Shown: positions 1-64,000 of the stretch, piece by piece
Layout: each line of letters opens with the position of its first letter
How positions within the stretch are numbered: the first letter of the stretch is position 1
NCBI GenBank assembly: GCA_001724265.1
Contig: MEDY01000055.1
Coordinates: forward strand, 62,001-126,000
Reading direction: 5' to 3'
Length of the DNA stretch: 64,000 bases
Origin: Rhizaria sp. SCN 62-66
Taxonomy: Eukaryota
Notes under the pieces: model-generated
The model's input: only the letters and a program-made list of their open reading frames with translations
Databases searched by the model: none
What the model was told of the DNA's origin: nothing
Made by a program: the position numbers and the translations under genes

Positions 1-2000
1 GCCAAGGGTCCGTTGCCCCCGCCGCCGCCCCCGCTGCCGCCGCCGCAGCCGCCACAGCCGCACCCGAGCGCGTCCCCGCCCCTGCCCCACCCTTCGCACA
101 ACCACAACTATCCCGCCGCGCCCGGCCTCCGCGCGGGCACTGGCGCTGGCAGCGGCGGCGCTGGCGGCGCTAGCGGCGGGGTTGGCAGCGGCGGCAACGA
201 CGTGGCCCGCCGCGCGGCCGCGTCCGCCACCGCGGCGGGCGGCTCGCTGTCGCACCAGTCGCGGCGCTGGATGGCCGCGGTTACGGGCCGCACGTCGCTG
301 GCCGAGATCGCGCCGGTGGCGCCCTTCAGCGCCCACAGCAACCGAGCAGTCGACGGCTACAGTGGCGGCGGAGGACAGGGGCTGCATAAGCGATCGCGTA
401 TCGCCGCATCTGGAGGCGCACTGTCTGCGGCGACAACCTCAATGCCGGCCTCGCTATCAAACGTCGCAGCCGGCGCATCTCTGCACGGCCGGAACGTCAC
501 CGCGCCCGCGACGCTGCCCACCCGCAGCAGCAGCAGCAGCACTGCGGTTGGCGGCCCTACTGTGAGCGCAAGCAACGCGGGCATGGGCGCTGGCAGCGCC
601 GAGGCCGGCAGCAAGGCCGCCGCGCTGCGCCAGCGACTGGAGAGCCTCAGCGCCAACCGCAGCGTTACTGCGAACCACCACAACAACAACAGCAGCAACG
701 CCAACAGCGCTGGCGGCGGGCCCGGGCACGTCCGCGGTGTTGGCAGCATCAGCAACGCTGGCAGCATGCCACCACCCGCGCATCCGCCTGCACATCACTT
801 CTTCCGCGCCGCGACTGTATCTGCGACCACAGCGTATCTGTCCGCGGGCGCCGTTGCGGCCGGCCAGTCCTCGAACCGGGACTCGTCCTCCGCCTCAGAC
901 TCCGGCGCCGCCGCCGGTGCCGCAGCCGCCGTCCCGCGCTCGGGTTCGTCGGCCTTCCATTCCGGCGCGGCCGGCGTTGTCGTCACTGGGACTGGCGTCG
1001 CCGCGCGCCCCGCGGCCCGCGTCCGGGCTGAGGTGGCCTTCGCGGCGGCCACGGCGGCGGCGGCGGGCGCGCGCGGCACGCACACGTACGCCGGCGCCGC
1101 GCTCGTGGCCATGGGCCGCGGCGACGTCGAAGTCCCCATTCACCACCACCCCAGGCAGCAGTACCAGCCCAGGCCGCCGGCGGGGGCGCCGCGGAAGTTC
1201 GTGCCTCCGCAGCAGCAGAACCAGGGCCAGCAGCAGCCGGCGGGCCGGGGCAGCCGCGGCAGGCCGCAGGTCGTGGCCGCAGTTGCGCGCGCCGGCACGC
1301 GGGGCTTCCGCGCGCCAGAGGTGCTGATGCGCGAGAGTGCGGTACGTGTGTATTATATTGTTGTGTGTATTCTTTAACTTAATCGACCCTGAACATCTGT
1401 TTCTCTGCATACTTCCCCATATTTCCTGCTAACTTCGCTGACATGATTTTCCGTGTTTTTTTTTTTTTTTTTTTTTTTAAGACGCAAACTGTTGGACTCG
1501 ACACCTGGAGTGCTGGAACAATCCTTCTCACACTGCTTTGCCGCAGGTACCCCCTGTCCGTGGCAAACGAAGACATTGTATCTCAGGCAGAGCTGATTCG
1601 GTTGATGGGGACACCAATCGACCAGGACCCTTCGCACTACATCCTCAGCGACCGCGCTGTGAGCACCGAGTCCGTTCCCGAGACTATGGACGGCGCGCGC
1701 GGCCTCTGCGCCCGTCTGAACCCTTCCGTGCGATGGCCCGAGCCCGTGCTTGCGCTACTGGACGGTCTGCTTGCCGTTGACCCGCGCGAGCGACTGTCGG
1801 CCGCTGCCGCGCTGGAACTGCCGTTCTTCGACCCCGCGCAGTTCGACGCTAAGGCGTGGGACGACGCAGCATTCCCGGGCTGTGTGTCGCTGACCGAGGG
1901 CGGGAAAGGCGCGCCGCTGCCCGGGGGACCGATGCCTCTGGGCAGCGCCGAGGATGGCTTCGTGGTGGCAGGCTGCGCGGAGTGGAGCGATGACGAGTGA
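1..2000 (+). CDS. CDC7: CDC7-type Ser/Thr kinase, 3' part (gene starts before the window); exons <1..1341 and 1482..2000
   Basis: Frame is open from base 1. Splicing 1342-1481 joins RAGTRGFRAPEVLMRESA to TQTVGLDTWSAGTILLTLLCRRYP, matching the Cdc7 subdomain VIII-IX signature (RAGTxGFRAPEVL...QT..IDxWSAG.ILL..L..RYP). Subdomain XI follows (LLAVDPRERLSAAAALELPFF). Stop is TGA at 1998-2000. Confidence 0.85.
1342..1481 (+). other. Spliceosomal intron (140 nt, phase 0) in CDC7
   Basis: GTACGT donor at 1342, TGCTAAC branch-point-like motif at 1427-1433, long poly-T tract, AG at 1480-1481. AT-rich against GC-rich exons, and removal restores the kinase motif in frame. Confidence 0.9.
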
Positions 2001-2645
2001 GATGCACGGTGCGTGCACCGTGGATATGCCGAACCTAACTAACACATTCGTTATTTATATTTAAATATGTTAATTAGACGCAACTATAGTATACATAATC
2101 ATTGTTATCCCCACTTTAGCTCATATTTAACATCAGAAGATGCATTTTTTCAAGAAGTGCGCAGTGGCGGGCTGCAATCCAGACTTCAGATAGGAGAGGT
2201 TGCTGACCGCAAAGTGACCGTGGGCATCACTGCTTGAAGCGCCATCTTTACAACAGATTTAATATGTGTTGTTGTCGTCTTCTAGATACTATTTTTGAAG
2301 ATTACATAGAACAGTATTAAATTCATTTGGATGTGTTATACCATTACTTCTGTCGTTCAGCGGCACTGACAGGACCTGTTCAAAGTTGCCGATTGCCTCG
2401 TTTGTGCGGGATCATCACGTGGGCACTCGGAAGCCCCTTTCTTTAAACGCTCACACCTGCTATTCTTTTCTATACGGTATAGGACTTAACACCGAGATAT
2501 ATCTCGACCAAGTCCGTTAAATACCTGACTGGTAACACTAAATACCTTTATAGGTCTCTCCTAGCCAGGTTTTTTTACACCCCTACCTCCGTTCTCGCCC
2601 GACCGGGCCCTTCGGCCAAGTCCGCGCCGTTCCCCCGCGCGTCCG

Positions 2646-3290
2646 ATGTCGACGCCCTACGGCCCCGCGCACCTGCGCGCGCCGAGTGCACAGCCGGGCG
2701 ACCCGACATCTTCCTCCAACCAGCCTGACTCGCAGCCCTCCGGCCCCGCGCCGGTCCCATCGGTCCGCGCCTCGCTTTCCGGCGCCGCCGCCAGCCCCGG
2801 TGCACAGCCCCCGCTGCAGCGCGACCTCAGCGCGTCGCCCAACCCCACAGGTCCGCCGCCGGGCCAGAGCACGAGCCGCGCGCGCGGCCGCCGCGTCTCT
2901 TCGGGTGGCGCCGCGTTCCTGGGCTTCGCCGCCAGCGTGGGAGGCAACCCCGCCCCCGCGGCGGGCCCCGGCAGCGGCGGCCTCACCCACAGAGGCGGCG
3001 GCTCGGGCGAGTACCACATCGACCCCTCGGGCGCCTACCTGGGCCTGCCCGCGCTTGCGTATCCCGGCGCGGCGCCCTCGGTCTCCGCCGCGGGCCCCGC
3101 GGGGAGCTACTCGCCGCGCTCGCGGTCGCGGCCAGCGTCGCGCCAGTCGGGCTTTTTGCAGCATCACCAGCAGCAGATGCAGCAGATGCAGCAGATGCAG
3201 CAGATGCAGCAGCCATACCGCCACCCGACGCCGCCGAACACGTATAACTACGCTATGCACGCCGCCGCTGCCGCGAACAACACCAACGCT

Positions 3291-3321
<31 letters not shown>

Positions 3322-4938
3322 TGCATCAGCAGCAACAACAGCAGGCGCCTGCGTTTGCGCACATGATGTCCCTCGGCCTGGCCCCCGGCATGCCTCCGCA
3401 GCAGCAGACACTTGTCTCGCCCACGGGCGCCTTCTACTCGCTGCCCGTGGCCGGCCCCGCGCAGGGCATGGGCGCCCCGCGGCCGCGGTCGCCGTTCCGT
3501 GCCGCAGTCGCCGCCGTCGCCACCAGCAGCATGGGCGCTCACAACAACAATGCCGGCGGCACCGCGGCGGCCGGGACTGCGCAGTACACTGGCGACGCCG
3601 TAGTCTCGAACAGCACCAGCAACAGCAACACGGGCACGCCCCTGATCCACACGAGCACGTCTGCTGGCGCGACGCCGCTGACGATGGGACCCGCACCCGC
3701 GCCCGCCGTCACGATGACCGCCAGCACCACGACTTCGAACACACCGGCCCAGACCCCGGGCCCGCTCAGCGCGGCGATGGCGCTGCCCAACAACGACTCC
3801 AACAGCACCAACGCGAGCTCGCAGCTCAACACCGGCACCAGCGCCGGCGCAGGCTCTGCGGCGATGCACTTGAGTCCGTTCGCGAACCTGCACTGGGGAT
3901 CGCTGCAGCCGCACCCGCACCCGCCGTCGCGGACGGCCACGCCGCGCATCGCTAACGCCGGTGACGCCAGCAGTAGCTCCGGCACCGCGGCCAGCAGCAG
4001 CGGCGGAGGCGGTGGCGGCGGAGGCATGATGATGCAGTCGCCGCCGCCGCCCGCGCTGCTGCACATGATGTCCTACGGCGGCAACCCCCCGGCCGGGTAC
4101 GGCATGATGACGCCCCACGCGCACGGCCACGCGATGCAGATGGGCCACCCCATGGGCGGCGCACACGGTCACCAGATGATCCAGTCCCCCAGCATGTTCA
4201 CGCCCACGCACGCGGGCGCATTCGCGATGACGCACCTGTCGCCCGCGCCGAGCCACCACTACACGGCGTTCCAGCAGCACATGCACCAGCAGCAGATCCA
4301 GCCGGGCTCCGCCAGCGCGCCGCAGCAGACGCACGGGCTCGGCGCCGGCGCCGCGGACCACGCCGACGCGACGCCCGTGCTCAACACGCCGGGCTACACG
4401 CAGAACAACACGCCCGCCGTCGCGAACGGCAACGACGCAGTGCTGGTGGGCATGCCGCTGTCGTTCGCGCACAGCCACGCGCATAGCCAGGCCCACAGCC
4501 AGTCGCACTCCCAGTCGCAGTATCCTCAGCAGGGGCAGCAGTCGCACACGCTGCCTCACGGGAGCAGCGGCACGAGCGAGCTCCCCGGCTCGCACTCTGG
4601 CGACGCTCACAGCCAGCACCACGGCGGCGACGGCGACGCGCTGCCCGGCGAGCATGACACCGCTCGCACTGGCACCACCATGTCCGGCGTCACCGTCACG
4701 TCCTCGGTCTACACGCGCGTGCGCGCGCCCAGCGCCTTTGGTGGCAGCGGCGGCGCGGGCGGCGGCGGCAATGGCGGCAACGGCGGCGGCAGCGGCGGCG
4801 GCGGCGGTTTCGACTCCGTGTCGTCGCTGCCGGCCGGCGTGTCAATCCCCGCCCTGCAGCTGCCCGTCATGTCACCGACGCCGCCCGCGGGCACGGCGCT
4901 GGCCAAGTCCTTCTCGCAGCCGCCGCTGCAGCAGCAGT

Positions 4939-4981
<43 letters not shown>

Positions 4982-7900
4982 CGGCGGTGAAGGATACGGG
5001 ATGCACACCGGCGCGACGATCGGCGACCTGATGTTGCAGGTGCAGGGCGGCCCGTCGACGCTGGGCTCCCCCGGTCTCGAGTCGCTGCCTCAGCCCACGA
5101 CGGCGGTTTCCGGCTTCAACTCGGAGGGCTTCATGACGGCCACGCCATTCGAGCCGCTTACTGGCGCCGGCGTCTTCGGCAGCCCCTACGCCTTGAACCG
5201 TGGGCTCGGCTACGACAACGCGGCCCCCGGCGGTATGGGCTCGCCCGCCGTCGGCCAGGGCTCCTGGGTCGCTAAGTCCCCGCTCCCGGACCCCGTCGCC
5301 GCACTCACGTTGGGCGTCAAGGGCGCCCCGGCCGCGGCGAACCCATTCTCGCCCGTCGCCGCACCGGCCTCCGCGGGCGCGTCGCCGATGCCAGGGCTGG
5401 ACCGCAAGCAGACGCTCGGGGCCGCGCGCACCGGCGCCGACACCGCGCGCCTCGCGGCGCCCGTTACCACCACCGGCGCGGGCCGTCGCGGCCTGTACGG
5501 CCGCCGCCAGAACAACCTGCGTTGCGCCAAGATCCGACCCTTTCTCATCTGCAGCGAGTCAGCTTCTTGCGCTGCAGTCACGAAGTACGGCGCCAAAGAA
5601 CTCGAGCTCTCGCGTGCCGCCGCCCGCGCGCGCGCCTGTGCCATGTCGACGCTATACTCTGTTTTTATGGCGTTTGTGTTCATGGTTGACACAGTGCTGC
5701 TGGCGCTGGACCACCCGAAGTACAACCGGTTCGACTACTCGCCGCCCGTTTTCGGCATTGTCATGGTGTCCTACCTCTTTATTACGGTGGCGTACATCGC
5801 CGAGTTCGTCGTCAACATGCTCGCCTACAGCGGGCGCGCGGCCATCGGCGGCCGGCCCGGCGAGCGGCAGTCTGAGTTCTACGGCTCCTTCTTGGGCTGG
5901 TTCTGCGTCGCCGCGATCATCACGCTCATCGTCGACTGCGTGTGGCCGCTAAACACGCTGCGTTACCTGCCCGCGATCCGCATCGTGCGCTTCTTCCGCG
6001 TTTTCACGTACCTCTCCGCGGTGCGCTCGATCGCGATGATCTCGCAGGCCGTGTCTAAGTCCGTCGGCAGGCTTATCCCGCTCTTTATCGTGCTGCTGCT
6101 GCTCATTCTCGTCTTCGCGTCTAACTGGACTCTGGCTTACGACACCACGTTCACGCGCCGCTGTCTGCTCACTCCGGAGGGCATCGCGATCGCGAGCGAC
6201 TCCACGGACCCACGCTTCGATGCCATCCAGGTCCAGTTCGCGGTGGAGCAGGCGCAGCGGTGCGTGACGCGCGCGGGCCAGTGGTCCGTGGCGCCCGGCC
6301 GTCTGTGTCCGTAGTACTTCGAGTGCGTCAACGACGCGCCGTTGTCGAGCATCTACGACTCGTTCAGCAACGTACTGCTGTCGTCCGTGGTCGTGTTCCG
6401 CATCGTCGTCATTGAGTCGTGGAACTCCATCATGTACGACATGCAGGACATTTACAACTGGATTCCCGTCGTGCTTTGCATCGTGCTCATTTTCATCGGC
6501 AACTTTTTCCTGCTCAACTTCGTGGCCGCCGTCGTCGTGAACGAGTTCCAGAACCTCGTCGCCGAGCTCTACGTGCAGCAGGCGCGCTCCTCGCAGCGCG
6601 GCTTCGACGAGCTCCGCGAAGTCATCATCCAGATGCTATCCAGCGAAGGACTCTTCCGCGACTTCCCCGTGCTTGGCTCCACTGGCGTGCCCGTCATGCT
6701 GCACCAGTGCGCCACGGGCAAGGCGCTCGCGGGCTTCCTGCTCAAGTCGGAGATCTGCACGTCGCGCAAGGACGCCGTGCGCATGCTGCACCGCATGCTG
6801 TCGCTGCGCATTTTACACGAGGTCTCGGCCGCGGGTGTGGTGCAGCCCAGCGGCAGCGGCGGCATGTATGAGGTCAAGTTCTTCACCGATGCGACGCACT
6901 TTTACTCCTTCGAGGGTTCCGACGAGCCGGACGAGAACATGCCGCCCGCGCTGCAGCAGATCATCCGCTCCATCCTGCTGCCCATCAAGCAGCTCATTGC
7001 GGAGCTCGCTGCCAAGCGCGCCGCCGCCGTCGCTGCGGGCGCTGCGGGCGCGGCTGCCGCGGCCGCTGCGGCCGGCGGGCCCAACGCCGCGCTGATTGCG
7101 GCGCAGGCCGCACAGGCCGCCGCGGCTGCAAAGGCTGCGAATGCCGCCGCCAAGGCCGCCAAGGCCGCTGCTGACGCCGCGACCTCCGCCGTCGCCCCCG
7201 CCGACGCCGAGGCGACCGCGGCCGCCGCTGCCACAGCTGCAACCGCCGCCTCGGCCGCCGCGGCAGAGGCCGAAGCTGCTGTCGCCGGCACTGCTCCTGC
7301 CACTGCGATGACAACCGCGCACCCAACAGCCTCCGCGCCCACCGGCACCGGTGCTGGCCACGGCCACGGGCTCGGGCTCGGCCTCATGTCGCCCGCCGAG
7401 CTCACCGCCGCCGCCAGCGCCGCGGTCTCCTCAACCGGCGGCGCGAAGCCCGAGCTCGGCACCGGCGCGAACGGCGAGAGCACCGCGTACACGGTGCCGG
7501 GGCTGGCGCTGGGCGGGATCCCCGCGAACCTCGGCGTCGGGCTCGGCTCGGAGGGCCTTGTCCCCGCGCAGACCGACCACATGCACTTCGCGGGCGCGAT
7601 GCCCGGCTCGGGCGCTGCGGGTGGCGACGTGTCCAATGGACAGCAGCAGCTGGACCAGCAGCAGCAGCTGCTGCAGCAGGAGCTTGACGGCGGCGCCATG
7701 ACGCAGGCGCAGTTCGACGAGCAGTACCAACACTTCTACCAGCAGCATCTGCAGAACAACCTCCGCGCCGCGGGCTTCGATCCCGCGACCGCGGCCGCCG
7801 CCGCCGCCGCGGGCCCCGGCGGCGTCCCCGGCGTTGCCGGGGCGGACGGCGACGCTTCGAACTCGGCGGCTATGATGGCCATGACGCCGTTCGGCGCGTT

Positions 7901-10900
7901 CAGCAGCCCGCCCGCGCTGCAGGCCGCCGCGTCGGTCGGGCTCGGCAGTGTCCAGCGCCATCGCCACAGCCTCTCGCACGGCGGCTACCCGGGGCCCGCG
8001 TTCCACCATCCCGATCTCACCACGGCCTTCAACGCAGGCGCCGGCGCGGGCCAGCCGGGCGGGTACTACACCCCCGGCCACGGCAGCGGATCCTTCACGA
8101 CCCCGGTCAATGCGCTGGGGCAGCCGCTGTTCCTGACCGCCGCAGTGCCTGCGCAGCAGCCGCCGCCGTCGGCGCGCAGCCACCACGTCCCGGCCGCGCA
8201 CACCGGCGCGGAACAGTTCGGCGACGACGGCGACACGTTCCAGGGCCCCGGGGCTGGCCTCGGGGCCGCCACCCCGCGCGCGCACGGCGCAGCCACCCCG
8301 CGCGCGCACGGCGCAGCCACTCCGCGCCTAAGCTTTGTCACTGGCACCGGCTCCACGCTAGTGTCGGCGACGCCGCGCTACGGCCCCGGCGGCGTGCCGC
8401 AGACCCCGCGCGCGGGCATCATGACACCGCGCACGGGGGGCGGGACGCTGCCGCCGCAGACGCCGCGCGCTGGGGGCGGGGCGCTGCCGCCGCAGACGCC
8501 GCGCGCGGGGACTATGACGCCCCGCGCCGGCGCGATGACGCCGCGCGCGGGCGGAATGACTCCGCGCGCGTCCGGGATGCTGACGCGCGGCGAGACCTTT
8601 ACCACGCGCATCCTGCACCCTGCGCCGCTGTCGCTGGCGCAGTCCGCGCAGTCGCAGGCGCAGGCGCAGCAGCAGCCTTTGCAGGGCAGCACTGTGGAGG
8701 ACGAGCGCGCGCGCTTCTTCGCCGCACCACAGCCGAGTCCCCGCGCGTCGCAGCGCAGCCACGCCCACGACGATGGGCTGGATCCCGCTGCCGGCACGAG
8801 CGCTGACGCCACAGAGCCGATTCCTACGTTTCACCCCATGGGCTCACGCACTGTCGACGTCACGCGCACGCCGCGCGGCGCCATGCTGCATCAACAGCAG
8901 CAGCAGCAGCAGCAGCAGTTCGGTTTGGTGCCTATTACATTTAACGTTCCCGTCACGACCTCCGGCTCGGCGCCCATCGACGGCGCTACCGACCCGTCTC
9001 TGACCGCCGCGGTCGCCGTGGCCGCGGGCGCCACGGCCTCGGCCTCTGGCTCGGGCATGCCGTCTGCGCGCCGCCGCTCTAACAGCACGGCCCCGACGCC
9101 CGGCACCGCCCGCCGCCGCCTCTCCGGGCTGTCCGCCGACCCCGCCGCGCTCGCCGCCACCAACAACAACAGCACCGGCAGCGCCGGCGGCGGGAACCCC
9201 AGCGGAGGGTTCGTGCCGCCGCCCCTGGTGCACGGCGCGTCCGCACGCGGCGGGCTCGGCAGCGCGGGCGCCAGCGTGCGCAACCTCAACGGGCTGGTCG
9301 CCGGCCCCGCTGGCCCCGGGTTCGTGCCGCCGCCGCTGCTTGCGCAGGGCAGCCGGCTGGGCAGCATGACGCCGGGCCTACGCACTCCGGGCTACGGCCA
9401 GCCGCAGGTACCTCAGTCGCCGTCGCTGGGCGCGGGCGGATACATGCTGCCGCTGCACTCGGCCGCCGTGGCCGCCGCGGGCGCGTCGTTCGTGGCCGTG
9501 AGGGGCCCCAACGGCGTCGTGTTCGTGCCTAGCTACGGCCCACCGCAGGGCTATGAGCTCGCGGCGCAGATGAGCGCGGCGCAGATGGGCGCGGCGCGCG
9601 CGCATAGCACGACGCCGGGCGGCCTGTCGCGCAGCCTCGCGCAGGGCGGCAGCGGGCCTAACGGCACGCCGGGCGTGCCGGGCACGGGCCGCCGGTCCAT
9701 CGCGCTCTCTGGCGGGCCCACTGGCGGGGCGCCGGGCAACGCGGGCGCCGTGTTTGGGAGCAAGGCGCCTTCGCCCCACAGCGCACTGAGGCGCATGAAC
9801 AGCTTAGGCAACATGTACCACCAGAACTTGAACGATCCTATGGTGATGCAGCAGCAGCAGCAGCAGCAGCAGCAGTATCAGCAGTATCAGCAGCAACAGC
9901 AGTCGGCGATGCAGGGTGGTGACCGCAACCGTTTCTTTGCTCCGGCAGCAGATGCCCTCGACAATAGTATCTCGAGCAGCAATGGCAACGGACCGAATAA
10001 CAGCAACACAGGGAACCTTAGTCTTAACACTGGCGGCTCTGCCCATGTTGGTGTCACTAACAACAACAACCACAACAACCCAAGCAGCAACACCGACAAC
10101 GACTCTGTCTCGCACCACGGTTCTGAGCACCACAGCATCGCCCCCAGCAACGCCACGCTCGGCGGCACGAACACGCACGGCCCCGCAATCGACCGCACGG
10201 GCTCACTGCGCGTGCTCTCGCTCGCGCGCGGCTCCGTATCGACGCCGCGGCACAACTTTGCCCCCGCGCCGCACATGCCCAGTCCCGCGCTCGGTACGCC
10301 CCGCAATTTGGCTGCCGCGTCCGCCGCCGCTGCACCAGCCGCCCCGGCGGTGACTGCGAACAACGCGAGCAACGACACCGGTGCGGCGCGCAATCGGTCG
10401 CCGTCGAGCACGCTGTTCACGATCGCCAACTCCAACACCGCTTCGAACACCAACGCCAATGCGGGCGCGTCTCCGGTCAGCGGCTCGGGGGCTAACGCGC
10501 CCGAGCGCGGCTCGCTGCACAGCAGCCCCAACGCTATGCTGCGGCGTGTCAGCAACGCCTCGCCCACGCCGCCCTCGACGACGATCGCGGGCGCGCTGTC
10601 ACTCAACACGGCCGCGCCGCCTCTGGCCGCCTCGGGCGGGGCGACGCCCGCGACCGATAACTCGACCGCGACACCTCAGTCTCAGCAGCAGCAACAACAA
10701 CAGCAACAACAACAACAGCAGCAGCAGCAGCAACAGCAACAGCAGCTGAGTCTGTCGACCTCCGTCGAAGCGTCCGCGCCTGCGCCGACGCCGCAGTACT
10801 CGCCCGACGTCGCCGCGACGGACGAGGACGACGCCGTGCGGTACAACTTCACGCCCGGCGACGGCGACGGCGATGGACGCGGTGGCGACTCGTTCCAGGA

Positions 10901-13900
10901 CTCAGATGACAGCAGCACCTTCAGCGCGAGCGCCAGCTACACGTCCTCGCATTCGTCTTCGTCCTTCACTGCGATGAACGCCAACATGTCTCCCGCGGCT
11001 GCTGTCGCCGCCGCCGCGCTCGCCGCGCAACAGCTGTCAGGCGGCGCTGGCCCCGCGGCTGACAGTGTGCGCGCGCCGTCCCCCACCTCGCGCTCGCCCT
11101 CGGCCAACTCGGGCCCTGTGGTGCGGCTGCGCCCGCGCCCGCGCTCGCACAAGAGCTCGCGCCAGTCTGGCGCCTCGGCGGGCGGCAGCGCGGCGTCGCG
11201 CTCGCACTCGCACGCGGTGGCGCTCATGAGCATGTCGCCCGTGCCCGAGCAGCCCGAGTCGTCGGAGGACACGGCGCGCCGCCGCACCTCGCACCGGCCC
11301 AGTCGCCGCAGCGGGGCTTTCTCCACGAGCATGATGTTACCTGACGGCTCCGTGCTGGCGCCCGCGTCCTCGGCCCTCGCTGGTTCGAACAACGGCAGCA
11401 GTCATGACGCTGCGGGCGCGGGCGCCAACGCGCGCAGCACTTTCCCGCGCTCTGCGTTCGCGCCCGCCTCGCCGCAGCGCATGGTGGCGTCGCTGTCACC
11501 GTCGATGCAGCAGCAGCAGCGCTCGCTGCAGGATCATCAGCAGATGCAACAGCAGCAGCTGCTGCTGCAGCAGCAGTATCAGCAGCCGTACGCTCGCACT
11601 CCCATCGTGCCCTCGTCCGCTACTTCGTCAAGCTCCGCTGCATCTTCATCGTTCACAGTCACACAACAGCCGCAACAGCAGCCACAGGCCGACCAAGTGC
11701 CTGTGATCCCGCTGCCGGCCCGCATGGCGTCTCCGTCCCCGTACAACCCCGCCATGCCGCACGCCGGCGGCCCCATGTCGCCGCCCATGGCAGGCATCGC
11801 GCTGCCGCTGCCACCCTCGCGCATGCGCTTCGCATCTCCGGCGCCCGGCGCGCAGCCCTCGTCCACGGCCTCCGTGGCCGCGAGCGCGTCGTCGGCCTCA
11901 TCGGTCGCGGCCGGCGCCCCAGCTGTTGCGCCTACCGGCGCCGGCGGGGCGCCGATGTGGGGCTCCCCGCTCGCGGGCCCGACGGTCGGCGTGCGCACGC
12001 TCAGCGGCTCCCACAGCGGGCTCACCCCGCTCGCGCCGGCGCTTTTCTCCCCCGCGGGCCCCGGCGAGCGCGGCACACCCACGCTCTCCGCGGCCGGCGG
12101 TAGCTTCGTCGCCGGGTCGCCGCAGATGTCGGGCTCGTCCGTCTCGCGCATGACCCGCGGCGACAGCGGCAGCCTCAGCGTGGCCTCGATGACCTCCCCG
12201 CCCTCAGCGCCCGCCTCGGCGTCGGCCGCCACGCTCGCCGTCGGTAACATCGCCACCGTGGGCGCGGGCGTGCCGCAGCGCCTCGGCCTCCCGCACACCG
12301 TGGGGCCGTCGCTCGCGGGCGCGTCCCCGTTCACCAGCCCCGGCCCCGGCTCGGTCGCCGGCACGCTCTCATCCTCGGGCGGTACGGGGGTCGCGCACAG
12401 CCACGCGGGCTTCGCACTGCACCACGCCAGCGGCTCCAGCGGCGCGGCCGGCACGGCCACGCACTCGGGCGCCGTGCCGCACTCGGCGGGCTTCGCACCC
12501 GCGTCCGTGTCGATGGGCTCGCCGCCCGCGATGTTGAGTGTGCGCACCGACATGGGCGGCGCCATGTCCCCGCTGCCCATGCACAGCCAGGGCCACAACG
12601 CGGGCGCACTTGCCGGCGCCGGGAAGCCTAACGGACTCGTGTTCGGGCGTGGCAGCACCGGTGGCAATATGCTTTCGCACGCGCACTCTCAGGGTGACGT
12701 GTTCGCAGCCCCCGGTGCCCATTCTTCGTCCAGCCTGTCCGGCAACGGCACCAGCATTGCCGCCGGCACGCCCGCCACTGGCACGCTCCCCGCCGGCCGC
12801 GTTGGCGCCGGCGCGGCGGACAACGCGCGCGGCCGGCCCCGCAGCATCACGCGCGCGTCCCCCGGCCCCGCGGGCTCCGAAAACGGCGGCTCCCCGCTTG
12901 CGCCGGAGCTCCGCGTGCTCCCCGTGTACGCGGGCGAGTATGGCGGCCACGTCTTCCTCGGTATCGCGGCCGGCGCGCACCCGGCGCCCAAGTTGGCGTC
13001 CACCGCGGGCAACAGCGCCGCGAGGCGCGGGCACAACAGCACCGGCGACGGCGCCGCGGCCCCGCCCGTGGACGCCGCGGCCGACAACAGCCAGCGGCGC
13101 GCCGCCGCGGCCGCCGCAGCCGCACTGGTGAGCACGAGCGACGTCACCGCGCGCAGCCGCTCTAGCGCCACGGCCAACGGTGCCGCCGGCGGTGTTGGCG
13201 GCTTGCCGGCGGGCGCAGGCCCGGACTCGCCCAGCTCGACCTTCTCTGGCGGGTCCAAGCCGTCGGTGAGCGCGACCTCGGTGTCTGCGACCACGCTGTC
13301 GTCGTCCACCGGTACAATGTCGACCACAACCACCACCAACACAAGCTCTGCGACCGGTGTGGCCGCCGGGCGCGTGGCTGGCCCCGGCGGCGCGCAGATG
13401 TCCACCCACGCCAACGCTGCCAACGCTGCCAGCAGCACCGCGGCTGCGAGCGGCAGCGCGGGCGTCGGCGCACACCGACTCGTCTCCGCGTCGCCGTTCC
13501 GTCCGTCGCTGTCCCCCGTGCACACGACTGCGCCGCCGACCTCGCTGCAGTCCGCCAACGCCGGCCCCAGCTCCAGCGGCAGCGTGTCCGTCACCGGCCC
13601 TGGCGCGCAGGGCTCTCCGCTGGGCTTCGGCGCACACAACACATCGTCGTCGCGGTCTTCCTCGTCCTCGCCCGTGCCCAGCCCCACGCTGGCGATGCCG
13701 CCCGCCGCGGGCAACACCGCGCTCCCGCCCTCGGGCCTGCCCCCGCGCGGTTCTATCTCTGGCGCGCCACCGCTGTCTCTCGCTAGCAACAGCCAGGCCC
13801 CGCCCGCGCGCGGCAGCTTCTCTGGCGGCGCGCACCCGACCGCACTCAGCCCGGCGCCGCTCGTCGTATCAGTGATGCCTCCTCCGCCCGCGCAGTCTCA

Positions 13901-16900
13901 GTCGCAGTCTACAACATCGGCACAGGCGCAGGCGGCGCAGACTCAGCAGCCGCAGACGCCGGGCAGCGGCGCGCTGGCGTGGCCATCGCACCCCCCCGCG
14001 TCCCCTGCAGGCGCCCCGCGTGTGGTGCTAAATGATCTGGGCAAGCCGCCCATCTCGCCCGCGGTGCGCCCGCGCACATCCGTCAATGCGGCCGCCACTG
14101 GCGACACCGACGACACCGCCGGCGGCTCGCTAATCGCGCCGGTGTCGCCCGCGCTCGTCAGCTCCTCGATGCTCGGTGCGTCTTCTCCGGTTGCCACCGC
14201 GAGCGGCGGCGGATTCCCGACCGTGCAGACGCGCCCGGCGTCGTTCTCGGCCCCCGCGCCACCGCAGCCTCACTTCGGCAGCACCGGGCTCGCGCAGACG
14301 CCCGCCCGCGCTGGCGCCGGCGGGGCCGGCGGAACTTTCGGGCCCCCTGCGTCAAGCATCGGCGAGGACGACGGCGGCAGAGGCGTCGGCGTCGGTGTTG
14401 CCGCTCCGCGCGCTTATGAAGGCGACTCTCCTGTCGTTTTCAATGCCTCACAGCAGCTGCAGTCCGGTGCCATCTCACGCTCGTCCTCCGCGCAGTCCAA
14501 CGTGCGCTCGCTGGCCTCATCCTCGCCCGTCATCTCGAGCCGCACCAGCGTCAGCCGCGGCAGCAGCGTCAGTCGTCTGCTGTCGCCGAGCGCGCGCTAC
14601 TCGATCAACGTCAACGCGTCTGCGCAGCCCATGTCGCTGCCGCCGGGCGCTGCGGCGTTCATGGGCACCTCGACGCTCTCCGGTGCGACGACACCGGTGC
14701 AGGGACAGGGCCCGGCGGCGCACTTCAACCTCTCGCCCGCCGCAGCTGCCGCAGCCGCCGCTGCTGCTGATACGACGGCTGCTCTTACGCAGCAGAACAA
14801 CGGAAATGGCTTCAACATGCAGCGCGGGCCGCTGGCGCCCCCCGAGGCCCCGCCGTCGCCCGACCTCGAGCATGACCTTGAGCCTCACTTCCTCCCCTCT
14901 GACTGCGACGACGACGAGGGTGGAGACGAGGAGCTTGAGCGGATGCGCGCGATTGTGAACCCGCTGCGCCGCGGCTACTGCGCCAGTCGCGACAGCACCG
15001 GCCGGCGCCGCGGCAGCTACTCTGGCCCCGGCCCGCTACCGCCGCCGCCGCCGCCGCCTGTGCCGCTACCTCCTACTGGTGGCTTCACCAGCGGACCCAA
15101 CAGCACAACTGCGGCCACGGCCGCTGCAGCCGCTGCCGCGCATGCCGCAGCCGCCGCGCTCGCAGCCGCCGCGAGCGGCGCCGCGCCGGGCAACGAGTCG
15201 CCGCCGCCGCCCAACACAGCGCACACAGTGGCCAGCGATGCGACCGTGGCGACGGCGCTGACGGGCCTGACGGGCTTCTCAGGCTTCTCAGGCGGCGGGT
15301 CTGCCATCTCCGGCCCCGGCTTCGCGCCGGGCGCGGCTGGCGGCGGCGCGCAGTACGGCATGGGCGCGCCCTACACCACCACGCACGGCGGCGGCGCGGC
15401 GCCCGGCATGCCGTACTCGCCCTTTGCGCAGCGCCAGGCGAGCCCCAGCGGGTTCTTCCACAAGGGCAACGCGGCGAGCGCGACGCCCACGGCCGCCGTG
15501 GGGCTGCCGCCGCTGCCAGTGATCCTTACGCCGCAGCGCGCGGGGCTGCCGGCGTCGCACGCGCAGCAGCAGCTCACGCTCGCGCAGCAGCACCAGCAGC
15601 AGATGCAGGGCGTGAGCAGCTCGCTGAACAACACCGCTGTGGCGACGTCCAACACCACCACCACAAACACGAGCACGGGGTCCCCGGGGCTCGGCGACAG
15701 CAACAACACGACCTCCAGCTCCGGCGCCGTGACGCTCGCCGCGCAGCCCACGATGCACGCCGTGCACAACACCAGCGGCGCGCACAACGTCAGCCAGACG
15801 CACTCGCACCAGGAGATGTCATTCGACCGCGACGCGCGCGGCGGCGGCGGCGGCACCGTGGCCGTCGACGGCGGCTTCCGCGCCGCGTCGATGAGCGAGG
15901 ACGGCACGACGAGCGTCGGCATGCGTGCGCTCGAGGCCGCGCTGCTCAAGATCGACGCAGACAAGGCCTCCGCGATGGAGTTCGTGTTTGGCGAAGGCAC
16001 ACTGTCGCACGGCGTTTCGAGCGAAGTCGCCGAGGTGCTGCAAGACAACCGCGGCATGCAGCCCGGCCACGGCCTCCCCGTGCTCCCGCTGTACTACCCC
16101 GTCATGGTCGGCGAGGAGCCCGGGCTGCTGCTGGTCTACGCCGACGGCAGCTACGTGATCAAGTCCGTGCCGGGTTACGTGCACTCGGGCTTGACCAACA
16201 TTAAGGACCCGGCGCAGGAGGTCTCCAAGCAGCGCCTCGCCGCGCACCAGCAGAAGCAGACGATGGCGGACGATATGAGTTCCGGCCCGCTCTCCGGCGC
16301 GGGGTCCGGTGGTGCCCGCGACGGCGCCAACACCGGCCACTCTCGGCCTGGCGGTGACGGCCACACTGCGGGCGTCGCCGGCAAGCCGCCGCAGATGCTC
16401 CCGAGTGGCCCGCAGTTCACTCCGAGCGACGGCTTCGACTCGTTCCTGTCCGCGCGCTCTCTGCTCTCCGAGACTGAGGGCCTTGTGGCGCCGCAGTTCC
16501 AGGCCTACACTGACACGCTCGCCGACTACGCGACTCTCGTGCTCGGCCGCGAGAAGGGCGCGGGGCCCGCGCCGCCACAGCATCTGGTCGCGCACCGCCC
16601 CGCTTCGACCACGTCCTCGTCCTCGTCCTCGGCGACGGCGATGCGCCTGTCCTCCGGGCTCTCCCTCGGCGGCCCCGGCGCAAGCACGGCGGAGCGCATC
16701 GCGCTGGTCCAGGGCTCGTCGGGCGCACTCAGCATGGCGTCGGCGCCGAACGCCTGCCCGAGCCCGCCACTCCCTGTTGGCAGCGGCGCGCTGCCACACA
16801 TCTCCGTCGCTGGCGCCGTTAGCGGCGGGAACCTGCCTCCGCTAAGCAGTCACAACAAGCGGTGGAGTCACCACAGCAGCGACAACGGCAGCGCTGCGCA

Positions 16901-18370
16901 CACGTTTGCGAGCAGCTCGCTGCAGTACTCGACGCATGCGGTGCAGACTATGCCTGGCATGGGCTCCGAGTCTGGCGTTTCGGTCGATCACGAACACGAC
17001 GGACACAACACCAGCGGCAACGCTAACAGCAGCACGCACATGGGCGAGCAGCGCAACCTGCAGGCTGCTCGCGGTGACGCGCCGCCGCTCATGGTCACTT
17101 TGTCGACCAACAGCACGTCCGTCGCCACGCCCGCAGGCCAGCCCGGACCCACGGCCCCGTATTCCACCGATGCCGCCTCGGGCGCTGCTCCGACGGCAGG
17201 ATTTCCCAACCCTCGCCTCCAGGCCGCCGCGACGCGCAAGTCGCTGAACTCGACCATGACGGGCGCTTTCCCGTTCGTCAACACGAGTGCGGGTTATAAC
17301 GCTCCCGCAACTGGCCCCAGCTCCCCGATCAACGCGAACGAGGCGCTCCCACCCGCGGGCCGCGCGTCGTCGTCGTCCTCGAGCTCCGGCGTCAAAACAG
17401 GCACCGTCTCCGGCAGTGCAGGCGGCCGCGTTGGTGCGCGTGCGAGTGCGGGCGCCAAGACGCTTGTGGACGAGGACGGCAACCACTCGATCAACATTGA
17501 GATGGATAAGCAGCCGTCCGTGGTGACAAGCGAGCTCAACCACCCGTCGCTCGCGCACTCGCAGTCACTGTTCAACTACCACCCCGAAGCCATGGTGGCC
17601 AGCAACGTCGGCGCCACCGTCAGCAAGGGATCCCCCACTGGCATCGTGTATCACCGCGGCCAGCCCTCGTCGCGCACTGGCGCGCGCTCTTTCCCCGCCG
17701 GTGCCCCCGCGCCTCAATACGGCGGCGTGTCGCCCACGTCGCTCGCCGCGGCCTCAGGTGCGTCTGCGTTCAGCGCGGCCAGTGGCGGCGTGCAGCCGAC
17801 TGTGCAGCGCCTCCCTTCGCGCGCGCCCTCGAACACGGCCTCCGTTGCGGACTCTTCCACTGGCTCCGGCGGCACTGGCGCCGAGGTCGTCGTCAATGCG
17901 CGCATCGCGAACCTCGTGCACGCCGGCGCGGGGCCGCGCGGCAAGGTCGGGTTGCAGGCGTCGACGCCGGACCTGCTTTCGCTGCTGAGCTCTGTGGTCA
18001 ACCCCGCGGTCAAGATCGTCGACTCGACGGCCGCGGCGGAGTTGTGGCGCAAGCAGGTCACCTCGGTGCTCTCTTCGCCCGCCGCGACGCTCTCGGTGGC
18101 GAGCAGCAGCGGCGAGTCGCGCAGCACGCTCGCGTTCAACACCCCGTCGGTCGGGCCTATGCCGTCGTCGCACGGCGTCAACCCACAGCCGCAAGCCGGA
18201 CTATTGTCAAGCGTGCCCGCGACGCCGCCGGTGGCCCTGGCCGCCGCGCCCCTCTCGAGCGAAACCAGTGGCGACGTGACTCTGGGCTCGTCCGACCCCA
18301 CTGGTTCGAATAGTTCGCCTGCTGTTGCTCATGTTGAACCCACGCAGAGTGCGCAGGAGCCGCTACAGCA

Positions 18371-18407
<37 letters not shown>

Positions 18408-21400
18408 AAACAACAGCAACAACAGCAACAGCAACATCAGCAACAACAGCAGCCAGAGCAGGTCCATTTTGAGTCACCTCACTCTGAGCAGGATAAGCCC
18501 CACCCGTCTCATCCTCCTCTGCAGCAGCAGGGGACGTTGATTCCGTTGGCTTTACAGGAGAATGCAGCTCCTCCTCTCATCACCATCACTGGTCCTTCGC
18601 TCGCTCCCGGCGTCGCGGTGACTCACGTGCTGAACCACGCTCAGCCCGAGGCCGCTAGCGCTGTCGCCGGCGTCGCTTCGCAGCCCACAACCGCGATGTC
18701 TCCTGTGTTGGGCCTCGCCGCTGTGGCCGCATCGCCGCCGGTCTCCGGCCGCCCCGACGCCGAGCCCGCGACGGTGGACGGCGTGCGCGGCGCCATCGCG
18801 GCGCTGCGCGTCGGCATCCCGCAGCGGGACACGCCCATGCTCAGCTCGGCTAGCGGCACGACCACTACCAACACCAGCCATGGCCCCGGCTCTGGCCCTG
18901 GGACCAACAGTAATACGAACACGGGCTCTGGCGCTGGAATCAGCACTACCACCACTGGAAATAGCTCCCTCGTGAGCAATGGCACTGCGGCCTTCGCGGG
19001 CGCGCCGCTCGCACTGGCTCTCGCGCGCTCCGGCGGCCAGGGCACGACCGACGCCAGCGAGCCCGACGCCACCAGCCCCGTCAGCGGCAACGACTTCGGC
19101 GGATCGCCCCTTGCAAACTCGGGCTCCGGCTCCGGTGAGGGCGACAACACGGCGAACCGCAACGCAACTGCTGCGGCTGCGGCCAATGCGGCGCTGCTGG
19201 TGAAGCGTGGCAGCGCGTCGCCGTCGTCCTTCATCAACCCAGGCACCGGCGCTGCGCTTGCGCTGAGCAGCAGCGGCAGCGGCGGCGTTAGCGCCGTCCG
19301 CTCCCCTATCTCCGGGCTGCTGGTGCGCACAGGCAGCAACACGTCCGGCACGTCGTCGCTCGCGCATACATTCTCCGCCGGCCCGCCCCCGCTCTCGCGC
19401 GAGGACTCCGGCTCGATCGTGTTCGGTGCCGGCTTCCGCAACCCGGGCGACGCGTACTCACCGATGTCGACCATCATGTCTGAGGCCAACTACGCCACCG
19501 ACACGGGCTCCATGTACGGCGGCGTCTCCCGCACTGTCGCGCCTAGCATCATCGGCATGGCCAGTGGCGGCGTAGGTGGCGCTAGCGCGTTTGCCAACGT
19601 CATGGAGGAAGGTGAAGAGGACGACGATGATTCCCAGAGCAAGTCGAACAAGTCGTCCCTCGTCTCCGCCGCGGCCGCCACCGACAGTAGTGACGGCAGC
19701 GCCGTCGGCGCGGTGGTGGGTGCGAACAACGCGCGCCACGGCACTGCCGACGGTCAGGTCGGCGCCGGCGCACTGATGAGCGTGATGGAGGAGGACGAAG
19801 TCGCCAGCTCTGCGGCCAACACACACGCATCCGCTGCGGGCCCGGGCACAGGCGCAACGCCAGTTTTCGCCACGGCGTCCGACAACACCGCTGGCCGCGG
19901 TAGAGTCACCGCCTCCTCCGTCGCCCAAGCCGCGGGCAGTGCTACGATGTCGTCGTCGGCCGTGCACACGGCGATCAATCCCCCCTCGCGGCAGTCCCCG
20001 CCGGGTGACCTCGACCGGCTCACGTCTAAGTCTCCCGTAGCAGTGTTCGGCGGCCTCAAAGCGCACAGTCTCGCGCCGGCCAAGCTTGATCTCCCTGTGT
20101 CCCCCGGCCTCACGCCGCGCCTTGTGTCCGACGGCGTTGCCGCTGCCCCGGGCGCTTCCGGCGCCGGTCTGACCACTGCTGCAATCATCGCGAACGCGCA
20201 GCAGAGCTTGGCGAACGCGGACCCCACGCCCGCAGGGACCAGGGGGCGCCGCGTCGCCATCATGGACGTCGACGCCAACGCGGCGGCCGCTGCGGCGGCA
20301 ACTGCGCTGCACGCGGCCGGCAACACAAGCAGTGTCACGGTGCCGAAGCTTGCTCTCGCGCAAGTTCCCGGTGTCGCCGGTGCGGCCGGCGCTGCGGCTG
20401 CTGCGGGCCGTGCGCCGGGTCCCGCTCTTCAGGCCGGTGCCGCGGGCGCCCCGCCGCTGCCGGCCGCGGCCGCGGTGCGCGTGCCGCCTCCAACGTTGAT
20501 GCAGGGCACGCCTCAGTGGCAGAACTACTGCTGCGCATTCCCCGTCGCCTCGCTGTTCCGGCTTGTGTCTAAGGAGCTGTTCGAGTGGGTTAGTGCGTTG
20601 TTTGTGATCATGTACTGCACGTGCATCTCGCTGTACTCTTACAATCAGTCCGAGGACATGACCTTTGTCATCTCGTGCATCATCGACGCGTGCACCGGTG
20701 TGTTCATGCTCGAGATCATGATCCGTCTGCTCGCCCTCCCGCGCCGCTCGCGCACATACCCCGTCGTCATCGCACTGGCCATCCTCAAGATTCACGTCGA
20801 CACCAACACTCTGCCACTGCTGCTGTCAGACTCAACCGCCTCGCGCCGCAAAGGGCGCTCGGCTCTGGCCCAGGCCGGCGGCGAGCAGGGTGACGCCGCT
20901 CGCAAGCGCCGCAACTCGATTGTCGGTATCTCCGGTGTGCACTCGAACGGCTCACAGCTGTATCAGATGAACGTCGGTCGCGATGGCTTCGACGACAGCG
21001 AGGACGAGCGCGACGACCACGACGACGACGCTGATTACAACGAGCATGACCCCGTGCGCAAGTCGCCCAAGTCTCGTACGAGCAAGAACAACGCACACAA
21101 CACGAGCACGAGCGCCAATGCTGCTGGTACTGACGCTCAGGCCGGGGACGCGAATGAGTTCGGCGACAGTGAGCTGCCGCGTCTGCCCGTGGTCCCGCCT
21201 CCTCGCCGCGCCAGGCGCAGTCCCCTGATCGACATCAACATCCGCCACTTTAGCGCGGACGATAATCACATGGGTCTGCACGTGACTTCTTTCTGGGAGT
21301 CGCCGATGTGCATCATCGACCTCATCCACGTGTGTCTCGGCATCGCGCAGATCATCGGTGTGCTGGTCGAGGGCAAGTATCCGTACAACCCCACGTCGCC

Positions 21401-24400
21401 CGAGAACGCGATCACGATCACCAACGGCGCACCGTGGCTCACGATCCTGTCGTTCCTGCGTCTGATCAAGCTGATCCGCCTTGCCGCCGTGCTGTACCTC
21501 ATCCCTGCGCTGCGCCCATTGCTGTCCGTTATCTCGCGTTCGCTGGCCAACGTGCTCCGCATCACGGGACTCATCTTCGTGTTCGTATTCATGTTCGCGC
21601 TGTTCGGCAACCTCTGCTTTGGCGGCGACCACATCCCTGAGGACGTGGTGTTCACGTTCAACTCGTTCTGGTTTTCGCTCGCGTCGACGCTGTTCATTCT
21701 CTTCCCCGATAATTGGGTTGACTGGAGCAGCGAAGTTGCGCAGTACACCACGGTGCTTTTCATTCTCTTCCCGATCGTGTTCTTCCTTCTCGTCTTCCTC
21801 ATTCTGAACCAATTCACGCTCGTGATGGTAATCGAGAACTTCCGTGTCACCTTTACCAACCGCCGCCGCCAGTACCTGATCTGGTCCCCGCGCGACGCGG
21901 CCACAGTCGCTGCCGTCACCGCCGCCAAGGTCACTCCTGCGAACATCCCCGACCCGTCCCGTGGCGTTGTCGCCCCAGCCCCGGCTCTCGCGCTCACCGT
22001 GCCGGGCGCAGTCGGCCCAATCGGCATGCAGCCCGGCCTCCCGCCCTTCGGCTTCTTCCCCGGCGGGCCCGGTGCGCCCGGCGCTGGCGGGCTGGCTCTT
22101 GTGCCCGGCCCCGACGGCTACCCGCAGTACGTCGACGCCGTCACCGGACTGCCCTACGGCGCCGCACCTGGACTCGGTATGCCACTCGGCATGGGCATGG
22201 GCATGGGCATGGGCATGGCGGGCTACCCCGGTGCTTACGGCGCTGGCGCAATGGGTATCCCCATGGGCTACCCGCAGCCGTACCCTGGCGTTGACCCTGC
22301 GGTGATGGCGCCAATGGGCTACCCGCCCGGCGCCGTACCCGTGGACCCCTACACGGGCCAGCCGCAATACACGCCCCCGTTTGGCGCCGTCATGGTGCCC
22401 GGACCCGGCGGCGTGCCCATGATGGTCCCCGGCATGATGCCGCCCCCCGCGCTCGTGCCCAACGCCGCTGCGGCGTACCCCGGCGCCGCCGGTGACGCTG
22501 GCGTTGACGGGTACGACTTCGACGACGAGGAGTACTACGATGACGAGGACATTGACGACTTGGACGGCGAGGACCGCGACTCGGACGACGGATTCGAGCG
22601 CACCCCGATCAATGAAGTTGACGACAACGGTGACCCCGTCCCTGGCGCTGATCAGCAGCACCAGCAACTCGTGCCGCTGAACCCCGACGGCACGCAGCGC
22701 CCGCGGCGCCGTCGCCGCTCCCGCGCGCTGCCGTCTTATAACGCCGACCCTGCTGCGCTCGCAGCCGCCGCAGCCGCTGGGGAAGGCGACATGAACGCCA
22801 TGGCACCCGGCGCCATTGGCACGTGGCCGCAGATGCAGATGCAGATGCAGATGCCGATGTATCAGATGGTCATGGGTCCCAACGGCCCCGTACCCGTGGC
22901 GATGCCGATGGACCCCGCCGCGTACGGCGCGTACCCCGGCCAGTTCCCGCCCGGAGCGGTCCCCGCGATGGGTCCCTATGGCGCGATGATGCCGTGGGGC
23001 GCCGCAGCGTACCCCGGCATGGTCGGCGCGATGGATCCGTACGCCATGGGCATGATGGGCATGAATCCCGCCATGAACATGAACATGGGCTTCGGCATGG
23101 GCTACAACCCCTACAACGCTGGCTACGACAACTACGAAGACGCGTTTGACCACGACCAAGAGGAGGACCACGCCCACACCGAGCTCTCCGGCCTTGATCC
23201 TGGGCACCACGCCGCATATGCGCAGCAGTACGGCCGCGGCAGCGCCGGACACCCGGGGGCCGGCGCGGACACGTTCCGCTCCGAGATGTCCTCGCTGTAC
23301 CACCCGGGCGGCTTCTTCGGCATGGGCCGCGGCGGGCGCTACAACGCGCTCGAGTCGGTCCGCGGCCGCCCTAGCGACAACATGCTCACCGTCGCCAGCC
23401 CCGACAACGCGTACGCCGGCGCGAGCGGCGCGCAGGGCGGCTACGGCCACACATGGGCCGCCTTCGAGAGCGGCGACGTGACGCCTGAGTTCAGCGCAGC
23501 GTCCCCCAGCCAACCGCAGCCGCTGTCGCGCTCCCCGCTAGCGCCGCCCGTGCCGCCGCCCGACGCGGTGCTGAGCACTACGACCACGCCGCTGAATCAG
23601 CGCGGCAACAACTCGAGTTCCTCTGGGAGCAGCATGGCGCGGTCGGCAACCGGGCATCTCATCGCTGTGCCCGGTGGCGCGACCCTGCCGGCGCCCGGGA
23701 GCGGCGGCAACAACAGTAGCGGCGGCCCTTCGTGGCGCACGGTCGACAGCTCTCTGATTGCGACACCGCAGACAGTGGACACGGTTCATCCACCGATGCG
23801 CACCTACTACCAGGGCATTTCCCCGCTCGGTTCCGGTGATCGAGCGAGCATTTCGCTTGGTCCCAACACGATGGGCGGTGCTGAACAAGCGCAGAGCATT
23901 GAGGACACACTCGGTGGACGGCCGAACTCGACGCTTGACCCGACGAAGATGTTGCAGTCGCTGCGTTCTGAGCCTCCGGTCGAGGCACGCCCGATGCCGC
24001 AGATTCTTTCGGTCTGGTCGCGTGACAATTCGGTGCGCACATTCACGCCCACTAATGCAGCACTTCCGGGCTCGCACCAGAAGACCTACGACCCAACTCA
24101 CTCGCGCCGCAATTCCGCTCACTCCGCTCTTTCACATGCGCATGATGAGCACGAGCAGGTGCAACACAATGGTGACGACGAAAATGACTACGAGCGCCTC
24201 AAGAGCATGATGCCGCCTCTGCCGAGCATGGGCGCCGCGCCCGCACCTACGGTCACGATGAACTCGTCTGCCATGGCCGCCGCCAGCTCTGGCGTCGGCT
24301 TTAACAGCGCTGGTCGCCCCGTCCGCACCGCCAGTAGCGACGGCGGCGACAATGGTGCCCATGTAACGCAAGCGCATGTGGCTGCCTCTACGGTCAGTGA

Positions 24401-27400
24401 CTCGCTGTACGCGTCGCACGAGCCGCTGCCGTATAACACCGCGACGACGACGGCCGGGAGCCGCGGCGGCGCGCCGTCGAGCGAGTCCAGTCGCGCGCTG
24501 CCGTTCCTGCCGCCGCCGACGGTCGCGAGCAATACGCCTCTCATCGGCGCCGCCTCCACCACGAACTCCGTAGTATCCTCCGTCGCGCACACGCCCTTTA
24601 CTTCCCCGCACTCGAACGCGAACTCGCAGACGAACCCGCCGAAGCACCACTCTCCCTTCGCGCTGCAGCAGTCGCGGCAGAAAGCGGCGGGTGAAAACTC
24701 GGATCCTGCGGCGATGGCCGCCGCGGCGAGCATGGGCGCCCGCGCGTCTGCGCACGCCACTCCTGCGCACGGTTCCACGGGCCTCCGCCGCTCGCACAGC
24801 CACAGCTCCAGCCACCACAGCAGCCACGGCGGCCGCCGCAGTGCGCGCTCGGCCGTGCCCACGCCACGCGGCCACCGCTCGAGCCGTGCTGGCGTCGTCG
24901 GCGAGGGCGAGAGCAAGGGCGAGGGCGAGGGCGACGATGACGGTGACGGTTCGGCCTCGGTGGCATCGGTCGTATCGCATTACTCGCACATCAGCGACGT
25001 GGCCGAGGCCGTGCACGGCGGCGCGCGCTGGGACCGACACGACTGGGACTCGCCAGTATGCTGCGGCGACGGGTTTAACCGCAGTCGCTGCTTTTTGCGC
25101 ACGCGCCAGCGCATCCACCACCTCGTCATTAGCGACTGGTTCGGCTTCAGCAACGCAATCATTGTGCTTGCTGACTTTATCCTGTGTGCCGTCGAGGGCC
25201 CCTCGCACCGTCCACCCGCGATTGCCGACCTGTTCATGCGCAGTTCATACGAGAACAAGCACGGCTGGGGCGCCGGCAGCTACTTCTTCAGCTCCATGGA
25301 GTTCGCACTCACCGCGCTCTTCTGCTTCAAGACAATCATCTTCTTTGTTCACTACGGCAACCGGCGATTTGTGCGGTCCGCATGGTGCATGCTCGACGTC
25401 ATCATCACCGTGATCACCATTGCTGCCATGATTCCCTTCTCACCAGAGATCAACTTGGGGCTGTCTCTCGCGCGACCAGTCCGTCTCGCGACGCTGCTTG
25501 TCATTAACGCGCGCATGCGCGTCATCGTGAACACGCTGATCCGCTCGCTGCCGGCCATCGCGCCGCTGGCGCTGATCTTCTTCCTGCTCACGGTCGCGCT
25601 GGGCGTCTTCGGCGTTCACCTGTGGTCTGGCCAGCTTTACAAGTGCAACGACAGCACCGTGGGGACGCAGGCCGAGTGCGTGGGGATGTACTGGGACCCG
25701 CGGTTCTCGATCCCGCCAGAGTACCTAACTCTGCCCGGCGGGACGCCGCCTGCGACGGGCACGCGCGGCCGCCTGATGCCGCGCCGGTGGACGTCGCATC
25801 CGATGTCATTCAACAACATTGTCACCTCTGTTGTCAGCTTGCTCAAGCTTATCAACTTCGACGAGTGGGCGGCGCTGCTGCCGGCGATGATGCGCGTCAA
25901 TGGACACACGCTTCAGCCGCAGGATGAAGAAACTGAGGAGCCGCACGCGCTGCTTATGCTCTACATTGTTTTCTTCACCGTGTACTTCCTATTCTCGAAC
26001 GCTTTTGCGATCCAACTCGGCATTGCAGTCGTGTATATGAACTTTGAGCGTGTGAAAGCAGAGAATGACGGTACTAACAGGCTATCTGAGCCTCAACTCA
26101 ACTGGGTGAACACACGCCGCTCTTTGCTTGGTGTGCGCCCGCTGTCCAAATACCACATTCCGTCCTACGACGAGCGCTTCCCACCTTGGGTGCACGCTCT
26201 GCGTGTGCGTGCATACGAGGCCATCTCGACCACAGCGTTCCGCTACATTATCGCCGTCAACATTTTCCTCGCCGCCGTGGCCTCCGCGCTTGTGCTTGGT
26301 GCGGAACAGGGAGTCGAAACGGCACGCCGCGTGATCATGATGCTTGTGCTCTCGGTTTGGGTCATCGAGGCTGTAATCAAGCTCTTCGGTCTCGGCTGGA
26401 AGCAGTACTGGGGCGCAAACTGGAACCGCGTTGCGTTTTTCTTTGCTATTCTCAGTATGACGATGTTGATGCTCTCGATTCCCAGTCAGATTGATGTCGA
26501 TGGTTACACGCTCGTGGTGACGTCGCTGACGATGCTGCGTATGCTCGAGTTCTCCGCGTCGCTCATGCAGCTCGTGTACCAGCTTTACGTCTCGCTTGCC
26601 TCCATCGGTGCCGTCACGGTCGTGACGCTTGTCACGCTCGCGATCTTCGCAATGATCTTCGTCATTGTGTTCGGCTTTATCCCGACTAACGACCCCGACT
26701 TGTTCCTCACAAACACTTACGGCCGCAACGCCAACTTCGCCTCGTTCCTTGTCTCGTTCGTCGTCATGATGCGCATTGCGACTGCTGACCTGTGGGTCGA
26801 TTTGATGTACGGCACGGCGCGCGCTGTGCACTGCAGCAAGCCTGGCTCGATGGAGCTGCACACGGCGTGGATGTGGGAGACCATCGCCAACAACAACACA
26901 CCGTTGTCGCCGAACCCGTGCTCTGAGAGTGGATTTGGCATGTATTTCGCGTACATTTTCTTCCCCGTCACACTCGCCATCATGTCTTTCCTTGTCATTC
27001 CACTGTTCACGGCCATCGTGCTCCAGTCCGTGGCCGAACTCAACACCGTCACCCAGTCCGTCGTTTCACGCTCGCACTTCGACGAGTTCGTCGAGATTTG
27101 GGCTATGTTCGACTCTATGGGCGACGAGTATATCCCTCTGCACCGTCTCCCGACATTGCTCCGCGCCATCTCGCCCGGTCTGTCTTGTGGCACTGGTCTG
27201 CAGATTGCGCGCAATTACTTCAAAGACCTCAACCAAACCACCAAGTTCGCTGCCAAGCGTAAGGACGCCGCCGCCGGCGCGCGCACCGAGAAGCAGCAGC
27301 ACGCCAACACGGAACTCATCCGCGTGCTCGAGCAGCTCGACGACGAAGACGGCGGAGCGGCGGCCACTGGCAGCGCGGCTGGCGGGCGCACTCCCGCCGC

Positions 27401-30400
27401 GCCCGGGGAACGCCTCGGTGCTCGCGACACGCGCGGAGCGACCGAGGTGACCAAGGTCACGATCGGTGCACGCGGTCGCTTCAGCCGCCCGCCGCCGACG
27501 TCGCGTCTCCCCGCTGCGTCTTCCACCTTCAACGCGGAAACTAGCACCAAAAACGCGGCCAACGCGCTGTTGGAGCCCGCGGCGCCGTCCCGTGCGAACG
27601 CGCCCAGCCACTGGTTGGCGCCCAAGACCCCCGGCATGTCGACGATGGCGTCCATCTTCACCAACCCGAGAGCGCTCATCGACGCGCGCGCGCGCAAGGA
27701 CAACAACGAAGCGCGCATGCGGGCCGGTCTGGCGCCGGAGCCCTTCTCGCCTACGCCCGAATCGGAGGCGCGGCCACTTCTTAAGTCGGAGACGACTTCG
27801 TCGAACGCGACGCCGGGCCCCTCGTCGCCGCTTCCGCCTCCTCAACCGCCGCGCGTTCCCGCGCAGCCCGCCTGGGAGCCCTTCTCGGACTCGGGCGACA
27901 CGCTGCCCGGCGCTGCGTCCGGCACCAGCGGTTCACCGGTTGCGGGCGCACCCTCTGGTGGCGCACTGCTGTCTGGGCTCGTCAGCGGCTTCCCGCGCAG
28001 CAGCAGCGGTGTCGTTGACGCTGACGTCGGTGGTGCGGCTGAGAAGCTTAACGCAAGCATGATCGATCTCGATAAGATTCCTAACGTCTCGCCGTCTGAC
28101 TTCACGCGTAGACTAAACACGTCGAATGTCGAAATCAACAACGCTAACCACAGCGACAATGATAACTCCGCGAAGAAGCGCGGCTCCATGAATTTGCTCG
28201 GTGAGGAGTCCAAGGCCGAAGACGCGTCTCCCTTGGCGCGCCCGATGAACTCCGTCGCCGCGGCTAAGTCCGTGCCCAAGCTCAATGCCGAGCTCACAAC
28301 TATCACTGCCTCTGGCGCCAACGAGTCTGTGCGCATTCCCAGCGCGGTCGTTCCCGTCGCGCTCCCGCGTGCGGCCATCGCGCCGCTGCGCGTTGGCTCG
28401 GTGGGCCCCGGTGTCTCCTCGGCCGGTGGCAGTCCCACGGCCGGCAGCGGCGCAGGAAAGATCTCTGGCCCGTCGTCGCCCCTTGCGGGCGGCACACGCA
28501 CTCCGGCGCTGTCTCGTGGCGCGACGCTCGCGGCCAACGCAGGACTGGACTCAAACCGTCGTGGCGCGGCCGCGGCCCCCCGTGGCACTGCGCCCAAGGT
28601 CAAGTCCGAGTTTAAGATCCTGGATCCAACGTACAGGGCTGAGGAGATCGCCGCACTCATTGCCGCGCTCGACCTCCCCGTGCACTACCCGCCCAAGGAG
28701 ACCGCCGCGGCGCAGGCTGCGGCGGCCGCTGCGGCAGCCGCAGCGCAGGCCGCGGCGCGCATGGGCGGGCGCGGGCGGCAGAACGCTTACGCCGCGCAGG
28801 ACGAAGGCTACCACTCGCGCGCCGGTATCACGTGGATTGACTTCTTCCCGAACGCCGTCGCGCAAGCCGAACGCATGCGCCACATCGACATCGGGCACAA
28901 GTACGGCTCCGTCAGCTTCAAGGCCGTGCTGTACGCGCTCGTGCGCCGCGTCGTCGGTGAAGACGTTCCGACAGAGCTTCCTGTCGAACGCGAGTTCTTG
29001 ACAGACATGAAACGCGCAGCCGAGACCATCGGCGTGCCGTTCGTGCCGCGCTGGGAAGAGAGCATCGAGGCGCATCATGAACGGCTCAAAAACCCGCGCA
29101 GTCGCGAGCGCATGCCATACCGCCAGCTGGGCAACATCAACGCCGCGCGCGACCAAATGGAGCGCAACGGCGACTTCTACCCGCGCGATGGCCCGGTCCC
29201 ATTGCTCACCGCGGACTCGTACTCAGTACATGAGGTCTACGCTACGCTGCGCATGCAGCGCGCGTTCCTGCGGCGCAAGATCTTCCGCCAGATCCGCGAC
29301 CGCCGGCTGAACGAGAAGGCGTACGTGCGCGCCGGTCGCCAGACCGAGATTAACGAGGCCCTGTCGCACACGTGGTGGCGGCTGCGGCGCATCGAGGTCG
29401 TGCTGCAGGCCGCGCTGCCGCGCAAGTGGGTCATGCTCTCAACCTCGCGCTTGCGCATGACGCACACCATCTGCGCGCGTAAAGAAGTCGGCCCCGTTGG
29501 CACTGCGGCAGCCCGTGGCGAGACGCCGCGCGCGAGCGGCATGTCGCCGTGGCACCGCGCGGGCACTCGCTTTGCGGGTCTCACCACACCGCGCCTCGGA
29601 AGTGCTACCACGCCAAGAGTCACTGGCGTCGGCGGGAGTACGCCTGCGCTGACCACTGCAGCTGCGACGCCGGCCGCCGCGGCAACACCTGGCCTCACCA
29701 ACGCCAGCGGGTCTCAGACCACCAGCGGTGATGAGACGCGCGCCAGCACGCCCCGTCAGCAACAGCAGCAACTACAGCATGGAGACGGCGACATCAACAG
29801 CGAAAGCGCGACGCCGCGGCTGCGTGAGCTGGGGCTCCAGGTCTCGGCCGCCAACGCGACGCCCACGCCTGCAGCGAGCAACGCAGTCGGCGCCAACAAC
29901 AACAGCACTGCGGGCTTTATGTCGGCGACTATTAGTGATGACGACCAAGGCGACCCCATGGGGGGCTTCGGGCTCTCGCTGAACCTGGCGCTGCAGGGCA
30001 CGATGGCGCGCACGGGGCCCATCTCGACGCGCAGCATGCTTCCCGTCACGATCAAGGAAGAGGAGGAGACTGAGACCATGCCTGACAGCACGCCCACGGC
30101 CGCCACACTGGTCACGGCTGCCGCCTTCGCAGGCTCGCTCTCCGACGCGCGCGTCGCGGCGCTGCCTGGCATGATTGACGACGAGGAGGACGGCGCGCCC
30201 TCGGCATCGGCGTCACTCATTCAGCCTGGGTCCGCGCGCCGCATGCCCTCGGGCGCGTCGCTCGCCGCGGACGGGTCCATCAAGCTTTCGCGCACCCCCC
30301 GCCCGCCGCGCCCGCCGTCGGCGCAAGGCGCGCCCGACGCCAACGTCATCAGCCACGGATCCAGTCTCTCGGCGCTTACGCGCTCGCGCGATCAGGCTCT

Positions 30401-33400
30401 CGCCGCTGCCGCTGCCGCCTCTGCAGCCGCTTTGACGGACTCCACCGCAACGGCCAGCAAGGATGTCGCGGCGCTCGCGCTGGCCCGGTCCCGCGGCCGC
30501 CGCTCCTCTCTGCCGGTCGTCCACGACGGCCGTTATGAGCACATCCTGGCCGCATCGGAGCACGTGCACCGCACGCACGACTTCACGCAACCGCCGCCGC
30601 ACCCGCATACGCATGCGGCTGCAGCTGCTGCGGCCGCCTCGACGCAGGCGTCGCTGCAGGGCACCGCGGCGGCCGTTCGCAGCGGCCTCTCCCCCCCTGA
30701 GAAGGGCGCACTGCTGTCCGTGACCGCTTCGCCCGCCGCCAATGCTGCCGCGCGCGCGGGCCGCTCCCGCGTTGCCGGGCGTACCGCGCAGCGCCTGCTG
30801 TCGCTCTCACCCGCCGCGCGCGCCTGGGTCGGCGCCGACGCCCCGCTGCCACTGGGCACCGTCAAGCGCGCCTTCGCGTCCCCGAGCGCGTCGCCGGCGC
30901 CGGGCGCGGGCACGTGGGCCGAGTCCGCGCATCTCCACGGGCGCAGGCTCGGCAAGTCCGCTGCGAACTCGTCGAGACAAGCCGCTGGTGCGGGCACCGG
31001 CGGCGTCACCTCCGCGCGCGCAATCTCCGCCGCCGCGAGAACGGAGCGCGGCGGGTCGACGCTGGCCGTCGGCACGCTCAAGCGGGAAGAGTCGGAGCGC
31101 TCGCAGCTGCGGCGCGAGCTGGAGCTGTTGTCTTCGCGCCGCGCGAGCGGTGGCGCGGCCGGCGTCGCCGCCGCCGTAGCCGCCGCGTCCGCCGGGCTGG
31201 TCGCGGGCGAGGACGATGCTGCGGGCGCCGTCGGTCGCGACGACGACGACGACGGCGACGACGAGAACCTCACGCAGCTGCACGACCTGCAGCTGCGCTG
31301 TCTGTTCGGCACCAAGAGCTGGGCGCTGCAGATGGCGACCGCAGACCGCCAGGCGACGTTCGACGACATGCTGCTCGAGATGCGTCGCTTGCAGCGCGTG
31401 CCCGCGGGCGTCAACCTCGCGTCCCTGCGTCCGCAGAAAGTCAAGCCGCACCCCGTCACGACGCGCCGCGCAGCGGAAGTCGCCTCTGCTGCCACTGCGG
31501 GCGCGGTGACGATTGGCTCGACGACTGATGCCCCTGCAGGCAAGAAGTCAAGCCGCGTCGTCCCGATGCCCGATGGCACTGCTGCAAACGCCGGGGTCGA
31601 CTACGACGACAACGAGACGATCTTGTTCGACGACGACCAGGCGCTTATCGACGGCACTGACGACGAAGACGAAGACGAGTATGACAACTACTACTACGAC
31701 GACAAAAACCCCGCCGCACATTCACTCAGCCAGTCCGCTGTCGCGGCCCACAACGATCAGACGGGCGACGACTCGCACTCGTCCTCGTCGTCGACGTTCA
31801 ACACGCAAGCGTTCCCCCAAGGCCCGCCCGCATCGGTGCCGTACTTGCCCTCGCCGTCGCCGGGTCCTAGCTCCACGCACTCAACGTCGCGCGCGAGCTC
31901 CTTCGGCTCGCTCACCGCCGTGGGCGCGCGCCCGCCGCTGCCCAACGGGCCCCACACGGGCAGCTCGTCCGCGGTGGGTGGCGCGACCGCTGCGACGACT
32001 GGTGGCGCTGTAACGGCCGGTGCTTCCCCGCCGGTACCCGCCAAGGTCGGTCTGCTGAAGCGCATCAAGCGCGGTTTCCTCTCGCTGCTCGGCATCAGCC
32101 AGCGCGACCGGGACCGCGAGCGCCGCGCCGCCGGGGCCCGCGCCGTCGCGCCCGCTCCCGGTGCAGGCGAGGTCCAGATGACAGCGGCGGCGCAGACCGC
32201 GCCGACACTGACGCAGCAGTCCTTGTCGAGAAACCCTGCCATGCGGCGCCGGCGCCAGGCCATCGCGGTGCCCAGTAACATTCCCGCGCTGCCGTTGATG
32301 GACGTCCCGCTGTACGCCGCCACCGTGGGCGCCGCCGCTAAGGCTGCCGCGGCGAGCACCGCCATTGTGTCCGTCCCGGGCGGCGGGTCCACTGTGTCCG
32401 TGACGGGGCCCGTGGTGATCACCGGCGCGCCGCCGGGCGTGCTGGCCGCGTCCTCCGGCGTGTCCTCCGTTCACCACTTTGCGCAGCCTGCTTCACAGTC
32501 CGACACATCCGCGTCCTACGCCGCCACCAGCGCGGTCACGGCTCCAATCAACCTCCACGCGCGCCCCGCCACATCCGCCGCGGTGGCGGGCACCGCGCCC
32601 ATCGGCCCCGGTGTCAGCTCGCAACTGGGCCTGGCAGCGGCTCCGACCATCACGGCGACAGCGTCGTTGATGCAGGGCCAGAACCGGTTCTCGGTCCCAC
32701 CTGTCACCGACTCTGGGGCCGGCGCCGCGCCGCCGCTGCCGCCATCAAGCTCGACCACGGGTCCGTCCTCCGCCGCCGTCTCCGCGACCGCGGCCGCGGG
32801 CACGGGGGCGGGCGCGCCGTCGACTGATAGGCAGACCTCGAGCCGCACGAGCGCTCAGCGTCTGTCACAGCACCAGCTGCAGCAGCAGCAGCAGCAGACG
32901 TCGAGCCGGCTGTCGGGCGAGCGCAACAGACTCCTGCTGCCCGGCTCGCAGCCGGGTTCGGCGCACAGCACGCCCGCGCAGCCGCGGCGCAGCCCCGTGT
33001 TCGACTTCGGCATGCGGCAGCCGGGCGACGTGATCATCCCGTCCCCCGGCGGCGTCGCCAAGAAGTTCCCCCTGGTCCCGCCGCCAGCGCTGTTCCCCGC
33101 GCTGTCCACGGTGCTGTCGCCGACGCACATGGGCGAGGAGAGCGACAACGCCAATGGCCGCGGACTCATGCGCGTCGAGTCGCTGCCAGAGAACGTGCAG
33201 CAGCACCTTGCCGCTGGCTCTAACGACGCTCCCAACGCGGGCCCTGACCCGGCATCTGCTGCGCCTGTGCCTGTGCCAGCGTCAGACGCGGCCGCACTGG
33301 CGTCTGCAGCTGCTGAGTCGGTCGCCATCATTCCTACACCGCTGCCGTCCGCGCCCGTGTCTGCGTCTGGACAGGCCGGGGCGCGCCCGCCACCGATGGC

Positions 33401-36400
33401 GCGCCAGCCTTCGGACTCGAGCTCCCACGCCAGCTCCGCCGCCGCATCCTCCACCGCGACGTCCACGGCCGCCGCGCTGCGCCGGCCCGACGGGTGGGAG
33501 CGCCGCCGGACCGAGCGCGCGGCCCTGCTTGCGACGGCCTCGGGGCGCGACCTGTTGGGGCTCGTGCCCGCGCATGGCGACGACCCCGGCTCGCCGGAGC
33601 TCACAAGACACGTTCGCATCACGCCCATGACCGCCGCGGCGGCCGCGGCAGCCGCCGCCTCGCAAGCCAGCGCACCGCAGCAGCTGCCGGTTAGAGCCTC
33701 GCTCCCTATCTCCGTGTCTGGGGCCGGGCTGGCGGCGCCTCCCGCGAGCAGCGGTGCGCTGCCCGCCACTGCCTCCGCGGTGACGACGGCCGCGCAGACC
33801 GCGGCGGCGACTGCGGCGGCGACCGCGGCGGATGGCAGCGACTCTGTCGAGCACTACGCATACAAGCTGAACCGCCCCGAGTCGATCGCAAGCAGCGGCA
33901 CGGCCACGACGGTCGCCACTGCCTCGGTCCTGGCCCCCGCGGCTGCGTACGCCGCCGCGACGGGCGTGGCCCTTGGCGCGCTGGGCTCGCCCACGCCAGT
34001 CGGCTCCGGCACGGCGGCCGGGATTTCTGGCGGCGCGCTGACGTCGAACGAGGACGCCGCGGCTACGTTGACGAGTCCCATGGATGACAACGGTACGCCG
34101 ACCGCGCCCGTAGTGACCATGTCGCCCGACACGATGCGCCAGGCCGAGCGTCAGCAGCGCCGCCAGCGCCGCGCGCTGCTCGTCAACGCGCAGGCGCGCG
34201 CCACCGCGGCCGCCGCCGTTGCTGCGGCCGCCGCGGCCGCTGCCGCATCGACCCCAACGGGCGGCGAGGCAACGCCGGGCCTCGACCCCGCCACTGCGAA
34301 CGCGCGCGGCAGCATCAGCGCCGCGGGCGGCGGCACCGCGGGCACGGCTTCCGGCGGTTCCACGGTGCTGACCGCAGCTGCGGCGGTCCCGGCCGCGTCG
34401 TCCATCGGCCCAGTCCCGGCCAGCTCTCCTGGCTCGCGCCCCACGCCCGTAGTTACGGCCACACCGACCTACAGCGCCAACGTCGGCGCGGGCCCGCCGC
34501 CGCTGCTGGGCAGCCGCGCCAACAGCGTGTCGGCCTCGGCCGTCGCCGCCGCCACCGCCGCAGCCGCCGCCGCGGCCGGCTCCGGCGGCGCGCCGCTGCC
34601 CCCGCGCGAGACGGCCTTCTCGCTGCTGCAGTGGCAGCGCCGCAGCTCCGCCGCAGGCTCCGTCGCGGCCTCCTCGGTCGCTGGCGTGCTCGCCCACACG
34701 GCGGCGCCCGCGGCCGGGCCCAGCGGCAGCGTGGCGGGTTCGCTCTCGCTCAGCGCTGCCGCCGCTGCGGCCGCCGCAGCTGCGGGCCAGCTGAGCCCCG
34801 CGTCGACGGGCGCGACGCCGCACACGACCGGCGGCCTCAGCGCCGGCGGCGACGGCGCAGCCATCAACAGCCCGCTGTCGGCGCCCGGCGGCGGCGCGGG
34901 GTCTCCTTTCATGCGCCCGCCGCCGCTGGTCTTCGGGCTGCCCGCGTCCACCACGGCGCCCAGCGCGCTGGGTCCCGCGGGCGCCACGGCGGGTGCGCTC
35001 GCTGCGGCAGGGCCCGGCGCGTCTGCGTCGATGACTGCGGGCGGCACTCCAAGCTCACCCAGAGCCCAGGGGCCCGCGAGTGTGCCCATCGGCCCCGTCG
35101 GCGCACACGCGCAGGCGCATGCTCAGGCACAGACACAGGCGCAAACGCTGGCTTACAACGGCAACGTTGCTGTGACAGTCACTCCGCCGGTGTACGGCTT
35201 CTCGAACTTCGCCAGCGTGAACACCGGCGCTGGCGCGCTCACCGCCGGCGACTCGCCCGCGGTGGCGATCGGCGAAGCCACGCCGCAGCTCACGGCGTCG
35301 CCGATGCCCGTGCGCTCGCTGCACGCCGGCTCCGGGACTCCGGTGCCCGCCAGCGGCGCCGGCAACGGCAACCAGCTGCAGGGCCAGGGCCAGGGGCTGA
35401 GCACGCGCGTGCACTCGTCGAACGCGTCACCCGCGCTCAACGCCGCCACAGCTGCGGCCGCCGCGGCTGCGCGTCTGCAGCAGTACCGCGCTCAGCTCTC
35501 GCAGTTGGGCAACTCTGGCAGCTCGACGATCAGCTCGCCGCACAACTCGACGCACGAGACAATTCGCACCATCGTGGCCGCCGCGCAGGCCGCAGCCGCG
35601 GTTCGCGCTGCTGCCGCGGCGATGGCCAACGGCCCTGGCGCGCTCCCGCCAGGCCACGACGAGGGCGAGGAGGACGCGCACGACGACATCGTGCGCGCGG
35701 GCGTCCGCAGCGACCGCGACGCGCCCGGCGGGTCCGGCGCTGCCGGTGGCGGCGGCGGGACGGGCACTGCCGCCCACTCCCCCGCCGTCACGGCCTCCTC
35801 TTCCCGCGCCCCCGCATCATCCGCAGCCACGGCGGCGACCAACGCCGCGCTGTCCGCGCTTCACGCCGCCACGGCCGCCGCCAGCGCGTCCACGGCGTCG
35901 GCCGCGCCCTCTGTCGCGTTCGGCCGGCCCCGTACCGGCGGCTCGCGCGTGCAGTCGTCGCACTCGTCGCACCACACCGCGGCCTCGTCCTCCGCCGCGC
36001 CAGCGGCCGGCGCCGCCCCTGCGACGGGCGCGGGCGCCGGCATGTGGCTGCCTCCTGCGAACGCACCGTCCATCATCGGCGGCGGCGGCGGCGGCGGCAA
36101 CAGTCCTGGCACCGGCGCCGCGACTGTGGGACCGAGCTCCTCGTACTCGATGCGGCCGAGCCCCGCGTCGGGCCCCACGCCCGCGACGCCCGCGTTCACG
36201 GCGAACACGAGCACGAGCGCCAATACACCCGCGTTCCCGGCCGCGCCCGTGCCGCCGTCGGCCGCGTCCGTACCCGCCTTCTACAACAGCATGCCGCAGC
36301 AGATGCCGTCGCGCCTCGCGCCGCTGAACCCGTACTCGGCCATCAACACCGCCGGCTCGCCGCTGCCCGCCATCACCGTCTCGGCCGCCGCGCCGCACGT

Positions 36401-39400
36401 CATCGGCGGCAGCGCCCTGCTCCCAGTCGCGCTGCCGGGTGCGTCGGCCGCGGACCTCAGCCGCGGGTCGCCGCACCAGTCGCCGCTTAACTCGGCGCGC
36501 GTGCGCACACAGACCAGCAGCGGCAGCCGCCACCACACGGCCGCGGACGCCTACTCCGGCCCGGCCAGCGCCACCCTTGGCGCGGTCCCTGCGGGCGCTG
36601 CCGGCGCGATGGGCGCTCTCTCTGCGCGCGGTCGCTCCGCCGCCACTAGCACCACCACTGCGCCGGTCACGCCCACCAAGTCCTCCGCGCCCCTTTCGGC
36701 CAGCGGCGGCGGCAGCGCGACGGCGCCGCGCACGCACACGCAGCACCACCACAGCGCGCGCGCCCCTGGCACTGGCGCCGGCGGCGCTGGCGGGGCGGGG
36801 CTGAGTCCCGTCCGCGTCCCCGGCTCCTCGGCCAACGCCGCCGGTGTCGCCATCGTCTCGCCCACCCGCGGCGCCAGCAACAGCATTGGCGGCCTGCGCC
36901 CGCCCCCGTCGCCGACGACCGTGAGCTCCGCCGCCGCAGCCGCAGCAGCCGCGGCCGGCGTGCCGGGCTCGGTGGCCAGCGGCGCGCGCGGCGCGTCCCC
37001 GCGTCCCCCGCGCTCCCCGGCCGCCAACGCGAGGCAGACGCCGCCGGGTCATTCCCCCACGGCCGCCGGCCCGGCGCTGGCCGCCGCGGCGGGGGCGAGC
37101 GGGAGCCCCGGCGTCACCGGCGGCGCGCAGTCGCTGTCCCCGGGCGGCGCGCGCTCGACCTCGGCGGCCTCATACCTGCAGCCGGCGGCCACAGCGCGGG
37201 CCTTCCAGCCCTCGTCGCGTGACCCCGCCGCGGGCGCGGGCGCCAACGGCACCAACGGAGATTTAAGACTTACTCTTAACTCGCCCGGCGCCGCTGCGGC
37301 TGTCGCAGCTGCCGCTGCCGCTGCGGCCGCGGCTGGCAGCGGCGGCGTCAGCGCGCGCAACCCCTCGTGCTCCGCCGGTCACGTGTCGCTGGCCGACAAC
37401 GTCTACCGCGGGCGCAGCGGCGTCGCGAGCGCGGTGCCCAGCTCCGTGTCGGGCGTGTCCTCGCTGCCGCCGGCCTTTGCGGGCGCGGTCGCGATGCTGA
37501 TGCAGGCCGACTCGGTGGTCAACTCGGCCTCAGCTACCTCAATGTCGGGTCCCTCGCACATCACGTCCCCCACACCCGGCAGCAGCTCCGCGCACCCCAA
37601 CTCGTCTTCGTCCTCCTCGCTTGCGCGCGACGCGGCGGGCGGCGCGGCGGTGACCGCGGGCAGCACCGCCGCCAGCGGCAGCTACCACAGCTCGGGGCCC
37701 GCGCACGGCGCGCTCGGCGTCAACGTCGGCAGTGGTGGCTGGCTGGGCTCCCCGTCGCATCCGCAACAGCTGCACAACAGCAGCTACAGCTCCGGCGCCG
37801 GCGGTGCCAACTACTACCAAGGCGGCAGCGCGCTGGGCGCCGCGGTGTCCGCGTCGCCGCCTGCGCCAGGGATGACGGTGAGCACGCCCAAGGGCAAGAG
37901 TGCGCTTCACCCGTCCGGCGCGCCGCTGCCGCCGCACTCGTCCACAGGCGGGCCCATCGTCGGCCCGGCCGTCTCGCCGTACCTGCTGCCTCAACGCCCG
38001 CGCGGGCTCTCGACGCTCACGCAGGTCACCTCGGCCTCGGGCACGTCGGGCTTCACGCTCAGCTCGCTCATCTCGTCCGTGACGTCGATCGCGTCCAACT
38101 CGACGCCCACCTCGTCCTCGGGCGGCAATACGCAGTCGGACCCGCCCTCGGCCACGCACCAGCAGCAGGCGATGACGGGCCCGCTGTCGCCGGTCAAGGC
38201 GCTCAGTCCCGGCGTAGCGCCGGAGATCTTTTCGCCCCTGTCTAGAAACACGGATCCACAGGGCGGCACCAGCAGCAGCGGCCCCGCCAGCGGCGCCGCC
38301 TCGGCCTCCGCGGGCGGCACCGGTACTGGCGATACGAGCTCCAGCGTGGCCGAGGCTGGCGACGCGCACAGCCACACCGGCGGGCTCACGGGCCGCAGCG
38401 GCCGCGGCAGCAGCGTCGTCGCCGTCGGTGGCGGCCACGCGCACGGCCACGGTCACGGCGCGGGCACTGGCACGGGCTCCCAGCTCGGCAGCCACACCTC
38501 GGTCATCCCGGGCGCGCCTGTGACCGTGGGCGGCGGGCTCAACCCCATCGCGGCCGCCGCCGTGGTCTCCGCGAGCGTGGCCTCGGGCCTCGGCACCAGC
38601 GCCAGCACCAGCAGCTCGGGTCCCTCGGTCCCCGGCTCCGGTGAGCGCAACGGCCGTCCGCTCGGCGGCCAGGCGCAAGCCCAGTCGCAGTCGCAGGGCC
38701 AGAGCTTCGCCGGCTACGGCCAAGGGTTCAACGGCGCTGGCAGCGGTCACTTCGCCGGCTACGCGGCCGTCACCATCGGCGGCAGCCTTAGTCCCCCACT
38801 GATCGGCGTCTCGTCGCCCCACGCGCACATCAACGGCGCCGGCGCCGGCGCGCACCACGCTGGCTACGGCGCCGGTCAGGCGAGCCACCTCACGCTGCCG
38901 GGCCACGTGCGCGTGCCCTCGACGTCGTCCTACCGCTCCGCCACAGGCTCCGCCGCCGGGTCCGCGACCGCGGGCCACAGCGGCGACTCGGCCCCGCACC
39001 CGCTGCTCTTCGCAGCGCCGTCGCTGCTGAACCAACCGCTGGCGCACGTGAACACCAGCTCTGCGGGCGGGCTCTGGTCCGACCGCTCGGAGCGCCAGCC
39101 GGGACTGCTGTCGTCGACGCACTCCGCCACGCAGTACTTCGAGCCCAGTGTCACCAACAGCACTGGCGGCGGCGGCGGCAGCGTGCAGCGGGTGCTGACG
39201 CCCAACCACAGTTTCGGCCACGGTGGTGGCAGTGCGAGTGGAGGCGTGCCGCTGTCGTACATCGGCTCCGGTGGGCTGGGCATGCACTCGCTCGCGCAGT
39301 CGCAGGCGCACTCACTGCACCTGCACCACCACGCGCAGCCCGAGGCGACGTTCACGAACCCGCTGTACGTGTCTGGCAGCACCTACTCGGCCGTCGACCA

Positions 39401-40190
39401 CAGCGTTTTCAACCATCCTGTGTCGACCCCCAACGGCGCGCCCACGGCGCTCACGCTCGCGCCCAGCGCCAGCGCCAGCACGCTGCTCTCGGGCCGCAAC
39501 GGTGCCGGCAGCAGCAGCGCGGCGGGCAGCGCGGCGGGGCACGGCCACGTGCTCGCCTCGCCCCTCGGCTCCGCGGTCCCCGCCGTGAGGAGTGGCAACA
39601 GCGCAGTGGCGACTACCACCGGCATTGGCGGCGCGGGCATTGCACTCGCGGCGTCCCCGGCGCCCTCGGCGCAGTCGTCGTCGTACGGCGCGGCGACGCT
39701 GCTGAGCCAGCGCTCGCAGGGTGCCACAAACCGCGGCTTCGCGTCCCCCGGCGTCGACGGGCTCGAGGGCTCGGGTGGCGCGCTGTCGCCGTCGCTGCGC
39801 ACGCCCATCATCACACGCATCGGCTCCGGCGGCGTTATACCGCCCTCGCACTCGCTCCTGCTCGCACAGGGCGGCGCTGCCGCTGCGGGCGCGGGCGCAG
39901 GCGGCAAAACTAAGCTCGGCGGCGCCGCTGGTGCCGCTAGATCCGGCTGGGAGCCAGTGAGCGCTGCAAATACAAACAACGCATTCGGCCGTGCCGCCGG
40001 CTCGGGCGGCTTGGGCACGACCGCCGGCGCCGCCGCGGCTGCTGCAACTGCCGCCGCTGGCGGCGCTGTCGGCGAGGGCGAGACTGTGAGCAGACGCGCG
40101 ACGCTGACAGCGGCCTTTGCCACTCTGGGCAGTATGCAGGGAGGCGCGAGCAAGCCCGGGAGTGACCGTGACGGCGGGCCTGCTGCGTAA
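2646..40190 (+). CDS. Giant four-domain (4x6TM) voltage-gated cation channel alpha subunit, Cav/Nav superfamily, ~12,514 aa if the internal TAG at 6312-6314 is decoded
   Basis: ORFs 2646..6314 and 6342..40190 are in the same frame, with a single TAG as the only stop between them. Four 6TM repeats with S4 and pore-loop motifs lie at ~5646-6548, ~20560-21845, ~25120-26055 and ~26220-27040. Also present: a short III-IV linker, a C-terminal EF-hand-like segment (HFDEFVEIWAMFD...LPTLLRAI), pre-IQ (GSVSFKAVLYALVR) and IQ-like (YATLRMQRAFLRRK). Ends TAA. Start codon uncertain. Confidence 0.85.
4941..4979 (+). repeat. Pure (CAG)13 polyglutamine microsatellite; further CAG/CAA polyQ tracts near 10682-10745 and 18367-18450
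   Basis: Read directly from the sequence. Confidence 0.9.
5646..6548 (+). other. Channel repeat I (S1-S6), interrupted by an in-frame TAG in the S5-P turret
   Basis: S4 LRYLPAIRIVRFFRVF; turret GRLCP*YFEC; pore SFSNVLLSSVVVFRIVVIESW; S6 IFIGNFFLLNFVAAVVVNEF, resembling Cav/Nav IS6 (IFLGSFFxLNLxLAVV). Confidence 0.85.
6630..6915 (+). other. DEP-like domain at the start of the channel I-II linker
   Basis: HQCATGKALAGFLLKSEICTSRKDAVRMLHRMLSLRILHEV...FFTDATHFYSF fits the DEP pattern (CFxGxELVxWL...SRxEAVxLxxxLLxxGxIxHV...FxD...FYxF). Confidence 0.7.
8262..8570 (+). repeat. Coding tandem repeats encoding 11 Thr-Pro-Arg motifs (GAATPRAH, PPQTPRAG, MTPRAG units)
   Basis: Visible directly in the translation; 24-nt and 21-nt DNA repeat units. 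Confidence 0.85.
20560..21845 (+). other. Channel repeat II (S1-S6) with a long S2-S3 insertion
   Basis: S1 ELFEWVSALFVIMYCTCISLY; S2 CTGVFMLEIMIRLLAL; S3 FWESPMCIIDLIHV; S4 FLRLIKLIRLA; pore FNSFWFSLASTLFILFPDNW; S6 LILNQFTLVMVIENF. Confidence 0.85.
25120..27040 (+). other. Channel repeats III and IV joined by a short conserved linker
   Basis: Repeat III: FVRSAWCMLDVII, LARPVRLA, LWSGQLYKCND...C, SFNNIVTSVVSLLKLINFDEW. Linker: FERVKAENDGTNRLSEPQLNWV. Repeat IV: KLFGLGWKQYWGANWNR, NANFASFLVSFVVMMRIATADLW, FLVIPLFTAIVLQS. Confidence 0.88.
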
Positions 40191-41162
40191 GCTAGTGTGA
40201 GCGGCAGCAAGCTTCGGTTTGCTTTTCGGCCGCAGACCGCTCGGTCAAATCGTGTTGGTGCTCGTCCTTCCTCGCAGATGTATGTCATGTTCTTCGAGGC
40301 ACTCTTCCCCGAGTGTCTCACCACTTTATCTTTTATTATTGATGATGATGTCAACAAGTTGTGCGTAGACACATGTAGTAGACATGCACGTCATATCTAG
40401 CATGATATCAATCTAGCATGATTGATGTTTTGCAAACATGTGTTCTATGACACGCATACTTGTGTGACTTGCTGTATGAGATGTTTTCACTGCCATAAGG
40501 ATCTTTTTGGGACTCGCGGCGTGTAACACTCTCAAAACCATATCTTTAGTTTGCATTTTGTTATTTTTCTCCTTGACAACATCTAATTAAAACCGCAGAT
40601 GTTGAACACTCTCTGTAATATCATGATTTATTGTCTCTACGACTGGAGACCTTGTACTTGAACATGTGTGTTTTGCTTTAATACTCGTGCTATATCTGTC
40701 AATATGACAATAATTTAATAAATTAGTATCATTATCTTCCACCCCACGCTCTCGCCGTAAAATGAAATCCACAGCTGCTTGTTAAAACGAATTTGAAGTG
40801 GAGTGTAACATCTGACTCGGCTTAAGAGCTTGCTGCGTTTTTGTGGTCGAGACAAGGGGTCGGTCGGTCTCTGCTTCCGGTGAAGTTAGGCCGCGGCTGT
40901 CGGTCAGTCGCTGAGCCGGGCGCAATGGAGTTCGCAAAACATCGAGTTTCTCATATTCGTATCATTCCGTTGCGATCTCTTTCGTGATTACATGTAGTAT
41001 CCACTTGGACAATGTATTATTTAATTTAGTACTGCATCTTGTGGTCATTAATGCAGTCAATATGCAAGTATGCGGGCACGGCGAAACCGGTCAACGTTCA
41101 GACACTCACCTCCTTTGCTTTACCAATTCAACCACACTATTCATGCGCTCCGTAGACACAAA

Positions 41163-42284
41163 ATGGCCAAGAAGCCCGTTGAGTCCTCTTCCGACTCCTC
41201 CTCCTCCTCCGATTCCGAGGTCCAGACCAAGAAGGTCGCCGCCAAGAAGACTGTCAAGGCCCCCGTCTCTGACTCTTCCGACTCCGACTCCTCTTCCGAG
41301 GACGAGAAGCCCGCCCCCAAGAAGGCCGCTGCCAAGAAGGCCGCTGCTTCCTCTTCCGACGACTCTGACTCTGAGGACGAGAAGCCCGCCCCCAAGAAGG
41401 CTGCCGCCAAGAAGCCCGCTTCTTCCTCCTCTTCCGAGGCCTCTGACTCCGACTCCTCCGAGTCCGAGGACGAGGTCCCCGTCAAGAAGGCCAACGCCGC
41501 TCCCAAGGCCGAGGCTTCCGAGGATTTCGCCCTCAAGAGCGACACCGTCTTCGTCGGCGGCCTCCCCTACGACACCACCGAGGAGGACGTCAAGGCGCAC
41601 TTCTCCGAGGCCGGCGAGGTCACCTCCCTCCGCATGCCCACCTTCCCCGACTCCGGCCGCTTCCGCGGTGTCGCCTTCATCACCTTCGCCGAGGAGGCCG
41701 GTGCCCAGGCCGCGCTTAAGTTCGACCAGACCAACTTCGGCCCCCGCTACCTCGTCGTCAAGCTCGCCGACTCCCGCCCCGGCAAGCCCGAGGGCGGCGA
41801 GAAGCCCGACTTCAGCAAGCGCGGCCCCTCCGCCCGCCCTGACAACTGCAAGACCGTCTTCATCGGTGGCCTGAGCTTCACCGCGACCGAGGACGACCTC
41901 CGCGCCACCTTCGGTGACTGTGGCACCATCGCCTCTGCCCGCATCGCCTGGGACCGCGACAACGACCGCTCCAAGGGCTTCGGCTACGTCGACTTTGAGG
42001 AGGACGACGCCGTCGACAACGCCGTCAAGCTCACCGGCACCAACGTCGCCGGCCGCCCCGTCCGCGTCGACTACTCCGCTCCCCGCGACTCCTCGGCCCC
42101 CCGTGGCGGTGGCGGCCGCGGTGGTGGCTTCGGCGGTGGCCGTGGCGGCGGCTTCGGCGGTGGCCGTGGCGGCTCTGGCTTCGGCGGCGGCCGTGGTGGC
42201 GGCCGCGGTGGCCGTGGCGGCTTCGGTGGCAACAACAGCTTCGGTGGTGCTGCCCCCGCGGGTCGCAAGATCTCCTTCAACTAA
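41163..42284 (+). CDS. NSR1: Nucleolin / NSR1 / Gar2-like nucleolar RNA-binding protein (373 aa)
   Basis: N-terminal alternating Ser/acidic and Lys/Ala/Pro blocks, two RRMs (TVFVGGL...RGVAFITF; TVFIGGL...KGFGYVDF), RGG/GAR tail ending GRKISFN. Strong C/G-ending codon bias. ATG at 41163 in an AA-ATG-G context; stop TAA. Confidence 0.92.
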   Translation: MAKKPVESSSDSSSSSDSEVQTKKVAAKKTVKAPVSDSSDSDSSSEDEKPAPKKAAAKKAAASSSDDSDSEDEKPAPKKAAAKKPASSSSSEASDSDSSESEDEVPVKKANAAPKAEASEDFALKSDTVFVGGLPYDTTEEDVKAHFSEAGEVTSLRMPTFPDSGRFRGVAFITFAEEAGAQAALKFDQTNFGPRYLVVKLADSRPGKPEGGEKPDFSKRGPSARPDNCKTVFIGGLSFTATEDDLRATFGDCGTIASARIAWDRDNDRSKGFGYVDFEEDDAVDNAVKLTGTNVAGRPVRVDYSAPRDSSAPRGGGGRGGGFGGGRGGGFGGGRGGSGFGGGRGGGRGGRGGFGGNNSFGGAAPAGRKISFN

Positions 42285-42876
42285 GTGCCTTATCATTAAC
42301 TCACACTTCACAAAAACGTTTAGTGTGTCGGCTCTCAGTTGTCGTTTGCAGGTGTGACAGACCGATCAGAGACTCTGCTGCTGCGAAGCAAACACACATA
42401 ATAGCTTAAATAATGCCGTTGTTTGTTGTACACCGCTAGTTGCTGACCTTTTCGGTTCAATCAATGTCGCATCCGTGTTGTTATTAATAATGCGCCCTGC
42501 AGTCGTCCGTCTCTTATCTAAGCAAATGACTGAACGGGACTCGGGGGCATTGTGGGAGGACGGTGGAATGGAAAATATACTTACTTATTTTCTTGTCGTT
42601 ATATACCTATTTTATGCAGTTTCTCAGATACAGCAATCATCTTTTTTCACAGCAAAAATCAGCAAACCCACTACTCGTTACACAGCACACCCAAGTTTAC
42701 CCCCAGATGAAAAATACATCGCATTTCAATTATCCATGCAGTAATGAGTATGCTCACGATACAGCAACGGTCTTGTTGTTTAACATATCTTACCATCAAA
42801 CTTATTATGCATTATTTAAATGTGACAGCGAAGTTTTTGCGTCAACAACACAGAGTCCGCCATCCATCCATATGGG

Positions 42877-42889
42877 ATTTTTGCGAACC
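42877..42889 (+). promoter_or_regulatory. Candidate upstream motif ATTTTTGCGAACC
   Basis: An exact 13-bp copy occurs on the sense strand upstream of the CCCH gene (63862-63874). Related TTTTGCG/CGCAAAA cores lie upstream of nucleolin and the 48150 gene. Confidence 0.35.
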
Positions 42890-42993
42890 ACAGTCGGTTG
42901 GTGATGACCGTGACTTGCTTCGAATTCGAACCTTGAGCTTGATTTCAAACCTCTTCTTGGGCTGCAACCACCTTTGGGTTTACGAAATTACTG

Positions 42994-45900
42994 ATGCCCC
43001 CTCGTCGTAGCTCTCGGTACGTTTATATATCGTTCAATTAAATTTCAATCGGATCATCCTGGACGCGACACAATCAGTGCCCGTTCACCTTCATTTCGCG
43101 CGCGTCCCGACCCAACCTAGTCGTTACATCGTTTCTACCACGCCCCTGCTTTGGCGACGCGCCCGACTCACAACTAAACCCCGGTTTCATAATTCCCCGC
43201 ATTGTTTTCATCTAGCGTGGCTGAGACCTCTGATGCGAGTGCGGCAGAGATTGTCATCGAGAGCCGGTACGTTTCCTAAACCAACCCCTAACCGTTGTAC
43301 AGATCGGCCAACCCAACCGACAGTTGCGTTCTCCAGCTCCGGCCCCTCTCCCTGTTTTTCAATGCAGCTCTTTGCTCGTACGCATCATATCAAAACCCAT
43401 CTAATATTTGTATTTGGGCTTCTTCGCCTATCATTACCCCCTGATATGATCTGCCTTCTTTTCAGTGCCGCGTCCTCCCGCGCCAGCCGCACGGTGACCG
43501 CCTCCGCGCGCCGCCGCGGCGCCTCGCAGCGCCGCGCTCCGATCGAGGAAGAGGTCGCCCGCGAGCTCTCCTTTGAGGAGACCACGGACGCTGACTCCGA
43601 GTTCGGTTACGTCGCCCCTTCGGCCAGCGCCTTCTCCGTGGACCGTTCCTACGTCTCCGCCAGTAAGGTTTCAGCCGGCATGAAGTCGCCCGCGCAGTAC
43701 ATCGCCGAGCGCGACTCGACCATCTTTCAGGTCGACGCCTGCGACTGGGTAGTCCAAGACCCGCACGACGTTCTCATCCCCAGCACGCGCGCCTCCAACA
43801 CCCCCAAGCACACGTCCGTCATCCCCGACCTCACGCTGGAGCATCGCGCCCCGGTCGTGCCCGTCGCGCCGCCGCTGCCCGCGCTGCCGCCCGTGGAGGA
43901 GTTCTGGGACGTGGTTTACGACGTCTTTCCTTTTGTCTTCAAGGGCCCCGGCATCCGCATTGCGATCGCGATCGCGGGCGTCGCGCACAAGGGCACCGCG
44001 CTCAAGCTCGAGGCGCTGCACGCCCGCTACTCGAGCCGCCCGTTCCACTTCCCCGGCAAGCTCCTGCTGGTGCTCGCTCTCGCCGCCTTCTTCCTCCTCG
44101 TCTCGGCCCCCGCCGTGGCGTACCTGCGCGCGCAGACCTCGGCGGGCCCCGTTAAGCTCTCCGGTGGCGGCGTGGTCACGGAGCAGGACATGAACCGCAT
44201 TGGCGACCGCGTGCTGGCGGCCGTCAAGGCCAACGTCGGCGCGCTCGACCTCGTCGTCATGCCGCAGCTCGTGGCCGCCGAGAACAAGCTTACCACCGCC
44301 TTCACCGGGCTCAACACGCAGCTCGGCGCCCGCGCCACGCAGGACCTGACAGCGCTGCGCGTGGAGCTGCTCAAGTCGCTGCAGAGCGAGATCACGAGCG
44401 CCGTGTCGACAGGCAAGAGCGACCTCAGCGCCTTCGAGAAGGCCGCGCAGAGCAAGTTCGTGGTCAAGCCCGAGCTGGTGGCCGTCGCAGCCAAGTCCAA
44501 GGCTGACGTCGACGCCCTCGCGGCCGCGGCCAAGTCGGCCTACGTGACGCATCCCGAGCTGGACGCCGTCGAGAAGACGCTGCGCCAGTGGACGGAGCAG
44601 CAGATCGCCGCGCAGACGGCCAAAACTAGCGCCACGCTGACCGCCGCCGCGGCCGCCGCGGGCGACAAGCTGCGCGCCGAGTTCGCCGCCGCCGCCGCCG
44701 CCGCCTCGACGGGCACGGCCAAGGACATCGAGCTGGTGCGGGTGAAGCTGACCTCGCTGGTCGAGACTGAGGTGCTGCGCGCGTCGCAGGCGTCTCAGAC
44801 CTCGTGGACGGCGGCGCTGGAGAAGATGCGCCTTGAGCTCGCGGGCGGGAACCTGGCCGAGACGCTGACGGTGCAGATCCGCAGCAAGATCATGGACGGC
44901 GTGACCGCCGACGCGACTAAGGCCGCGATGGCCGCCGCCGAGCGCGCCGGCAAGGCGAGCTTCGACGCCAACCTGGCCGCATCGGTCAAGGCCGCCAAGG
45001 AGGCCGCCGCTGAGGTGGCGCGCGCCGAGGCCGACCGCGCGATCGCGGCCGCCATGCTGTCCTCGACTGCGGCCGTTGCGGGCGCGTCGCAGCAGGCCAA
45101 CGTGGCCGAGTCCCGCGTCGCCGCGGCGATCGAGAAGGCCCACAGCGCGGCCGCCGACGCCGCGCGCGCGCAGGCTGAGGCCGCCGTGTCGGGCACCAAG
45201 GCGTCCCACGCCGAGGCCACGGCCAAGGAGGCGCTCGCCGCCGCCACCAAGCTCTCAGAGCAGTCGGCCGTCGCCGCGGCGACGCTCGACGCGCGCTTCA
45301 AGGACGTCATTGAGTCGGCCTTCGCTGCCAACTCTCCCGCCTGGTCGCGCGCCCGCGCCGAGCTGCTCGCCGCTGCCGCCACGGCCGCGGGCGAGGCCGC
45401 CGCGTCGATGCGCGCGTCGCTGGAGAAGGACCTCGCCGCCGTCGCCGCGACGGTCGCCGAGGAGAAGGCCAAGCTCGCTGCGCTCACTGCCTCCGTGTCG
45501 GCCGTCGAGGCCCGCGTCGGCAAGACCGAAACCGAGCTTGCGGCGCTCCGCACCGACTCCACCGCGGCGCGCACAGCCGCCGACTCGGCCTCCGCGGCCG
45601 TGGTCGAGCTGCGCAAGCGCGTTGAGGTGATCGTCACCGCGTCCGCCACCGGATCGAGCATCGACGCCGCTGAGCTGCAGCGCGTCACCGCGCTCGTGGC
45701 CGCCGTAGAGGAGCGCGCTGCCGCGGCCGCCAAGGAGACCGAGGCCGTCGCCAAGCAGGCCAAGGACGCCGCCGCCGCCGCTGCCTCCGCCGCGGCCACT
45801 GGCGCCGAGGCCAAGCAGGCCGCTGCCGCCGCCAAGGATGCCGCCGCCGGCGCCGCCTCTGCGGCCCAGGTCGAGGCCCTTGAGCGCCAGATCGCCCAGC

Positions 45901-46646
45901 TGTCGGCCGTCGCGGCCGCCGCCAAGGACGCCGCCGCCAAGGCGAGCGCCGAGGCCGAGGCCGCGCGCGCCGCGTCGGCCGCCGCGACGGCCGCGGCCGC
46001 CGCCGGCATGGACGCCGCGACGCTGCGCAGCCGCATCGACGACGCGCTCGAGGTGTTTGCCGCGGACCGCACCGCGATGGTCGACTTCGCGGCCAAGGGC
46101 GCGGGCGGGCGCGTGCTGGCGCACACGGCGACGCACACGCCACAGTACTCGAGCAACCAGTTCATGTCGTGGCTGACGTCGTGCTACGTGCCGACCAAGG
46201 CGCCCGAGACGCTGATCGAGGCCGGCATGGAGGCGGGCTCGTGCTGGCCTATGGCCGGCTCGCACGGCTTCGTCTTCCTGCAGCTCATCGCGCCCATCAA
46301 GGTGAGCAAGATCACGCTGCAGCACCTCTCGCACACCATCGCGACCAACATCACCACCGCGCCCCGCGGCTTCCGCCTGCACGGCGTCACGGCCCAGGCC
46401 GCCGCTGCGTGGCGCGACGCCGGCGCCAAGGAGTCGGACGAGCCCGCGGGCGCGCTGCTGGGCGAGTTTGCCTTCGACGCGCTGGGCCCGCGCGCGCTGC
46501 AGACGTTCACCGTCGCCAAGTCGGCGGCGGCGGAGCAGGTGTACAGCCACGTCAAGGTCGAGGTGCTGAGCAACCACGGCAACCAGGACTTCACATGCAT
46601 CTACCGCGTCCGCATCCACGGCGAGACCGCCAAGGTCAACGCGTAA
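42994..46646 (+). CDS. SUN-domain (Sad1/UNC-84) inner nuclear membrane protein, 1084 aa; exons 42994..43016, 43216..43266, 43466..46646
   Basis: Splicing two GTACGT...YAG introns gives MPPRRSSRVAETSDASAAEIVIESRAASSR... in frame. One TM helix (LLLVLALAAFFLLVSA, ~44060-44125), an Ala-rich coiled coil, and a C-terminal SUN domain (DFA..GAGGRV...GSCWPM.G...ITLQH...APRGF...SNHGNQDFTCIYRVRIHG). Stop TAA. The two small 5' exons are inferred. Confidence 0.88.
43017..43215 (+). other. Intron 1 of the SUN gene (199 nt, phase 2)
   Basis: CG|GTACGT donor, pyrimidine-rich TTTTCATCTAG acceptor, frame-consistent join. Confidence 0.7.
43267..43465 (+). other. Intron 2 of the SUN gene (199 nt, phase 2)
   Basis: CG|GTACGT donor, CCTTCTTTTCAG acceptor, with GC-rich coding sequence resuming immediately after. 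Confidence 0.75.
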
Positions 46647-46959
46647 GCGCGGTGCTGAGTGATGTGGCCAAGAGAAACACGGCGACGACGACGAGACTTG
46701 TGAGCGAGCGCGTGTTGTGTTTCTTGTGGTGTCACAATATTTGTCAAGACGGGAAGAATGAAGATCAGCCCTCTGATAAGAAAATAGTACATATGATATA
46801 AGAACGATTCAATTTCAAGTAATAGCATTCAAACTAGAAAAACTGATAACTAACAAACCCAAAATATAACAAATCAATTCCAAATCACCCTAAATAAACT
46901 AAAAACTTGCATTTTCATTCATCTCTCTCTTTAAGTGACAACTTGGCGAGTCGCCCGCG

Positions 46960-47555
46960 ATGACACTGTCGGAGTACCTCATGTTCAAGTATCTTTTAAG
47001 AGGCTTTTGACGTCCCAGCAACGCACAGTACGAGCAATGTATTCAGATATGCGTGGAAAACACCCTTATTGATGATCTTCTCAAGATGCTACCGCTAGCA
47101 GTGAGCTCTGCCTTCTATCGCTAGACGACTCTGAAGATTGTTGAGATACTAGATTTCTTTGCCCACACTGAGGCCGGCCGTAACACCTCGCTCCGCAGCA
47201 ACACCATTGATGTATTCTGTACGTGCTTTCGAGACCCCGCCATGCCGATGTGTTGCTAGCGCTCCTTAGCGCTCTGCTCGGGCTTGTTCTGGCGCGCCCC
47301 CCAGACGCGATGACGTACACTGCACCTGACGCACGTCTGCGCGGCATCATCTGCAACAACAAGAGCCTCAAGTTGCCTCAGGGCGCCGGCAAGTGGCATC
47401 GGCAACTTAAGAGGACACTCGCAAGTTCTCTTAACACAGATGCGGTGGTGCGACCAACGGTAGCGTGGGGCGGCTGTGAACACTCAAAGTGGTACAGCGC
47501 AAAAACACACATGTTAAGCGCCAATGTCAGCACGACGCCGTTCAAAACATGGTAA
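46960..47555 (+). pseudogene. Possible decayed coding fragment, helical ARM/HEAT-like
   Basis: Frame from ATG 46960 reads MTLSEYLMFKYLLRGF*RPSNAQYEQCIQICVENTLIDDLLKMLPLAVSSAFYR*TTLKIVEILDFFAHTEAGRNTSLRSNTIDVFCTCFRDP. A second frame then continues HADVLLALLSALLGLVL. Protein-like by eye only. Confidence 0.2.
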
Positions 47556-48149
47556 ATATTTGTCAAGCCAACGTTGACATGAAGTACGCATCGGAACATA
47601 TCTCATAACCAATGGTAATTGTGTCCATGGCCGCGCGTTAACGACTTCGGTACAGCCGAGAGGTGGAGACGCGCGACAAGATACGTACCTTGCAAATCAA
47701 GGAATATAATTAAAACAATGTTCACACACCCAAGCTTTAATCTTGGAAATTGTTGTTTTGTTGCCTCTGACGATCAAAATACGGAGATACTGTTGCTTTG
47801 CTTCTCACGATGCGCGAGCCCATTGGCGCGGCGGTCGCGGCGGCTCTTGACCACTCGACGCTCTCAGACAACTGTGCGTGAAATATATCGTCAAGAAGAA
47901 TTCGGCGTGATATTCATATGTAGGGTTTATTTTCCGGATTCTTATCACGCTCATACCTCTGAAATTCTAACTTGTCTTGTTCTATTCCTCCTTTCATCTT
48001 CCCACAGTCGCGACGCAAAAACCCCAGCTCATCGAGCTAGATTTTGCTGCGCCCGGAGCCCACACTCTCGTTTCTTAACTTGTCGGCGTCCATAGGAAGA
48101 ATCCGTCTTATTTTTAAACAGTTTGGCTTTCTGCGCGCCCGCGGAGTCT

Positions 48150-51100
48150 ATGTCTCGCCCCCCGCCGAGCGCCATGGCGCGCCAGGCGCTCGGCCTCGCG
48201 TCGTCAGGCTCCGACTCCTCCTCTGGCGCCTCCGACGACGACTACAACGCAGCGCCCTCAACCGCAACCGCGAAGACCCTCTCTGCAACGTCCTCTCGCG
48301 GCGCCCGCGCGGCCCCCGGATCCGCGAGCGCGTACTCCGCCCGCGCGGCCGCTGCGGCGGCGGCGGAGGCCGCGCTGGCCCGCGAGCGGCTGCTGAACCC
48401 GCTGTTCGACCGCGAGGGGCCCGTGCTGACTGCGATCCCACCCGACTTCCCCGCCGAGCACCTGCTGCTTGCGGCGCCGCCCGCGCGCACGCTGCCCGAG
48501 GATGTGGCCACGCGCTCGGGGCTGCAGCACCGCGTACTCCCCACCACTGCTGGCGCCCACGCCGTTGCCTGGCGCGCCGCCGCCGCGTTCCAGGCCGCCG
48601 GGGACGCCGTCGCGCGCAGGGACCTGGCCCACGCGCGCGCGCTGTCCGCGGCCGTGCTCGGCGCGTTCGAGCGGCAGGAGCGGCTCGCCGTGGGGCGTGT
48701 GGCATTGCACCTCGTCTCGGAGGAGGCTGCAGGAGCCAGGGCGGGGGCCGCGGCCGGGGCGCTGGCTGCGGCGGCCGAGGCGGCCGAGGCGACCACCGCA
48801 GCCACGATCCGCGCTGCTGCGGCTGCTGCTGCTGTTTCTGCGACTGCGCGCACGCGTACTGCGATGACAGACGACGGTGGCGCTCATGGCGCCAATGATA
48901 ACACGGACAACGGCGTCACTATTAGTAATATGAATAACGATATGAACAACGATGCTAGTGGTGACGATGATGATCGAGTCGCAGTGTCGCGCCAGCTGAA
49001 CCATTTGTTCGCGTCTTCCAACGCGAGCTCTGAGAAGATCGCCAAGACGGCCGCGTCGCTGCACGAGTACTTGCGCACGAGGCACACGCGTGGCGTCATG
49101 GGGCCCGCCAGCGAGTACTGCGGCTTGGCTTTGATCACGCAGGCGTTGCAGAGTATTTGGAACAGTAATCAGAACCAGCAGCTGGTGACAACCCCTGCAG
49201 TCACGGCGTTACATAGCGCTAGTGCTGACGATCACAAACCAGCTTTGAATGCCAGTGTGAGCGGCAGTGACTATCAAGCCAACTTTGCCGCCGCGCGCGC
49301 TCTCGTGTTAAGTCTCGCATCCCAAGCCGGCGCCGCGACCGTGGGGCCCTCTGTCACCAGCACTCACAGCAACGGCAGCAGCAGCAGCAGTAGCAGCAGC
49401 AGCAGCGCGCAAGTGAGCACGCGCGTGCTCGCCATCGTCGCAAACGCGGCCAGCACAGCCGTCACTGCTGCGGCAAGCATCGCCAGCAACCACAGCTACA
49501 GCCACAGACACGGTAGCTACGGTAACAACGGCAGCGACGGCGCGCAGTCCGCTCTTTACAGCTCCTGGGGCGGCGGCCTGACTTCGGACGCCGCGGTGCA
49601 CGCCGGCAGCGGCGGCGCGGCGGCCGCGGTGCGCGCAGCGGCAGGCCACGGCCAGACCGGCGCGGGCAACCTCGGCGTCGCCGCGGCGGAGCGCGCGCTG
49701 ACCGGCGCGGTGGCGGCGACGGGCAAGGCGCGGGATGCGGCGGCGAGTGTCTCTGGGAACAGGAGTGCTCAGGTGGGCGTGCACTGGCCGGTGCGCTCGG
49801 GCGCTGATCTTGCGAGCATTCTCGCGCACCTGGACTCGAAGTCGAAGTCACAATCAAGCGCTGAGAACGCAGAGACTCGGGCAACGGCAGATAATAGTTT
49901 GCCAGGAGCGACTGGTAATCACAACGGCTGTCAGGTGACTTTGCCGAGCACCCAAGCGACTGCGAGCGCCCTGTCTGGCCTCAGCGCCGTTCAGGGCCTC
50001 TCTCTCCGCGACGTGGCCTTCCCCACCCCCACCACCAACGCGTTTCTGCACGCCTCGTCGCTGGACGGCGTTATCGACGTGCTTGCGTCGCTGCAGCCTC
50101 CGGCGCCGCAGCACAGCACGCTCGCCACCGCCGCGTACTTGCCCGCGCCCCCGCTGCCGACCGCGGCGGCGACCGCGACGGCCAGCTACGCCGCGCGGTC
50201 CGTGGCCGGCACCGCGCCCGCGGGCCCGCTGCCGGCGACGGGCGCGGCGCTGCTGCCGCCGCCGCCCGCGCTGGACCTGGCGGCGCTCAACGCGGCCATC
50301 GCGTACTACGCGTCGCTGGCGACCGCCGCCACGATGCCCTGGCTGCTGCCGACGCTGCGCACCGTGCTCGGCGTGCTCAACGCGCACGCCGCGGCCGCAC
50401 ACGCGCACGAGGCCGCCGCGCTGTGGCGGACGCTCGGCGACCTGGAGCGCGCGGCGACGGCTCAGGCGCAGCTGCAGGAGTGGGAAGAGGTCGAGAGCGA
50501 AGTTGAAGGGCTACTTACACGGCTAAGGGGGGCGCGGGATACCAACATGACGCACTTCAGGCAAAGCCTTTTTGCGACAGCCGCAAATGTCTCTGATCAA
50601 AGCGCCGAGTCGGATGCAGACAAGCTTACGTTCGGTGCTGTGCGCACTGCGACGCTGTCGCAGGCGCTGGATATGTGGGAAGCGAGCGAGTTTGCGCCCC
50701 AATCAGTCGGGCCGCTCTCGCGCCAAACTGTCCCAGCCGCAACCGCCGCGAGTGGCAGTGAGCAAGTGGCGAGTGCGGATGACGGCTCGCTTGGCATCTT
50801 TAGTCTGCTGGTGCCGGGCCCAGACGCGCACGTGTGTGCCGCCGCGGCCGCTGCCTCTGCCGCGGCGAACGCGGACAAGAAAAGTGCGCTCAGCAAGGCT
50901 CAAGCAAAGGCGGCTGCGTTGCTGGCTACGATTGCGTCGTTCTCAGCATCTAACAACCCTGCACACATGGATGGAGCAACTGTGGAATCAAGCACTTCTG
51001 CACCAGCGGCAACCACGACGCGCATGACTGCGACATCTAGCAGTGGCAATAGCGATACGTTTTTCACTCTGAACTCCCCGTTCCTTCCCTCGACGGGCAG

Positions 51101-54100
51101 CGACAAGACCGCCAGCGACGGTAACAGCGGTGAGATCGTGAACCTCGTGCTGCCCGACGCACTCGCCGCGCACGCCCGCGCGCGCTCGCGTCGCCTCCAC
51201 GCCCTGCGTTCCTCCTACCCCGGTCGCGAGGCCTCGGTGCGCCTCTTGCGCGCCGTCGCGGCCGCCGCGGGCCCGCTGCGCGCGGCGCTGGCCGAGGCGC
51301 TGGCGCGGCACGCGAGCTCCGCGGCCGCGGCGGCGCGCGCGCTGGTGTCGGCACTGGGTTCGCGGCCGCTGTGCGACGCGGCGGCGAGCGCGCTCGTACG
51401 GCTAGTGGCCGCCGACGCGGTGCTTAAGGCTATCGACCCCGCGTCGCTCGTGTACGCTGTGCCGCAAGACTCCATCGCAAACGGCCACGGCAGCAGCAGC
51501 GGTGCGCATGCAGGTCGACACTGGCAGGGCCACGGCCACGGCCACAGGCAGGGGCACAGTCACGGGCGCGGGCATGGCCACGGGGTTGCTGACGCTGGCG
51601 CGGTTGCGCTCGACAGGCTCGAGAGGCGCGCGGAGTCGCTTTCCGCGGCGGCCACGCGCCTGGCCGAGCTCGCGACAGAGCCGTTCCCCTTCTCCCCGCC
51701 AGAGGGCAGTAGCTCCGCGCCGCCGCTGCCCGCCGCCGTCGCTGCGGCCGCCGCCGAGGCCGCTGCGGCCGCGGGCGGCGCGTTCGCCGCATTCATTCCC
51801 GACACCCGCCACGGCGCGAGCGTGCGCGCGGCCTTCTCGCACGACGCCGCGGGTGCGGCGGCCGCTGCGGGCGCGGGCGGCGCGCGGCGCGCGCAGGAGG
51901 CCGTCACAGCGCTGGGGCTCTGGGCGCTGCCGGCCGGGTGGCCCGCGGGCACCGTGCCGGCGGGGCCTGCGTCGCACGTGCTCACGGCTGCCCTGGCCGC
52001 GGCCGTGGCGGCCGAGGACGCGCGGGCGCGGGCGGCGCTCGCGGGCGCAACAGCCGAGGCGCTGACGGCGCGGAGCGCGGCCGGCGCGGCGACTGCGGCT
52101 GCGGCGGCCGCTGCGCGGGGACATGCTGTGGGCAAGGCGAAGGCCACGCCAGCGCGCGCAGTGGCCATTAGCAGCAGCAGCGATACTGAGAGCGATATCG
52201 CCAGAGGCAGTGGCAGTGGCAGCGACTTCGGTGGCACGCACGTGAAGATGGAGGGCGCATCGGCGGCGGCGCCGTCGCGGAAGCTGCCGCCGATGTTCGG
52301 CAACGACGCCACCCCCGATGACACCAGCGCCAGCGACAGCGACAGCGACTCTGCCGCGGATAGTGACAGTGACAGCTCGGACGGCGCGCCGGTGAAGAGC
52401 GAGGGCGCTGTCAAGTCGGAGGCCGGTGCGAAGCGTGCGCTCCCGGTGGTGTTCGGCGACAGCGCTGCGCCCAATACCAGTGACAGCGACGACTCTAGCG
52501 CCAGCGCCAGTGGCAGTGACGATACGAGTGGGGATGACAAGCAGAAGAATGGTGCCGCGACTGTCAAGAAGCCCCTGGTGCTGTTCGGCGCTGACGACTT
52601 CGACCCTCTCGCCTCCGGCTCCGACTCCGACTCTGACGCGAGTGCCGCGGGTGTCGGTGACGTCTCCGGATCCGACTCTGACTGGGGCATGGGGAAGACG
52701 GTCACTCGCCGTTCTGTTATGAGTCGTAAGGGCATCATTGACAGCGACACTGAGACTGACGACGAAAAGAACAACGAAAGCAACAACAGTCATGACAAGG
52801 CTAGTGCTGGCAACGACGCTACTCCGCAAGCTGCCAAATCTGCGAGTAGCAGCAGTAGTAACAGTAGTGAGAGTGAGAGTGGCAGTGACAGTGGCAGTGA
52901 CGCGAGCTCTAGCAGCAGCTCATCTGACTCGAGTGGCGAGAGTGACAGTGACTCTGACACAGACACTGACTCGGATGGGGACTCGCGCCCCGTCCGCCAG
53001 CCCGCGCCGCGCCCGCTGCTCCCCGCCACCGCCGCAGCCGACGCCGAGGCGCAGCTGCTCGCTATTTTCTCTGTCTTGCGCGCCTCGGGCGACTCGTCCT
53101 ACCTGTCCGACGGGGCCTGGGCGCAGCGCGAGGCCGCCGCGCAGCCGCCGCTGACCGCGGGGCTGTGGGAGGTGCCTGCGCTGTGCCTGCTCGACCGGCT
53201 GCTCGTCGGGCGCGCGCGCGCGGCGCGGTCGCAGGTGCTGCTGCAGATGTACGCAGAGCTGATGTGGTCGCTGTACACCAAGACGCACGGCGGCGAGCTC
53301 GAGGGGGACAAAGCTCTCACTCTGAGTCACAACAATGCTGACTCTGAGCACGAGCACGAGCGCGCACAGAACACGCGCGTGTTCACGCTGTCCGTGCTCG
53401 CGGTGTGGCTAGAAGTGCTGCGCCGCGACCCAGCCTCATTCCCCGCGCTGTGGCACGTCGCGTATCTCTACCACCGCTGCCCGCCAGCGCTTGCCGCACC
53501 TGTGGCTGCGGAGACCACGGATTGGGACGCGTTAACTGTGAGCGCAGACGGGAGCTGCGCTGCCGATGACACTGATGTCGAAGAAATTGACGATGTTGAG
53601 CTCGATCAAGTCAAGACTCAGCAGCAGCGGAAGCCGCGTGGTCAGAGTGCAACCGAAGTCAGGTCTGCTGTAGCCGTGAAAGACGAGCATAAGAGCAAGA
53701 AGCGCAGTGTCGCAGACCTATCTACCAGCAGCAGCAATGATGACAGCGAGAGCGGCACTGTCAGTGACAGTGGAAGTGAAAGCGAGGCGAAAGGCGTCAT
53801 TGTTGATAGCGACACAAGCGGCAGCAGCGACAATGACTTTGCTGTCAAGAAGGAAGATGTTGTCTCCTCCGCTGCAAAGCGTGCTCGGCTAGCCTCAGTG
53901 CGTTCTGCCCCTGAAACGAATCCTAGCAGCAAGAGCAAGAGCGCGGATAAGCTCAGCGTTTATTCAAATAACGACAGCAAGGTCGCGGCCGTGAACAACT
54001 ACAAGAGAGCGTCGATCGAGACGAATGCATCGAGAGCCGCTGGTGTCATGACGGCTGACGACACCACTGTCGGCGCTCACTGGGGGCTCGAGCACTTGGC

Positions 54101-57100
54101 CTCGCTCTGGGCGCACTCGAGCGAGTGCAACATGGCGCAACACATCGCCAACCTCGCCCACAACCACGCCAACGCGCAGGCCAGCCTCGCTGAAGGTAGG
54201 CCGCCCGGCGTCGACCTATGGGCGCCGTACCGCGTACCGCTCGCTCTGGCCGCCACACTGCACCACCACCGCGGCGCGAATCGCGACTGTTTGACCGCCG
54301 AGCAGCGGATGACGTGCGTCGACGGGAGCTACCCGTTTGCCCCATGTAATTCAGCCGACGGCGCGGGGCGGGTCAAGCTCTCGGTGGAGCACGTTTGGCA
54401 AGCGGCGGCACGCAGTGGGTGGCAGCCGCACGCCGCGCTCTGTGCGCCCACACTGAGCCACGCACAACAGTCTGCTGCAGCGTCAACCACTGCTGTTGTC
54501 ACGAGTGCAGTTGCGGGCTTCCGCCCCGCGCCTGCTCTCTTCTCGTTGATCGTTGCTGAAGCGACAGCCCGCCACGTCGAGACGCTCACCGCTACTGATA
54601 CCGCAGTGTCGATGCCTCAGGCTGTGGCCTCTGACTTCAGTTGTGACGACGACATCCTGGCCGTGCCTGGTGCACGTCCTGCGCCTCACAGTTGCAGTAA
54701 CCCTGTGAAGCCAGGCTTTGGTGTTGATGCTCGTGGTAACACAGAGTCTGCCGCGTCACTACTGTCGTCGCGGTACCGCAGCAGCCTTGACCCAGTCGCC
54801 GCCGCCAGCGACGCCGCGGCGGCCGAGGTTCGCGCAGACGTGGCGGCGCTTGAGGCGCGCACGCCGCAGCCGCCGCGCAGTGCGCAGGGCGCCGCCGTCG
54901 TTGCGTGGCGCCTGCTCGCGCTAGCTCTGGGCCGCGTGAGCCACTACACGCAGTGCGCGCGGCTCTTTCTGGAGCTCAAGAATCATGAGCAGAGCTCCGA
55001 ACATGGAAACGTGACCAACGATAGTGCTAGTTCCAGTGCGGGCGCGACTGCCAGCGCTCAAAGTATGAACGATTCTGAGGCAGCGACAACGTTGGTTGAT
55101 ACGGCCGCGGTTGCAGCTGAAGAGTGGACACGTGCAGCGCTTGCGTGCCTGCGTCCAACAGAGACCATGCGCCCTACCAGTGACACGACCGTTGACTCAT
55201 CGGCTCTTGTGCAGTGGCGCCCACTCTGTGTCAACTCGGGGCTGACGCAGCAGCACCTTCACCAGTGGAGCAGCAGGAACGTATCTGACGTCAAACGAGT
55301 GCTCGCAGCTCGTCTCTCTCTTATCCGTCGCGTCGTCCGCACTGCAACCTCCATGGATGAGTATCACGTCGGCATCCGCGCTGCAGTCAACAGCTTTGAT
55401 CAATCTATGTTCATCTTAAAGGGCGACAACGGTGACAGTAATAATGATGAATCAACCTTTGTGTCCCACCTCATGTTGCTCTTTGGTCTCGATTTCAGCA
55501 ACACTAACGACGATGCATCGTATGTCTCCGCAACGCTGAACCCTCTCATGTTGCTCGTGCGCTCAGCCGACCACCGCGCTCGCTCGCGCGCCCGACACCG
55601 CGTCCGCACCCGCGCTCGCGCCGCCGCCACGCTCGCGCGCGCCATTGCGCAGACGCCCCCCGACGCCGGGCGCCGCCCCGTGGGCCCGTACCGTGGCGGC
55701 GTCGTCGGCGCGCGCGCATGGGACCACATTTTTGCGTCCGGCGCGACGCAGCCCGCGCTGCTGATGAACCTGCACTACCTGCCCGCCTCGTCCACGATTG
55801 TGTCGGCCGAGACCGTGCCCGCGCCGCTGCTGACTGAGGCGCCCCGCTCCGTACAGCGCGCCGTCACCCGCATCCGCGCCAGCGCGTTCCCTCTACGGAC
55901 CTTCGCGCTGCCGCCTTACTACCCCACCGGCTACCTCCTGCCGCCAGTGCCCGGCATGCCGTCCGAGGTCTCGGCGCAGCGGCTGCTGCCCGTGGTCCCG
56001 CGCACGGCGGGCCCGCTGCCGTCGCCGACGCTGACGTGGCTGTGGGGCCGCGCCTTCGACGCGCGTGCCACGCACGACGCCTTCGTTGACACGCCACAGA
56101 CGCTCGCGCGCCTTGCCGCGGGCGCCGTCGCCGTCGGCACCGCGGGGCTCATCCGTGGCGCGCGCAACGGGCGCCGAAACGGCAGTTTGGCCGCGCTGCG
56201 CGCGATCCGCCGGTGCGCGGGCGGAGACGTGTATGGTGACCCGCTGGTCGGCACCGGCACGGCGGGCAGCGCGAGCGCGGAGCCTTCGGTGATGGGGGCC
56301 GCGGCGGCCAGCAGCGAAGTCGCGCCCACCGAGGCGATGCTGGGCTCCGGCGCGGCCGCCGAGTACGGGCTCGTGGAGGAGCGGTTGCGCAGGCGCGGGG
56401 TGCGCAGGGCGGCTGCGCAGTGGCAGGAGCTGGACAAGGCCGGGGTGATGACCGAGGTCAAGCGCAGCGGGCTACACGCGTTGATGCGGTGCATGCTGTG
56501 GCCAGCCACTATTAGTCACACCAACGGTACGTCTGACGCCGCTGGTCTCACCAACTTCGGGCCTCGTTTTCTGCAAGCGTTCTCCAATGATGCGCCTGTT
56601 GCCTCTGGCCAAGTCTCTCGGCCTGGCTTCGGTGCGAATGTGTATTCAGGCGATGCATCGACTAACACGTCTGTTCATGGGACTGCATCAATGTCGAACA
56701 ACGCAATCGCGCTTCCTATTGACCTGCAGCGCTATATCCTCGGTGCTCCCACCACGCTTGCTCCGGCCACAGTAAACACGCAGTCTGTTGCTGGCCGGTC
56801 CGGGCTGCCGCTGTGGGTGCCTGCACCGGCAGACGCTCTGACGGTCACGACAACCACCATCACGACAAATACGCCGGTTGGCTCAGCAGCGACGGCGACT
56901 GTGCTGCAGTCATGCGCTGTTGCACCGCGCCCTCTCTGTCCAGTTTCTGCACTGCGCGCTCACTCCAGCTCGACCGTCACTCGCAGTGCTCACAGTGCTA
57001 CCGCTGATGGCAATAGCCGTGCGTTTGAAGGTGCGGTGCTAATGTGCGCAATGGAGCTTCTCACATTGCTTGAGAACAGTCTGCCGACGGCTGAACGAGC

Positions 57101-58616
57101 CAGCTCAGCTGAGTCCTCGTCGTCAGCATCATATGAAGCGGTGACCTCGTCAGATTCAGCGCAAACTAATCTTGATAAAGAGGCAGTTTCAGCGTTGCGC
57201 GCATTTATCCTGGCACAGCAAGAAAAGCTCGACAGCAGTGCTGCACCCGTCGCCCGCGCCGCGCACCTACTTCCGTCCTCCGTGCGCTGCTCTCTGCGCG
57301 CGTCACTCCAGCTCTCCGCCGCCGTGTCCGCCGCCGACGCTCTCTCCACACGCCCCAACCGCTTCCCTGCGCTAGCGACGTGGACGCGCGCGCTGGGCGC
57401 GGGCACGCTGCCGCTGCCGCCGGCCGCCGCTGCGCGCGCCGCGGCTGAGGCGGAAGCGCGCAGCAAGGGGCCCGACGCCGCGGTGCGGGGCCGGGGCAGC
57501 GGCGCGGACTGGTGGGGCGGAGTCGCCGCCACTGCCGCGGCCGCGGTGGAGAACAAGAGCAAGGGTAAGAGAATTGCTGCACCACAGAGCGCCTCAACGC
57601 CGAGTACTGCATCGGTATCTCACGAAAGTTCGAGCGCAAACTCGAGTGCAAGTGCGAATGCTGAGGCACAGTGCGACAGCACGGGTAACATGTGTCAGTG
57701 CTGGGAGCACCGCTGGCGCAGCCGCTTGTCTTGGTGGTCGCAGTCTCGCGCGCACTTGCTCGGTGCGATGCCCTTAGACTCGGCCGCGATGCCCCTAGAC
57801 GGCACGCTTTTGTGGGCGGGACTGCCAGTGGTCGACGCTGAGACGGGCACGCAGTGGCTCAACTGGCGTGATATCAACGCACTGTCCACTCTTCCTTCTG
57901 CGTATCTGCTGTCTAACTCCAACAGCATTGCTTTTAACGAAGTTCCGCCAGTCATCTCACATGTTCAGCTGCCCTCTAGCGCCGCGCTGACTTCTACGAC
58001 TGACGCTGACAACGCAAGTCGCCGCCTCTGCACCGTCCGCTCGAGCACCGTCGCCGCTGTCACTGGTGAGTCAACTGGTGTATCGCTGCCTACGTTGCGT
58101 GCGCTTCCCTCTGCGCTTTCTGCCGCTGCGCTGATGTCCGTCTATCGATCCCTTGTCTTCACCGCCTTCATTGATGCTGCCAAGGCAAGTCCAAACACTC
58201 TTTTGTCTCTTAGTGGTCACGCATCCGATTCCAGTGCGACTCCTTATCATAGCGATAAGTGGACGCTCGCAAAGAGCAAGGCGCGCGAAGACGTTATTGC
58301 CGCCGCCATCAGTGCCGCTAATAGGGCTGCTGCAACAGGGGCGCGCGCTGCCGCAGTCGCACGTGCTCTAACAACGACCGCAAGCGCAGCGACCGAGAAT
58401 GTTCGCAGTGCGAATGTGAATGTGAGTGCAAAGGGGAGTGTTAGTGTGGGTGCTGATACGGGAGTCGAGAAGACGAGGCCGGCGTATCATAAGTGGTTGG
58501 CGCCGCGTGGTGTATGCCCTTGCTGCTGCCCGATGCGCTCGCGCGCTCTTCTGAAGCCGTCTCATGGTGTTGATGCTCTTAATGCCGCAGCAGAGGTTGT
58601 GAGCAGTGCAGTATAA
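48150..58616 (+). CDS. Large (~3,490 aa) Ala/Ser-rich hypothetical protein with weak TAF1A/Rrn11-like motifs
   Basis: Uninterrupted 10.5-kb GC-rich ORF bounded by AT-rich spacers; first ATG 48150, stop TAA. Central Ser/Asp acidic region. A possible acceptor TTTTTAAACAG at 48111-48121 could indicate an upstream exon. Confidence is for the CDS, not the function. Confidence 0.8.
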   Translation: MSRPPPSAMARQALGLASSGSDSSSGASDDDYNAAPSTATAKTLSATSSRGARAAPGSASAYSARAAAAAAAEAALARERLLNPLFDREGPVLTAIPPDFPAEHLLLAAPPARTLPEDVATRSGLQHRVLPTTAGAHAVAWRAAAAFQAAGDAVARRDLAHARALSAAVLGAFERQERLAVGRVALHLVSEEAAGARAGAAAGALAAAAEAAEATTAATIRAAAAAAAVSATARTRTAMTDDGGAHGANDNTDNGVTISNMNNDMNNDASGDDDDRVAVSRQLNHLFASSNASSEKIAKTAASLHEYLRTRHTRGVMGPASEYCGLALITQALQSIWNSNQNQQLVTTPAVTALHSASADDHKPALNASVSGSDYQANFAAARALVLSLASQAGAATVGPSVTSTHSNGSSSSSSSSSSAQVSTRVLAIVANAASTAVTAAASIASNHSYSHRHGSYGNNGSDGAQSALYSSWGGGLTSDAAVHAGSGGAAAAVRAAAGHGQTGAGNLGVAAAERALTGAVAATGKARDAAASVSGNRSAQVGVHWPVRSGADLASILAHLDSKSKSQSSAENAETRATADNSLPGATGNHNGCQVTLPSTQATASALSGLSAVQGLSLRDVAFPTPTTNAFLHASSLDGVIDVLASLQPPAPQHSTLATAAYLPAPPLPTAAATATASYAARSVAGTAPAGPLPATGAALLPPPPALDLAALNAAIAYYASLATAATMPWLLPTLRTVLGVLNAHAAAAHAHEAAALWRTLGDLERAATAQAQLQEWEEVESEVEGLLTRLRGARDTNMTHFRQSLFATAANVSDQSAESDADKLTFGAVRTATLSQALDMWEASEFAPQSVGPLSRQTVPAATAASGSEQVASADDGSLGIFSLLVPGPDAHVCAAAAAASAAANADKKSALSKAQAKAAALLATIASFSASNNPAHMDGATVESSTSAPAATTTRMTATSSSGNSDTFFTLNSPFLPSTGSDKTASDGNSGEIVNLVLPDALAAHARARSRRLHALRSSYPGREASVRLLRAVAAAAGPLRAALAEALARHASSAAAAARALVSALGSRPLCDAAASALVRLVAADAVLKAIDPASLVYAVPQDSIANGHGSSSGAHAGRHWQGHGHGHRQGHSHGRGHGHGVADAGAVALDRLERRAESLSAAATRLAELATEPFPFSPPEGSSSAPPLPAAVAAAAAEAAAAAGGAFAAFIPDTRHGASVRAAFSHDAAGAAAAAGAGGARRAQEAVTALGLWALPAGWPAGTVPAGPASHVLTAALAAAVAAEDARARAALAGATAEALTARSAAGAATAAAAAAARGHAVGKAKATPARAVAISSSSDTESDIARGSGSGSDFGGTHVKMEGASAAAPSRKLPPMFGNDATPDDTSASDSDSDSAADSDSDSSDGAPVKSEGAVKSEAGAKRALPVVFGDSAAPNTSDSDDSSASASGSDDTSGDDKQKNGAATVKKPLVLFGADDFDPLASGSDSDSDASAAGVGDVSGSDSDWGMGKTVTRRSVMSRKGIIDSDTETDDEKNNESNNSHDKASAGNDATPQAAKSASSSSSNSSESESGSDSGSDASSSSSSSDSSGESDSDSDTDTDSDGDSRPVRQPAPRPLLPATAAADAEAQLLAIFSVLRASGDSSYLSDGAWAQREAAAQPPLTAGLWEVPALCLLDRLLVGRARAARSQVLLQMYAELMWSLYTKTHGGELEGDKALTLSHNNADSEHEHERAQNTRVFTLSVLAVWLEVLRRDPASFPALWHVAYLYHRCPPALAAPVAAETTDWDALTVSADGSCAADDTDVEEIDDVELDQVKTQQQRKPRGQSATEVRSAVAVKDEHKSKKRSVADLSTSSSNDDSESGTVSDSGSESEAKGVIVDSDTSGSSDNDFAVKKEDVVSSAAKRARLASVRSAPETNPSSKSKSADKLSVYSNNDSKVAAVNNYKRASIETNASRAAGVMTADDTTVGAHWGLEHLASLWAHSSECNMAQHIANLAHNHANAQASLAEGRPPGVDLWAPYRVPLALAATLHHHRGANRDCLTAEQRMTCVDGSYPFAPCNSADGAGRVKLSVEHVWQAAARSGWQPHAALCAPTLSHAQQSAAASTTAVVTSAVAGFRPAPALFSLIVAEATARHVETLTATDTAVSMPQAVASDFSCDDDILAVPGARPAPHSCSNPVKPGFGVDARGNTESAASLLSSRYRSSLDPVAAASDAAAAEVRADVAALEARTPQPPRSAQGAAVVAWRLLALALGRVSHYTQCARLFLELKNHEQSSEHGNVTNDSASSSAGATASAQSMNDSEAATTLVDTAAVAAEEWTRAALACLRPTETMRPTSDTTVDSSALVQWRPLCVNSGLTQQHLHQWSSRNVSDVKRVLAARLSLIRRVVRTATSMDEYHVGIRAAVNSFDQSMFILKGDNGDSNNDESTFVSHLMLLFGLDFSNTNDDASYVSATLNPLMLLVRSADHRARSRARHRVRTRARAAATLARAIAQTPPDAGRRPVGPYRGGVVGARAWDHIFASGATQPALLMNLHYLPASSTIVSAETVPAPLLTEAPRSVQRAVTRIRASAFPLRTFALPPYYPTGYLLPPVPGMPSEVSAQRLLPVVPRTAGPLPSPTLTWLWGRAFDARATHDAFVDTPQTLARLAAGAVAVGTAGLIRGARNGRRNGSLAALRAIRRCAGGDVYGDPLVGTGTAGSASAEPSVMGAAAASSEVAPTEAMLGSGAAAEYGLVEERLRRRGVRRAAAQWQELDKAGVMTEVKRSGLHALMRCMLWPATISHTNGTSDAAGLTNFGPRFLQAFSNDAPVASGQVSRPGFGANVYSGDASTNTSVHGTASMSNNAIALPIDLQRYILGAPTTLAPATVNTQSVAGRSGLPLWVPAPADALTVTTTTITTNTPVGSAATATVLQSCAVAPRPLCPVSALRAHSSSTVTRSAHSATADGNSRAFEGAVLMCAMELLTLLENSLPTAERASSAESSSSASYEAVTSSDSAQTNLDKEAVSALRAFILAQQEKLDSSAAPVARAAHLLPSSVRCSLRASLQLSAAVSAADALSTRPNRFPALATWTRALGAGTLPLPPAAAARAAAEAEARSKGPDAAVRGRGSGADWWGGVAATAAAAVENKSKGKRIAAPQSASTPSTASVSHESSSANSSASANAEAQCDSTGNMCQCWEHRWRSRLSWWSQSRAHLLGAMPLDSAAMPLDGTLLWAGLPVVDAETGTQWLNWRDINALSTLPSAYLLSNSNSIAFNEVPPVISHVQLPSSAALTSTTDADNASRRLCTVRSSTVAAVTGESTGVSLPTLRALPSALSAAALMSVYRSLVFTAFIDAAKASPNTLLSLSGHASDSSATPYHSDKWTLAKSKAREDVIAAAISAANRAAATGARAAAVARALTTTASAATENVRSANVNVSAKGSVSVGADTGVEKTRPAYHKWLAPRGVCPCCCPMRSRALLKPSHGVDALNAAAEVVSSAV

Positions 58617-58884
58617 GTCGTATTTTATGCACTATCAATGTGAATCATATTGTAATTCTTGCTTGTTTTTTGAAGCTAGGGCTGCTTACAAAGTTTTAAT
58701 GTCTATTCAGTCTATTTAAATCCAATACATCGTTTCATTTTTCGCGGGTTTGATAATTCTTAGAAACGTAACTGTGTGTATGTGTTGCATCACATGTCGA
58801 TCTCGCGGCCATTCGCCGCTATATACTCGAAACTCAATCGAAATCTGTCATTCAATAACATGATATCCTCCCTGTCTCTTATAC

Positions 58885-61800
58885 TCAACGCGACTCCACA
58901 TCCGCTTGCTCCTCGTCGTTCCCCTTCTCATCCGACCGCGCTCCGTCGCCGGCGCGCACAAAGTGCTGCGTGGCGCTGATCACGCCCTCGGCCACGTCCT
59001 CCTTCCCACCGCCGCCAGCAGAAAGCTGCTGCTGCCTGGCCTCCTTGCGCTTCCGTCGTTTGTCGCTCTTACGCTGATCCAGCGCGTGCTTCAGCATCTG
59101 CGCTTGTGTCAGCGGCGCGATACTGAGCTGTGCATCGTTGGGCTGTGCGCTGGCGGCGTCAGCGCTATCTTCAGTGTCAGCATTGCTCGAATCAGCACCG
59201 GCAGCGCGCGGGCTAATGGCAGCAACATTGGCCTGCTTTGCATCAGGGCTTGCGGTCTTAATCGAAGCGCCATCAGTCTTCTTTCCCTTCACCGGGAAAG
59301 CAGCTGCAACAGGTGAGACTGGCTTGTTGCTTTCATGGTTGCCGTTGCCTTGCTTGCCGAGTCCAGCCACGACGTTGGCATACGTCAGCCCTGTCGTCGC
59401 CACGGTACTCTTGGCTACGGCGGCCGCGATGGCTGCGGGCCCTGAGTGCGCCGCGCCGGTCACGGCGCGCCTGCCAAGGGGCTCACCTGGCTGCGTGCTC
59501 TCCTGCGCAGTCGTGTTGCTGTCGTCGCTGTGGCGGCTCACCGTGCTTGCTGGGCTCGTGCTTACGGCGCCATGACCGCTGTCGCTCAGACTGCTGCTAA
59601 GGCTGCTGTGGCCGCCGCGCTTGCCGCCGTAGTCGCTCATGCTACTGCTGGTGATGTTGTTATTGATGTTGTTGCTCTTCTTAGCTGCAGTATTAATGTT
59701 GTTGCGCGCACCGCCGCCGCTGTTGTTCTCAGCACCAGCAGCTTTGTTATTGGTTTTTTTGCGGTTCGCTAAGTCATCCCGCGCCCGCACCCGCTGCTGC
59801 CGGCCCTCCTGTGCGCGCCCCTCGCTGCCGGTCCGGCTCTGTGCCTGACTGTATGACTGACTGTGTGCGGGGCTGCTGAAGGGGCTTTCCCCCGCCACGC
59901 CTGCCGTCGCGCTCCCGCCAACGCCACCAACGCCACTGTGCTGCGGCTGCGGTTGCTGTGGCTGCTGTTGCTGCTGCTGGGGGCGGATTTGCGGCGGGAC
60001 AAACAGTCCGCTCGGGTGGTAGTACGGCACGTCTTGCGGCGGGAACTGCTGCTGGTGCGGTGGCCTGTTGTCGTAATAAACCGCGCCGGGTGGCAGCGGC
60101 ACGGCGGCGCCGCCGTGGCGCGGGGGCGGGTAAGGGCCACCGGTGCCAGGATAACCATACTGCTGCGGCCCTGTGCTCGTGTACGGCCCAGGCCCGCCGC
60201 GCCCGCCACCGCCGCCACGCTGTTGCTGATGTTGAGGAGGCGGTGGCGGCGGCTGATAGGCGTACGCGCCGTGTGGCGTCTGTTGCTGCGGCGGCAGCGG
60301 GGGCTGCGATAAGTATATCGGCCTGTGCGACTCGCTGCCGCTACCTGCGCGTCCGCCGCGACCCCCGCCGCCGCCGCCGCTGCTGGGGCGCGAGTACGGC
60401 CCCTGATACGGCGGCGGCGCGTGCTGGGGGTGCTGCGGCGGCACGTACACGCCCGCGCTGGTGTACCCACCATAGGCGTACGCGTGGGCTGCGTGGGGCG
60501 GCGGCGAGTTGTGCATGCGTTGCGCCTGCGCCATAGCCTGCAGCTGCTGCGGGGAGTACTGGTACTGCTGCATGTGTTGCGGCTGCTGCGGCGGCGGCTG
60601 CTGCGGCGGCTGCTGCACTGTAAGTGGCGGCGGCGGGGCTTGGCTTGGTGGGTAGTAGATACCGCCGCGCGACATGTACTGCTGCGGGGGGGCGAATTGG
60701 CCTCCGTGGCCACCGTGGAACTGGCCGTGAGCGCCGTGACCTTGCGCACCGGGCCCGTAGACGCCGCCGGGGCCGTGGGCGTAGCCGCTCTGCGGGGGCT
60801 GGTACGGCGATGACAAGTAGATTGGCATCCGCTGCTGCTGTTGCTGCTGTGGCTGCTGCTGAGAGGGTTGTTGCTGCGAAGGTTGCGGCTGCAACGGCGG
60901 CGGCGGTGAGCCCCCAGCAGCAGCCTGGGTCGAAGGTCCGCGAGGATATTGGGCCATGCCACCAGTACCAAGACTGGTACCGGCACCGTTAACTCCGCTT
61001 CCACTGCTGGCTGCAAGAGCGCGCTGCTGCGCGTTCATGAAAACCTGCTGCGCGTGCTGCTGGTGCTGTTGCTGTAGCTCAGCAGCGCGTGCCGCGTCCG
61101 AGGCTGCCTGCCGCGCTTGTTGCGCCGGCTCGCCGTACTCCTGGACACCGCCTTTGAACCGCTGCCCCTGCTGGCGACGGCGACGACCACCGTCGGCTCC
61201 ATCTTCCTCTGCGTAGTCACCGCCTGTCGTCGTGTAGCTCTCGCGGGCCCCGTCGCCGTGTCTGCGGCCGCCTCCAAACCCGTGCCCGTGACCGTGGCCG
61301 TAGCCGTGGCCGTGCCCATGGGCACCCTTCAGGCCGCCGCCGAGCCCAGAGGCTGCGGTCATGGCGGCGACGGCGGCAATGGCCTGCTCTTTGGAGCCGG
61401 TGTAGCCCGGCGCAAACACCGGCGCAAGGCCGCCCATGAGCGTCCTCCGGTTGGCTGCGACCTCGCTCAGCTCGTCGCCGCCCGCGCCAACGCTGGCGCC
61501 TGCGGCAAGGCTCGCGCTTGCGCTCAGGTTGGCACCATCACCGAGACCGAGCGCGTGGCCCTGCGCGTGCCCGTCGTGGTGTCCGGCGTGCGCGGCCTCC
61601 TCCGCCGCCGCGAGCGCCGCCGTGGCCTGCAGGACGTCCCCGGGCCCCACGACGGCGGCGGCCGCGGTGGCGCCACGCGGCAGCCGGTCTAGCGGCAGCA
61701 GCGCCGTCACGGGCATGGGCGAGACCTGCGTTGTTGCGCTCAGCCGCAGCTGCTCGAGAATCGTCGCGATGTCCGCAGCAGCCACCACGTGCGACTGCGT

Positions 61801-63228
61801 CTGCGGCTCGAACGCGCCGGCGCCGTCAGCAGCGGTCGCGGAAACCGCGGGAGTGGCCTCGGCGGCGTGGTCGGAGCCGCCCGAGACGGAGCCCTCGCGA
61901 CTGCCGGCGCCTCCGCTGCTCGTGCTGCTACTACTGCCCGCGCGGGCGCGGGTGGCGCCGCCGCGCTTGCCGACATGCTTAACGCTGCCACCTTGGCTAT
62001 CGCTGTCGGTCAGAACAGGCGCAGGCTTAAGAACTTCGCTGAACGGCCCGTGCGTCCTCTTACCGGTGCCGCGGTTGGCCTTATCAACGTTCTCTTTGTC
62101 CCCCGTGTTGCCCTCGCCGTGGGCTTCCCCTTCGTCTTCGTCGGTAGCGGGGCTGTGCGCCAGGAGCTGGCTCACCCACTCAGTGCGCTTTGCTAAGCCC
62201 TCCTCGTCCGCAGCGGCACCTTCTTCGCTCTCTGCCTTTGCAGCAGCAACGTGAGCGCCACTGCGCTCGGTAGATGTGGGAGGAAGCTGACTTGAAGCGG
62301 CCTTGTCACCGCTAGCCTGCTGCCCACGCATGTGCGCCTTGCGCCCGCCCGCGCCGCCGCCGTGCCTGCCGTGCGCAGCAGCAGTGGCAGCGGAGGCGGC
62401 GGCGCTGACAGCAACGCCAGTAACTGTGCTCTGCATCGGCACAGGCGCAGGGCCGTGCGCAATAAAGTGGTCTAACTCGGCACGGCGCTCCTGGGTAGCG
62501 ATAAGCAAAACAATAACGAGGTGAGAATCAAAGGAGCCCGAATGTGAGATGTGACTGTGATTTATCATAGACAACTGCAAACTCGATCATAGACAACTGC
62601 AAACTCGAATCTCAAGTTCGCTGCTTTGTAAGTGAATATACAAATAAAAACATACCTCAGTCTCAACCTTTTCGAGCTTGGCAAGCCGCTCACTGGGACA
62701 CAGCAGCCAGTACTCGTTATCGTTCTTCTTCGCCCTCACCTCGTCGTGGATGAAGCGACAGCGCGTCCCGAACCGGCACATGCGTGCGAGGTGGTAATTC
62801 TGGCACAGCTCCGTCTTGTACCGCGGGCCAAACACGCGCGGGCGGATTTCTTCCACGCCGTGCGCGTAGTGGCATGCGTCGCCGAAGGGGCAGTGCGCGA
62901 GGTCGCGGAAGAGCGTGCACATCTCCGTCTTGTACGTTTCCACCACGGCCGGCGGCAGCGACGGGTGCGCGGCGCGCGCCAGTGCGGCGGGGCTAGGCTG
63001 CGGGGCAATGCCCGCGGGGCCGGCGCCGCTGGCTGCAGCGGCGGTGTCGGGGCCGCTGTGGTACGGCGGGGACTGCTCGTGGGTACCGTACCCGTGCCCG
63101 TAGGGCTGGTTCTGAGAGAACTCTTGACGTTGGGCGTGAGGCTGACCGTGACCGGAGGCAGAAAGCAGTGCAGCGTCAGGGCCGCCAAGTGGGGCCTGAT
63201 TGGACGTTGATGCAATCTGGCTGCTCAT
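58885..63228 (-). CDS. TIS11/ZFP36 (tristetraprolin)-family tandem CCCH zinc-finger RNA-binding protein, ~1,392 aa; exons 63228..62656 and 62490..58885
   Basis: Two C-x8-C-x5-C-x3-H fingers, each with the family lead-in (YKTEMC...CPFGDACHYAH; RYKTELC...CRFGTRCRFIH). A phase-0 intron joins KVETE to ERRAELD. Long Q/P/G/Y-rich tail; stop TGA. Confidence 0.88.
62491..62655 (-). other. Intron (165 nt, phase 0) in the CCCH gene
   Basis: Minus-strand GAG|GTATGT donor and ...TTTTGCTTATCGCTACCCAG acceptor. AT-rich, and removal joins the two minus-strand ORFs in frame. Confidence 0.85.
62564..62607. repeat. Perfect 22-bp tandem duplication (ATCATAGACAACTGCAAACTCG x2) inside the intron
   Basis: Identical copies at 62564-62585 and 62586-62607. 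Confidence 0.9.
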
Positions 63229-64000
63229 GGCGTCGGCTTCAAAGCAGCAACGCGCAGCTGAGCAGAACAGAGTCTAGCGACTCTTGGAGCTAGGTGACGA
63301 TTGTCTCTCCGCTGAGGGATAGAACAAGCGCGGTTGTGGGGGAAGCGAAATAAAGAGTGAAGTTCTGAAACTGAATGTCTGAGACGGTGTCACACAAAGT
63401 ATATCGTGATTGAGAATGAATGTGTGAGATCGGGCAAAGAGGGTCTTGGTCGAGGTCAGGGTCAGCACGGCCGAATCATGAAGATATGCCATAGTTAATC
63501 ATTGGTCAGTCCAAATATGAGCAAAAGAAGAGTAATAATACAACTTAAACAAAGTTATATAGGATATAGTATGCTTATATATGAGGTCTAGGCCTCGATC
63601 TTGCAGTATTATTTCGGCAACAACTTGAAGACCTGCGAGATCAGGCCTGAAAAAAATGAGTAGGTATATCGTAGAAACAATCACTCTGGAAGCTGTTCGC
63701 ATAATGCCACAGCTGATATGCTCATAAATAACTTGAATTGCATGATATCACTGCTATTCCCCCTCAATAACCCCAGAACCAATGTCATTTCTTGAGGTTT
63801 GGCTCACGGCGCAGCACGCAACGGCAACAACTTGGTCCGTCCAGTCGGACGGCCGCAGTGGGGTTCGCAAAAATTTGACGGTCGAAGCGAGTCGCTCGGC
63901 CAAATCGGCGAAGGTCAGCTTCGGCACGGTTTGGCGAGTTCAATATACAGCTTGATGGTGTGGATGTGATGTTATTATCAGATATGGATGTTTTTTTATT

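Follow-up and report, generated by a model that had tools for sequence, protein, structure and literature searches.

A single-exon gene for a Cav-like four-domain channel with giant low-complexity tails carries an in-frame TAG codon

Four-domain channel alpha subunits normally comprise 1,400-3,000 residues. The described systems that most resemble the gene reported here are the HVA Cav channels (Cav1/Cav2, such as Cav1.2, PDB 8we6), whose four 6TM repeats surround an acidic E/E/E/E ring and which carry an AID, a short Cav-type III-IV linker and, past IVS6, an EF-hand-like/GPHH segment together with an IQ-like motif. The four-domain architecture is also common to Nav and NALCN/Cch1. A 2018 survey of 277 sequences (PMC5824947) describes many lineage-specific clades and lone branches with mostly acidic filters, confines the AID to the HVA Cav clade, and reports widespread pre-IQ/IQ motifs as well as charge-poor S4 segments in some clades.

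The window examined in this study is a 64,000-nucleotide stretch of contig MEDY01000055.1, and its host is probably an uncultured, GC-rich, intron-bearing microbial eukaryote of bioreactor or wastewater samples. The channel gene occupies a single exon on the + strand (2646..40190; all features below lie on this strand) that runs from an ATG at 2646 to a TAA at 40188-40190 and includes 12,514 codons before the terminal TAA, one of which is an internal TAG. The reading frame meets a stop at 2562, before the ATG, and GC content rises abruptly at about 2600. The GC3 of the frame is 0.77-0.90 in all 25 bins of 1.5 kb across the 37.5 kb, and the remaining five frames of the same stretch each contain 80-427 stops, with a longest open run of 862 codons. 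This codon-position bias and the stop-laden alternatives indicate that the frame is coding throughout, far beyond chance. Apart from the TAG at 6312-6314, no second stop or frameshift was found in the 37.5 kb. An earlier note on this DNA had described an open reading frame of about 12,500 codons; the single + strand frame stands, but the TAG splits it into 1,222 and 11,291 codons. The gene also contains many short triplet repeats, and DNA contigs break at its tandem repeats.

Each of the four repeats is recognized by Pfam Ion_trans, and the piece covering domains II-IV scores 205.8 bits. Hydropathy peaks are grouped in the four repeat regions; outside them there are just three weak ones, due to poly-Ala, which agrees with the four complete 6TM repeats reported earlier. 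Domain I (S1-S6) is encoded at 5652..6560 (aa ~1003-1305) and is matched by Ion_trans in two halves (aa 1003-1159 and 1237-1305). Domain II lies at 20523..21860 (aa ~5960-6405), and domains III and IV, with the III-IV linker, lie at 25086..27050 (aa ~7481-8135). The S2-S3 loop of domain II holds an acidic/low-complexity insert of ~170 aa, which is also present in a relative, P0127, that is described below. In alignments to Cav channels and to homologues (25 of them for domain I), the pore motifs VIESW, FPDNW, NFDEW and ATADLW of domains I to IV place E, D, D and D at the positions of the Cav glutamates. This E/D/D/D filter differs from the E/E/E/E of HVA Cav channels, but because all four residues are acidic its function may be similar. 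Together with best PDB scores to Cav1, the filter fits a Ca2+-permeable channel, as the earlier note had proposed.

The S4 segments, as read from the sequence, contain RxxRxxR plus one more charge in domain I and RxxKxxR in domain II, whereas domain III shows two spaced R and domain IV a single R with an E after it; this pattern is kept in P0127. The description of the channel as voltage-gated is only partly borne out: domains I and II have three to four spaced R/K, but domains III and IV, with about two and one, are charge-poor relative to HVA Cav channels. Directly after IS6 there is a weak DEP-like segment (6700..6911, aa ~1353-1422), whose match to DEP (PF00610) scores 24.6 bits (E 2.4e-5) and falls below the gathering cut-off of 32.7. 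PDB DEP chains match it only at E 0.18-1.3, and its single-sequence AlphaFold2 model (pLDDT 48.4) is unusable. No GY..WI core of the AID consensus is present in the ~30 residues that follow IS6, another difference from HVA Cav channels. An EF-hand-like/GPHH segment lies directly after IVS6 (27084..27200; Pfam GPHH 21.7 bits, cut-off 26.8). An IQ-like motif, ...VYATLRMQRAFLRRKI..., is located at 29190..29325 (aa ~8850-8893), about 715 aa past IVS6, a position unlike that in HVA Cav channels. This motif was spotted by eye and is conserved in P0127, and an Atlas lead connects it to IQ clusters (0.83), although Pfam IQ has no match in the channel protein.

Among PDB chains, the best bit scores were to Cav1.2 (131; 8we6), Cav2.3 (125.5) and Cav3 (111), although identity to HVA Cav channels is only about 25% and the protein is about five to six times their length. 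Nav chains scored about 100 or less, the filter lacks the Lys of the Nav D/E/K/A ring, and the III-IV linker aligns as the Cav type and has no IFM-type hydrophobic triplet; the channel is therefore not assigned to Nav. The turret of domain I contains C-P-x-x-x-x-C, which resembles the Nav 'CPEGY' motif. NALCN, the one member of the NALCN/Cch1 group compared, was set aside at 56 bits versus 131 for Cav1.2. Among the matches listed, the nearest named ones are from Andalucia godoyi, Micromonas pusilla, Papus, Fabomonas, Stygiella and diplonemids; they are 1,120-2,985 aa long and 25-29% identical. In a FastTree phylogeny (121 rows by 595 columns), the protein and P0127 form a starred pair at 100, and no larger starred set of up to half of the rows includes both. 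The phylogeny called for earlier thus pairs the protein with P0127 alone, but, as its rows include no labelled metazoan Cav references, it shows isolation rather than exclusion from the Cav clade. The protein is a lineage-specific, Cav-like, four-domain cation channel. As such, it fits the picture of lineage-specific channels drawn in PMC5824947, and it is set apart from the nearest named matches by its length, its giant low-complexity tails and linkers, the DEP-like segment and the domain II S2-S3 insert.

A, S, G, P, T and Q make up 60% of the whole protein versus 33% of the membrane core. The low-complexity segments comprise an N-tail (2646..5645, aa 1-~1000), a I-II linker of 4,654 aa (6561..20522, 65% of these six residues), a II-III linker of 1,075 aa (21861..25085) and a C-tail of 4,379 aa (27051..40187). 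The III-IV linker is short (~65 aa). All of these sizes agree with those first noted. The same organization can be recognized in P0127, a 6,170-aa protein on a 37,054-nt JGI metagenome contig that starts at domain II S1 and is therefore probably partial. Its match to the window protein scores 1,122 bits, with an identity of 62% in the search and 66% in a pairwise alignment of domains III-IV. The II-III linker measures 879 aa in P0127 versus 1,075, and in the pairwise alignment the C-tail measures 4,162 aa versus 4,314. Eight colinear islands of 54-66% identity are located in the C-tail at aa ~8644-8691, 8723-8817, 8850-8893, 9364-9424, 9523-9620, 9774-9837, 10103-10154 and 11736-11833, and thus reach 3,600 residues past domain IV. 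A 61-aa stretch near aa 11,743-11,803 is 79% identical. In addition, an RRM gene that is apparently on the contig of P0127 is 66% identical to the RRM gene of the window, which suggests that the two loci are syntenic.

If the low-complexity stretches were stop-free GC-rich introns or products of misassembly, the real protein would have about 2,000 aa. No listed DNA or RNA contig covers the full stretch, and the repeat-associated contig breaks would fit such a reading, but we consider it highly improbable given the codon-position bias throughout the frame, the continuity of one frame across four domains and the IQ-like motif, the RNA contigs that lie within the N-tail and I-II linker, and the colinear islands of P0127 with its tails of comparable length. 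The recognizable introns of the window, of which there are two, are only 137 and ~86 nt long and AT-rich, and no segment like them was found in the channel gene. Specifically, 60-nt stretches below 45% GC occur only within membrane-coding or Asn-rich parts, runs of eight or more T are absent from the gene, and the sequence downstream of each of its 29 GTACG sites has a GC content of 55% or more. At least eight contigs from the poly(A) library X5 (3,657 nt, among those listed) are colinear with the gene at 0-1 differences and lie on parts of the N-tail (3765-4226 and 4387-4740), domain I and the I-II linker (five contigs), with the caveat that this RNA library may contain DNA; X5 supports none of the 15 joints listed. 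The earlier description of the gene as apparently intronless is consistent with these data. The channel gene is single-exon and exceptional in length, without any intron-like segment, and the evidence supports the conclusion that its low-complexity parts are coding and retained in P0127. Another reading accepts the tails as protein but sees them as the neutral outcome of a bias towards GC and repeats across the genome, tolerated rather than functional. All five neighbouring genes are likewise composed of 49-64% A/S/G/P/T/Q at a GC3 of 0.74-0.90, and tail expansion may therefore be a genome-wide habit in which mutational bias, more than function, sets tail length. The abundant triplet repeats and the identity of just 35-41% between the low-complexity parts of the two proteins in a gapped alignment point the same way. 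However, the tails of the two species match in length to within 4-20% at a core identity of 66%, and this agreement and the conserved islands suggest that the tails matter, against pure drift. Moreover, when 2,975 representative matches are ranked, the top 150 contain only one protein above 3,000 aa, P0127; the 149 others, which come from other lineages, have at most 3,000 aa, which bears out the exceptional length first noted. Overall, neutrality of the tails has a real chance of being correct, yet we lean against it.

The in-frame TAG (6312..6314) is codon 1223 and interrupts the S5-pore loop of domain I within the motif C-P-stop-Y-F-E-C. A residue is present in this column in all 25 homologues (E in six, D in four), and the C-P-x-x-x-x-C spacing around the TAG is intact. 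The TAG occurs in contigs of runs X2 and X3 and of X4, which derives from a separate study and has its own SNP at 6343. Because the X2 and X3 contigs are identical and X2 comes from the study of X1, the possible source of the window DNA, clearly independent confirmation is provided by X4 alone. We conclude that the TAG is real and that it is a one-codon change. Under standard decoding, a stop in domain I yields a 125-kDa fragment that ends after S5 instead of a 1.25-MDa channel.

The gene is probably a genuine lineage-specific channel gene of which this copy is a nonsense, loss-of-function or population-variant allele. A more drastic reading, that a nonsense change inactivated the gene and the remainder of a dead pseudogene has not yet decayed, is doubtful. 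In its favour are a stop within a conserved pore loop, TAG-bearing samples that date from 2015-2017 and 2025, and the fact that three of the five SNPs that distinguish two TAG-bearing strains are non-synonymous. At odds with it are the lack of any other stop or frameshift in the 37.5 kb, a length of 3 nt for the sole indel between the strains, the long-term conservation with P0127 and the apparent RNA coverage. Decoding of the TAG by leaky termination, a suppressor tRNA or an RNA-level change would permit the full 1.25-MDa channel to be made, and the stop might then throttle its abundance. We regard such decoding as unlikely. The frame is unbroken for 11,291 codons past the TAG, in DNA whose many repeats should quickly give rise to frameshifting indels, and the TAG is common to two strains separated by five SNPs and one 3-nt indel. 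However, the divergence of these strains is tiny and makes the open frame weak evidence; it is equally compatible with a very recent nonsense change and with a still-translated gene. RNA contigs are also found downstream of the TAG, and one of the X5 poly(A) contigs stops at 6311, just before it, as expected for reads that diverge at T6312. This end hints at a branch and a second variant, although at a depth of about 3 it may be chance. The six genes of the window terminate in TAA (five) or TGA (one) and none in TAG, a point in favour of decoding. Yet the ~19,300 codons of these genes contain a single TAG and no sign of a sense TAG; with 503 CAG and 237 GAG among the 12,514 codons of the channel frame, reassignment of TAG is improbable. 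The base that follows the TAG, a T, is not known to form a read-through context, and no stable RNA structure was found 3ˊ of the TAG (z = +0.97).

On the preferred reading, that of a genuine gene with a nonsense or variant allele, the N-tail, I-II linker, II-III linker and C-tail would have grown to about 11,000 low-complexity residues. The intact form would have a pseudo-tetrameric pore, whose ring of acidic residues (E/D/D/D) suggests Ca2+ permeability, and S4 segments that are charged in the first two domains and degenerate in domains III and IV. Its Cav-type proximal C-terminus, EF-hand-like and then IQ-like, suggests control by calmodulin. The long flexible tails would carry conserved short motifs that are best taken as docking sites. 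A scaffold or condensate role for the tails, as suggested earlier, is pure conjecture. The TAG would be a single-codon nonsense change in the extracellular loop of domain I, with the rest of the gene intact.

That the TAG is read through or recoded to give a Cav-like channel of ~1.25 MDa and 12,513 residues, which acts as its own scaffold or tether and whose output is set by the stop, is unlikely. If such a channel is made, it would to our knowledge exceed every other ion-channel polypeptide in size by a wide margin, with ~11,000 residues forming flexible cytoplasmic arms that bear docking motifs and a DEP-like module. The earlier suggestion that the protein is among the largest channel subunits holds for the exceptional length of the gene, but the TAG limits the standard product to 125 kDa. 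A single TAG thus turns what would have been the 'largest channel known' into 'probably a nonsense allele', a warning that long 'open' frames in GC-rich eukaryotic metagenome contigs need codon-by-codon checking. The locus also bears on the maximum size of membrane protein that a cell can produce and traffic. With ~11,000 extra residues whose lengths and islands are kept in two species, it offers a natural experiment on what the tails and linkers of Cav-type channels may do, including tethering, scaffolding and phase separation.

The channel gene occupies a single plus-strand frame of 12,514 codons, which runs from an ATG at 2646 to a TAA at 40188-40190. In the ORF listing this frame is divided into two same-frame pieces, 2646-6314 and 6342-40190, because an in-frame TAG is present at 6312-6314 (codon 1223). 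The 37.5-kb ORF described in the earlier note therefore exists as one continuous frame but not as one open stretch, since the TAG leaves open stretches of 1,222 and 11,291 codons. The start at 2646 is supported by an upstream in-frame stop at 2562 and by a sharp rise in GC content near 2600, from about 42% to about 78%. Each of the remaining five frames carries between 80 and 427 stops across these 37.5 kb, and the longest open run among them is 862 codons. Furthermore, GC3 of the channel frame is 0.77-0.90 in all 25 bins of 1.5 kb, including those covering low-complexity parts, and both GC1 and GC2 are much lower. Such a frame lies well outside what chance would produce.

Pfam Ion_trans matches four regions of the predicted protein. 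Domain I (plus strand, as are the others) is matched as two halves that flank the TAG, at aa 1003-1159 (profile positions 3-145) and aa 1237-1305 (profile positions 168-237). Domain II lies at about aa 5960-6400, and the piece that comprises domains II, III, and IV scores 205.8 bits. Hydropathy peaks are confined to these four regions, apart from three weak poly-Ala peaks. Measurement bore out the segment sizes proposed from the sequence, with an N-tail of ~1,000 aa, a I-II linker of 4,654 aa, a II-III linker of 1,075 aa, and a C-tail of 4,379 aa, as well as the proposed short III-IV linker (~65 aa). The residues A/S/G/P/T/Q make up 56-66% of the linkers and tails versus 31-34% of the domains. 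In domain II, the S2-S3 loop holds an acidic, low-complexity insert of ~170 aa (20800-21250, plus strand), whose position is conserved in P0127, a 6,170-aa sister protein encoded on a metagenome contig from JGI.

Alignment to the Cav glutamates places E (VIESW), D (FPDNW), D (NFDEW), and D (ATADLW) at the selectivity filter. The S4 segments, as read from the sequence, carry three to four spaced Arg/Lys residues in domains I and II and about two in domain III, while that of domain IV has one Arg/Lys followed by Glu. The same charge pattern is present in domains II-IV of P0127. Voltage gating, as claimed in the earlier note, thus agrees with the spaced charges of domains I and II but less well with the charge-poor S4 segments of III and IV, and is plausible rather than secure.

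Several candidate cytoplasmic motifs accompany the membrane core. A segment after IVS6 resembles an EF-hand-like/GPHH region (21.7 bits against a Pfam cut-off of 26.8), and an IQ-like motif lies ~715 residues after IVS6. The latter is conserved in P0127 and is otherwise backed by nothing more than a weak Atlas lead (0.83) pointing to IQ clusters. Directly after IS6, where the beta-subunit binding helix (AID) is situated in high-voltage-activated (HVA) Cav channels, this channel instead has a DEP-like segment (6700-6911, plus strand) that scores 24.6 bits against a Pfam cut-off of 32.7. DEP chains from the PDB match this segment with E values of 0.18-1.3 at best, its single-sequence structure model is unusable (pLDDT 48.4), and phmmer detected it in none of the 156 channel homologues.

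Two introns elsewhere in the window provide a standard against which the low-complexity parts can be judged. The protein-kinase gene upstream of the channel gene (1-2000, plus strand), which itself carries a long low-complexity insert, is interrupted at 1345-1481 by a 137-nt intron with a GC content of 0.32, a GTACGT donor, a CTAAC branch site, and a run of 23 T nucleotides followed by AAG. The second exon (1482-2000), which terminates in TGA, aligns to positions 177-263 of Pkinase; the mechanical ORF at 1-1377 enters the intron, and hence its TAA is not a true stop. The SUN-domain gene at 43233-46646 (plus strand; Sad1_UNC, 96.8 bits) contains a stop-free, AT-rich intron of ~86 nt at about 43381-43466 (GTACGC...ttttcag), hidden within the mechanical ORF. 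Nothing in the channel gene is like these introns. Its 60-nt windows fall below 45% GC only where membrane segments or Asn-rich stretches are encoded, it lacks any tract of at least eight T nucleotides, and all 29 GTACG sites have at least 55% GC downstream.

In addition, contigs from a poly(A) metatranscriptome (X5), an RNA library that may contain DNA, are colinear with the gene with zero to one difference. These contigs cover 3765-4226 and 4387-4740 in the N-tail, 5750-6311 in domain I, and 10209-10648, 10876-11396, 14792-15287, 17480-17910, and 18677-19067 in the I-II linker. None of the 15 joints listed (118 further joints exist) has X5 support. The DNA runs X2 and X3 yield many joints with sides of 20-22 nt, which fit repeats or other organisms and were left out of the evidence. 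Given the codon-position bias, the contrasting introns, the colinear RNA contigs, and the tails kept in the relative P0127, the low-complexity parts are exons. Misassembly of the locus is unlikely on the last three of these grounds, and because a chimeric join would rarely leave all four domains and the IQ-like motif in a single frame.

An exhaustive search of representative proteins gave 2,975 hits at E ≤ 1e-3, among which P0127 is the single close one (1,122 bits) and the second best reaches 191 bits and 27% identity. P0127 starts at S1 of domain II and is probably partial. In pairwise alignment, its domains III-IV are 66% identical to those of the channel, and the long segments are of comparable size (II-III linker, 879 versus 1,075 aa; C-tail, 4,162 versus 4,314 aa). 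Eight colinear islands with 54-66% identity extend to aa 11,736-11,833, and one 61-aa stretch among them is 79% identical. The locus also looks syntenic, since the closest homologue of the neighbouring RRM gene (66% identity) and P0127 are each recorded on a contig of 37,054 nt, apparently the same one. The product of that neighbour (41070-42284, plus strand) is nucleolin-like and contains two RRM domains, and the gene has a 75-nt tandem repeat at 41295-41452. Metagenome-contig searches with domain II or domain I queries found no relative, and a protein search for domain I homologues (candidates of 330-1,052 aa) gave no match, an outcome probably due to low-complexity words displacing candidates. 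A search for longer homologues with domains III-IV returned only six distant animal or unnamed channels. P0127 alone exceeds 3,000 aa among the best 150 of the 2,975 representatives, and no report of giant or low-complexity Cav-like protist channels was found in the open-access literature, including for Fonticula with calcium channel.

By PDB bit scores, the channel core is nearest to Cav1 (131) and then Cav2 (125.5), with Cav3 (111), Nav channels (at most about 100), and NALCN (56) behind. Named near homologues among the best 150 of 2,975 come from jakobids, diplonemids, Micromonas, Papus, and Fabomonas, at 25-29% identity. A FastTree phylogeny of 121 rows (the window plus the 120 of 156 hits spanning both domains) pairs the channel with P0127 at 100 and places this pair in no larger supported clade; a long-branch join with P0150 was flagged.

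The window sequence comes from bioreactor or wastewater metagenomes, a habitat assignment to which the small-share runs X6-X13 do not contribute. Its organism is a eukaryote with short AT-rich introns and a coding GC content of about 70%. Low complexity runs throughout the five neighbouring genes (49-64% A/S/G/P/T/Q). Two long low-complexity ORFs, at 48150-58616 (plus strand, 3,488 aa) and 58885-62568 (minus strand, 1,227 aa), match nothing in Pfam and are convergent, with stops only ~270 nt apart. Named matches of the RRM protein are Fonticula alba (40%) and early fungi, which are too distant for placement.

The TAG codon is located in the S5-pore loop of domain I, within the motif C-P-*-Y-F-E-C. 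Its column is occupied by a residue in all 25 of the best domain I homologues (Glu in six, Asp in four). Because a codon is needed here for the Cys-to-Cys spacing, the TAG is a one-codon substitution rather than an intron or indel. It is genuine and not an assembly error. Contigs from X2 and X3 span 5641-7002 with zero differences, TAG included, X2 being from the same study as the possible source of the window. A contig from another study and year (X4) spans 6264-6882 and differs only at 6343. X4 and X5 together differ from the window by five SNPs, of which two are synonymous and three non-synonymous, and by a 3-nt insertion, and thus the TAG is common to slightly diverged strains. The X2 and X3 contigs are identical, with equal lengths and depths, despite different studies and years, and the two runs probably represent a single data set deposited under two entries.

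We consider it probable that the window copy is a nonsense allele, fixed or segregating, whose truncated product is predicted to be 125 kDa rather than the 1,252 kDa expected upon read-through. This reading includes a dead pseudogene, which taken by itself is less likely than not. Decoding of the TAG, whether by read-through or by recoding, is unlikely, and a small remainder of the probability falls to other explanations. No stable RNA structure was predicted downstream of the TAG (z = +0.97). Rfam and tRNA scans of the 64-kb window gave no matches. The 562-nt X5 contig terminates exactly at 6311, one base before the TAG. Reads that diverge at T6312 would end a de Bruijn contig at this position, so the end is compatible with a branch there, arising from another allele or from an alteration of the RNA, and at a depth of about 3 it may also be chance.

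Reassignment of TAG to sense, rejected as the main reading, is unlikely because the stops in use are TAA and TGA, the channel frame has a lone TAG among its 12,514 codons (versus 503 CAG and 237 GAG), and the other five ORFs have none internally. The ORFs ending at 1377, 40190, 42284, 46646, 58616, and 58885 (GC3 0.74-0.90) use TAA five times, TGA once, and TAG never, or TAA four times and TGA twice for the six genes when corrected for the intronic end at 1377. Open-access text on stop-codon reassignment yielded general work only. A small intron around the TAG was also rejected, as the homologue alignment is continuous, the cysteine spacing requires the codon, and the frame-keeping GT..AG candidates (27-51 nt) are GC-rich and unlike the two introns seen. 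A split channel re-initiated past the TAG was likewise rejected, as it would begin at the first ATG (6432), already beyond the pore helix and filter.

[quoted passage not shown] When intact, it would be Ca2+-permeable and probably sensitive to depolarization, and might be subject to calmodulin-type control at its C-terminus. Its very long segments would act as flexible arms, on which the conserved islands may serve as docking motifs.

Follow-up and report, generated by a model that had tools for sequence, protein, structure and literature searches.

The 64-kb stretch of DNA analyzed here (the window) carries a very large channel gene whose reading frame contains a single in-frame stop codon. 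All features described below lie on the plus strand. The coding sequence spans 2646–40190, from an ATG at 2646 to a TAA at 40188–40190 (12,515 codons, of which 12,514 precede the terminator; no intron was called), and a G occupies position +4 of this terminator. Its only internal stop is a TAG at 6312–6314, codon 1223 from that ATG, which is read directly in the sequence as ...CGT CTG TGT CCG TAG TAC TTC GAG TGC... Viewed from stop to stop, two ORFs at 2565–6314 (1249 aa) and 6315–40190 (11,291 aa) share one frame, with the TAG between them. Over 6315–40190, each of the five remaining frames holds 75 to 389 stops per ~11,291 codons; the length of the intact frame is therefore far beyond chance. 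These counts bear out the initial annotation, which described a single in-frame TAG in an otherwise intact giant channel gene. The marks of a decaying pseudogene, namely several lesions and a lost coding signature, are absent, as there is one stop, GC3 stays at 0.77–0.90 in every 1000-codon block on both flanks of the TAG, and no further stop occurs in the 11,291 codons that follow it. Such a lack of decay is compatible with a very young, one-hit pseudogene. A frameshift near the TAG is unneeded, as the conserved motif lies in one frame on both flanks, and termination followed by reinitiation was rejected since the next in-frame ATG is located 40 codons 3' of the TAG, beyond the selectivity filter Glu.

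When joined, the two ORFs encode one four-repeat Cav/Nav-type channel of ~12,514 residues, each repeat having six transmembrane segments and a pore loop, as found by Pfam, by PDB alignments (repeats I and III–IV), and by hydropathy (repeats I–IV). In repeat I, the Ion_trans match from Pfam extends across the TAG (E 3.4e-23, residues 85–387 of the translation of 5400–8000). Segments S1–S5 of this repeat lie at 5646–6119, with hydrophobic segments and an S4 Arg at every third residue. The turret motif C-P-stop-Y-F-E-C follows at 6306–6326, where it aligns with CPAGYEC of Cav2.3 (7xlq_A) and CPQFFEC of the homologue P0003. The pore helix, the filter Glu (VIESW), and S6 occupy 6357–6599, supported by residues 307–387 of the homologue P0007 (iE 7e-12) and by PDB alignment. 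The analysis thus agrees with the initial annotation that the TAG separates S1–S5, encoded on its 5' side, from the P-loop and S6, encoded on its 3' side, and that both ORFs are needed in one polypeptide to form a channel. Just 3' of repeat I, a weak DEP-like stretch at 6702–6911, to which P0003 also aligns, scores below the Pfam cut-off (E 5.4e-4; 20.3 versus 32.7 bits). Pfam returned four Ion_trans stretches within 20001–32000 (E 5.1e-60). Repeat II, with approximate limits of 20613–21830, is placed by these stretches and by hydrophobic segments that include an S4-like LRLIKLIRL, the PDB and P0007 searches both giving no alignment there. Repeat III (25137–26045) and repeat IV (26223–27197) are supported by Pfam, by Cav1.2 (8eog_K, E 1.1e-36 over III–IV), by hydropathy, and by P0007, onto which the repeats were mapped with overlapping 800-residue chunks; the repeat IV interval includes a weak GPHH-like stretch that is below cut-off (E 0.0083).

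By reading, the basic spacing of S4 is clear in repeats I (IRIVRFFRVF) and II (LRLIKLIRL) and sparse in III and IV. The filter Glu of repeat I was set by alignment to Cav channels, while the filter residues of repeats II–IV (D/D/D) were assigned by visual inspection, from their position two residues N-terminal to the conserved Trp, and not by structural alignment. In common with Cav and Nav proteins, the channel has four six-segment repeats, spaced S4 arginines in repeats I and II, what appear to be acidic residues at all four filter positions (II–IV by eye), and the C-P-x-G-Y-x-C turret of repeat I. Among solved structures, Cav3.2, Cav2.3, and Cav1.2 match it best, with just 20–24% identity to named channels among the 12 matches of the repeat III–IV search; fungal Cch1, at 20–23% over the same repeats, is not close. 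The homologues found have ~1,400–3,000 residues, and the window channel is roughly fivefold longer than known Cav and Nav subunits. It also differs in its I–II linker of ~4,700 residues, its C-tail of ~4,400 residues, its weak DEP-like stretch, and the stop codon within repeat I.

The closest homologue, P0003 (29% identity), aligns across the site without gaps (SCPQFFEC versus LCP-stop-YFEC) and places Gln opposite the TAG. No other close homologue extends across the site, and neither homologue searches nor metagenome scans found a closer relative. Given the Gln at this position and the gap-free alignment, the TAG likely arose by a C-to-T change of a CAG codon, judging from the sequence comparison. 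CAG is also the commonest codon one transition away from TAG in the channel gene (503 CAG versus 61 TGG). The corresponding codon in P0003 is a sense codon and not a stop. Among 20 motif-matching stored homologues, nine residue types occur at the x of C-P-x-G-Y-x-C, including Ala in eight, Gln in two, Trp in two, and Glu in one. The initial annotation was accordingly right to place the TAG at a variable turret position, but its description of x as often Glu does not hold. The introns of this organism are short, AT-rich, of the GTAYGT type, and fungus-like. An intron that holds the TAG was rejected, given the gap-free homology to the Gln-bearing P0003 and a GC-rich coding signature, whereas the real introns are AT-rich with GT..AG ends, in line with the earlier remark that the region is not AT-rich like those introns.

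The TAG recurs in other assemblies. Two predicted proteins, P0002 from an ENA assembly (contig of 4026 nt) and P0152 from a JGI assembly (contig of 1362 nt), both stop after ...GRLCP. The 5' portion of the ENA contig seems not to match the window. A 619-nt Logan contig from a different study (X4, 2025), covering 6264–6882, retains the TAG with A at 6313 and differs from the window by a distinguishing SNP, T>C at 6343. Proteins carrying a sense codon across the site were absent from 4754 candidates of 163–520 aa, in which only the P0002 cluster matched, and longer proteins with repeat I (574–2000 aa) were absent from 8000 candidates. Scans of metagenome collections gave 119 stretches with the protein pattern, none of which was confirmed, and no match to the DNA pattern across the site. 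Runs X6 and X7 miss the site, and the polyA-RNA run X5 lacks coverage between 6312 and ~7017, gaps that carry no weight as evidence. A sequencing or assembly error in place of a true sense codon, one of the options initially listed, draws on the general prior of single-base errors in metagenome assemblies; with the same stop present in the ENA and JGI assemblies and in a second haplotype, and with no spanning sense-codon protein among the candidates, we consider it extremely unlikely. The TAG allele is established in the population, as it occurs in two haplotypes and in samples about a decade apart (~2015–2025). An exact match to 5750–6311 was found in a contig assembled from polyA-RNA, so the channel gene may be expressed, with DNA carry-over as another possible source of this contig.

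We then weighed how the codon might be read. The six genes of the window contain one TAG in 19,335 codons, against ~112 expected if TAG were a synonym of CAG, an expectation taken from the TTG/CTG ratio (90/582) and limited to six genes in one 64-kb window. This difference rejects UAG as a common sense codon, in line with the earlier caveat that a single TAG speaks against a commonly used reassignment; in this window TAG does not behave as a normal sense codon. A nuclear code that is variant or ambiguous, in which UAG would be a rare Gln codon or at an early stage of reassignment, is improbable. Panek et al. (2017, PMC5304391) describe UAG-only changes in protists that keep UAA as a stop, including the rhizarian exLh (UAG = Leu) and Iotanema (UAG = Gln). 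The window resembles these in retaining TAA as a terminator, in lacking TAG among its six 3' ends, and in the Gln at the homologous position. However, UAG is widespread in the coding sequences of exLh and Iotanema as described there, unlike its single occurrence in the window, in which no series of in-frame UAG codons at conserved sense positions was found. The six 3' ends, a small sample, comprise five TAA, one TGA, and no TAG; the initial annotation also saw no TAG but counted four TAA and two TGA. At a TAG share of 20–30%, the probability of finding none in six is 0.12–0.26, which is not significant, and no tRNA gene lies within the 64-kb window. Five of the six terminators are TAA, yet GC3 of the window genes is 0.74–0.9, and G is found at +4 in five of the six true terminators versus T after the internal TAG. 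A code of the Amoeboaphelidium type (UAR = Gln; PMC5304391) was rejected, as TAA is the main terminator in the window.

Programmed UAG read-through, as in retroviral gag-pol, in which Gln is inserted, and in plant viruses of the CAR-YYA type, splits one polyprotein at the stop, and the single in-frame UAG of the window likewise separates two parts of one polypeptide. Selected read-through, with a near-cognate Gln-tRNA decoding UAG to yield a truncated N-terminal product plus enough full-length channel for selection to maintain the gene, is rather doubtful but would suit several features of the locus: the 11,291 downstream codons are intact and functional in appearance, the stop sits at the residue-tolerant x, the base at +4 differs from that of most true terminators, and the allele is common to two haplotypes. 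Gln, the probable ancestral residue, is also among those that yeast ribosomes incorporate at UAG codons (Blanchet et al. 2014, PMC4150775), and by such near-cognate decoding the UAG could be read as that residue. According to a preprint, premature stops are read through more in mRNAs that contain more Gln codons (Leslie et al. 2026, PMC13192750), and the channel mRNA, with 568 Gln codons, is very rich in them. Against this, the context CCG UAG UAC UUC, with T at +4, matches no known leaky stop context; it is not of the CAR-YYA type, and the flanks read P-stop-Y instead of the Q-x-Q given in the preprint. RNA folding was unremarkable relative to shuffled sequences (z-scores of −1.56 downstream, −0.74 centered on the stop, and +0.51 in a third fold), and no Rfam element matched at E up to 1; neither a downstream stimulatory structure nor the pseudoknot-like stability of the gag-pol comparison was found. 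The stop is also not conserved in P0003, the sole homologue covering the site. Our literature search, with supplements outside its scope, returned no report linking an in-frame stop, a voltage-gated calcium channel, and read-through. Restorative A-to-I editing, converting UAG to UIG read as Trp as in the stage-specific editing of filamentous ascomycetes, is highly improbable. In fungi, editing prefers U at −1, making UAG a frequent target, and in Fusarium graminearum it is reported to rescue 71 pseudogenes that carry premature stop codons (PMC11156358, PMC10776026). The window gene resembles these in being otherwise intact with a single premature UAG; the fungus-like introns and the Trp at x in two of 20 homologues point the same way. 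Editing would, however, fail to return the ancestral residue, which is probably Gln and not Trp, and the predicted fold leaves the UAG unpaired between two helices (z −0.74) instead of in a hairpin loop. Fungal Cch1 is not a close relative of the channel, and the X4 contig, which comes from a library of unrecorded type (RNA or DNA), has A at 6313.

With no read-through signal, and with Gln instead of Trp or a stop in the homologue, the most likely explanation is a nonsense allele of recent origin, either null or leaky, to which we give even credence. A C-to-T change would have converted a CAG (Gln) codon into TAG at the variable x of the turret in repeat I, recently enough in evolutionary terms that the 11,291 downstream codons have so far acquired no second lesion. 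Translation by the standard code would mainly yield a protein truncated to the N-tail, voltage sensor I, and S5, and full-length channel would form only through background read-through by a near-cognate Gln-tRNA, presumably at a low level. The Gln inserted in this way would bring back the ancestral residue, at a site where many residues are tolerated. The TAG would thereby probably cause loss or reduction of channel function. The initial annotation had left five options unranked; our analysis does not decisively separate read-through, editing, and a nonsense allele, and favors the last.

Several observations bear on the nonsense allele from either side. The sense codon in P0003 shows that the stop is not conserved, as expected for such an allele. 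Conversely, 11,291 codons remain intact with coding GC3, S4 arginines, and the apparent acidic filter residues kept and no sign of decay, and a harmful null allele might not persist in two haplotypes over ~2015–2025. The terminators of the window (no TAG in six, five TAA despite high GC3, and G at +4 in five) would also fit a poorly terminating UAG, and a residue-tolerant site is what would be expected if a read-through product matters.

We therefore advance, tentatively and as a possibility short of our preferred reading, that this uncultured, GC-rich wastewater eukaryote needs UAG to be read as Gln to make what would be by far the largest known four-domain cation channel (~12,500 residues), through either selected read-through or generally weak UAG termination. 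The apparent avoidance of TAG would then mark a possible early, ambiguous stage of UAG-to-Gln reassignment. If read-through or an ambiguous UAG proves true, the locus would represent a natural stop within an essential pore domain, as opposed to a C-terminal extension, and the organism an unsampled lineage with weak UAG termination, the state that theory places just before stop-to-Gln reassignment. If the nonsense allele is the true explanation, the locus shows a very large gene soon after a single disabling hit. Its main use would then be as a caution for the annotation of metagenomic eukaryotes, since a prokaryotic gene caller split this gene at the TAG in two other assemblies. Either way, the gene is unusual in encoding a four-repeat channel ~five times the size of known Cav and Nav subunits.

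The TAG at 6312-6314 (local codons CGT CTG TGT CCG TAG TAC TTC GAG TGC) is real, in frame, within repeat I of the channel and common to several samples. It separates two plus-strand stop-to-stop ORFs in the same frame, 2565..6314 (1249 aa) and 6315..40190 (11,291 aa). Counted from the first ATG (2646) through the terminal TAA (40188-40190), the frame has 12,515 codons and is interrupted by this stop alone, confirming the more than 11,000 further stop-free codons described in the initial annotation. The window is very GC-rich, and spurious long ORFs within it reach ~860 codons. Because each of the other five frames of 6315..40190 contains between 75 and 389 stops (0.0066-0.0345 per codon), a stop-free run of 11,291 codons cannot be put down to chance. 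GC3 of the channel ORF is 0.84, staying at 0.77-0.90 in every 1000-codon block on either side of the TAG.

A single channel repeat spans the stop, as the Pfam Ion_trans match (E 3.4e-23, residues 85-387 of translated 5400-8000) runs over residue 305, where the TAG lies. Compared with solved structures, repeat I matched 43 distinct sequences at E up to 0.001, all Cav/Nav channels or a bacterial relative, and CPAGYEC of Cav2.3 (7xlq_A) aligned with CP-stop-YFEC of the window. Repeats III and IV (about 25.2-27.2 kb, +) were located by alignment to Cav1.2 (8eog_K, E 1.1e-36), and repeat II (about 20.6-21.8 kb, +) from hydropathy and reading of the sequence. The selectivity-filter residues are E, D, D, D, that of repeat I placed by alignment and those of repeats II-IV by eye. 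Read together, the two ORFs encode a single channel with four repeats and some 12,514 residues, an extraordinary size compared with the 1,400-3,700 residues of the homologues found, with a low-complexity N-tail (1000 residues), a low-complexity I-II linker (about 4,700) and a C-tail (about 4,400). PolyQ, polyA and polyG tracts are present in the protein (2646-40190, +), and a weak DEP-like stretch lies 3' of repeat I (Pfam E 5.4e-4, under the cut-off). With S1-S5 upstream of the TAG and the pore helix, filter Glu and S6 downstream, a channel needs translation through the stop, which supports the earlier argument that both ORFs must form a single polypeptide. Termination followed by reinitiation is ruled out as a rescue of the pore, since the nearest downstream in-frame ATG is 40 codons away, past the filter Glu.

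The window stretch is present in bioreactor, wastewater and activated-sludge metagenomes from eight studies (2015-2025), and the closest named channels are just 20-24% identical. The genes adjoining the channel are eukaryotic. At 41163-42284 (+), an intronless gene with a strong bias to C-ending codons encodes a protein with an acidic Ser-rich N-terminus, two RRMs (Pfam RRM E 2.1e-35) and a Gly/Arg-rich repeat tail, an arrangement that makes it nucleolin- or Nsr1-like. A SUN-domain protein gene has a similar intron near 43267, beginning GTACGT and including a CTAAC branch site, and a tandem CCCH zinc-finger gene starting at 63228 (-) has an AT-rich GTATGT...CAG intron (~62500-62655, -), which accounts for the seeming in-frame TGA at 62587-62589 between ORFs 62587..63273 and 58885..62586. 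Introns of these neighbors are short, AT-rich and GT..AG, with GTAYGT 5' sites. At E up to 0.01, Pfam matched neither the 3506-residue ORF at 48096-58616 (+) nor the C-terminal end of another gene at 1-1377 (+).

P0003 (ENA, 576 aa), the closest homologue covering the site, has 29% identity (E 2.3e-42) and aligns across the TAG gap-free, GRSCPQFFECAVD against GRLCP-stop-YFECVND. A frameshift was rejected on this basis. An intron was likewise rejected, as the surrounding coding sequence is GC-rich and unlike the genuine AT-rich introns here, a difference already pointed out from the sequence. At this motif position, 20 stored homologues carry Ala (8), Ser, Asp, Trp and Gln (2 each) and Thr, Glu, Val and Phe (1 each), so the position is variable, as proposed, and tolerant, but not often Glu. 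P0003 has Gln there, and CAG is the commonest codon one transition from TAG (503 CAG vs 61 TGG in the channel gene). Judging from this one distant homologue and codon abundance, the TAG probably arose from CAG, which would be the most economical origin. Two repeat I homologues from another organism (P0014 and P0153, from Logan contigs 8.9 and 21 kb long) end in ...QVQVSG upstream of the turret, probably where a prokaryotic gene caller ran into the edge of an intron.

A full HMMER scan found 658 proteins with E of 0.001 or less, two of them with E of 1e-30 or less. P0002 (ENA, 180 aa) aligns at 99% identity to query residues 66-244, the stop being residue 245, and P0152 (223 aa, on a 1362-nt JGI contig), of the same cluster, likewise terminates at ...GRLCP; both may share their source samples with the window. 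More independent is a 619-nt contig from a separate 2025 study (run X4), a second haplotype bearing the TAG: it covers 6264-6882 with 6312-6314 unchanged, and its only difference is T>C at 6343, which replaces Leu with Ser. Searches with repeat I among 4754 candidates of 163-520 aa and 8000 of 574-2000 aa found no protein crossing the site with a sense codon. Taken together, these observations make a sequencing or assembly error, suggested initially, very unlikely and close to negligible. The first five residues of P0002 (contig of 4026 nt; window ~5766-5782) include three mismatches to the window, against full identity over the remaining 175, pointing to a chimeric contig or to a structural variant immediately upstream; contigs from runs X5 and X6 begin close to this point, at 5750 and 5756. 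Over 5750-6311, the 562-nt contig from polyA-RNA run X5 is identical to the window; its last base adjoins the TAG, it has no loose end, and no cover follows downstream. With about ten right-hand contig ends in 2051 bases, the chance of one falling exactly at the TAG is roughly 1 in 200. The remaining contigs from these low-depth runs are also interrupted at intervals of a few hundred bases, which makes a gap in coverage the simplest explanation, though a T/C mixture at 6312 could also produce this end.

Across six window genes (19,335 codons), TAG was seen once, against ~112 expected of a CAG synonym if TAG/CAG (727 CAG codons) followed TTG/CTG (90/582; same first-position T/C choice). TAG is thus not an ordinary sense codon, in line with the initial view that a single occurrence argues against a commonly used reassignment. 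This deficit also makes a rare or ambiguous sense reading of UAG improbable, although none of the six genes (GC3 0.74-0.9) terminates in TAG. Their terminators (1375-1377, 40188-40190, 42282-42284, 46644-46646, 58614-58616 and 58885-58887 (-)) are five TAA, despite that GC3, and one TGA, correcting the earlier four and two, with G at +4 in five. The absence of TAG, expected with probability 0.12-0.26 at a 20-30% TAG share, is no more than a hint. The UAR=Gln code of Amoeboaphelidium (PMC5304391) does not fit, as TAA terminates here. A tRNA gene search of the 64-kb window found none.

Leaky stop contexts include UAG-CAR-YYA, and CCG UAG UAC UUC agrees with none of those considered. Folding was no better than 14/200 shuffles for the 129 nt 3' of the stop (z -1.56), with z +0.51 for the 132 nt 5' and -0.74 for the 81 nt centered on it, and Rfam gave no match around it at E up to 1. 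These results weigh against selected read-through inserting Gln, which we consider possible but doubtful. Background read-through is favored by reports that yeast inserts Gln, Tyr and Lys at UAG (PMC4150775) and, in a 2026 preprint, that premature-stop read-through rises with mRNA Gln-codon content and a Q-x-Q flank (PMC13192750); the channel mRNA has 568 Gln codons, but its flank is P-x-Y. A-to-I editing, which is reported to turn premature UAG back to UGG in ascomycete fungi, is decidedly improbable, given Gln rather than Trp in P0003 and a UAG folded between two helices instead of in a hairpin loop. The sole contig crossing the site (X4) keeps the A, its library being unrecorded as RNA or DNA.

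X4 and the window differ once in about 1,700 aligned bases, so the two haplotypes that carry the TAG have diverged very little. With so small a difference, the 34 kb downstream would be expected to hold no more than a few neutral changes, and the intact frame there, with no sign of decay, is therefore compatible with a young null allele. We give about an even chance to a young nonsense allele, null or leaky, its age being an inference; the readings weighed above and others share the rest.

Follow-up and report, generated by a model that had tools for sequence, protein, structure and literature searches.

A DEP domain stands at the start of the linker between domains I and II (I-II linker) of a four-domain, probably Ca2+-selective channel encoded by an uncultured wastewater eukaryote. 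The gene lies in the window, as the whole analyzed stretch of 64,000 nucleotides is called here. The first-pass annotation had placed a DEP-like domain at 6630..6915, and this is borne out by matches to the Pfam family PF00610, by a family profile, by the ESM Atlas and by structure comparison, which confirm that positions 6630..6917 encode a genuine DEP (winged-helix) domain. The DEP domain thereby joins the accessory domains of four-domain channels, and its presence suggests that in protists the voltage-gated entry of Ca2+ is directly linked to DEP-type signaling (receptors, G-protein regulators, lipids). A separate lineage with a self-contained signaling domain at the spot that follows IS6 would also amount to a natural experiment on the control of the domain I gate.

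The channel is encoded by an open reading frame (ORF) of 12,514 codons at 2646..40190, on the forward strand like all features given here, which is broken by one in-frame TAG and closes with TAA. The third-position GC content (GC3) of this frame is 0.77-0.90 in each 1.5-kb block, and both alternative frames carry stops in almost all of these blocks. Pfam and a map of hydrophobic segments reveal four tandem six-transmembrane Ion_trans repeats in one polypeptide: domain I (S1-S6) at 5652..6551, with Ion_trans matches on either side of the TAG; domain II at 20568..21845, with an insert of ~190 amino acids between S2 and S3; and domains III and IV at 25128..27080 (Ion_trans E 1.4e-59). As read from the sequence, the selectivity filter is E/D/D/D, formed by the acidic residues of IESW, PDNW, FDEW, and ADLW, each two residues before the conserved Trp of its P-loop. 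The PDB matches of the channel include Cav, Nav, and NALCN, and the best solved relative of domains III-IV is Cav1.2 (E 8.1e-37). The repeats, the filter, and the Cav1.2 match agree with the four-domain channel recognized earlier, and the channel is Cav-like and, going by the filter, probably Ca2+-selective. It resembles the alpha-1 subunits of animal Cav1 and Cav2 in its four domains and acidic filter. Unlike them, it shows no GPHH or IQ family over the whole frame in Pfam at E up to 0.01, and its linkers and tail amount to thousands of low-complexity residues.

The DEP domain comprises helix 1, a beta-hairpin, helices 2 and 3, and C-terminal strands ending in KFFTDATHFYSFEG. The comparison with PF00610 that had been proposed as a check returned a match for the 120-residue segment encoded at 6600-6960 (E 1.4e-5), though its 25.4 bits lie below the gathering cut-off of 32.7 bits, a curation threshold and no property of the fold. 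The match pairs profile positions 15-72 of 72 with 6702-6911 of the window, and helix 1 lies just upstream of it, from ~6606/6630. A profile built from four sequences of the family matched DEPTOR (E 7e-10), P-Rex1 (2.7e-5), and pleckstrin-2 (0.019) in the PDB, and the DEPTOR match may be mostly due to one relative, P0074. In the ESM Atlas, 27 of the 30 nearest clusters fall within the DEP family set, with a top score of 0.95. A single-sequence phmmer search of the PDB gave no significant match to DEP proteins (DEPTOR E 0.1, pleckstrin-2 E 0.46); its best match, miniGq (E 0.0016), was rejected as an artefact, the aligned part being a Gly/Ser-rich, linker-like stretch.

The structure prediction proposed for this segment likewise gave a winged helix. 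The AlphaFold model, based on a five-row alignment (mean pLDDT 69.9), contains helices at model residues 2-33, 59-68, and 75-87 and strands at 39-44, 50-58, 91-93, and 108-111, and thus shows the helix 1, protruding hairpin, helices 2 and 3, and small C-terminal sheet of the DEP fold. The core has a pLDDT of 71-91 (blocks 1-9 of the model), the C-terminal strands are poorly predicted (below 50 at residues 99-105 and 115-131), and the fold obtained from the single sequence was too poor to be used (48.4). DEP entries were the best matches of the model in both structure searches: rows 1-21 listed by Foldseek and rows 1-30 of VIA-align (Z 10.6-7.0) all contain DEP domains. The best VIA-align matches are P-Rex1 (Z 10.6), Dvl2 (Z 10.3, rmsd 1.8 over 81 residues), and DEPTOR (Z 10.3), and generic winged-helix proteins reach a Z of 6.9 at most. 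In fold and profile, the domain is related to the DEPs of DEPTOR, P-Rex1, Dishevelled-2, Epac2, pleckstrin, RGS7/9, DEPDC5, and LYCHOS/GPR155, from which it differs in being slightly acidic and in sharing just 10-22% identity with known DEPs in structural alignments. None of these host proteins is a voltage-gated channel, and one of them, LYCHOS, is likewise a polytopic membrane protein with a fused DEP.

The pore-S6-DEP layout is shared by the window channel and four environmental relatives, the locus L001 and the fragments P0035, P0074, and P0094, which together form a small, deeply branching channel clade. L001 is by far the nearest of them (467.9 bits versus at most 186 for the others) and is paired with the window channel at 100 on a long, separate branch of a FastTree tree. 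It is an intact protein of 3,779 amino acids with four Ion_trans repeats, an E/D/D/D filter, and only a trace of GPHH at its C-terminus (E 0.07), and it makes the role of the DEP testable. In P0074, the DEP that follows pore and S6 scores 40.8 bits against PF00610, above the cut-off of 32.7. The signal is faint in P0094 (E 0.02, 15.3 bits) and L001 (E 0.14, 12.6 bits), and P0035 has no match at E up to 1. The alignment places long inserts after DEP helix 3 in P0094, P0035, and L001, and these inserts, together with the faint or absent Pfam signal, suggest that the canonical DEP surfaces may not be conserved.

A DEP domain is also found by Pfam in the linker between domains II and III of three further channels, P0049 (42.1 bits), P0060 (28.5), and P0031 (20.6), of which P0060 is UniRef100_A0A485K877, a hypothetical protein of the oomycete Aphanomyces stellatus. 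Like the window channel, they have four Ion_trans repeats and a single DEP placed in a cytoplasmic linker. They differ in that their I-II linker holds EF-hand pairs, while the DEP sits in the II-III linker, away from the IS6 extension, between IIS6 and IIIS1 and more than 100 residues from either. They are not the nearest relatives of the window channel, occupying ranks 45 (P0049), 111 (P0060), and 132 (P0031) of 146 by score and apparently grouping apart from it in the FastTree tree. Neither the scores nor the tree support descent of the two kinds of DEP channel, I-II and II-III, from one ancestor. The novel architecture claimed in the first-pass annotation has to be narrowed accordingly: the combination of Ion_trans and DEP is found outside the window gene too, while its placement after IS6 stands as rare, being found among the sequences examined only in the window channel and its four environmental relatives. 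A search of representative sequences gave 878 matches at E up to 0.001, mostly to the pore-S6 part, and the best 150 of the 878 were examined. Word-index searches, covering proteins of 76-2000 amino acids, returned only P0003 and three known relatives. A metagenome scan yielded 32 loci with a related S6, and L001 alone matched the post-S6 profile; the other 31 are weakly informative, since many are short contigs, may contain introns, or matched through the S6 of another domain. Sequence scores point to no one lineage: the named channels that come closest belong to Andalucia, Fabomonas, Apiculatamorpha, Diphylleia, Lacrimia, a pedinophyte, and Telonema, which are unrelated groups.

The C-terminal end of IS6 reads VVVNEFQ, and the Ion_trans match (profile positions 168-237 of 241) ends with it, at ~6551-6560. 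A helical extension at 6552..6629 (EFQ..VAELY..QA....G..E...) leads from there into the DEP domain. Its residues F2, Q3, Y10, A14, and E23 are invariant in all five sequences, and this connecting segment is the best-conserved non-membrane part in the clade. AlphaFold predicts a single helix over model residues 2-33 (block pLDDT 73-86). The DEP had been described as following IS6 "immediately"; the order is right, but the two are not adjacent, with ~27 residues, predicted as one continuous helix, lying between them.

In animal Cav1 and Cav2 channels, the beta subunit sits on a short helix after IS6 and sets trafficking and gating, its effects being passed on by the rigid helix that runs from IS6 to the beta-subunit site (AID). 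The IS6 end of the window channel aligns with residue 339 of Cav1.1 and residue 410 of Cav1.2, in which we take the AID to be residues 357-374 and 428-445, respectively. On this numbering, the AID-equivalent stretch falls at 6606..6659 (DELREVIIQMLSSEGLFR) and coincides with DEP helix 1, so that the earlier proposal of a DEP at the site of beta-subunit regulation holds as far as the distance from IS6 is concerned. As in Cav1 and Cav2, a regulatory element would thus be placed on the helix that continues IS6, ~18 residues past its aligned end. Unlike in those channels, a whole folded DEP takes the place of the AID-like motif: no AID motif was found when 6606-6659 was read against the consensus as we take it to be.

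The reading favored here, tentatively and at a probability a little short of even, is that the DEP in the I-II linker is a built-in docking or regulatory module coupled to the domain I gate. It builds on the apparent continuity of the helix, which in the model would join the IS6 gate to DEP helix 1. A partner bound to the DEP would then have a mechanical connection to the domain I gate, and the whole could work as a partner-docking lever, a putative functional analogue, and not a homologue, of the lever formed by AID and beta subunit in animal Cav1 and Cav2. A partner protein, or some other region of the channel itself, would be the most likely ligand, ahead of bulk acidic lipid. The net charge is -3 for the window DEP (+3 for its helix 3) and -3 to 0 for the DEP domains of the clade, which lends no support to the binding of acidic lipids through bulk charge, and the clade alignment has no conserved basic residue at the tip of the DEP hairpin.

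A DEP that serves solely as a targeting or scaffolding tag, with no direct effect on gating, is an unlikely alternative, yet one that deserves serious weight. Such a tag would direct the channel to one subdomain of the membrane, for instance a flagellum, or tie it to a component of a receptor or G-protein pathway. Solved DEP complexes dock proteins onto membrane partners, and the Fzd4/DEP complex, GPR158-RGS7, and LYCHOS are among the structural matches of the window domain. Docking that does not depend on position would also suit the II-III linker DEPs, which lie well away from every S6 gate. However, a tag would have no need for a connecting segment that is the most conserved of its kind in the clade and is predicted as a helix continuous with S6.

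A broader evolutionary claim built on that module is doubtful: a clade of protist voltage-gated Ca2+ channels would have swapped the beta subunit and AID for a DEP covalently attached to the IS6 helix, with the DEP captured at least two times, in the I-II and the II-III linker. If this is true, the I-II capture would be the one seen here and the II-III capture that of the oomycete-type channels, and whatever the DEP binds, for instance the tail of a receptor, a protein of a G-protein pathway, or a lipid, would act on the channel gate as a direct lever. The result would be a recurrent, so far undescribed wiring of receptor signaling to excitability in microbial eukaryotes.

The in-frame TAG, at 6312..6314, falls in domain I, within its conserved turret motif CP-x-[YF]FEC, upstream of the DEP, and full-length protein may therefore not be made from this copy of the gene. 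The position is occupied by Q in P0035 and by M in L001, whose coding sequence is uninterrupted, and the TAG is found with identical letters in a run X4 contig, which stems from an independent study. An intron is rejected as the explanation, since the sole in-phase GT..AG option, of 27 nt, would delete the conserved CP of the motif; the one intron found in the window is AT-rich and ~146 nt long. It is conceivable, but improbable, that the window gene is a recent pseudogene or a nonsense allele, in which the DEP would be idle whatever its role in the relatives. Besides the recurrence of this single TAG in the X4 contig, the rarity of the codon speaks for such a loss: in four long ORFs, TAG occurs once in 17,641 in-frame codons, versus 781 Gln codons, and does not have the appearance of a general sense codon. 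A reading of TAG as Gln throughout finds no support, both on this count and because the other two frames that it would lengthen gain only sequence of non-coding appearance. Against a loss of function, another 11,282 codons follow the TAG without a stop, at a GC3 of 0.77-0.90, which leaves room for very recent decay at most. From a polyA-RNA library, one contig agrees with 5750-6311 at every letter, although DNA carry-over in the library is possible. In addition, TAG terminates none of the seven ORF ends examined, so it may be read through or carry a meaning of its own in this lineage.

The weakest account, that the resemblance to DEP is due to chance or to a generic winged helix, is very improbable and largely refuted: it can draw on the PF00610 score below the cut-off, the non-significant phmmer search, and the MukE, ArsR, and MarR winged-helix proteins in the structure lists, but it is opposed by four independent DEP-specific lines (the Pfam match of P0074, the family profile, the ESM Atlas, and VIA-align) and by a ranking in which the generic winged helices, at Z 6.9 and lower, come only after 30 ranks of DEP entries.

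No description of a four-domain channel with its DEP just behind IS6 came up in the literature searches, and none of a DEP domain in combination with four-domain voltage-gated channels, with the I-II linker, or with an oomycete calcium channel. For DEP domains and voltage-gated calcium channels, the titles among the matches listed concern DEPDC5, RGS7, or mTOR, and among the matches listed for DEP, Ion_trans, and PF00610 the titles are off-topic. DEP goes unmentioned in the portion consulted of a 2018 survey of four-domain channels (PMC5824947).

The rest of the channel ORF is dominated by low-complexity sequence, and A, G, S, P, Q, T, and N make up 64% of all its residues. The remainder of the I-II linker (6918..20567, ~4,550 codons) is nearly all of this kind, with one small island of ordinary composition at 15981-16193. 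No Pfam family reaches its cut-off there, and a 24-bit match to TFIIA was discarded as a low-complexity hit. The C-terminal tail (27081..40187, ~4,370 codons) begins after IVS6 with a stretch that reads as EF-hand-like (27081-27188), separated by low-complexity sequence from a second island of ordinary composition at 28842-29474. Read by eye, the tail appears to resemble a Cav C-terminal domain.

The domain that follows IS6 of the four-domain, Cav-like channel (window 6630-6917) can be assigned with very high confidence to the DEP family, as the first-pass annotation had proposed, and this reading is borne out by Pfam, the ESM Atlas, a family profile run against the PDB, AlphaFold, Foldseek, and VIA-align. 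For the 120-aa segment 6600-6960, the match to Pfam PF00610 reaches E 1.4e-5 and 25.4 bits and covers profile positions 15-72 of 72; it is significant but lower than the curated cut-off of 32.7 bits. Among the nearest 30 ESM Atlas clusters, 27 belong to the DEP family set, with a top score of 0.95. Single-sequence phmmer against the PDB retrieves DEP proteins without significance (DEPTOR E 0.1, pleckstrin-2 E 0.46), and its top match, miniGq, is an artefact in which a Gly/Ser linker is aligned.

An exhaustive HMMER search with the pore, S6, and DEP as query returns 878 matches at E up to 0.001. Nearly all of the best 150 of these cover the pore-S6 part alone, and the match runs on past S6 in three environmental protein fragments: P0074, where Ion_trans (pore-S6) is followed in Pfam by a DEP match that passes the cut-off (40.8 bits); P0094 (Pfam DEP E 0.02); and P0035, in which Pfam DEP is absent at E up to 1. 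A metagenome scan adds the locus L001, an uninterrupted ORF of 3,779 aa that carries four Ion_trans repeats, with a DEP arrangement like that of the window (Pfam DEP signal E 0.14). The profile built from the window and the three fragments recognizes solved DEP domains, DEPTOR at 7e-10 and P-Rex1 at 2.7e-5, with weaker matches to pleckstrin-2 (0.019) and Epac2 (0.13); much of this signal may be carried by P0074.

The predicted fold points in the same direction. From the single sequence the AlphaFold model is poor (pLDDT 48.4), with an element order that is already DEP-like. The five-row alignment of the window and its four relatives gives a mean pLDDT of 69.9 and a pTM of 0.59, with blocks 1-9 at 71-91 and a weak C-terminal part. 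This model consists of a helix (2-33), a hairpin (39-58), two helices (59-68 and 75-87), and two strands (91-93 and 108-111). Among the Foldseek matches listed against the PDB, the first 21 rows are all DEP-containing entries, including DEPTOR (E 8e-4), Epac2, pleckstrin, RGS7, P-Rex1, and Dvl2/Fzd4. VIA-align ranks 1-30 are likewise DEP entries, among them P-Rex1 (Z 10.6), Dvl2 (Z 10.3, rmsd 1.8 over 81 residues), DEPTOR (Z 10.3), LYCHOS, and DEPDC5, and generic winged-helix proteins begin at Z 6.9.

IS6 ends with ...VVVNEFQ at window 6551. Of the cytoplasmic stretches, the ~27 residues past it (EFQNLVAELYVQQARSSQRGF...) are the most strongly conserved across the five sequences (F2, Q3, Y10, A14, and E23 are invariant), and the AlphaFold model runs them into DEP helix 1 as a single predicted helix. 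The IS6 end aligns with Cav1.1 at residue 339 and with Cav1.2 at residue 410. The AID, the beta-subunit-binding helix of animal Cav1/Cav2, we take to span residues 357-374 and 428-445 of these channels, respectively, which puts the AID equivalent at window 6606-6659, where DEP helix 1 lies. On these AID numbers, the earlier claim that the DEP domain occupies the AID position holds.

In animal Cav1/Cav2, the AID-beta complex relays binding to the gate of domain I. A folded DEP domain whose helical connection to IS6 is conserved, unbroken, and apparently rigid could likewise pass binding events to this gate. The main rival is that the domain serves purely for targeting or scaffolding, which fits the placement of DEP domains in the II-III linker of other four-domain channels. 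As for what a gate-coupled DEP domain might contact, the window domain has a net charge of -3 (clade range -3 to 0), helix 3 is its sole basic helix (+3), and conserved basic residues are missing from the hairpin tip. A slightly acidic domain with such a tip favours a putative protein partner or intramolecular contact over bulk acidic-lipid binding.

A DEP domain right after IS6 is found in the window and four environmental sequences (L001, P0035, P0074, and P0094). Of the channels compared, L001 stands much the closest to the window: it scores 467.9 bits over DIII-DIV vs at most 186 for the others, and a FastTree tree (119 rows) joins the two at 100 on a long stem, a pairing that carries a long-branch warning. 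The nearest named channels come from scattered groups, so similarity assigns no lineage. In P0049 (42.1 bits), P0060 (28.5 bits), and P0031 (20.6 bits), the family profile and Pfam also find a DEP domain, there between IIS6 and IIIS1; the I-II linker of the last two contains EF-hand pairs, and P0060 is listed in one source under the oomycete Aphanomyces stellatus as a hypothetical protein. These II-III channels rank 45, 111, and 132 of 146 in similarity to the window and are placed apart from it in the tree; judging from these sequences, the two groups likely captured the domain independently. Altogether, DEP domains occur in six of the best 150 of 878 representatives, three per position. The novelty first attached to the architecture therefore stands for the site right after IS6, shared with four relatives, and was overstated as uniqueness, since II-III DEP channels exist.

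The literature searched, including that on calcium channels, oomycetes, and the I-II linker, yielded no account of a four-domain channel that contains a DEP domain, nor of the oomycete-type II-III channels. Among the matches listed for DEP domains and voltage-gated calcium channels, titles concern DEPDC5, RGS7, and mTOR. Passages of a 2018 survey of four-domain channels recognize six oomycete clades and discuss filters and S4 segments, and the DEP domain is absent from them (PMC5824947). Passages of another study describe oomycete GPCR-kinase fusions with DEP domains and set ion channels aside (PMC5784254).

The channel reading frame (2646-40190, forward strand) comprises 12,514 codons with one internal stop and a TAA end. 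Its third-position G+C is 0.77-0.90 in each 1.5-kb block, the other two frames both contain stops in nearly all blocks, and composition drops sharply past 40190, so the whole frame looks coding. Pfam finds Ion_trans repeats, and the hydrophobic-segment map and sequence give four 6-TM domains: DI at 5652-6551, DII at 20568-21845, and DIII and DIV at 25128-27080, all on the forward strand. The filter, read two residues before the Trp of each P-loop, is E/D/D/D. For DIII-DIV, the best solved relative is Cav1.2 (E 8.1e-37), ahead of Cav2.3, Cav1.1, Cav3, and Nav, with NALCN last.

The channel part is about one-tenth of the protein; A/G/S/P/Q/T/N make up 64% of residues. The I-II linker is ~4,670 residues long, and ~4,370 form the C-terminal tail. 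L001, in contrast, has ordinary composition (52% G+C, 45% A/G/S/P/Q/T/N) and an I-II linker of ~490 residues, so gigantism is specific to the window's lineage. Read through in full, the frame would encode an ion-channel polypeptide of 12,514 residues that contains poly-Q, poly-A, and MTPR-type repeats. Inside folded DII, ~190 aa of low-complexity sequence separate IIS2 from IIS3 (roughly 20760-21340); a second such insert, of ~550 aa, splits the post-IVS6 EF-hand-like region (27189-28841). Amid the low-complexity I-II linker, a 71-residue island of ordinary composition (15981-16193, FVFGEGTLSHGVSSEVAEVLQDNRG...) has no Pfam match.

The sole internal stop is a TAG at 6312-6314. It falls in the conserved, Cys-rich CP-x-[YF]FEC turret motif, at a position that relatives fill with Q or M. 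A contig of run X4, from an independent study, shows this TAG too, and the frame stays fully coding-like for 11,282 codons beyond it. An intron is rejected, the one clear intron of the window being AT-rich and ~146 nt long. TAG as a general sense codon is unlikely: it is one of 17,641 in-frame codons, and reading it as Q lengthens other frames by non-coding-looking sequence alone. On the other hand, TAG ends none of seven ORFs examined in the window (five TAA, two TGA). The TAG may instead be a recent nonsense allele, be passed by readthrough, or be altered at the RNA level. A contig from the polyA metatranscriptome run X5 covers 5750-6311 without differences and ends one base short of the TAG, a hint at most, as it comes from one study at a depth of ~3.4 and its end point may be coincidence.

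The intron (~1342-1487), GT..AG with a long T run, interrupts a protein-kinase gene, with ...GTRGFRAPEVLMRESA before it and TVGLDTWSAG... after it; the motif presumably resembles that of Cdc7-type kinases. Spliceosomal introns thus occur in this organism; none was seen in the 37.5-kb channel frame. Downstream are two long low-complexity ORFs without a Pfam family (48150-58616, ~3,490 aa; 58885-62580, 1,231 aa), an RRM protein with two RRM_1 domains (41070-42284), and a protein of 1,189 aa whose C-terminus holds a Sad1/UNC (SUN) domain (43077-46646). Genes are far less AT-rich than intergenic DNA.
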